Shown here: piece by piece, positions 1 through 18,414 of the stretch
How positions within the stretch are numbered: the stretch's first letter is position 1
Layout of the letters: each line of letters starts with the position of its first letter
Source: Candidatus Hodarchaeota archaeon
Lineage (GTDB): Archaea > Asgardarchaeota > Heimdallarchaeia > Hodarchaeales > Hodarchaeaceae
Direction: 5' to 3'
DNA length: 18,414 nt
NCBI GenBank assembly: GCA_016839785.1
Contig: JAEOTQ010000081.1
Coordinates: forward strand, 1-18,414
The notes under the pieces: generated by a model
Told to the model about the DNA's origin: nothing
Database searches by the model: none
What the model saw: the letters and a program-made list of their open reading frames with translations, nothing else
Program-made: the position numbers and the translations under genes

Positions 1-172
1 ACAGATGTTGGTATAATTTTTTTGTCATCACTTCGGAGTTGAAGAAGTAAGAGTGTGAGGCCTTTTAAGATTGTGACTGTGAGAGGTCATCGAATACGCG
101 AGCTGTCACTTTGTCGGACAAAAATGAGCATGTTTTTTAATAATATCCCTTTTCTCTCATCCTATTTGCATC

Positions 173-2047
173 TTAAAAAGTAATAACGTAAGCAAAGGAC
201 ATTGCTCTTTGAGTATACTCCTGTGGTGTGCCTTCGTTGAATTTCACCACAGTCCAGAAATGAATGGTTCTAATACCCATTTCCAAAATATCTATAGAAA
301 TAACTAATGTGGTAACACCACTTGAATCTGTGAAAACTGCGCCTAGGAACACCCCGTGATTCTCAATCCATTCTGAAGTGTTATCTTCTTTCATTCCTAG
401 GTAGAAACTTATATTCGCTCCCTGAATAGGTAACCAATTTGCCACTGATGGTATACCTATTAATCGAACTGAAATATTTACACTATCTCCATCATGGAGA
501 GTCGATCCATTTTCAAATTGACTATTATTTACAATGCATTTATCAAAAATCCAATCACCAGTTAATTGCGCATGGATGTGATCGATAGAGGCTTGGGCTA
601 ATCCATTCTCGTCGAGATTATAATCAGGACGAATGAAGATATGGTTTTCTGCACTTACTGTTGTAACTATATCGGAAGGAATCTCTAGGCCATATTGATG
701 TGCAAGATAGGGAAGTAGGGGATCAAAACTAATCCATTCAACATATTCATCACCAATAAATTCTGGGATTGGATCAACTGGGACAAGGGATTCAGTCCAT
801 GCATGCAAAAATTGGAACGTAAAAGCACGTTTCCCTCCATAGACATAAGAGTCGTTTCCTAGAAAATATCCGATTGCTATTCGGGAGGGGATGCCTTGAA
901 GCCGATTTATCAAAGCCAATGTAGAGGCAAAATGAACTGAAACTCCGCTTCTTCTCTGCATGAACCATTCGTTATAATCTTCATATTCGTCAGGATGAGG
1001 CATCGATCCTAATTGGTGCCTAAGCCCCATCTCTATATCGAATGTGAATCCTTGGTCGGAGAATTCTCTCATATTCTCATAGACTTGGGAAAAAACGGTA
1101 AGTGTCTCATCGCTCCATAAATTGGCCTCTTCAAAGACTGTAGGGGCCCATTCTTGATAAGTACTGATACCATTGGGGAGGTTCTGTGGAAGTTGTAAAT
1201 ACAATGTCTTGATAGATTCCCAAGTATTTGAGTCCAGATTGCATTTGAGGTAGTCTGAATCTGTTCGCATCAGTGAATAGGCCGCTGCGTCTTGGATGTT
1301 TGGTATTTGATAGTCTACGGTATATGAAAGTTCTCCCTGTCCTGAATAAGTGTCATCTAGTACTAAATCAGTATTTATACCCACAAGATCTTCTTTTAGA
1401 TATTTTGGATAAAATTCTTGGATTCTTTGCTGGATTGGTGTGATATAATTCATATCGCTATCAGTCAACAGCAAAGAATCTGAACTAACATACGACCCGA
1501 AACGGCCATTCGAAGGAACTGGCAATGTGTTAACAAAATTTGGGTGAATAGTTGCTAGACTAGATGGTCTACTAAGATTTACAGGTATACTCACTGAGTA
1601 CCGTGCGCTTCGTGACTGAGGAGGTATGATACGTGAGAATGTGTCATTGGGTTCCACTGGTACTGGAGAAAGGTTACGCTTGAGTAAATCTCCTTGATAC
1701 CAGTCACTATTATAAGGAGCTTTTCCCGAATATTCATACGTGTTTAAACTTCCCAGTCGCCAATATGCAGGAGGGTCTCTAGAATCAGAAAGATCATCAC
1801 TTGTTACATTAAATAAACTAACATCAGGAGTAGCTAATCCTGCAGTAAACTGATCCATAATATTCTCTTTGATATAGGTAGCGTCCCAAGTGGGTGTATT
1901 TAAAAAGTAATAATCACGATAATCTTCTTCTGGAGGTTCTCCATTTTTTTCCTCTTTTGGGGGCTTTATGCAACCTGTAATCATCAGGATTAAACAAAGA
2001 AGTAAAAATTGAATAAATATTCTCTGTCGATACGTAACCGCATCCAC
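173..2047 (-). CDS. Transglutaminase-like (TgpA/DUF3488-type) putative lipoprotein with catalytic Cys replaced by Ser
   Basis: 624 aa ORF with a hydrophobic N-terminus ending in a lipobox-like LMITGC. YWRLGSLNTY resembles the DUF3488 region. Transglutaminase core motifs: GVSVHFAST (usually GxCxxFA), GIPSRIAIGY, HAWTE, WISFDP. Confidence 0.85.
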   Translation of the reverse strand: MDAVTYRQRIFIQFLLLCLILMITGCIKPPKEEKNGEPPEEDYRDYYFLNTPTWDATYIKENIMDQFTAGLATPDVSLFNVTSDDLSDSRDPPAYWRLGSLNTYEYSGKAPYNSDWYQGDLLKRNLSPVPVEPNDTFSRIIPPQSRSARYSVSIPVNLSRPSSLATIHPNFVNTLPVPSNGRFGSYVSSDSLLLTDSDMNYITPIQQRIQEFYPKYLKEDLVGINTDLVLDDTYSGQGELSYTVDYQIPNIQDAAAYSLMRTDSDYLKCNLDSNTWESIKTLYLQLPQNLPNGISTYQEWAPTVFEEANLWSDETLTVFSQVYENMREFSDQGFTFDIEMGLRHQLGSMPHPDEYEDYNEWFMQRRSGVSVHFASTLALINRLQGIPSRIAIGYFLGNDSYVYGGKRAFTFQFLHAWTESLVPVDPIPEFIGDEYVEWISFDPLLPYLAHQYGLEIPSDIVTTVSAENHIFIRPDYNLDENGLAQASIDHIHAQLTGDWIFDKCIVNNSQFENGSTLHDGDSVNISVRLIGIPSVANWLPIQGANISFYLGMKEDNTSEWIENHGVFLGAVFTDSSGVTTLVISIDILEMGIRTIHFWTVVKFNEGTPQEYTQRAMSFAYVITF

Positions 2048-2300
2048 CTTCCTAGTAAAAAATTGTCTAGGAAAGGAGGGGCAGGATTATTAAGGTTTTT
2101 CATAAGCAATTATCACTGTTTTTCGTTTTCATCTGCAGTATGTATTCCATTTAGTAAAGCACCTGTTTAATAGGAAGAAAAATTACTAAAAAGCCTTCTT
2201 CTCTTTGATAAGGTCTTGAAGCATCACTCTTCATCTTGGTAGAATACCCAAAAAAACATATATACAAGAAGGTGCTGAATGATTCAGTCCCTAAAAGAAG

Positions 2301-2549
2301 GTGTTTGTAGTGAATCGAAAACCGCTCCTAGGGTTGGGATATATGGTAATTCTTTCGTTTTTGATTATCCTGGCGATTTCATTTTCAGAAAACATGCAAA
2401 TTTGGCAGATTACTACTCTCTGGTTCGGTTTTGGAGCATTATACACCCTACTTACCTATAATAGATTTAAACGCCCTCTAACTCTTGTTAAATCCATACA
2501 AATGCTGCAATATCAAGTATTCAAACGTGAGCTTCAGAGAGAGAAATGA
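2301..2549 (+). CDS. Small hypothetical membrane protein (2 TM helices, basic C-terminus)
   Basis: 82 aa ORF with GTG start and two hydrophobic stretches (LLGLGYMVILSFLIILAISF; ITTLWFGFGALYTLLTY). No family recognised. Confidence 0.45.
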   Translation: MFVVNRKPLLGLGYMVILSFLIILAISFSENMQIWQITTLWFGFGALYTLLTYNRFKRPLTLVKSIQMLQYQVFKRELQREK

Positions 2550-2609
2550 GAAACGCTGGATGTATTGGGTGATCATAACTCTCCGTTTTTTTGTGATGTC
2601 TAAGAATAT

Positions 2610-2815
2610 GACTCCTAAGTAAACGAGAGGACTGACCATTTCCACACTAATTTAAGATTAGAGGCCCGTGTGCGATGAGTGTCCGCTTTTAAAGATCCGT
2701 TTCGTGTTTTCTTTTGAAGAAAGCATGCATCGCTTATCGGTTAGTGCGTGGCGGTCGGGCAGTACCCTTCTGGATAACCCGTAGACTAGAGGCGCCCATA
2801 TCCTGTTCCTCTCGT
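2610..2815 (+). repeat. Intergenic structured element, copy 1 (long, variant extension)
   Basis: GACTCCTAAG at 2610, core AACGAGAGGACTGACCATTTCCAC at 2622-2645, hairpin CTAAT-ttaag-ATTAG, then GCCCGTGTGCGATGAGTG. A GC-richer extension ends in TCCTCTCGT (2807-2815), complementary to core 2623-2631. Confidence 0.9.
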
Positions 2816-2954
2816 ACTGAGGACACGTTCCTCTCACGAATCCAACACGTCCGTAGAGAATCGCTAAACCCGAAAAATTCCATGAGAACGAAATGTCAAG
2901 GTCGGTATTCTTAAAAATGAGGGAAACCATGAGAAATAACAATTACAAGTTGGA

Positions 2955-4334
2955 GTGGAAAGACTTCTGATCAAAGAGCGTTCATTTCATTCGAAGTTTT
3001 TAATCTTCTTGGTCCTGACAGGCGTAATAAAGCTCTCGTTTCAGATTTCTACGATTGCTACAATTACTACAAATCAATCAAGTCAATTGTGTTTAGAATC
3101 TCCGGGGCTTGCAAATCAAAAAAAACACCCAAGAATGCACAATCTCAACATCCCACCTAGATCAGGATTGCTCCTTAGTACACGAAGAATAAGCGAAGAT
3201 ATGATCAATTCTCCTATTAGAATTCAGTCTGAAGCTCAGCTTCTTGAGTTAGGATTGCCAGGGAAGGGAACTCAGGAAGACCCATATTTGATATCTGGAC
3301 TGGTAATACAAGAAGATTTCGAACCATATTCGCGCGGTATCGCAATCAATAATACAAAATCATTCATTAAGATTATGAACTGCTCGGTCACAGGTCGGAC
3401 AGCTTTAGAGATAGAAAACGCCGCGAATTTAATCATAGCTAATTGTGAGTTCCAAGCGATGTGGTTTGATTTGAGAATAAGCCAGTGTCATAATCTACAG
3501 ATTTATAATAATACGGGTTATGAATCAGCTTCAATAGGAGATAGTCCAGAAATCTCAATATCTAGGAGTTATGATATTGCGTTCTTTAAGAATACTTGCC
3601 CGAGTATTAAGGTGTACAGGGGTAGTAACATTAACTTAACGGAGAATCTATTTAGGAATGACAATTACATTGCAATTGCGATATCGGGATCAAACAATAC
3701 TCGAATTGTGAATAATTACTGTGTGAATCCAGGAAATACAGGGATAAATCTATATGAAAGCAGTCAGTGTTCCATAGTCAACAATTTTTGCAATAGGTCA
3801 AAGACAGGGATTAGTTTAGAGTTTGGATGCGATACTAACAAAATCAGTAATAATACAATATTAAATTGTAGTCGGGGAATTTCCATCCATGGAGCAGCAG
3901 AAGAAAATATCATTAAAGAGAATATCGTAATTGGAAATTTCTGGGGGATCATTGTTGAACCAGACGGGAGAAATATATTCTATAAGATCTTCCCTGCGAA
4001 CAATCAAGTCTTTAAAAATGTCTTTCAGGACAGTCGCCGTCAAGGAGGATATGATTTAGGGACAAAAAATGTATACAGGTACAATTATTGGGGAGACTGG
4101 GTGACAAATTCCTCGGATGACAATCACGATGGAATTCTAGACGACCCCTATCCATTAGAAGGAGGAAAGAATTATGATCCATACCCCCTGGCTTCGAGAC
4201 AGGCGCTAGAAGATATTACAATCAGTTCGATCACCATTCCACCCTCTACTGGTATAGCCCAAAAAGAGATCATTTTGGGAGGGGCCATCATCATAGGCTT
4301 TTTGGTGGTTCGGATTTACCGAAAAAGAAAGTAG
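2955..4334 (+). CDS. Exported right-handed parallel beta-helix (NosD/CASH, pectin-lyase-like) protein with C-terminal membrane anchor
   Basis: N-terminal hydrophobic segment; GKGTQEDPYLI motif; repeated GIxL..S.NN.I.NN beta-helix units; NYWGDW...DGILDDPY...DPYPL; C-terminal TM followed by RKRK. Confidence 0.85.
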   Translation: MERLLIKERSFHSKFLIFLVLTGVIKLSFQISTIATITTNQSSQLCLESPGLANQKKHPRMHNLNIPPRSGLLLSTRRISEDMINSPIRIQSEAQLLELGLPGKGTQEDPYLISGLVIQEDFEPYSRGIAINNTKSFIKIMNCSVTGRTALEIENAANLIIANCEFQAMWFDLRISQCHNLQIYNNTGYESASIGDSPEISISRSYDIAFFKNTCPSIKVYRGSNINLTENLFRNDNYIAIAISGSNNTRIVNNYCVNPGNTGINLYESSQCSIVNNFCNRSKTGISLEFGCDTNKISNNTILNCSRGISIHGAAEENIIKENIVIGNFWGIIVEPDGRNIFYKIFPANNQVFKNVFQDSRRQGGYDLGTKNVYRYNYWGDWVTNSSDDNHDGILDDPYPLEGGKNYDPYPLASRQALEDITISSITIPPSTGIAQKEIILGGAIIIGFLVVRIYRKRK

Positions 4335-4409
4335 ATTCCCTTCTCAATGAAAAAATTGATCTCATCAATTTTGGAAATTCAAGAAAATGTCTTTCTCCCT
4401 TAAATCAAA

Positions 4410-4535
4410 GTGATCACCAGACATAAGAGCAGAAAGCCCTTGAACACAGTCTATTAGACTCCTAAAGGCTATTATTTCTAAATAAACGAGAGGACTGACC
4501 ATTTCCACAATGTTAAAAGACAATAGTCCCATGGA
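4410..4535 (+). repeat. Intergenic structured element, copy 2
   Basis: AGACATAAGAGCAGAA 4419-4434, GACTCCTAAAGG 4457-4468, core AACGAGAGGACTGACCATTTCCAC 4485-4508 (identical to copy 1 core). Confidence 0.9.
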
Positions 4536-4613
4536 TGTTCGAAATAAAGATATTTATTCTGACATTTCTCGGTCCTTGGAATATTTTGACAAATAAATTT
4601 CTATAAACTCGTT

Positions 4614-6542
4614 TCAATAAACAGAACCGAGGTGCTTTCGATATTGTCTCTGCTGCTCGAAAGAATTGTGAATGAAGTAATACAAAGTAAAAACTAAAAT
4701 ATTTAGATAAAGGAACATACGAGGTTTGATCACAAGAAAAGTTCCATTGAGTAAATTATGGAATATAATAAAAATAAGAGTAATGAAAACAGAATATTTG
4801 TGAATAGTACGCAGGATTTTTCGATAAGATCTAACTTCTAAGACCAGAAGAAGACCAGAAACAGTAAAAATTATCCCAGAAATAAAACCAAGTGTTGCTA
4901 GTAATTGTCCCACATCATAACGGGTTGTAGGAAAAGCAAAAAATACGCTTGGAAAATCAAGAATAGCTGATAAATAGGAGGTCACATCTGAGAACTCCGA
5001 AAGAGATTTCACATGTCCATGCAAAACCATGTAATGAAATACAATAGATATTGCAAGGAGGGAGCCAGAAAAATAATGAAACCATAAAACTTGCTGTCTT
5101 AACCGTCGTTTCAATACAGGGAGGGTTAGATAAAAGCTAGTATAGAACAAAATGAAGGAAAATAATCCAATATAATGGCCAATTTCAGACAAAGGTATGA
5201 AAAGGCCAGTTTCTTGGTCAAAAAACGCAGGGATTAACCCAATCGGAAGAATATAAAAGGGAGTATGTGAGTCAGGAATCTCTAATAACTGAGCAACACC
5301 CCCTTCACTAAACGCACCGATAACAACTGTCCCCAGAGAGTGAGTAGCACATTTAAGATAAATGTTTTGGGCGATAATACCGATAATAGACATCAATCTA
5401 CGATATGAAAGATCAGGATTAGATTGTTGATCCATCCAAGTCATATTAGCAGATATAATTACATTGAGTTGAGCAGATTCAACCCAAGATTGATCTAACG
5501 CTACCTTTCTCAAGGAATTACGTGCATCTCCCTCGTAAAAGTGCATAAGAGAATGATTAGTCAAGGAGTAAGAATATATACCCATAGATAATCCTTTTAC
5601 TTCACCAACAACTAAACGAATATCGATAATGGATACATTTTCTGTGGGAAAATTAACATCTATGCTGTCATTCAAGATATCACTAATAATCGAAAGGGGG
5701 ATTAATCCACTAACATAGTCCCGAGTGGATTTGCGTTTCGCAATAGCTTGCTCTACAGTCATTTCTTCCGTATTTATCACGGATTGAACATCTAACTTCG
5801 AAAATCTCTTTAATTTACCCTGATCTTGACCAACAGGTAATATCATAAGAGGTTGTAATGATATGTGCAGCAATTCTTTAACTCGTGAGGCATTAAAATC
5901 TGAAATTATCCAGGTGTTTAAATTCAAAGAGGACAGTTGGAGAAGAAAATTCTGAAGAGCATGACCTACCTCTAAATGGACATACTGAATTCCTCTTGTG
6001 CCATAACGATCTGTAGTTCGATTAAAATCTACAATAATGTAGAATATAGTAGTAATATTAGAAACAGAATTCTGATCTTCACTCAAAAGAGCAGGTACTA
6101 ATTGAGATTCGTTATTAATAGAAGAATGTAGCTTTAAAACGTGTTCATCGGAATTATAACTATAGTATCCACTACTGAAATGAGAATTTCCATTTTGTTG
6201 TATAAAAATCTTTAATGGATAAGTAGCACCTGCAGAAGGAACGGTTCGAAACCCTGGACCATGAGTGGTACCTTGTAACGCCCACAGGAGCTGAGACAGT
6301 TCTTCAACACTTAGATCATGAGGATACAAATTAGTAGTTACCTTTGATTGATGAATAGCAGTACTTAAGGGAAGATGACCAATTAAATCAGGTTCAGGTA
6401 AAGCTAAATTATCGGATTCGAAGGGAATGAATTCTATGATGATAGCTAATATGGAGAAAACAAGGACAACTGCTGCAACTACTAATTTCAGCTGTGTAAC
6501 GGTTGGAAAGGCGGTTTTCATAATTGATGGCAACTTAAACAA
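4614..6542 (-). CDS. Tandem SagB/ThcOx-type nitroreductase domains fused to a C-terminal ferric-reductase/cytochrome b-like membrane domain
   Basis: LSQLLWALQG, RTVPSAGATYPL, RYGTRGIQYVHLEVGHALQN. The second domain has AIAKRKSTRDY and IAQNIYLKCATHSLGTVVIGAF. C-terminal TM helices carry two H-x13-H pairs. The start codon is uncertain (TTG, or the downstream ATG of MKTAF). Confidence 0.85.
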   Translation of the reverse strand: MFKLPSIMKTAFPTVTQLKLVVAAVVLVFSILAIIIEFIPFESDNLALPEPDLIGHLPLSTAIHQSKVTTNLYPHDLSVEELSQLLWALQGTTHGPGFRTVPSAGATYPLKIFIQQNGNSHFSSGYYSYNSDEHVLKLHSSINNESQLVPALLSEDQNSVSNITTIFYIIVDFNRTTDRYGTRGIQYVHLEVGHALQNFLLQLSSLNLNTWIISDFNASRVKELLHISLQPLMILPVGQDQGKLKRFSKLDVQSVINTEEMTVEQAIAKRKSTRDYVSGLIPLSIISDILNDSIDVNFPTENVSIIDIRLVVGEVKGLSMGIYSYSLTNHSLMHFYEGDARNSLRKVALDQSWVESAQLNVIISANMTWMDQQSNPDLSYRRLMSIIGIIAQNIYLKCATHSLGTVVIGAFSEGGVAQLLEIPDSHTPFYILPIGLIPAFFDQETGLFIPLSEIGHYIGLFSFILFYTSFYLTLPVLKRRLRQQVLWFHYFSGSLLAISIVFHYMVLHGHVKSLSEFSDVTSYLSAILDFPSVFFAFPTTRYDVGQLLATLGFISGIIFTVSGLLLVLEVRSYRKILRTIHKYSVFITLIFIIFHNLLNGTFLVIKPRMFLYLNILVFTLYYFIHNSFEQQRQYRKHLGSVY

Positions 6543-6590
6543 CGATGAGCAAACAAGAAAATAATTGAAGACGAAACTTCTCCTACTTCC

Positions 6591-6740
6591 TCATTCAGAT
6601 TCGTCTTGTTCCTTTTCCTTGGAAGTACGAGGGATTTTTTCTTTCATCTTGCGTTTGGTATCTTCAATCTGCTCTATAACTTCTTTATTAATATCTCCTT
6701 TTTTTGATTTGCGAATAAAAGGAGGTTTTTTCCTAAACAT
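6591..6740 (-). CDS. Small highly charged hypothetical protein (49 aa), not in the supplied ORF track
   Basis: Manual translation: MFRKKPPFIRKSKKGDINKEVIEQIEDTKRKMKEKIPRTSKEKEQDESE*. ATG at 6740, TGA at 6593-6591. Co-directional with, and just upstream of, the nitroreductase gene. Confidence 0.5.
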   Translation of the reverse strand: MFRKKPPFIRKSKKGDINKEVIEQIEDTKRKMKEKIPRTSKEKEQDESE

Positions 6741-6851
6741 TCTCTTTCTCAAGTAAATCATTCTGAATTAATCCTTTTAAAGGTACCTTCCGGATTTATA
6801 TTCCTTGTCGGCGTATTCTTCAGCTTAGATAATTGTCTCGGAAATCCTTTT

Positions 6852-6916
6852 AACGAGAGGCCTGAAAATTTCCACACTAATTGGGAATTAGTAGCCCTTG
6901 TGCGATTAGTGGCAGC
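6852..6916 (+). repeat. Intergenic structured element, copy 3
   Basis: Core AACGAGAGGCCTGAAAATTTCCAC 6852-6875, perfect hairpin ACTAATT-ggg-AATTAGT 6876-6892, then AGCCCTTGTGCGATTAGTGGCAGC. Confidence 0.9.
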
Positions 6917-7135
6917 TATGAATCTATGGTATGTTAAAGGAAAAAGTGAAGAGAATCGATCACCACTGGGATAAATATCGGAAAAAGAGACGATCTCTGT
7001 TTCAGGTTAAATTTTGCCTTCTTAACATTAGATAAAAATGAAATGGTTCTCAAACTTCATAAAGAGAGTGAATGATACTTCAGTAAGAAGAAATTTTGAA
7101 TTCATCAGTTATATATAATCAACTATCCGTAACTT

Positions 7136-7675
7136 ATGAGGGAACAATTGACTGATATTAATCAAAAGAATAAGTATATAATTCGAGTCTCTTTATTATG
7201 CCATCCTGAGGACCTACTGTTCCCGTTAATCCGTGCATTGATTCAAAAATATAAAGGACAAACGACAAATCAAACATTTGACGACTTAACTCTCACTGCT
7301 TCAACAATAAACATCCGGATTGCAAATAGAATTGTAAAAGTGATTTTAGTTCAACCTATTGGTCGTGGATTCTTTAACAAAATGTTCGGTCACCACTTTC
7401 GTTCTAGTGGAGCCATTATTGCATTTTCAAAAGATAACAATGATTCATTTGAAGCATCAAGGGCCTTATACCAGCGTTTCAAGGATATCAATACTGCTGA
7501 TGTTCCAATTGCATTTGTTGGGATCCAAGAGTCACCTGATGACCTTGTTACTGAGGAAGCAATCCAGCTGGAGGTTGGTACCTCTGAATTCTATTATTTC
7601 ATTCAGCATAATGATTTCGAAGTATTAGGGAAAATCCTCCTCTCCTTAGTAACAAAAATCTTCACACCAGCTTAG
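7136..7675 (+). CDS. Small Rab/Arf-like GTPase-fold protein with degenerate nucleotide-binding motifs
   Basis: 179 aa. YIIRVSLL (beta1), VKVILVQPIGRGFF (G3 region), SSGAIIAFSKDNNDSFE and DVPIAFVG align by eye with the Rab pattern GASGAIIVFD..N.ESF / VPIVLVGNK. GxxxxGKS, DxxG and NKxD are absent. Confidence 0.7.
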   Translation: MREQLTDINQKNKYIIRVSLLCHPEDLLFPLIRALIQKYKGQTTNQTFDDLTLTASTINIRIANRIVKVILVQPIGRGFFNKMFGHHFRSSGAIIAFSKDNNDSFEASRALYQRFKDINTADVPIAFVGIQESPDDLVTEEAIQLEVGTSEFYYFIQHNDFEVLGKILLSLVTKIFTPA

Positions 7676-7749
7676 CAGTTGTTATTTACAGCTACATATA
7701 GGTATGGAAATAGAGAATTAGTAAGAATTGAGAAAATTAAAAGAGAGAA

Positions 7750-7895
7750 GGACCACTAGACATAAGACCAGAATTTGCTTTAAAAACAACACACACTCTC
7801 TTTGACTCCTGAAGGCTTTTTTTTCAAAAAAAACGAGAGGACTGACAATTTCCACATTGTTTCCAAAACAATAGCCCGTGGGCGATTCGTGGGAG
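7750..7895 (+). repeat. Intergenic structured element, copy 4
   Basis: AGACATAAGACCAGAA 7758-7773, GACTCCTGAAGG 7804-7815, core 7832-7855, perfect hairpin ATTGTTT-cca-AAACAAT 7856-7872, AGCCCGTGGGCGATTCGTGGGAG. Confidence 0.9.
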
Positions 7896-8167
7896 TAAAT
7901 ATGAATCATCCGATAAATTCTCTAGATAAGCCTATATCACGGCTTGACCAGTACACTTGGACTTTGTAGAAGAATACAGAACATGGCAGTAAATAATGAA
8001 AGTATACTGGAAATCAGTATAATGGGCAATAATATGAAAATAAGTACGCACTTTGGCAGTTCCTATAGATATAACAAGTATTGGTTACAAATCGTATCTA
8101 ACAAAAATCTTATAAGAGAAAAGTTGGCTTAAGAGAATACCAACATGGATTACTGGGACGCCCGAAG

Positions 8168-10354
8168 ATGAAACTATCTTTATGGGGAAGTATCATTTTA
8201 ATTCTCGTCTTTACTCTCTCAAATCGAGAAAATATTGACTTTTTATGCCCAGATATGTTAATGAAGAATCATCACCAGTCAAAAATCACTTTAATTGGTA
8301 AAAAATCAACAGTTGCACCTTTATTCCCATTTTCTAATAATTTTGGCAATTTAACAAGTCATGATGAACCAGTTTACAGTGTAGCCTTTTCTCCAGATGA
8401 AAAAGTTCTTGCTTCTTCAGGGGGAGATGGATCTATTCATTTATGGAATATTTCGGATGGTACAATAATTTCTAAGCTACAAAGCCATTTTTACGATGTA
8501 ATTACAGTTGATTTTTCTTCAAACGGTAAGACACTTGCTTCCGCGGGTCGGTTTGATAAAAAAGTAAATATCTGGGATATACCCTCAAAAAAACTCGTAA
8601 AAACTTGGAATCATACATTTACGGGTCGAAACCTAGCTTTTTCACCCATTAATAACAATATATTAGCTATCCCTAAGAATAATTCAGTTATTATCAAAAA
8701 TATAACAACTGGTGTCATTGTTCAGACCCTGATTGGACATACAGGCCTTGTCACTTCTATAGCTTTTTCACCCGATGGATCATTGATTGCTTCAGGATCT
8801 ACGGACAATACTGTTAAATTATGGAACGTGTCATCTGGAGTAGAGGTTAGAACCTTTTCAGGCCATTCTGATGACATTCACACGTTGGCCATTTCTGCCA
8901 ATGCACAGATAATCGCCACTGGTGGGAAAGATTCAAAAATTATTGTCTGGGATGTAAGCACGGGAGGGGCCCTTCAAACGCTCCTCAGCCACGAAGGAGC
9001 GGTTAATTCACTGGAATTTTATCCTTTGGATCCCGCAATTATAGTTTCGGGAGGAGGAAGTGTTACGTATGATTCACCAATTAAATTTTGGAATATAACC
9101 TCTGGGAAATTAGTGGATTCACTTATAGGGCATCAAGATACCGTTAATACTATTGCATTTTCTCATAATGGAAAATTTCTAGCCTCGGGTAGTAGTGATC
9201 GTGTAATTAAACTTTGGGGAAATTTTCCTTCCCTGTTTATTAATACTTCAATTGATTACTGGCCTACTTCTACTCCTGAAGATCAGAACCTGAATTCATC
9301 ATTATTGGATCAAATCTATTTCCCTGAATTACATAGTCTATTAGTTCTACGAAATGGGAAGCTAGTTCATGAGAAGTATTATACTGGGGATAGATATCAG
9401 TTCACTAGCAAATCTAAACATGCTCTTTTCTCTGTAACTAAAAGCTTCACCTCAACTCTGATTGGGATTGCACTTGACAAGGGATTCATTAGTAATATCA
9501 ATCAAAAAGTCCTTGATTTCTTTCCAGAGAAGACCTTCTGTAATATGAATTCTTTAAAAGAAGCAATCACTATTGAGCATCTCCTTACGATGACAACTGG
9601 ATTAGATTGGTACGATAAAGTCGATTATTTACCTCTAGCTTGTAGTTTAGATATGGTGCAATTTACGCTAGATAGACCTATGAGAAGTGAACCTGGCTCC
9701 GAAGTGAATTATAACAGCGGAGCCTCTCATCTTTTGGCTGTAATCCTACAAAAAGTGTCAGGTCTTCCTATAATGGAATTTGCATTGAAATATCTTTTTG
9801 AACCCTTAGCCATAGAAAAATCTGATATATCGTGGATGGCGAATTCTCTTGGCCAAGTTCTTGGAGGTAATGGGTTATATCTAACCCCTCGTAATATGGC
9901 GAAATTAGGCCAGCTTTATTTGAATAACGGTTCTTGGAACGGGCAAGATATTGTGTCTACTAATTGGATTACTGTTTCTACCAGTAATCATGGAGTTTTT
10001 CGGCATCATCCGTATTCTATAACAGCGCCCATGCAATATGGGTATCATTGGTGGCCCTATGAGAGTACGTGTTTTAATGGATATTATGCACAAGGATCTG
10101 ATGGACAATTCATTTTTGTAATACCTCAATACAATCTAGTAATTGTCTGCACTTCTGGCGTATGGTGGCGTGATGCATACTTTTTTGCGGATAAAATTTT
10201 CAAAGCGATTATTCCTGACTCAGATCAAGTTTCAGTCTCCACAACTGATGACATAAAAAAATCGACGGATATCACTCAATCCACAAATTGGCTATCTATA
10301 CTCCCGATTTCCCTATCTTTGATTCTGCTCGTACTATTCCGAAAACGTCCATAG
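8168..10354 (+). CDS. Exported WD40-repeat / beta-lactamase-family (class C-like) serine hydrolase fusion with C-terminal TM anchor
   Basis: Signal-like N-terminus; about 7 WD40 repeats (GHTGLVTSIAFSPDGSLIASGSTDNTVKLWN); SxxK (SVTK), HLLTMTTG, YNS, LTPRNMAKLGQLYL, YGYHWW; Ser/Thr linker, TM, FRKRP. Confidence 0.9.
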   Translation: MKLSLWGSIILILVFTLSNRENIDFLCPDMLMKNHHQSKITLIGKKSTVAPLFPFSNNFGNLTSHDEPVYSVAFSPDEKVLASSGGDGSIHLWNISDGTIISKLQSHFYDVITVDFSSNGKTLASAGRFDKKVNIWDIPSKKLVKTWNHTFTGRNLAFSPINNNILAIPKNNSVIIKNITTGVIVQTLIGHTGLVTSIAFSPDGSLIASGSTDNTVKLWNVSSGVEVRTFSGHSDDIHTLAISANAQIIATGGKDSKIIVWDVSTGGALQTLLSHEGAVNSLEFYPLDPAIIVSGGGSVTYDSPIKFWNITSGKLVDSLIGHQDTVNTIAFSHNGKFLASGSSDRVIKLWGNFPSLFINTSIDYWPTSTPEDQNLNSSLLDQIYFPELHSLLVLRNGKLVHEKYYTGDRYQFTSKSKHALFSVTKSFTSTLIGIALDKGFISNINQKVLDFFPEKTFCNMNSLKEAITIEHLLTMTTGLDWYDKVDYLPLACSLDMVQFTLDRPMRSEPGSEVNYNSGASHLLAVILQKVSGLPIMEFALKYLFEPLAIEKSDISWMANSLGQVLGGNGLYLTPRNMAKLGQLYLNNGSWNGQDIVSTNWITVSTSNHGVFRHHPYSITAPMQYGYHWWPYESTCFNGYYAQGSDGQFIFVIPQYNLVIVCTSGVWWRDAYFFADKIFKAIIPDSDQVSVSTTDDIKKSTDITQSTNWLSILPISLSLILLVLFRKRP

Positions 10355-10403
10355 TTTTTCCTAGCTAAGCATTTTTTCTGGAATGTATACTTTGAATTTT
10401 GAT

Positions 10404-10673
10404 ACTCTATTAGACTCCTTAAGACAATTTTTAATAGTAAACGAGAGGACTGACCCTTTCCACACTATTTTCCAATTAGTAGCCCGTGTGCGATTAGTGG
10501 CAGCGTATTAGAAAACACTAAACATATCGGAAAACCCGCCACGCGTATTTTTTATAGGAAAAACTGCTCTAGCAACGGGATTTTTCTCTAGAAAGATCCC
10601 AGCACTCGTTTACCATCTCATGGTTATCGGTGCCAATCCCCATGGCATATCGCTGATGGCAAAATGGATTCAT
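10404..10673 (+). repeat. Intergenic structured element, copy 5 (long form, candidate ncRNA)
   Basis: GACTCCTTAAG at 10413, core 10440-10463, AGCCCGTGTGCGATTAGTGGCAGC, and a ~170 nt extension shared with copy 7, including a 26-nt exact match (10596-10621 = 13465-13490). Confidence 0.9.
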
Positions 10674-10693
10674 CCTTTCAAGGTTCGTTACGT

Positions 10694-11734
10694 TCATTTA
10701 ATTAGATTTGCTGTTTTTTGAATAGCTCGTTCTGCATCCTGGGTTATCCTATCGATTATTGAGGCGACTCCTTTGATACTATCGATAAGCCCAATACTTT
10801 GCCCAAGGAGGACAGCCCCATCATGGATATTACCTTGATAAGCTAAATCATAAGCTTGAGCTGCTTTAGCTAACTCTTCCGTACTCATTACTACTTCCTG
10901 AGCTAATTTTTCTTCTTTTTTAGTTACACGATTATGTCCTAGACTATACTTATTCTTCCAAAGGCGAATCGGCCCTAAAATCCCTGTCACAAGCGTTGTA
11001 TCTGGGGCTCTAGCAGGGGGAACGACGTTTTTATAAACCTCATGGAATTCGCATTCTTTAGAAGCGATAAATCTGGACCCCATGGCGATTGCTCCTGCAC
11101 CGAGGGATAAGGCGGAAGCTAAACCTTCCCCTGTAGCAAATCCGCCACAGGCTATCCGAGGTATAAGGGGAAATCGTTGCTGGACTTGCTGGAGAAGGAC
11201 AAGGGTACTTACATTTTCATAAGACTGGTGGCCCCCTCCTTCACTCCCTGTGACTACTAATCCATCAACCCCAGCATCCACACATTTCTCTGCTAACCAG
11301 AGGGCAGGTGCAACGTGAAAATGGACAATCTGCGAGACCTCTTTTAGCTCTTGGAACGTTTTCGATTGGGGAAGTACTTTAGCGGACCCTGCACTAGTTA
11401 AAACGTATCGACACTGTTCTTTAATTTTAGGATTATCCAGAATGAATTCTGGAATTTCATCACACAAAGTCTTGGCATATGGCTCTAATCGAGAAGTTCT
11501 TATATTAAATCCAAAAGGTTTGTCGGTATGCTCAACGACATATTGCATATTTTGTTTCATTTCTTCAATCGGATCTTTATCCTTGCTTAAGAGGCCAATT
11601 TGAGATAAGACACCTAATCCTCCCGCTTCAGAGACAGCTACAGTTAAATGTGTAGTATGGAAGGGAGCCATGGGCGCAGCAATTATAGGATACTTAATTC
11701 CTAACATTTTTGTGATCTGTGTTTCGAATGGCAT
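10694..11734 (-). CDS. Nitronate monooxygenase / FabK-like FMN-dependent oxidoreductase
   Basis: LGIKYPIIAAPMA, AVSEAGGLGVL, TDKPFGFNI, GSEGGGH, IACGG...LSLGAGAIAMGSRFIASKE, GQSIGLI. Confidence 0.92.
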   Translation of the reverse strand: MPFETQITKMLGIKYPIIAAPMAPFHTTHLTVAVSEAGGLGVLSQIGLLSKDKDPIEEMKQNMQYVVEHTDKPFGFNIRTSRLEPYAKTLCDEIPEFILDNPKIKEQCRYVLTSAGSAKVLPQSKTFQELKEVSQIVHFHVAPALWLAEKCVDAGVDGLVVTGSEGGGHQSYENVSTLVLLQQVQQRFPLIPRIACGGFATGEGLASALSLGAGAIAMGSRFIASKECEFHEVYKNVVPPARAPDTTLVTGILGPIRLWKNKYSLGHNRVTKKEEKLAQEVVMSTEELAKAAQAYDLAYQGNIHDGAVLLGQSIGLIDSIKGVASIIDRITQDAERAIQKTANLIK

Positions 11735-11870
11735 TACTCTTCAATGAAATAAGGAATTTTTCAAAAGGTTTCTGAAATGAAGAATATGAAGAATATGAAA
11801 AACTTGATTATTGGATTTGTACCTAACATATAGGATCAAAACAACAGGCAAATAAAAGAACTAGAAGGAG

Positions 11871-11993
11871 GTGACCTTCAGATATAAGACCAGAAACCAC
11901 TTCAAACATACTTTTACGACTCCTTAAGGCTTTTTCCTAGAAATACGTGAGGACTGAAAATTTCCACCTTTCTAGTAAGAAATATCCAGTGGG
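11871..11993 (+). repeat. Intergenic structured element, copy 6
   Basis: AGATATAAGACCAGAA 11880-11895, GACTCCTTAAGG 11918-11929, core TACGTGAGGACTGAAAATTTCCAC 11944-11967, hairpin TTTCT-agta-AGAAA. Confidence 0.85.
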
Positions 11994-12144
11994 TGAGGAG
12001 AACCAAAACGCTTCTAAGAATGCTTAAGGTTAATATGAGTACGAAATGAAACGAACTTTTCATAACGAAATGTACATTCACCGAATTTCTGTAATCTGAA
12101 AATATTTAAACGACTTTTGAAAGAGAGACAACTTGTGATTTTAT

Positions 12145-12495
12145 ATGGTAACTCAACAACAAGAAAGAATACTAATTAGTACAACCTATGAGATTCCTGG
12201 ATATAAGATTGATCAGCATTTTGGATTAGCATTTGGCGCGACGGTAAGAAGTCGTGGAATGGGAGGCGATTGTTTGGCGGGTTGCCAATCATCTTGTGGA
12301 GGCGAAGTCACTGCATTTACCGAAATGGCACTTGAGGCAAGAAATCAGGCGATTAATCGCATGTTTGAGGATGCAGCTCGGATGGGGGCGAATGCGATTA
12401 TTGGATTAAAGTTCGACAGTGATCAAATCGGTCAAGGTGGCAATACCGCAACAATTGCTTATGGAACCGCGGTTAGAGTATCACCAGTCCGATAA
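12145..12495 (+). CDS. YbjQ/UPF0145 family protein
   Basis: STTYEIPGYKI, GLAFGATVRSR, GGEV..FTEM..EARNQAINRM...A..MGANAIIGLKFD, AYGTAV. Confidence 0.92.
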   Translation: MVTQQQERILISTTYEIPGYKIDQHFGLAFGATVRSRGMGGDCLAGCQSSCGGEVTAFTEMALEARNQAINRMFEDAARMGANAIIGLKFDSDQIGQGGNTATIAYGTAVRVSPVR

Positions 12496-12497
12496 CG

Positions 12498-13112
12498 GTG
12501 AATACGATAAATTTATCCATCACAATTAAGTTGTTACTTAAACGTTGGCAATTATCTTGGCGTTTTAGGTTCGCTCACCATCCAATATGCGCGAATTACC
12601 AGACTCATATCTGGAAAATCGGAGGCCTCTATCTTTGCCAGGGGTGCAGCCTGGTTTACATTTCTTTCTTAATAACACTATTGTTGCTAATCAATTTTCA
12701 AATGACTTTTCTCTCAATCCAATATTTATCCCTAGGAATAGGTCTTTTAGTACCGATTCTATTAATTGAAAAATATGATATCAATCAAAGAATTACTAAA
12801 CGATTAGCAAGAATAGCAACGGGTATTGGATTAGGAGTTTCTTTTTCGGCATTTATGCTTCATCCAGACATCATTATCAAGTTTGTAGGACTCATCATCA
12901 CGATAGGGGGATTTTATACATTCAAAGCTATTAGACGTACAAAGCAGAAAGTGGATAAGTGTCAAACATGTGCCGACCACCAAAGTCATAAAATATGCTA
13001 TGGGTTACTTTTGGAATCCGAGGCAATGAGAAAGTATTCAGAATATGCCTCTGATTTATTACAAGCCGACTTGAAAGCTGCTTTCGCAAAAAAAATCCAA
13101 TCAGACGCGTAA
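12498..13112 (+). CDS. Cys/His-rich multi-pass membrane protein (DUF2085-like), probably co-transcribed with the YbjQ-family gene
   Basis: Starts 2 nt after the YbjQ stop. HHPIC..YQTH...LCQGC, then about 4 TM helices, then CQTC..H....C. Confidence 0.7.
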   Translation: MNTINLSITIKLLLKRWQLSWRFRFAHHPICANYQTHIWKIGGLYLCQGCSLVYISFLITLLLLINFQMTFLSIQYLSLGIGLLVPILLIEKYDINQRITKRLARIATGIGLGVSFSAFMLHPDIIIKFVGLIITIGGFYTFKAIRRTKQKVDKCQTCADHQSHKICYGLLLESEAMRKYSEYASDLLQADLKAAFAKKIQSDA

Positions 13113-13266
13113 TTTGTGTGTAGAATTTACCTTACTGAAGGTAAAAAGAGAGGAGAAAGTGAGGATTATGCCTCAAGAGCTTCTAACCTCAACATCTATT
13201 GGAAAGAAATTAGCAGATGGGTGAGGAATAAAGATGAGAACTCTTAGTATATACGTCCCTATGAGC

Positions 13267-13543
13267 GTGACTGTCAGAGACAAAGCCAGAACTGTAATCA
13301 ACACACTTATTACGACTCCTTGAGGTTTTTTCCTAGAAATACGAGATGACTGAAAATTTCTACACTATTTTAAGAATAGTAGCCCGTGTGCGATTAGTGG
13401 GAGCCAGCTAAACATGTCGAAAAACCTCCACGCGTACACCACTGCTCTATCAAAGGGATGTTCTATCCCAGCACTCGTTTACCATCTCATAGTTATCGTC
13501 GCCAATCCCCATGGCTTTTCGCTGATGACAAAATGGATTCATT
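13267..13543 (+). repeat. Intergenic structured element, copy 7 (most complete form, about 277 nt, candidate ncRNA)
   Basis: Contains all blocks: AGAGACAAAGCCAGAA 13276-13291, GACTCCTTGAGG 13314-13325, core 13340-13363, hairpin ACTATT-ttaag-AATAGT, AGCCCGTGTGCGATTAGTGGGAG, and the extension to AAAATGGATTCAT. Confidence 0.9.
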
Positions 13544-13641
13544 TTCAGAGTTGTGAAAGGAATGAAAACTTCAAATATCTCTTTGTACTCTAAGACTCAC
13601 TTAGAATGAAATCAATATAAGATCTTGGGAGACAAATTGGT

Positions 13642-16131
13642 ATGACAAATTTAAATTTGAAAAAAAGCATGATTATCATATTAATTATGAATTTGGTTAT
13701 TAGTGGAAGTTTTATTCAGTTATTCGATCTCGATTATGATGTTAATCAAATATCAAGGAATAAAAATGATGGTAAGAAAAGAAAAAACGGATTATCTAGC
13801 AATACAAGATATGAAAATGAAATAAATCTAGCTATCCAAACATCAGGAATTATAACAGAGAATTATGACCAATTTCGTGAAGGAATATCAACCAATTTGA
13901 CAATAAGTGAAGAAAATGGAGTCCTACTAGAGAAAAGCATTGAGGAGTTAACATGGAAAGAAATCACCCTCCCAGAAAATAAACCAAGTGAAAGAATGGG
14001 CCATAAAATGGTCTATAATTCAAAATCCGACAAATACATACTGTTTGGAGGAACTGGTACGGAGGGTCTCAAAAACGATACATGGATCTATGATCCCCAA
14101 ACAAATATATGGACAGAAAAAGCTCCCTCAGTCGCACCAGCGGCAAGATATTATCACGATATGGTTTATGACCCAAAACAAGATAAGGTTATCTTATTTG
14201 GAGGGTATCTTGGGGGATCTCAACTGGGTGACACATGGGCATATGATCTAATTACAAATACATGGAGCGAAATGAATCCTTCAGTAAAACCAAGTCCAAG
14301 ATATTTCAATCTAATGATATATGATTCCTTTTCAGAAATAGTGTTATTATTTGGAGGCCGTGCAGGTGCGAGTAATTATAGAGATACTTGGATTTATGAC
14401 CTTGGATCAGATAATTGGACCAATATGAATCCTCCTACTTCCCCTCCTACAAGAATTGCAGGAGCGATGGCTTATAATTCATTATCCAATAAAGTAATAT
14501 TGTTTGGGGGGCATGTTGGTGGAAGTTCATTTCTTACTGATACTTGGATATATGAAGTAGCCGCAAATAATTGGACTCAAATGTTTCCTGACACTTCACC
14601 AGGGGCAAGACGGCTAGCAGGAGTGTGTTTTGATACGAGTATTGCTAAAACGGTAATATTTGGGGGATATGGGGCGTCGAGGTTTGGAGATACATGGACA
14701 TATGATCTTGTAACAAACACTTGGAATCAATTGGACCCATCAATCACGCCTCCAGCAAGAGATTCTCATACAATGGTTTATGATTCTAACTCTGAAAATA
14801 TACTTGTGTTTGGTGGACTCAGCGGTTCCTACTTGAATGATGCATGGATTTATCCTGAGGAGAAAATATGTAGAACTGGTATACTTCAATCTAGAATTAT
14901 TCCTTTAGGTAATATCTATAATATTACTGGAAATCTTATCTGGGATCCGTTAGTACAACCTCTAGGTACATCATTGAAACTCCAAATTGGTTTTTCCAAT
15001 ACTACACACAATGAGGATTTTGTATATACCAATTTAACGACAACGGAGATGATATTTACTCGTTTTGCCCAATATCTATGTTATAATGTAACTTTCGAAT
15101 CAGATATTGATCAACTTATTTCCCCAAATCTCAAGACTCTAACAATTGAATATCGATTAGATAATCCACAACCAGAAATTGAAATTATTAATCCCCCAAA
15201 TAATAGTATTGTTGAGGGGCTAGTAAGTATTACAGTACTCGCTAGTTCTCCCAATGGGATCACAAAAGTGGCCTTTTTTCTTGGTGGAACTTTACTGGTA
15301 TATGATTATACTGCCCCTTTTAAGTTCACATGGGATACCAGAGGGGTTAATAATGGAAATGTCTCACTTAGCGTGATTGCAACAACCGTTCTTGGAAGAG
15401 AGAATATTGATTCAATTCAACTTACAGTGGATAATCCTATTACTCCAGAATTAATTGAAACTACGTCAAGTCCTCCCCAAAATCTTTTAGCTATTGTTGA
15501 TGATTATTTCATTATATTAGATTGGACTCCTCCTAGTAATAATGGCGGATCCGCGATCTTATATTACAAAATCTATCGTGGAACCATTAGTGGGGAATAT
15601 TCGGAGCATGGTATATCCTCAAAAACAAACTATACTGATACGACAGTGAGTAGTGACACGAGGTATTATTATGTGGTAACTGCGGTTAACGATATCGGAG
15701 AAAGTTATTTTTCAGAGGAAACAAGTAGTATTCCTACAGGTGTAATAGAACCCACTCATAAGGCTCCGAGTATCCCTAGATTCCTTTCAGTTAACGCTGA
15801 GGATCAAATTGTGACACTAACATGGACTCCTCCTAGTGATGACGGCGGAGTTGATATTATCAAGTACCATGTCTATCGTGGTACTTCCAGTGGCTCGTAT
15901 ATGCTGATTGGAGTCGTAATAGGGGCACTTCAGCGGTATAATGATAGTTTAATTATCCGCGGGGATACCTATTATTATGTAGTAACTGCAGTAAATTCAT
16001 TTGGAGAAAGTCAATTCTCCAATGAGGTGAGTATCACAATACCTGGTGCAGCGGCTGGCACCTTTCCGGGACTGTTTACAGTCCTTTTGTCATTAATCGT
16101 AATTATAGGTATTACTCGAAAGCGTAAGTGA
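13642..16131 (+). CDS. Cell-surface Kelch-repeat / Ig-like / 2x fibronectin type III protein with C-terminal membrane anchor
   Basis: Six Kelch repeats (P..R..H.MVYD....KVILFGG.....DTW.YD..TN.W); Ig-like IINPPNNSIVEG...APFKFTWDT; two FN3 domains (LxWTPPS..GG..I..YxxYRG...YYYVVTAVN..GES); FPGL, TM, RKRK. Confidence 0.92.
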   Translation: MTNLNLKKSMIIILIMNLVISGSFIQLFDLDYDVNQISRNKNDGKKRKNGLSSNTRYENEINLAIQTSGIITENYDQFREGISTNLTISEENGVLLEKSIEELTWKEITLPENKPSERMGHKMVYNSKSDKYILFGGTGTEGLKNDTWIYDPQTNIWTEKAPSVAPAARYYHDMVYDPKQDKVILFGGYLGGSQLGDTWAYDLITNTWSEMNPSVKPSPRYFNLMIYDSFSEIVLLFGGRAGASNYRDTWIYDLGSDNWTNMNPPTSPPTRIAGAMAYNSLSNKVILFGGHVGGSSFLTDTWIYEVAANNWTQMFPDTSPGARRLAGVCFDTSIAKTVIFGGYGASRFGDTWTYDLVTNTWNQLDPSITPPARDSHTMVYDSNSENILVFGGLSGSYLNDAWIYPEEKICRTGILQSRIIPLGNIYNITGNLIWDPLVQPLGTSLKLQIGFSNTTHNEDFVYTNLTTTEMIFTRFAQYLCYNVTFESDIDQLISPNLKTLTIEYRLDNPQPEIEIINPPNNSIVEGLVSITVLASSPNGITKVAFFLGGTLLVYDYTAPFKFTWDTRGVNNGNVSLSVIATTVLGRENIDSIQLTVDNPITPELIETTSSPPQNLLAIVDDYFIILDWTPPSNNGGSAILYYKIYRGTISGEYSEHGISSKTNYTDTTVSSDTRYYYVVTAVNDIGESYFSEETSSIPTGVIEPTHKAPSIPRFLSVNAEDQIVTLTWTPPSDDGGVDIIKYHVYRGTSSGSYMLIGVVIGALQRYNDSLIIRGDTYYYVVTAVNSFGESQFSNEVSITIPGAAAGTFPGLFTVLLSLIVIIGITRKRK

Positions 16132-16170
16132 TTCCTTTTTCCATGAGTGAAATATAAAGGACCTTGCTGG

Positions 16171-16246
16171 GCTTTCTAAAAAGAACGAGAGGACTGACAC
16201 TTTCCACTTTGTTTGAAGACAATAGCCCGTGTGCGATGAGTGGGAG
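16171..16246 (+). repeat. Intergenic structured element, copy 8
   Basis: Core AACGAGAGGACTGACACTTTCCAC 16184-16207, hairpin TTGT...ACAA, AGCCCGTGTGCGATGAGTGGGAG. Confidence 0.9.
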
Positions 16247-16315
16247 TGTAATGATCAAATGTAAGCTATCTTTTTCTTTCAAGAGGTCAAAATTGTAATT
16301 ACTTTTCTCTTCCTC

Positions 16316-18196
16316 TCAAAGGGTTTTTTCGAAAAAATCACAGATTTTCATTATTTTTACTCTTCTATTCTTTTTTCGATAAATACCATGACCCTCGTCA
16401 TCAAATGGCAGCTTTTCATAATCTATATTGTGTTTTATCAGTTCTTCTTCTACAACTTTAACGTTTTCAGGAGTGACATTAGGATCGTTCATGCCCTGAA
16501 CAATTAACACGTTTCCAGTAATGTTTTGGATATAGTTAATAGGTGAACCCTCTTTATATCTCTCAGGGACTGCTTGAGGGGAACCACCCATCATTTCCTC
16601 ACTATAAGGACGGATATCAGGTCGGGTAGTTTCATAATCCACAATGAGGTCGGTCATACCACACACAGGAGCACTGGCAGAAAAAATGTCTGGAAATTTA
16701 GTAATTCCATACCAGGCCGAGAAACCACCATAACTAGTCCCTGTAATGCCGATTTTTGCGTCAGATGGCAAATATCTATTTATAAGCGCTTTTGCACCTG
16801 CAGCAATATCTTCTTGTTCATTGCTACCCCAACCCCCTACTTTAATTAGCTCTCGAAACTTGATCCCATACCCTGTTGAACCACGATAATTAGGATCCAA
16901 AACAACGAAACCTCGTGAAACAAAATATTGGATTTCCGTATTTAAAGCATCCTCAGAATGGAATGTTGGACCTCCGTGAACATAGACTATACATTTATTA
17001 TTAGGATCAATGGGAGTATATACCCAGCCATGAATAGGTTTATTATCGAAAGAAATCCATTCAAATTCTTTTGCTTGAGTTAGATGAGACTGTTGAACTT
17101 TCAATTTCTCAAAATTATCAAATAGAAAGTCAAAGTCGTTAAGTGTTAAATTATTGATATCCCTAGTAGGGAAAGAAACCAAAGTTTCTGGCTGGATAGA
17201 GCTATAGTAAGAACCGATCCACGTTCTAGAATCGATTGGGAAAGTTGGTAGGAGTGTTCCCGTTTCAAACCTAGGAAAGGGAACTAGTGTCCTATCATTC
17301 AAATTATAAAAGTAAACTGATTGCTTTGCTTTGATAATTTCGATAAGAACTAGAATATTAGGATCAAACCGACTCACATACGCCTTGGAGAAATCATATT
17401 TACGATTTGGAGTTTCAGGGGACTCCAAAATCCAGAAAACTTCTTCCTTGTCTACAGAAAAAATACCAGCCAGACGCTTATCTAGTCTCTTGTCATTAAA
17501 GGAATCAGTTACAAAAACAATATTTCGAGAATCTGGAAGCCAACTAGCCTCGACTTTTGCTTTTTTACCAAAATTAAGGATTTCTCTGTCATCCTCACCA
17601 TCGACATTTATAAGCCAATACTGCCTGCCTGCAGGATCGATATCACTTCTAGAATAGAGTAATCTGGATCCTTCTAAGTTTAATTGAGAATAATTCCATG
17701 CAGGTTTTAGAACGGAGGTTAAATGATGGATTTCATTTTTATTTTCGACATTTTGAGCATATAGATGAAAAATCTCGGTTTCTTTCTTGGTTTGCGGATC
17801 AAAATTAGCAAAATAATACATTAAATCGCCCTTTGGGGCTATTTCTGAACCTCTGAGATAAAAATCTGGAGTTTCCTTGGTTAAAGCGTGCATTTTCTTC
17901 GGTTCATCTAGAAAAACCCGAAATAACGCGATTCTTTCATTTCGCGCTTTATCTTCAGCAACTATTACAGATTTCGAGTCAGGCCACCATTTTGTGAAAT
18001 AAGTAAGCTCTTCGGTTTCAGTAAGAACATCTAACTTCCTATCTTCATCCTTATAGTCAATTAAAAACACATCTACATTAGGATGGAGACCAAAAATCGT
18101 TAAAGCGATGTTTTGATTAGCTATTGCCCTTTCAGCAGAAAATATTTGAGAGATATTTAACAATTCATCAATAAATGTTTCAGAGCCAAGATCCAT
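16316..18196 (-). CDS. S9 family peptidase (acylaminoacyl/prolyl oligopeptidase): beta-propeller plus alpha/beta hydrolase
   Basis: VHGGP, PNYRGSTGYG, nucleophile GTSYGG, QGMNDPNV (Asp), DEGHG (His). Confidence 0.93.
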   Translation of the reverse strand: MDLGSETFIDELLNISQIFSAERAIANQNIALTIFGLHPNVDVFLIDYKDEDRKLDVLTETEELTYFTKWWPDSKSVIVAEDKARNERIALFRVFLDEPKKMHALTKETPDFYLRGSEIAPKGDLMYYFANFDPQTKKETEIFHLYAQNVENKNEIHHLTSVLKPAWNYSQLNLEGSRLLYSRSDIDPAGRQYWLINVDGEDDREILNFGKKAKVEASWLPDSRNIVFVTDSFNDKRLDKRLAGIFSVDKEEVFWILESPETPNRKYDFSKAYVSRFDPNILVLIEIIKAKQSVYFYNLNDRTLVPFPRFETGTLLPTFPIDSRTWIGSYYSSIQPETLVSFPTRDINNLTLNDFDFLFDNFEKLKVQQSHLTQAKEFEWISFDNKPIHGWVYTPIDPNNKCIVYVHGGPTFHSEDALNTEIQYFVSRGFVVLDPNYRGSTGYGIKFRELIKVGGWGSNEQEDIAAGAKALINRYLPSDAKIGITGTSYGGFSAWYGITKFPDIFSASAPVCGMTDLIVDYETTRPDIRPYSEEMMGGSPQAVPERYKEGSPINYIQNITGNVLIVQGMNDPNVTPENVKVVEEELIKHNIDYEKLPFDDEGHGIYRKKNRRVKIMKICDFFEKTL

Positions 18197-18231
18197 AACA
18201 AATACACATCTTCATATCGATATACGCTTTT

Positions 18232-18279
18232 TACATAAGACTATTTCTAAAAAGAATTGTGAGGACTAATACTGTCCAG
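18232..18279 (+). repeat. Intergenic structured element, copy 9 (degenerate)
   Basis: ACATAAGAC, then TTTCTAAAAAGA (shared with copy 8), then ATTGTGAGGACTAATACTGTCCAG 18256-18279, matching the copy 8 core at 17 of 24 positions. Confidence 0.6.
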
Positions 18280-18414
18280 CATTAACAGTACGATCTACTG
18301 AAGGCCTTCTGAGAGAGCTTCAGAATCTTGTAAAATTTTGCCCAGACGTTTGATCTAACCTTCTAATAACCCTTACATATCCGCCAGAAGACTTTTGGAA
18401 TGAATTAGTACAAA

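Follow-up and report, generated by a model that had tools for sequence, protein, structure and literature searches.

Truncated copies of the 23S rRNA 3' end and trailer separate accessory gene units in a Hodarchaeota archaeon

The window analysed here, 18,414 nucleotides of a Candidatus Hodarchaeota contig (JAEOTQ010000081.1), carries accessory genes, six on the plus strand and four on the minus strand, with an intergenic repeat between them (Table 1). The genes form units of one or two, and one copy of the repeat lies in each gap between units, between open reading frames with Pfam support. The open reading frames that overlap the copies are short and unsupported (for example, 2658-2942 and 7718-7909, both on the minus strand). 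A 24-nt core was found by pattern search, with at most three mismatches, in eight copies, all on the plus strand and 980-2844 nt apart; none was expected in 200 dinucleotide shuffles of the window. The initial annotation of this DNA had described nine intergenic cores on one strand. Eight of them were recovered in this way. The ninth (18256) was marginal and was absent at E<=1e-3 in the profile search of the genome. The site-gene-site layout that had been described, with one copy between successive units and strict co-orientation of the copies independent of gene direction, was reproduced.

Table 1. Genes and repeat copies in the window (strand of copies given in the rRNA sense)
Feature	Position	Strand	Evidence and remarks
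Transglutaminase-like protein, 624 aa	173..2047	-	PF01841, E 1.1e-9
Copy 1	2614..2854	-	Core reverse complement 2622-2645; profile hits 2614-2682, 2686-2854; RF02540; order: core, hairpin, extreme 23S 3' end, internal deletion, antisense 23S segment
Right-handed beta-helix / NosD-like protein, 459 aa	2955..4334	+	PF13229, PF05048
Copy 2	4403..4573	-	Modules A and B, core 4485-4508, hairpin, degenerate distal-23S remnant; pattern and profile; tail aligns with long-form end in two relatives
Nitroreductase-domain protein, 642 aa	4614..6542	-	PF00881
Copy 3	6852..6917	-	Core 6852-6875, hairpin, last ~22 nt of 23S; pattern and profile; without trailer modules A/B, unit-specific flank touches core
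Small Ras-like protein, 179 aa	7136..7675	+	PF00071, E 1.3e-3, weak, below cut-off
Copy 4	7734..7896	-	Complete short form, core 7832-7855; pattern and profile; order: module A, module B, AT-rich hairpin, core, hairpin, 23S 3' end
WD40 beta-propeller fused to beta-lactamase-family domain, 728 aa	8168..10354	+	PF00400, PF00144
Copy 5	10401..10695	-	Long form: module B, core 10440-10463, ~230 nt antisense 23S 3' domain; profile; cut off at stop of NMO gene
Nitronate monooxygenase (NMO) family, 346 aa	10694..11734	-	PF03060
Copy 6	11862..12000	-	Short form, core 11944-11967; pattern and profile
Two-gene unit: YbjQ-like, 116 aa, and 204-aa protein	12145..13112	+	PF01906 (YbjQ-like)
Copy 7	13264..13545	-	Long form: modules A and B, core 13340-13363, ~180 nt antisense 23S 3' domain; profile; BLAST match to a relative's native 23S at 13380-13513
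Kelch-repeat / Big_7 / fn3 protein, 829 aa	13642..16131	+	Pfam scan
Copy 8	16169..16257	-	Core 16184-16207, hairpin, 23S 3' end; pattern and profile; modules upstream of core lost
Prolyl-oligopeptidase (S9) family, 626 aa	16316..18196	-	PF00326
Copy 9	18223..18278	-	Marginal, degenerate, module B to core; E 0.085 (window-only profile of full-length copies)

The repeats in the window are direct repeats that reproduce the 23S rRNA 3' end with its trailer, read in antisense and truncated to differing extents. The Rfam family RF02540 (LSU_rRNA_archaea) matched copy 1 at 2686-2835 on the minus strand (model positions 2733-2873, 82.3 bits, E 6.5e-24), which is above the gathering score of 50 bits, the covariance-model threshold used here for membership as a gene fragment. 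This match was obtained in a scan of 341 nt; a scan of the whole window with default Rfam filters missed the rRNA. The same model gave 131 bits (positions 2721-2973) for the copy on contig C106 of the same genome and 123.3 bits for a relative's copy. Copy 1 is 92% identical to the full copy on C106, and its antisense 23S segment contains the sarcin-ricin loop, TCCTCTCGT, at 2807. In an alignment to the native 23S gene and trailer of a relative (G005), the core, module B and module A are contiguous native downstream sequence, and the position directly 3' of the mature 23S end also agrees with three native metagenome loci. In the rRNA sense, the copies run from the 23S 3' end through a short variable hairpin, a 23-nt core block and an AT-rich hairpin to modules B and A.

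The 23S portion of a copy comprises about 22 to about 310 nt of the 3' end, and the trailer portion about 150 nt. The 24-nt core, which had initially been taken as the conserved element, is only a part of the conserved unit. Within the window this unit spans 65 to about 295 nt, and the fullest copies reach about 470 nt. The proposal of a novel structured recombination site or a mobile RNA or single-stranded DNA element did not hold either, the element being an antisense, variably truncated 23S 3' end with the 3' strand of the processing stem. A match to a known Rfam family had been named beforehand as evidence against that proposal, and RF02540 is formally such a match.

The full-length fragments all begin within about 15 nt of one 23S position (model position ~2720). 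This common start could reflect common descent or a specific site. Full copies contain a 9-nt inverted repeat, ACGAGAGGA...TCCTCTCGT, the second arm of which is missing from short copies. Many copies end at discrete points, namely after the core or hairpin, at +65 or at +385, and the core persists in copies with both flanks gone. In copies found by module B alone, the identity was 0.91 for the core and 0.67 for the adjacent 23S end. In 37 of 53 and in 63 of 75 copies, the flanking hairpins have a stem of 5 bp or longer, compared with 13% and 19% of shuffles. Pairing in these hairpins is kept across many different stem sequences on both flanks of the core. No dyad symmetry was visible in the core on inspection. 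RNAalifold predicted no pairs in an alignment of 20 copies, and no long palindrome.

The core together with modules B and A is the 3' strand of a long pre-23S processing stem, the partner of this strand being the 23S leader. The leader/trailer duplex had an energy of -119 kcal/mol in G001 (-71 +/- 6 for shuffles) and of -79 kcal/mol in G008 (-58 +/- 6 for shuffles). In four circularly permuted pre-23S-like contigs, ...CCTATCGT is joined to the leader inside core-equivalent sequence. Both the stem complementarity and the ligation junction were observed in relatives, the leader of the window's genome being unassembled. Bulge-helix-bulge processing stems and circular pre-23S intermediates of archaea are described in the sections of the literature used here (PMC7038931, PMC10515664, PMC7714728), in which the ligation junctions of pre-rRNA map to the bulge-helix-bulge (PMC7038931). 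The core and modules A/B correspond to the 3' strand of such a stem, and the circular-junction contigs of the relatives fit the described ligation at the motif. These sections have one stem per rRNA gene (PMC7038931), whereas there are about 20 extra genomic copies of the 3' strand here, without matching leader copies.

The profile search of the window's genome gave 25 hits on 7 of the 248 contigs (66 kb of 4.04 Mb). Clustering and dispersal had been left as alternatives by the initial annotation, and the copies are clustered. All 129 profile hits, on 35 sources, lie on one strand within each source. Among 115 cores, with a median spacing of 1801 nt, none of the 24 multi-copy loci showed mixed strands. 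Genus-wide BLAST found copies in 21 of 22 genomes, with at least two hits in 19. There are about twenty copies per genome, and arrays in the genus reach at least 40-55 kb with approximately one copy per 1.8-3 kb. The named records that carry the core belong to Candidatus Hodarchaeota or Heimdallarchaeota, in agreement with the Asgard host suspected earlier.

In two relatives, G005 and G008, the arrays start directly behind an intact 23S gene and are co-oriented with it. On contig C44 of G005, the 23S gene (model positions 1019-2987) is followed by its trailer and then by one extra trailer copy on the same strand. The 18 copies on contig C8 of G008 all lie on one strand; the series ends in the 3' part of the native 23S gene, and the upstream 23S runs to the contig end. 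Repeats co-oriented with and downstream of the intact gene, the mark of an RNA-gene 3'-end repeat island, are present on both contigs. Each of the four array ends observed in relatives is distal to the 23S gene. The 23S gene of the window's genome (G000) is not assembled, and its adjacency to the array is inferred from these two relatives. In a group of Asgard archaea, the copies mark a fast-changing accessory-gene block just behind the rRNA gene.

The nitroreductase, Ras-like, NMO and NosD units have different neighbours in different species. The nitroreductase unit (4574-6915) shows 89% DNA identity in two relatives, with other neighbours there; the Ras-like protein is 90-96% identical to proteins in the arrays of three relatives; and an NMO ortholog lies in one relative's array in a different neighbourhood. 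The YbjQ pair sits outside the array in two relatives, its neighbours here differ from those in relatives, and no second copy of it was found in the window's genome. Among the block ends near an element, 31 of the 33 downstream ones lie in the stretch from module A to the 23S end, and 22 of the 29 upstream ones lie just behind an element. By part, the BLAST block ends lie in modules A/B (12), the core (10) and the hairpin or 23S end (9). Visual inspection of nine unit sets placed the switch in co-inheritance at the core in most of them. The gain, loss and reordering of units between relatives, with shared blocks ending inside the element, which the initial annotation had proposed to look for, were observed.

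With moderate confidence, we attribute the arrays to successive insertions of small gene units, anchored by homology, at the 3' end of the rRNA operon, and to the reshuffling of these units there. The conserved operon end would serve as a landing pad, and incoming DNA with such a segment would recombine with a resident copy through the shared homology. The incoming DNA might consist of circles that had looped out between two repeats, or of foreign fragments for which the conserved 23S end is the anchor. The segment would be duplicated at each insertion, either in a Campbell-type manner or by a homology-anchored join whose far end is illegitimate; such a far end would account for the variable truncation on the 23S side. 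Recombination between direct repeats would then delete, excise and reshuffle units of one or two genes, and a dedicated recombinase would be unnecessary. How a new gene comes by its first flanking copy is not accounted for by homologous recombination alone. The conservation of the core, the discrete copy ends and the switch of co-inheritance at the core would fit a site-specific crossover in the core as well or better.

Such a crossover would belong to a site-specific cassette system, a kind of 'rDNA integron', in which a recombinase encoded elsewhere, of an unknown family or one outside the search, or the host Xer exchanges strands inside the 23-nt core. The flanking hairpins would be accessory structures, and the units would travel as circles between core sites. 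This explanation is unlikely in our estimation, although it has several points in its favour. The core is the best-kept block and survives the loss of both flanks, both hairpins keep pairing, and in several sets (among them nitroreductase, Ras-like and NosD) the left flank follows the unit upstream of it and the right part the unit downstream. The tRNA/tmRNA-gene analogues, as described in the excerpts used here, are integrase-driven (PMC2764846; 10.1101/2020.12.28.424599). However, a search for two families, tyrosine (PF00589) and serine (PF00239) recombinases, gave none on the array contigs of six genomes (G000, G002, G004, G008, G011 and G019), and the copy-rich G004 has one Xer-like tyrosine recombinase and no serine recombinase. 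The earlier statement that the window contains no recombinase gene was borne out. No recombinase was detected by Pfam among 10 proteins encoded at one array boundary and 10 encoded behind one native 23S gene. The completeness of the MAGs is 84-99%, so that a recombinase could be encoded in DNA missing from the assemblies. Against the cassette system there are also the lack of visible dyad symmetry in the core and the scatter of the block ends over modules, core and hairpin with no single point; the conservation of core and hairpins can be a legacy of the native pre-rRNA stem, which is functional.

A non-autonomous MITE- or SINE-like element that derives from the rRNA 3' end and copies itself into nearby intergenic regions, with the genes as bystanders, seems quite improbable. 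The copies are indeed many, diverged and truncated, full ones have the 9-nt inverted repeat, and the YbjQ pair is copy-flanked here and outside the array in two relatives. However, the copies are not dispersed and are strictly co-oriented with the 23S gene, and the inverted repeat, incomplete in short copies, is not combined with dispersed copies as in MITEs or IS derivatives. The YbjQ pair has other neighbours here than in relatives, which does not agree with simple insertion into an ancestral order of genes. It is very improbable that the copies are selected cis-acting signals for each gene (terminators, insulators against rRNA read-through or RNA processing sites) rather than scars or substrates of recombination. 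One copy in each inter-unit gap, and T-rich runs and hairpins beside the core on the rRNA-sense strand, would suit such signals, but the copies are oriented independently of the genes, many are truncated at varied points, and their sequence is the native rRNA flank. An RNA-mediated origin, in which read-through pre-rRNA or mRNAs would be cut and ligated at the bulge-helix-bulge by tRNA-splicing endonuclease and ligase and copied into DNA, appears extremely improbable. The ligation junction of the circular contigs falls inside core-equivalent sequence, and the specific flank of one unit abuts the core start in three genomes. However, most copies extend beyond the cleavage site through modules B and A, so that the source would be uncut DNA or precursor; and, since all copies share one orientation, the arrays lack leader-strand copies.

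Homology-anchored insertion at the rRNA operon end, the reading we prefer, can be compared with known systems. The eukaryotic R1/R2 retrotransposons and Pokey are autonomous and insert inside the 28S gene of tandem rDNA units. What they have in common with the present arrays is a landing site, conserved and safe, in the region of the large-subunit rRNA gene, whereas here non-autonomous gene units pile up behind a single rRNA operon. Integron arrays, including archaeal integrons and CALINs, often have no linked integrase, in the account drawn on here (PMC9668308), which is a point of resemblance. The site-gene-site layout is similar, as are the units of one or two promoter-independent genes reshuffled between genomes (PMC9668308). 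The same account describes attC as an imperfect palindrome that has R/L boxes and is recombined by IntI in the form of a folded single strand, and most cassettes as co-oriented (PMC9668308), whereas here the repeat is rRNA-derived and the genes point both ways. No IntI-type tyrosine recombinase with attI was found next to the arrays searched, the repeats do not show the imperfect palindrome of attC with its R''/L''-L'/R' boxes (RYYYAAC...GTTRRRY), and the genes are not mostly co-oriented with the sites. The initial view that the repeats are not attC sites agrees with their rRNA origin and the lack of predicted pairs.

Islands at RNA genes are close to the arrays as well. The Prochlorococcus tycheposons form islands at tRNA genes, with tyrosine recombinases and replication modules (bioRxiv 10.1101/2020.12.28.424599). 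As far as that description goes, integration is repeated at one RNA gene, older inserts are displaced outward and partial gene copies are left across a hypervariable island, as would suit our arrays. The tycheposons target tRNA genes, in contrast to the rRNA operon end here, where no such modules were detected. In the high-plasticity regions of Dehalococcoides, direct repeats of the ssrA (tmRNA) 3' end lie downstream of ssrA, 11 of them in strain VS (PMC2764846). In the parts of that report used here, as in our arrays, a single-copy stable-RNA gene is followed by co-oriented 3'-end copies, strain-specific accessory genes lie between the repeats, and the region varies among close relatives. Its repeats are 19-22 bp long, with integrase/recombination gene clusters beside ssrA (PMC2764846), whereas here neither a tyrosine nor a serine recombinase was found on the array contigs of six genomes. 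The present repeats, in contrast, are 65 to about 470 nt long, consist of the 23S end and the processing-stem trailer, number about 20 or more per genome and separate units of one or two genes, without an integrase found, in an Asgard archaeal host. On the reading preferred here, the arrays would be a variant, and a new one, of the tRNA/tmRNA-fragment islands.

The element that separates the gene units of the window is an antisense copy, on the + strand, of the 3' end of the 23S rRNA gene and its trailer. The longest copies extend about 385 nt past the start of the core and have a common end point. The rRNA identity surfaced only once Rfam was run on a full-length copy of a relative; the opposite strand of this copy matched archaeal LSU rRNA (model 2721-2973 of 2987, 123 bits). 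Archaeal LSU rRNA was also found at 2686-2835 (-) of the window (82.3 bits, E 6.5e-24), and a copy on another contig of the same genome, C106, was likewise LSU rRNA (131 bits). Alignment to the native 23S gene on a relative's contig (model 1019-2987) showed that the block behind the hairpin corresponds to the very end of the 23S gene on its 3' side. In this relative, native sequence downstream of the gene supplies, without a break, the hairpin, the core and modules B and A. Copy 1 retains the antisense sarcin-ricin loop. In view of the LSU matches in the window and on C106, copy 1 is a full copy with an internal deletion.

The Rfam check that the initial annotation had proposed gave a divided answer: the whole window returned nothing at E<=1, and a scan of 341 nt (2560-2900) returned LSU rRNA well above the gathering score. 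A scan of 10330-10720 gave no useful match (HIV_FE by chance, E 2.6). Short rRNA fragments can be concealed by Rfam filters. Such repeats produce stray partial 23S matches and can be overlooked in a default whole-window Rfam scan; they would also be expected to break up assemblies.

Eight copies of the 24-nt pattern were recovered where the initial annotation had reported them, all on the + strand, with a chance expectation of 0. The ninth copy, behind the last gene, gave a weak profile match that is marginal only (E 0.085). One copy lies in each gap between units, as had been described, and the Pfam-supported ORFs of the window give 10 genes in 9 units, with 6 genes on the + strand and 4 on the - strand. 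The 24 nt do not make up the full element, since the alignments show a much longer conserved unit; its parts are listed in the table. Copies 5 and 7 continue for a further 180-230 nt beyond the terminal block.

Parts of the element in + strand order, and positions of the Ras-like protein gene
Feature	Order	Coordinates	Sequence
Module A	first		GTGACCAnCAGACATAAGACCAGAA
Module B	second		GACTCCTTAAGGCT
AT-rich hairpin	third, between module B and core		
Core	fourth, between both hairpins		
Second hairpin	fifth, after core		
Terminal block	sixth		AGCCCGTGTGCGAkkAGTGGsAG
Ras-like protein		window 7136-7675; relatives' sequences L008:3931-4455, L016:4035-4568, L034:700-1233	

Stems of at least 5 bp were kept in 37/53 and 63/75 copies of the two hairpins despite many different stem sequences; shuffles formed such stems in 13% and 19% of cases, respectively. 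RNAalifold proposed a closed fold of the + strand for 11 long copies, which is now regarded as an echo of the antisense rRNA helices, and predicted no structure for a 20-copy alignment. No tRNA was found in the window by ARAGORN. Readings of the element as the 5' end of a group II intron (GUGYG after the hairpin), a C/D-box RNA, a guide RNA of TnpB or IscB, or an IS110 bridge RNA were considered and dropped. Small ORFs on either strand were rejected because hairpin indels break the frame and the start codon is unconserved.

All genomes compared were MAGs; that of the window comprises 4.04 Mb in 248 contigs and is 84.5% complete. Of clustering and dispersal, which the initial annotation had proposed to compare, clustering was borne out: a profile built from eight copies gave 25 matches confined to 7 of the 248 contigs (66 kb in total), on one strand within every contig. 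There is an extra fragment at the start of contig C63. Across the contigs compared, 129 profile matches in 35 sources kept to one strand in each source, and none of the 24 loci with more than one core was of mixed strand (median spacing 1801 nt). The sole orientation outlier noticed on a contig was an isolated 83-nt match to the 23S end and core in a relative (G011:C12:200814-200896, +), on the opposite strand and 300 kb from the array.

Within the genus, 5 of 22 genomes contained the strict core; outside it, none of 19 did. BLAST with a copy from G008, a relative, found matches in 21 of the 22 genomes of the genus, with at least two in 19, clustered and same-stranded per contig. One genome (G010, a scaffold with Ns) had degenerate copies only, and its native 23S was not found. 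Of five genomes from as many other genera, four gave a single 23S 3' match by BLAST and the fifth gave none. With at most one BLAST match per genome of another genus and none of 19 by the core, the feature was not found outside the genus among the genomes searched. The class-wide LSU search scored 2 candidates per genome. A contig of G033, which belongs to another family, ends at 23S model position 2717, approximately the start of the repeated part; this was rejected as a sign of repeats in another family, given at most one BLAST match per genome. In the named genome collection, the records with several core matches were all MAGs titled Candidatus Hodarchaeota or Heimdallarchaeota, and single matches in unrelated bacteria were set aside as chance. 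The viral contigs searched for the core and a first metagenome pattern search gave no match.

In two relatives the array adjoins the native gene. The 54.7-kb contig G008:C8 carries 18 copies on one strand and terminates in the 3' part of the native 23S, the sequence upstream of which reaches the contig end. On G005:C44, another trailer copy lies 3.6 kb beyond the native 23S and its trailer and shares their strand. On G011:C12, 11 copies across 40 kb run up to the end of a 525-kb contig. Each of the four array ends seen in closer relatives was the 23S-distal end. In the genome of the window, the 23S gene and leader are missing from the assembly.

The native 23S of G008:C8 (L078, about 53.9-54.7 kb, -) is interrupted by about 315 nt of intron-like sequence whose ends are complementary, between ...GGGAACGTGA and GCTGGGTTTAGACC...; the full-length array fragments share a start about 40 nt further downstream. 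A full-length 23S in the bin of G001 (C57:307-3242, L074) is only 74% identical to the array fragments in its 3' region (133 nt) and is without their expansion segment; a second, divergent operon or wrong binning of the contig may account for it. The genes directly behind the 23S of G005:C44 (L075, 2489-12610) include one for an N6/N4 DNA methylase and one for a protein with a Schlafen AlbA_2 domain, and look like defence-type cargo.

The leaders upstream of the 23S in two relatives are complementary to the hairpin, core and module blocks. The leader/trailer duplex was computed at -119 kcal/mol in G001, vs -71 +/- 6 with shuffled trailers, and at -79 kcal/mol in G008, vs -58 +/- 6. Four metagenome contigs (L093, L094, L095 and L099; 2460-3226 nt, three of them 3225-3226 nt) are circularly permuted 23S, in which some 30 nt of ligated trailer and leader link the 3' end of the 23S directly to its 5' end. 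Circular pre-23S rRNA of Heimdall-type archaea, once assembled, or head-to-tail copies would be expected to look like this. The junction of 3' end and leader lies inside core-equivalent sequence in all four. In archaeal pre-rRNA, bulge-helix-bulge cleavage and ligation map to the core-equivalent place (PMC7038931). From the leader complementarity and the junction position, the core is the antisense counterpart of the middle of the pre-23S processing stem's 3' strand. Its first nine bases (ACGAGAGGA, window 2623-2631) are identical to the universally conserved sarcin-ricin loop motif. Full copies carry the true loop further on in inverted orientation: at 2807-2815 in copy 1, where the internal deletion leaves a distance of 184 nt, and about 314 nt off in the full-length consensus (alignment A7). 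Since the core motif is the inverted loop motif, the trailer could pair with the loop in the pre-rRNA.

The shuffling of whole units anticipated in the initial annotation was found on comparison with relatives: orthologous units occur in other orders and with other neighbours between species. Reshuffled units include that of a nitroreductase (window 4574-6915; 89% DNA identity), a Ras-like unit (91%) and a nitronate monooxygenase unit (90%), and a 996-aa NosD protein, among others, likewise stands in changed neighbourhoods. The YbjQ pair, single in this genome, lies between two copies here and outside the array in two relatives. The Ras-like protein (174-179 aa, weak Ras-family match) is 90-96% identical in four species, and its gene is the last ahead of the first array copy in one relative. 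As a rule, a shared block begins directly behind one element and stops within the next, which agrees with breakpoints inside the element. By BLAST, 22 of 29 upstream block ends near an element fell at +71 to +400, and the 33 downstream ends near an element included 12 in modules A/B, 10 at the core and 9 in the hairpin or 23S end. These figures are blurred where BLAST alignments extend through homology common to the repeats.

A single genome holds two subtypes of the 23S fragment (window 10516-10607 vs 13405-13476; alignment A3). They differ in extended helix tips, e.g. GGGAT-TTCTTTCAAGAAAG-ATCCC vs GGGAT-GTTCT-ATCCC, and may have been copied from different source rRNA genes. When short assembled metagenome contigs of four runs were placed on the window, 12 of the 13 listed joints connected positions in different element copies; these are taken to reflect other copies in the metagenome, with no bearing on excision or circles. 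Contig depth at 2457-3070 and 12895-13508 was 10-20x local, and up to several hundred at position 2771, which fits recruitment of other organisms' contigs by conserved rRNA-like sequence.

As for the mechanism, we infer that homology-anchored serial insertion and reshuffling at the end of the rRNA operon is the probable explanation. Copies of the 3' end of the operon itself would serve to build and reshuffle the array. A six-frame search for tyrosine and serine recombinases (PF00589, PF00239) found none on the array contigs of six genomes; one copy-rich genome (89% complete) has one Xer-like gene and zero serine recombinases. By Pfam, no recombinase was present in 10 proteins at an array boundary or in 10 behind a native 23S.

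The main rival is a hidden site-specific system acting at the core, which seems unlikely to us. In nine unit sets compared by eye, the upstream unit mostly keeps the left flank, and the downstream unit keeps the hairpin/23S part. The nitronate monooxygenase unit is an exception, abutting the core in one genome and module A in the window. Because of this exception and the spread of BLAST ends over about 200 nt, the reading of a switch at the core is weaker than first thought. Preferred truncation points on the 23S side lie after the core or hairpin, at +65 and +385, and copies detected by module B alone have a consensus identity of 0.91 in the core vs 0.67 in the adjacent 23S end. An 'rDNA integron' of Hodarchaeota-type Asgard archaea, a dedicated gene capture on the rRNA operon, is also a doubtful prospect. 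Its recombination site would be the strand of the pre-23S processing stem that bears the bulge-helix-bulge, with a hairpin of conserved structure on either side, and its enzyme a recombinase of an unrecognised family or machinery also recognising the stem. Conservation of the site to the same degree as the rRNA flank would be what allows units to pass between species.

If homology-anchored insertion is correct, these Asgard archaea have an accessory-gene array of 40-55 kb immediately downstream of their only rRNA operon. The landing pad would be conserved like rRNA itself and therefore usable across species. By their record titles, the host archaea are Hodarchaeota/Heimdallarchaeota, which are placed near eukaryotes in published trees. 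Among the array genes are those for small GTPases and for WD40, Kelch and beta-helix proteins, which are of interest with respect to eukaryote-like traits.

No description of 23S-end repeat arrays was found in the literature searched, outside of which lay subscription journals and supplements. In archaeal integrons the attC sites are canonical and most cassettes are co-oriented (PMC9668308); the present array has neither feature, and the earlier view that it is not an integron holds. The closest described cases are the repeats of the ssrA 3' end downstream of ssrA in Dehalococcoides (PMC2764846) and the partial-tRNA islands built by tycheposons (10.1101/2020.12.28.424599).

Follow-up and report, generated by a model that had tools for sequence, protein, structure and literature searches.

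The closest described systems to the locus analyzed here are integrons, genomic islands at tRNA or tmRNA genes, and a mobile element that sits next to an rRNA gene. Integrons, which have also been reported in Archaea, combine an attI site, folded attC sites and arrays of gene cassettes, and integrase-less arrays occur as well (available part of PMC9668308). Islands at tRNA and tmRNA genes, including the tycheposon islands of Prochlorococcus, target the 3' end of stable-RNA genes, regenerate the gene that they enter, carry displaced 3' fragments at the ends of the element and, by repeated insertion, accumulate cargo units of which many are integrase-less, as far as the available parts of the sources describe them (PMC4383910; bioRxiv 10.1101/2020.12.28.424599). 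Within the Heimdall group, the available part of PMC8813620 describes HeimM2 of Candidatus Heimdallarchaeum, a single 8-kb mobile element next to the 16S gene, with leucine-rich-repeat cargo and a homing-endonuclease-like gene, and it mentions no array, rRNA-tail repeats, or hairpin. Cassette arrays behind a 23S gene are not described in the available text of the literature consulted, including PMC11529989 and PMC8813620, whose supplementary tables may differ.

Here, we analyzed a window of 18,414 nucleotides, the whole stretch taken from contig JAEOTQ010000081.1 of a Candidatus Hodarchaeota archaeon (GCA_016839785.1; genome G000 below), in which seven variable but self-complementary stems had been predicted next to a recurring core, TTTCCAC. 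Our best overall explanation, to which we would give a probability of about one half, is that the window belongs to a cassette array whose junctions are tails of the 23S rRNA gene, with the hairpin as a DNA-level junction module.

The core TTTCCAC occurs eight times in the window, seven of them on the plus strand, against a mean of 3.06 in shuffled sequence (eight or more in none of 200 shuffles). Copies of the repeat to which it belongs number nine, all on the plus strand, with cores ending at 2645, 4508, 6875, 7855, 10463, 11967, 13363, 16207, and ~18283; the core ending at 13363 reads TTTCTAC, and the copy at ~18283 is degenerate. The ~17 nt after TTTCCAC form an AT-rich hairpin of 5-7 bp, both arms of which vary together, and all seven of the predicted stems are present at their positions. 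Each repeat consists of the 3' end of 23S rRNA (the last ~25 nt, or the last ~315 nt in a long form) and ~110 nt of 3' trailer, both antisense in the window: the rRNA end lies reverse-complemented in the block after the hairpin, and the trailer, the leader-pairing strand of the processing stem, in the block before it. On the minus strand, window positions 13388-13476 match positions 2885-2973 of the Rfam model LSU_rRNA_archaea at 50.4 bits, and at another locus (L045, 7759-8068, minus strand) a match to positions 2721-2973 of RF02540 scores 174.8 bits and reaches the right block GTGCGATTAGTGG. In G008, ACCG-TGTGGAAATT and then the trailer follow directly after the true 23S gene; the leader and trailer there form a long intermolecular stem (cofold energy -64.8 kcal/mol), and the values for three cassette copies are -43 to -60. 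On this homology, the blocks very probably represent the 23S rRNA end and its trailer, and the original prediction, in which the hairpin lay between two sequence-conserved blocks, has to be revised on that point: the blocks are not parts of a free-standing element. The junctions and the genes between them, with rRNA parts assigned in this way, are as follows.

2623-2645, minus strand: left block and core of junction J1 (ACGAGAGGACTGACCATTTCCAC), antisense of the 23S 3' trailer
2646-2662, no strand: J1 hairpin CTAAT/ATTAG, arms at 2647-2661
2663-2685, minus strand: J1 23S-end block (GGCCCGTGTGCGATGAGTGTCCG)
2723-2852, minus strand: internal piece of the last ~315 nt of 23S rRNA, 83-87% identical to the 23S of relatives, and internally deleted compared with the long form
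2955-4334, plus strand: J1-J2 cargo, beta-helix/NosD-like protein
4486-4540, minus strand: junction J2, with left block and core at 4486-4508, a weakly stemmed hairpin at 4509-4524, and a degenerate 23S-end block fused by deletion to an inner part of the 23S fragment
4614-6542, minus strand: J2-J3 cargo, nitroreductase-domain protein, also in G004 and G019 at ~89% identity
6853-6875, minus strand: J3 left block and core; the trailer part GACTCCTTAAGGC is absent from J3
6876-6892, no strand: J3 hairpin ACTAATT-GGG-AATTAGT, the first of two examples singled out in the original prediction
6893-6915, minus strand: J3 23S-end block, short form (AGCCCTTGTGCGATTAGTGGCAG)
7136-7675, plus strand: J3-J4 cargo, Ras-like small GTPase by a weak Pfam match, also in G004 at 92.6% identity
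7751-7832, minus strand: J4 distal trailer-derived part (GACCACTAGACATAAGACCAGAA ... GACTCCTGAAGGC) with a second hairpin, T8-C-A8
7833-7855, minus strand: J4 left block and core
7856-7872, no strand: J4 hairpin ATTGTTT-CCA-AAACAAT, the second of the two examples
7873-7895, minus strand: J4 23S-end block, short form
8168-10354, plus strand: J4-J5 cargo, WD40 and beta-lactamase-domain protein
10441-10503, minus strand: junction J5, with left block and core at 10441-10463, hairpin at 10464-10480 (two arms of different types with a T.T mismatch, ACTA/TAGT stem present), and 23S-end block at 10481-10503
10504-10693, minus strand: continuation of the J5 23S 3' fragment, containing a 78-nt repeat at 10596-10673
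10694-11734, minus strand: J5-J6 cargo, nitronate monooxygenase-like protein, also in G004 at 90% identity
11945-12005, minus strand: junction J6, with left block and core at 11945-11967, hairpin at 11968-11983 (stem TTTCT/AGAAA, 11969-11982), and a degenerate 23S-end block
12145-13112, plus strand: J6-J7 cargo of two genes, a YbjQ-like gene and a 204-aa membrane-like ORF, in G004 at 79% identity
13341-13403, minus strand: junction J7, with left block and core (TTTCTAC) at 13341-13363, hairpin at 13364-13380 (stem ACTATT/AATAGT), and 23S-end block at 13381-13403
13388-13545, minus strand: J7 23S rRNA 3' fragment, including the LSU_rRNA_archaea match
13642-16131, plus strand: J7-J8 cargo, Kelch/Ig/fn3 repeat protein
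16185-16246, minus strand: junction J8, with left block and core at 16185-16207, hairpin at 16208-16223 (stem TTGT/ACAA, 16209-16222), and 23S-end block at 16224-16246
16316-18196, minus strand: J8-J9 cargo, S9 prolyl-oligopeptidase-family protein
18257-18331, minus strand: J9, a degenerate junction copy (nhmmer E = 2.5e-5)

Searching the whole window against Rfam 15 at the gathering score and E <= 0.01 gave no match, the 23S fragment matched no Rfam family besides LSU rRNA, and a scan of the window for tRNAs found none. None of the C/D-box, k-turn, hammerhead, group II intron end, origin-recognition-box, and Xer/dif motifs fits the conserved blocks given their rRNA homology. The similarity between ACGAGAGGAC and the sarcin-ricin loop was dismissed as fortuitous: the motif and the 23S fragments are on opposite strands, and its counterpart in other species is ACGATAGG or ACGAAAGG. 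The long-form copies do show an rRNA-like pattern of conservation, with 90-100% in the sarcin-ricin region, a pattern that fits homologous exchange with the real 23S gene as well as anything else.

The pairing within the hairpin was evaluated in two alignments, one of 19 copies from this genome and one of 94 copies from fetched loci, the latter fitted to the model and hence biased towards structure. In the 19-copy alignment, four of the seven helix pairs are changed on both sides, 82.7% of cells are paired (40-55% when the partner is shifted by 1-3 columns), and the whole-structure covariation score is 0.291 versus 0.145 +/- 0.020 for shuffled alignments, a value reached in none of 500 shuffles. 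The 94-copy alignment has double changes in all seven pairs, with one pair occurring as UA 31, CG 16, AU 12, and GC 4 times. An alignment-free measure agrees: the longest perfect stem averages 4.90 bp over 73 unique inter-block segments versus 3.25 +/- 0.09 in composition-matched shuffles, and stems of at least 6 bp are found in 27 of the 73 versus 1.4% of shuffled segments. Genome-wide, the excess of perfect 7-bp hairpins over block shuffles is only ~1.3-fold (1495 versus 1080-1181). Across the genus, pairing holds at ~82%, three stem positions span up to four pair types, and positions 1, 3, 6, and 7 are constant as A, T, T, and T. The covariation and the excess of stems over AT-matched shuffles thus uphold the prediction that pairing is kept while sequence varies and, with it, the argument that simple neutral decay of a repeat is inadequate for the hairpin.

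The strength of this signal should be read with some care. Because the hairpins fall into ~8-10 recurring types, the independent compensatory events number about ten rather than seventy. Folding energy alone is weak support, with single-stranded DNA folds of six window copies on both strands giving z values from +0.75 to -1.99 (none of 12 below -2). An outer helix of TTTCCAC with GTGGGAG, proposed by RNAalifold, was rejected for want of real covariation in either alignment. A second variable AT-rich hairpin elsewhere in the junction has a mean stem of 4.65 versus 3.08 +/- 0.11 (43 unique segments), and a third is present in more distant species. Among cells that are not Watson-Crick pairs, A.A and T.T mismatches are the commonest, and G.T was counted 20 times versus 14 for A.C, so the wobble pairs have no strand bias, which agrees with DNA rather than with one RNA strand. 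The original prediction went on to selection on a single-stranded fold, of RNA or of DNA. The kept pairing speaks for that claim, which we can follow only in part, as nothing favors RNA and template-switch correction of quasi-palindromes would likewise keep the arms complementary.

Copies of the 23S end and trailer are co-oriented in all 32 contigs in which they were analyzed, and 127 junctions were placed. Successive copies in the window enclose units of one or two genes, and the genes lie on either strand, so that the junction is no signal tied to one end, 5' or 3', of a gene. Four of the window cassettes recur on one contig of a relative (G004:C196) in a different order and the same orientation, and one of the four is also in G019. 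The 150 array ORFs scanned include 24 Ras-family GTPases and eight PIN-domain proteins. In G008, the array begins directly at the true 23S gene and continues through at least eight junctions with 23S tails; in G005, the true 23S gene is followed by a clean insert of three genes and then one displaced tail, the insert lying between direct repeats that each comprise the 23S end, ACCG, and the trailer. Both genomes therefore have the arrangement of a tRNA-gene island, an intact gene near and a displaced 3' copy far. It is likely, from these arrangements, that the cassette array was built at the 23S end. The assembly of G000, where ~26 copies are confined to eight short contigs and not dispersed across 4 Mb, contains neither a true 23S gene nor its leader, so for this genome the adjacency of array and gene rests on relatives. 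A genome search with RF02540 overlooked the rRNA of several relatives as well.

The hairpin is missing from all six true 23S ends that were observed (G008, G005, L102, L118, L119, and L130, or about five independent ones, L119 being nearly identical to G005), which have ACCG at that place, and also from ~12 of the 127 junctions, which makes it an optional module of the cassette copies. The young insert of G005 has it at neither repeat. Together with the hairpin-less junctions, this indicates that the hairpin is not needed for insertion.

Of 22 genomes of this Hodarchaeales genus, 11 have at least two 23S 3' fragments each, compared with none of 61 from other families of the class. A junction model (R1) matched 15 of 21 same-genus genomes and none of 79 outside the family. 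A search of named genomes matched 23 stretches, the relatives among them labeled as Hodarchaeota, Heimdallarchaeota, or Promethearchaeota MAGs; three matches, in bacterial MAGs, were discarded as chance matches inside GC-rich coding DNA. The junction pattern had no match in viral contigs.

The homology of shared cassettes breaks off immediately behind TTTCCAC(A), and the hairpins that follow are different. Truncation at the core or just past it is seen in at least 14 copies, and three core-less copies retain the hairpin and the 23S end. On the 23S side, copies end variably, after ACGG, TAGTCC, GTGCG, GTGGSAG, or ~315 nt, which looks like decay or homologous recombination and not one precise crossover. 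For a link of the hairpin to the cassette on its left or right, hairpin identity is 0.71 in the five informative pairs, which have a common upstream cassette, versus a background of 0.51, and other junctions combine an identical right block with different hairpins; the cassette families, built by single linkage, merged paralogous GTPase cassettes. Contigs from four DNA runs, compared with the window, contain many junction-to-junction joints, which we do not count as evidence of excision because their sides of 20-37 nt at 90% likeness may stem from other junction copies or organisms. No recombinase was found on the arrays: matches to Phage_integrase (PF00589; in G000, G002, G004, G008, and G014), Resolvase, and LAGLIDADG_3 all lie on contigs other than the array contigs (the arrays are cut by contig ends, beyond which an integrase may lie), and the 25 commonest families among the 150 array ORFs include no recombinase family.

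In the reading that we prefer, gene cassettes would insert repeatedly at the 23S 3' end, every insertion would supply or duplicate the 23S end and trailer such that rRNA processing stays intact, and cassettes would later be shuffled by recombination between junctions. The hairpin would take the place of the native-junction bases ACCG; it is flanked by the 23S-end block and by the core TGTGGAAA (plus-strand TTTCCAC), at a place where many truncated copies end. It would most likely act as DNA, in the form of a small cruciform or of a single strand that folds, which marks the cassette-borne site, and its pairing would count while its sequence would not. We propose this DNA-level role in junctions or recombination tentatively; the best reading of the comparison is that the hairpin may be attC-like and the native site attI-like.

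The main competitor, possible if somewhat doubtful, is that the hairpin has no function. It would then be an AT-rich palindromic insertion in dead copies of the rRNA tail, its arms kept alike by template switching or by conversion between junction copies, and cassettes would move by homologous recombination between the ~150-nt repeats. The even wobble counts with their A.A and T.T mismatches, the weak single-stranded folds, the further AT-rich hairpins at the junction and in distant species (which would point to a general tendency), the young insert that does without a hairpin, the variable 23S-side ends, and a recombinase that was not found all suit such an explanation. It accounts less well for pairing kept genus-wide through as many as four pair types, for the four constant stem positions, for a genome-wide excess of such hairpins of only 1.3-fold, and for the conservation of the short blocks between hairpins across hundreds of copies that have lost their ribosomal role.

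A role in RNA appears unlikely, whether the hairpin were to shield false 23S ends and trailers from processing in minus-strand rRNA read-through, to terminate transcription between cassettes, or to form a helix of a plus-strand antisense RNA. Its position would suit such a role, ~7 nt ahead of the Rfam 3' end of 23S and adjoining the processing stem, in copies that can still pair with the leader, and archaeal 23S rRNA, that of Asgard archaea included, is cut at bulge-helix-bulge motifs and circularized, according to the available part of PMC12918454. TTTCCAC and GTGGGAG could also pair on the plus strand through G.U pairs, but that outer helix is the one without covariation. The second hairpin, a T-run followed by an A-run, places an oligo-T tract on both strands, and archaeal RNA polymerase terminates at such tracts; most hairpins of the G000 type, however, have no T-run. 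Wobble pairs without strand bias, cargo on either strand, and the lack of the hairpin at all six true 23S ends also argue against RNA. Scarcely credible, finally, is a free-standing mobile or RNA element unrelated to rRNA, such as a MITE, an IS200/IS605-type end, a REP-like element, or a small RNA gene. Many copies, strand polarity, and a hairpin between conserved blocks would all be expected of one, but the blocks are rRNA end and trailer, the copies in G000 are clustered and not scattered, no Rfam family and no viral contig matches, and the Y1 transposase (Y1_Tnp, PF01797) is in none of five genomes. The rRNA-derived flanks and the missing PF01797 likewise set the hairpin apart from IS200/IS605 and REP/RAYT systems.

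Returning to the preferred reading, of cassette junctions marked by a DNA hairpin, the parallels with integrons are several. Co-oriented sites part one- or two-gene units of unrelated function, the units are reordered among relatives (co-oriented cassettes are thus shuffled, though with cargo on both strands), the site beside the fixed gene is unfolded while cassette sites have a structure-conserved, sequence-variable hairpin at the apparent boundary, and the cargo includes PIN-type toxin genes. However, the array contigs carry neither IntI nor any other tyrosine recombinase, the sites are homologous to the native site on both sides, over at least ~135 nt, and the anchor of the array is an rRNA gene. 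The attC site is an imperfect palindrome that contains extrahelical bases and the boxes R''/R' (RYYYAAC/GTTRRRY) and L''/L'. By contrast, the whole junction is no imperfect palindrome, only a local hairpin of 5-7 bp is supported, and RYYYAAC/GTTRRRY boxes were not seen by eye against the consensus. Islands at tRNA genes and tycheposons share the mode of growth described above, but here the target is a 23S end with its processing-stem trailer and no integrase was seen in any unit examined; we know of no counterpart of the hairpin module in them. HeimM2 resembles the array in lying right beside an rRNA gene of a Heimdall-group archaeon and in its leucine-rich-repeat cargo, and differs in its endonuclease-like gene (available part of PMC8813620). 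The left block of the repeat corresponds to the 3' strand of the archaeal pre-rRNA processing stem with its bulge-helix-bulge (available part of PMC12918454); unlike the native stem, array copies lack a leader of their own, and local hairpins partly replace the leader-pairing segments. A bolder and rather doubtful extension would be an "rDNA integron" in one Hodarchaeales genus, with gene capture anchored at the 23S 3' end, a folded-DNA cassette site recombining with the hairpin-less native site through an as yet unrecognized enzyme or a host factor whose normal substrate is the rRNA tail, and small GTPases and other Asgard signature genes shuffled between species.

This archaeal lineage is often placed closest to the eukaryotes. 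If the array is what we propose, it would be a dedicated hot spot behind the 23S rRNA gene that captures and reshuffles single genes in this lineage, offering a concrete, testable route by which "eukaryotic signature" gene families of Asgard archaea could expand and be exchanged, and an instance of cassette arrays with no recognizable integrase. As the only junction feature that separates cassette copies from the native site, the hairpin would be a natural handle on the machinery. In practice, repeats of rRNA tails also interrupt assemblies, and they may be misread as RNA genes or small ORFs. A small ORF on the minus strand, present at 10596-10673 and 13465-13542, was rejected as a gene in this analysis, and is a piece of 23S rRNA.

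The contig that makes up the whole window (18.4 kb) belongs to a genome of 4.04 Mb, 248 contigs and 36% GC, and carries the core TTTCCAC eight times, seven of them on the plus strand, against an expectation of 3.06. The core sits within a repeat of ~72 nt that occurs nine times in the window, always on the plus strand, and ~26 times in the genome, where it is confined to eight short contigs. A covariance-model search detected the repeat in 15 of 21 congeneric genomes and in 0 of 79 from beyond the family; those public relatives that have a name are MAGs under the labels Hodarchaeota, Heimdallarchaeota, or Promethearchaeota. The features that bear on its identity are as follows.

Repeat layout, plus strand: ACGAGAGGACTGAnnnTTTCCAC, then ~17 variable nt, then AGCCCGTGTGCGATkAGTGGsAG
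13388-13476, minus strand: 23S rRNA fragment (Rfam LSU_rRNA_archaea positions 2885-2973, 50.4 bits)
10596-10673 and 13465-13542, minus-strand pseudo-ORF: 78-nt repeat, 92% identical, a piece of 23S rRNA

In some copies homology extends 170-300 nt past the right block, and in a relative this extension, read on the minus strand, is the terminal stretch of 23S rRNA (Rfam LSU_rRNA_archaea positions 2721-2973, 174.8 bits), ending in GTGCGATTAGTGG. By these matches, in the relative and in the window, the right block is antisense to the 3' terminus of 23S. The true 23S gene of the related genome G008 reads ...CACAAGGGCTA-ACCG-TGTGGAAATT... and then enters a trailer that has the same blocks as the left side of the repeat; this trailer and the gene's own upstream leader cofold at -64.8 kcal/mol with a long intermolecular stem. 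The left block thus corresponds, in antisense, to the trailer strand of the processing stem, and the repeat as a whole is a displaced 23S end plus trailer. The rRNA homology excludes a free-standing hairpin element. Further, the small ORF apparent at the 78-nt repeat is not a gene, and such pieces of 23S are a trap for gene callers. A likeness of ACGAGAGGAC to the sarcin-ricin loop lies on the wrong strand, is unconserved, and was put down to chance. Across the 13 long-form copies aligned, the sarcin-ricin region of the displaced 315-nt tails stays 90-100% identical, and overall the tails differ by 18-27% from the G008 gene. This conservation pattern is rRNA-like and would fit exchange between fragments and the real 23S gene; the tails have either exchanged with working genes or recently been part of them.

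Gene cassettes lie between these copies, in a one-way array beginning at the 23S gene. Within the window, one gene or one gene pair lies between each two neighboring copies, with both strands used and unrelated functions, and all copies are co-oriented in 32 of 32 junction-bearing contigs. In G008 an array of ~52 kb starts at the true 23S gene. In G005, another relative, three genes come after the true 23S gene, and behind them stands a second copy of the last ~22 nt of 23S, ACCG, and trailer, so that the three-gene stretch is a clean insert between direct repeats. Four of the window's cassettes recur on a single contig of G004 (G004:C196) in changed order and the same orientation, and one of these is present in G019 too. 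Extra 23S tails were found in 11 of 22 genomes of the genus, compared with 0 of 61 from the other families of the class.

The original prediction held that the ~17 nt after the core stay self-complementary while their sequence varies, and this has stood: each stem listed was found at its position, and the covariation and shuffle tests both came out above chance. In 19 good copies of the window's own genome, double-sided changes occur at four of seven pairs and 82.7% of cells are paired, falling to 40-55% when the partner is slid out of register; none of 500 shuffles matched the whole-structure covariation. Double changes reach seven of seven pairs over 94 copies from related genomes, in an alignment that was fitted to the model. 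In a comparison that needs no alignment, the longest perfect stem averages 4.90 bp over 73 unique segments and 3.25 +/- 0.09 bp in composition-matched shuffles. The whole-genome excess of such hairpins is just 1.3-fold. The junction hairpins group into approximately ten recurring types and thus represent approximately ten independent events.

The hairpin, with its compensated changes, is a module that belongs to the cassette copies. At six of six true 23S ends ACCG stands in its place; these ends come from G008, from G005, and from four metagenome contigs, of which one closely matches G005. Inside arrays, ~12 of 127 junctions lack the hairpin. Where the same cassette occurs in different genomes, its copies remain homologous across the trailer-derived portion as far as TTTCCAC(A) and differ from the hairpin onward. 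At least 14 truncated copies end at or just past the core, three core-less copies retain hairpin and 23S end, and the 23S-side ends of copies fall at many different points. Three genomes share one 17-nt hairpin although its flanks differ among them, and mixed hairpins join arms of two types (e.g., window 10464-10480). Between GACTCCTTAAGGC and ACGAGAGG there is a second AT-rich hairpin of variable sequence; at window 7810-7834, between GACTCCTnAAGGC and ACGAGAGG, it is a T-run and then an A-run, it has the same place in other junctions, and its mean stem is 4.65 against 3.08 in shuffles (43 unique versions). This second hairpin might act as an oligo-T terminator in both directions. More distant species have a third such hairpin between ACGAkAG and AATTTCCAC.

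We suggest that cassettes insert at the 23S end, each bringing or duplicating tail and trailer, by which rRNA processing would survive every insertion. Such a model would follow the logic described for islands at tRNA genes (PMC4383910) and tycheposons. More tentatively, the hairpin may act at the edge of the cassette in the form of folded DNA, by analogy with attC against attI. It could instead act in RNA, within read-through or antisense transcripts, or be a palindrome without function that template-switch correction maintains. Non-Watson-Crick cells include 20 G.T and 14 A.C, and neither strand is therefore favored; the outer helix drawn by RNAalifold showed no covariation in the copy alignments, and ssDNA folding energies are weak (z below -2 in 0 of 12 folds). 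Joints linking junctions are present in contigs of four DNA runs, with sides too short to trust. No recombinase was found on array contigs, the tyrosine, serine, and LAGLIDADG matches all lying on other contigs, and Y1 transposases were found in 0 of 5 genomes. Among 150 array ORFs the commonest Pfam families are Ras (24), Roc (21), Arf (10), and PIN (8), and no recombinase family is among the 25 commonest.

Among published cases, the nearest found is HeimM2, a single element adjoining the 16S gene of a Heimdallarchaeum (PMC8813620), whereas here arrays lie behind 23S. Integrons are reported in Archaea (PMC9668308). In the literature searched, including portions of PMC11529989 and PMC8813620, we met no account of cassettes arrayed behind a 23S gene. 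We class the arrays with RNA-gene-anchored islands or integron-like arrays.

The cleanest young event observed is the G005 insert immediately behind the true 23S, bracketed by near-identical hairpin-less direct repeats of 23S end and trailer (G005:C44; 2060-2240 and 5822-5950 of fetched locus L048). In G008 (G008:C8, ~14305-14626 of locus L046; and G008:C9 2500-2730), the 23S gene has a ~320-nt insert without obvious ORF upstream of GCTGGGTTTAGACC, and a LAGLIDADG-type ORF sits inside that operon's 16S region. Small GTPases prevail in the array cargo of G002, G004, G008, G014, G019, and the window's own genome (G000), several fused to leucine-rich repeats (e.g., locus L001 2509-6872; window 7136-7675). 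One ORF at window 8168-10354 combines a WD40 propeller with a beta-lactamase-family domain, and the 153-nt tandem periodicity at 13964-14816 reflects ordinary protein repeats within a Kelch-repeat gene.

Follow-up and report, generated by a model that had tools for sequence, protein, structure and literature searches.

Detached 23S rRNA gene ends alternate with cargo genes in arrays of Hodarchaeales genomes

Some mobile elements use the ribosomal RNA genes as their target. The eukaryotic elements R1/R2 and Pokey insert specifically into rDNA, where they disrupt the gene, and carry genes for enzymes of their own. In archaeal chromosomes, partial tRNA genes reportedly border captured elements, an observation ascribed to She et al. 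2001. Tandem accretion at the 3′ ends of tRNA, tmRNA or protein genes, including integrase-less remnants (CIMEs), is described in the relevant parts of PMC5704250. Integrons, among them clusters of attC sites without an integrase, are reported as enriched in Asgard archaea in the portion of a recent study that deals with them (Ghaly et al. 2022, PMC9668308). The Aloposons (PMC8813620), as far as their description goes, are giant-gene elements at tRNA sites and are unrelated to what follows.

The window analysed here is a stretch of 18,414 nt that forms one entire contig (C33) of a metagenome-assembled genome (MAG; here G000) of 4.04 Mb and 84.5% completeness. On sequence grounds, its segment 10404–10673 is the last ∼210 nt of 23S rRNA (ES39 through H101) with ∼60 nt of 3′ flank, on the minus strand and detached from the gene. 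As an RNA the sequence is already known, namely LSU rRNA. It has the same sequence and fold as LSU rRNA domain VI with the expansion segment ES39 (RF02540; PMC7594248, in the part concerning ES39), from ES39/H98 to H101, and the longest copies add H94–H97 and the sarcin–ricin loop. It differs from LSU rRNA in that only detached 3′ fragments without domains I–V are found here, in many diverged copies.

These copies lie in arrays, alternating with cargo genes. With tandem accretion as presented in PMC5704250, the arrays share direct repeats of the target-gene 3′ end, an intact target at one array end and units without integrase. They differ from that account in their 23S target, in a repeat of ∼0.5 kb rather than tens of nt, in units of 1–3 kb with one or two genes, in numbering at least 25 units per genome, and in having no integrase in or beside them. 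Contig C8 of a congener (G008:C8) shows direct repeats of the gene end and, at one side of the array, the intact gene; the polarity of G004:C196, G002:C50 and G019:C28 is consistent with the same arrangement. With sedentary integrons and attC clusters, as far as PMC9668308 characterizes them, the arrays share long runs of co-oriented repeats, one per small cassette, and a cargo of accessory and toxin–antitoxin genes. In contrast to integrons, the repeat is derived from rRNA and shows on inspection no attC-like imperfect palindrome, no IntI was found, and an rRNA gene end stands in place of attI. On the enzyme the array fails as an accretion element and as an integron alike. R1/R2 and Pokey likewise use the LSU rRNA gene as a safe, conserved insertion target; here, however, duplication of its end leaves the target gene whole, and ordinary cellular genes make up the inserts. 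We found no published account of 23S-end repeat arrays in the literature, supplements aside.

In the window all eight intergenic regions between ten large ORFs hold a unit copy, one each (Table 1). The eight members of this repeat family all lie on the plus strand when read as a repeat; the rRNA sense is the minus strand. A scan of the window for tRNA and tmRNA genes found none.

Table 1. The cassette array and its unit copies in the window (nt; strand of copies is that of the rRNA sense)
Feature	Coordinates	Strand	Content	Basis
Cassette array	173..18196	none	Ten large cargo ORFs on both strands: transglutaminase-like, beta-helix, nitroreductase, 179-aa ORF, WD40/beta-lactamase fusion, NMO, YbjQ + 204-aa ORF, Kelch/Ig/fn3, S9 peptidase	ORF list, Pfam, intergenic sequences
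Copy 1	2613..2851	-	Flank and last ∼20 nt of 23S (2613-2681), internal deletion, then early domain VI (2686-2851) with sarcin-ricin loop sequence at 2805-2818	
Copy 2	4405..4573	-	Box A (4412-4434), B, C, hairpin, large internal deletion	nhmmer, box A scan
Copy 3	6852..6915	-	Box C, hairpin and last ∼20 nt of 23S only	nhmmer E 6e-16
Copy 4	7733..7895	-	Box A (7751-7773) to last ∼20 nt of 23S	nhmmer E 5e-31, box A scan
Copy 5	10403..10698	-	5′-truncated 23S 3′ end and flank, unit positions 84-379; ∼10463-10698 ES39/H98 to H101; ∼10403-10462 flank; box B 10407-10419, box C 10441-10453	nhmmer, full-unit profile, E 2.5e-79
Copy 6	11865..12000	-	Box A (11873-11895) through decayed 23S end	nhmmer E 2e-15, box A scan
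Copy 7	13265..13545	-	5′-truncated 23S end and flank, unit positions 37-357, short-loop type	nhmmer E 1.1e-71
Copy 8	16170..16250	-	Box C to last ∼20 nt of 23S	nhmmer E 3.6e-16

The assignment to 23S rRNA draws on longer paralogues of the segment and on real 23S genes. The longer paralogues match the Rfam model LSU_rRNA_archaea (RF02540; model length 2987, gathering score 50 bits) at positions 2721–2973 in cmscan, with 131–222 bits and E-values of 8e-38 to 2.5e-51. They include G000:C106 from the same genome (131 bits, E 8.3e-38, on the strand opposite to the repeat ‘plus’), G002:C65 (169.5 and 139.3 bits), G014:C70 (162.3 bits), G011:C12 (222.4 bits) and G008:C8 (161 bits). An initial annotation of the window, made from its letters, had proposed an Rfam comparison as a check, and the outcome is divided: the longer paralogues match, whereas the whole window matches no Rfam family at E ≤ 1, and copy 5 alone (10380–10720, 341 nt; E ≤ 10) has no LSU match, its single hit being a chance one to HIV_FE at E 2.2. 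Copy 5 spans ∼110 positions of the RF02540 model plus ES39, which is absent from the model. Since copy 5 has no LSU match of its own, its identity rests on the homologous paralogues and the real genes.

Relative to the archaeal model, the alignment of G000:C106 contains an insertion of ∼64 nt that holds the conserved ...GAAUCCAUUUUGCCAUCAGCG...GGUAAACGAGUGCUG... of copy 5, and the insertion site coincides with the Asgard expansion segment ES39. Enlargement of ES39 in Lokiarchaeota and Heimdallarchaeota is described in the section of Penev et al. (2020, PMC7594248) devoted to it. Aligning long copies with their flanks, from G000 and four congeners, showed that in many copies the unit continues for ∼170 nt beyond the ‘long form’ of the initial annotation; the reverse complement of this continuation reads as the sarcin–ricin loop region and H97.

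Two contiguous 23S genes carry the same sequence in place. On the metagenome contig L107 (model 2584–2987, 390 bits), the gene can be followed from domain V through this ES39 and the 3′ end as far as a conserved flank motif, box C. In the congener contig G008:C8 (model 2545–2987, 328 bits), whose gene breaks off where the contig does, ES39 and the 3′ end are again present, with boxes C, B and A behind them; the flank of the L107 gene has box C and lacks boxes B and A. The copy-5 sequence is collinear with both genes. By blastn to L107, copy 5 is 70.5% identical over 244 nt and copy 7 81.2% over 207 nt, with other copies reaching 88.6%. The Rfam alignment of L107 places the 23S 3′ end near window position 10463, and this divides copy 5 into the rRNA and flank parts of Table 1. 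The proposal that 10404–10673 is an unannotated RNA (ribozyme, guide/bridge or retro-element RNA) is contradicted by the LSU matches of the paralogues together with these two genes.

A search of the own genome, G004, G019 and G010 with the Rfam LSU model gave no match among the candidates scored; the real 23S gene is not assembled in the own genome, and the assembly holds no domain II–V sequence. Contig L109, which came from the second metagenome scan, belongs to a GC-rich unrelated archaeon and was rejected. As a separate observation, the real 23S gene of G008 has, relative to L107, an insertion of ∼320 nt in domain V, between ...GGGAACGUGA and GCUGGGUUUAG... (L118:14311–14628; G008:C8 ∼54.3–54.6 kb), which has the look of an rRNA intron without an ORF.

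The ancestral unit measures ∼520 nt and runs, in rRNA sense, from the domain V/VI border through the sarcin–ricin loop, ES39 and the 23S 3′ end to boxes C, B and A and an oligo-T run. The ∼270-nt form that had been taken for the whole element is itself truncated. A profile was built from six full-length copies. The start of the unit lies no more than about 20 nt from the domain V/VI border (H93/H94). Compared with the real G008 gene, full units stop ∼4–20 nt past ‘CCAACAC’, near the H93/H94 border; of the 127 right ends that no contig end cuts off, 13 reach profile positions 515–520, none going beyond, and in three full units inspected closely likeness to the real gene is lost within about 20 nt of that point. 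Most other right ends stop at 140–220, such copies keeping the flank with the final ∼20 nt of 23S. Read in plus orientation, the sequence ahead of box A is rich in A (51%, background 32%; 39 sites), and the resulting oligo-T run behind box A in rRNA sense is plausibly a terminator. Box B contains the palindrome CCTTAAGG.

Copies are truncated at many different points. Copies 5 and 7 lack the first ∼140–160 nt of the unit, and the short copies have lost more by internal or terminal deletion; their earlier description as truncated derivatives holds, with junction sequences pointing to an origin by deletion. Copy 1 gives two nhmmer matches, at unit positions 114–182 and 355–520, its deletion spanning profile 182 to 355; it is 92% identical to G000:C106 and 87.5% identical over 136 nt to L107, and rRNA contigs pile up on it (depth 13–68 against about 1–10 in most other bins). 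At copy 2 a few nt of the unit survive immediately ahead of the nitroreductase cassette, a place at which the long form is found in G019 and G004, and the junction orthologous to copy 3 is retained in G002:C79 and G004:C196. In no copy are domains I–VI contiguous, as in a functional LSU rRNA gene. Because they are detached 3′ fragments without domains I–V, in dozens of diverged and partly deleted copies, we regard them as pseudogene pieces and not as rRNA genes. One more stranded piece of domain VI opens a contig of the same genome (G000:C63:1–178); it is 94% identical over 176 nt to the real G008 gene and has the same border.

In rRNA sense, about 10 nt of box C in copy 5 are the complement of sarcin–ricin loop sequence in copy 1 (ACGAGAGGA/UCCUCUCGU), and the counterparts in other copies show the same. 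The complementarity is weaker, and not kept, in the real G008 gene, so it is probably due to chance.

Secondary structure was assessed in an alignment of 18 sequences (long copies and real genes) in rRNA, or minus-strand, sense. RNAalifold predicts seven helices with 43 pairs across the copy-5 region. Standard pairing at these positions is 95.7% (91.7 ± 0.5% in shuffled alignments), and 12 pairs are changed on both sides (5.1 ± 1.5 shuffled), a number that none of 500 shuffles reached; sliding the 3′ partners by 1–3 columns lowers pairing to 30–46%. A multi-helix structured-RNA sequence with covariation, as the initial annotation had it, is thus supported, and the helices, loop indels and compensatory changes that it saw at 10404–10673 are real. 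The elements GGGAT-14 nt-ATCCC versus GGGAT-5 nt-ATCCC, GCCAATCCCCATGGC in both copies and TTTACCATC...GATGRCAAA all lie where it had placed them, and the extension common to copies 5 and 7 (10596–10673 and 13465–13542) is 92% identical between them. Its failure to see a conserved ORF is borne out by indel lengths (9, about 10 and 11 nt) that do not keep to multiples of three. Its helices had seemed to point to both strands; many G–U pairs on the minus strand, which would be A–C on the plus, settle the minus strand as the RNA sense. The complementarity between GTAAACGAG (10437–10445) and CTCGTTTAC (10605–10613) in copy 5 is genuine, but the large domain that it was thought to close is not: the pairing is complete in 2 of the 12 copies that hold both segments, does not covary and lies outside the consensus fold.

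Indels are located at helix tips, and the long variants are themselves small hairpins. A/T-rich hairpin-shaped insertions (TTTCTT..AAGAAA type) occur at four tips (alignment columns 131–143, 247–255, 280–290 and 326–335); the copies combine them in mosaic fashion, and neither real gene (L107, G008) has any. Behind box C, a hairpin stays paired although its stems are very different. We infer that the helices and compensatory changes were inherited from working rRNA and were not selected in the copies.

The profile gave 129 matches, spread over 28 contigs from six Hodarchaeales genomes of one genus (G000, 27; G002, 25; G004, 39; G013, 3; G014, 10; G019, 25). Two or more copies lie on 25 of these contigs, none of which mixes strands. 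Copies are spaced at a median of 1819 nt, about one unit per gene or operon, and the array in G004:C196 extends over at least 34 kb (79.4–113.6 kb). When seven candidates per genome were scored, which caps the counts, two or more matches to a full unit were found in 10 of 22 genomes of the genus, and more than one in none of 61 genomes from 17 other genera. In G010:C1 and G016:C1 (L076, L077), which are listed as one-contig genomes but are scaffolds joined by runs of 100 N, there are only ∼60-nt unit remnants (23S terminus and box C) and no rRNA. A search with the ES39 pattern returned, among genome contigs, only array contigs of the same MAGs and, among metagenome and viral contigs, nothing; the box-C pattern found nothing in viral contigs.

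The position of an array relative to the real gene is visible in one congener. In G008:C8 the 3′ part of the real 23S gene lies at the contig end, with seven co-oriented copies downstream that range from weak or partial to full, two being full-length; the first displaced copy is within ∼0.9 kb of the real gene. On the long contigs G004:C196, G002:C50 and G019:C28, the array borders ordinary chromosome at its box-A end and extends past the end of the contig in the rRNA direction (3 of 3), and the chromosomal flanks of the three are partly collinear. The YbjQ operon is part of this unit-free ‘flank’ in G002 and G004 and lies between copies 6 and 7 in the window.

Cargo blocks recur in congeners at 72–96% identity beside different neighbours, with homology starting or stopping at or inside units; the window's own cargo recurs in G002, G004 and G019 at 72–93% identity, again with other neighbours. 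Unit–cargo junctions recur at 90–95% identity in independently assembled genomes. We annotated 189 ORFs from the arrays of five genomes (G000, G002, G004, G014 and G019) with Pfam at E-value thresholds of 1e-3 to 1e-6. Small GTPases of the Ras/Roc/Arf/Gtr1 type make up 25 of the 189 (∼1/8) in and beside arrays, some fused to LRR domains, and toxin–antitoxin-type cargo (PIN, ParE/RHH, Fic, nucleotidyltransferase) is frequent. Unusual cargo proteins of the window are a 728-aa protein with a WD40 propeller fused to a beta-lactamase-family domain (8168–10354, +) and an 829-aa protein with a Kelch propeller and Ig-like and fibronectin-III domains (13642–16131, +). A 3524-aa ORF forms a single cassette in the array of G004:C196 (L068:6807–17378, -), its only Pfam match being the bacterial TSP3 repeat.

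No tyrosine or serine recombinase, integrase, DDE transposase, Cas1 or homing endonuclease was found by Pfam among the 189 array ORFs. A nuclease, recombinase or reverse transcriptase ORF beside the copies, which the initial annotation had suggested looking for, does not accompany them; the sole mobile-element protein is one 417-aa TnpB (OrfB_IS605 and Cas12f1-like TNB domains; L102:918–2168, -, in G019:C121), between two ordinary copies. The integron-integrase model TIGR02249 found nothing above 265 bits in G000, G002, G004, G014, G016 and G019, the best score in G000 being 87.5 bits. On the 12.8-kb contig G002:C77, a 773-aa ORF with a tyrosine-recombinase part (L072:6991–9312, +) scores 186 + 49 bits against this model, below the 265-bit cut-off, and no unit copy or box lies near it on that contig.

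Box A stands alone at some junctions. The flank beyond a solitary box A is not common to G000:C16 and G004:C196, and the cargo upstream of the solitary box in G004 is also found inside arrays elsewhere, so such a box marks a decayed junction, not the border of an array. In Logan contigs from four DNA runs of two studies, error-free contigs cross the junctions (e.g. 10166–10619 and 10679–12165). Several joints in these contigs link one copy to another, with short sides of 20–37 nt; they fit arrangements in relatives (e.g. NMO followed by a G004-type copy), and we do not take them to show excision or circles. Neither a circular or free cassette nor an attP-bearing element or donor element was found.

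The units resemble the gene of their own species. The two displaced full units of G008 are 91.9% and 90.0% identical to the gene in that genome, including its species-specific ES39, against 56–81% pairwise to units of other genomes and 79–87% to those of the related G013. One of the two has two changes in the sarcin–ricin loop and the other has changes in the stem of the loop. This likeness to the own gene, together with changes at rRNA sites, indicates that units derive from the resident gene, or are converted by it, and then decay. Over 113 cores, conservation is at least 90% in boxes B and C and at the 23S terminus, while spacers are at 30–60%, near saturation. Cores beside orthologous cargo have identities of 0.61–0.84, compared with a median of 0.674 and a 95th percentile of 0.786 for random pairs. 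Because the boxes are so conserved and orthologous cargo does not go with more similar cores, gene conversion or selection on the boxes is needed, not plain decay.

The stranded 23S ends are probably relics of repeated insertions that duplicated the end of the rRNA gene, by a mechanism that we reconstruct as follows. DNA carrying cargo and a copy of the gene end would recombine with the resident end by a Campbell-type single crossover, through homologous recombination or an enzyme encoded elsewhere. The 23S gene would stay whole, and a truncated end would be left behind the cargo. Repeated insertion, and recombination between units, would build the array and excise, reinsert and reshuffle cassettes, while the displaced ends, being dead, would decay. 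An account of this kind explains a common orientation, fixed unit limits, an intact gene at one array end, species-specific units and no recombinase. It leaves the first acquisition of a unit by a new cargo gene unexplained. Further points against it are that copy 5 has no LSU match of its own, that the mosaic tip insertions are in neither real gene, and that L107 lacks boxes B and A. More tentatively, Hodarchaeales of this genus might run a sedentary, integron-like cassette platform in which the ∼0.5-kb copy of the 23S 3′ end is the junction or recombination module, the gene end offering a harmless landing site and homology for swaps between species.

The main rival to the crossover account is a site-specific recombinase encoded elsewhere and acting in trans on the boxes. 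The core (boxes A, B and C with the hairpin) would then be the selected recombination site and the remaining rRNA a passenger, as in an integron. One co-oriented unit per promoterless-looking cassette, cargo on both strands, toxin–antitoxin genes and shuffling between species would suit it, as would conserved boxes between saturated spacers, a hairpin that pairs with very different stems, solitary boxes A and the palindrome in box B. We nevertheless consider it rather doubtful. The six genomes searched have no integron integrase above the cut-off, and the array ORFs no recombinase; the boxes are also present, in species-specific form, in the flank of the real G008 gene, so that descent from the real gene, or conversion by it, explains their conservation. 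Nor, by inspection, do the short copies have an inverted-repeat partner like that of attC, an R''/L''...L'/R' imperfect palindrome of 57–141 nt: a repeat search of the window gave no inverted pair of at least 30 nt, and the sole long-range complement was that of GTAAACGAG and CTCGTTTAC, which is confined to long copies and does not covary. Mobile cassettes could also be dispensed with altogether, if a single old duplication of the rRNA end had multiplied in a plastic region, through unequal crossing-over and segmental duplication, and the genes had arrived separately. Conservation of the chromosomal flank between G004, G002 and G019 points to a sedentary locus of this kind, the YbjQ operon is bounded by units in the window and free of them in G002 and G004, and no mobility gene was found; passive repeats are unlikely, however, given the near one-to-one ratio of units and genes over 129 copies, the strict co-orientation, the interspecies homology blocks bounded by units and the same cargo beside different neighbours.

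Two further readings are far less probable. If the segment were a structured ncRNA of ∼270 nt with a function of its own (ribozyme, guide/bridge or retro-element RNA), it could claim the covarying helices and the TnpB gene in one G019 array contig; this reading is already contradicted by the same sequence being contiguous with domains V–VI in real 23S genes, by the many truncation points, by mutations at universally conserved rRNA positions in displaced copies and by copies without a partner protein gene, and is very improbable. TnpB/IscB omega-RNA, bridge RNA, retron and group II intron RNA were each rejected, with no Rfam family in the window (E ≤ 1), no adjacent cognate protein gene and the single TnpB lying between ordinary copies. 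An assembly artefact, in which conserved rRNA pieces glued unrelated metagenome contigs together, has to be considered as the genomes are metagenome-assembled and rRNA often breaks or mis-joins such assemblies. The copies, however, differ from one another (median core identity 0.67) and carry flank that is not rRNA, the same junctions appear at 90–95% in independent assemblies, and error-free contigs from public runs cross them, so that an artefact is the least probable reading of all.

For annotation, the case means that stranded rRNA ends can be missed by Rfam when it is run at normal settings, and can pass for novel structured RNAs, even in their covariation. The candidate new RNA dissolves into a fragment of ribosomal RNA; the array structure remains less ordinary, with the end of a 23S gene followed by a long array of accessory genes that are shuffled between species without a visible recombinase. 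Asgard archaea are the archaeal lineage closest to eukaryotes. If the units are a recombination substrate, the arrays would amount to a gene-capture system built on an rRNA gene; they would also explain the fragmentation of the array-bearing genomes around the rRNA locus. If true, it would offer a concrete route for the gain and loss of small GTPases, repeat proteins and toxin–antitoxin pairs in Asgard genomes.
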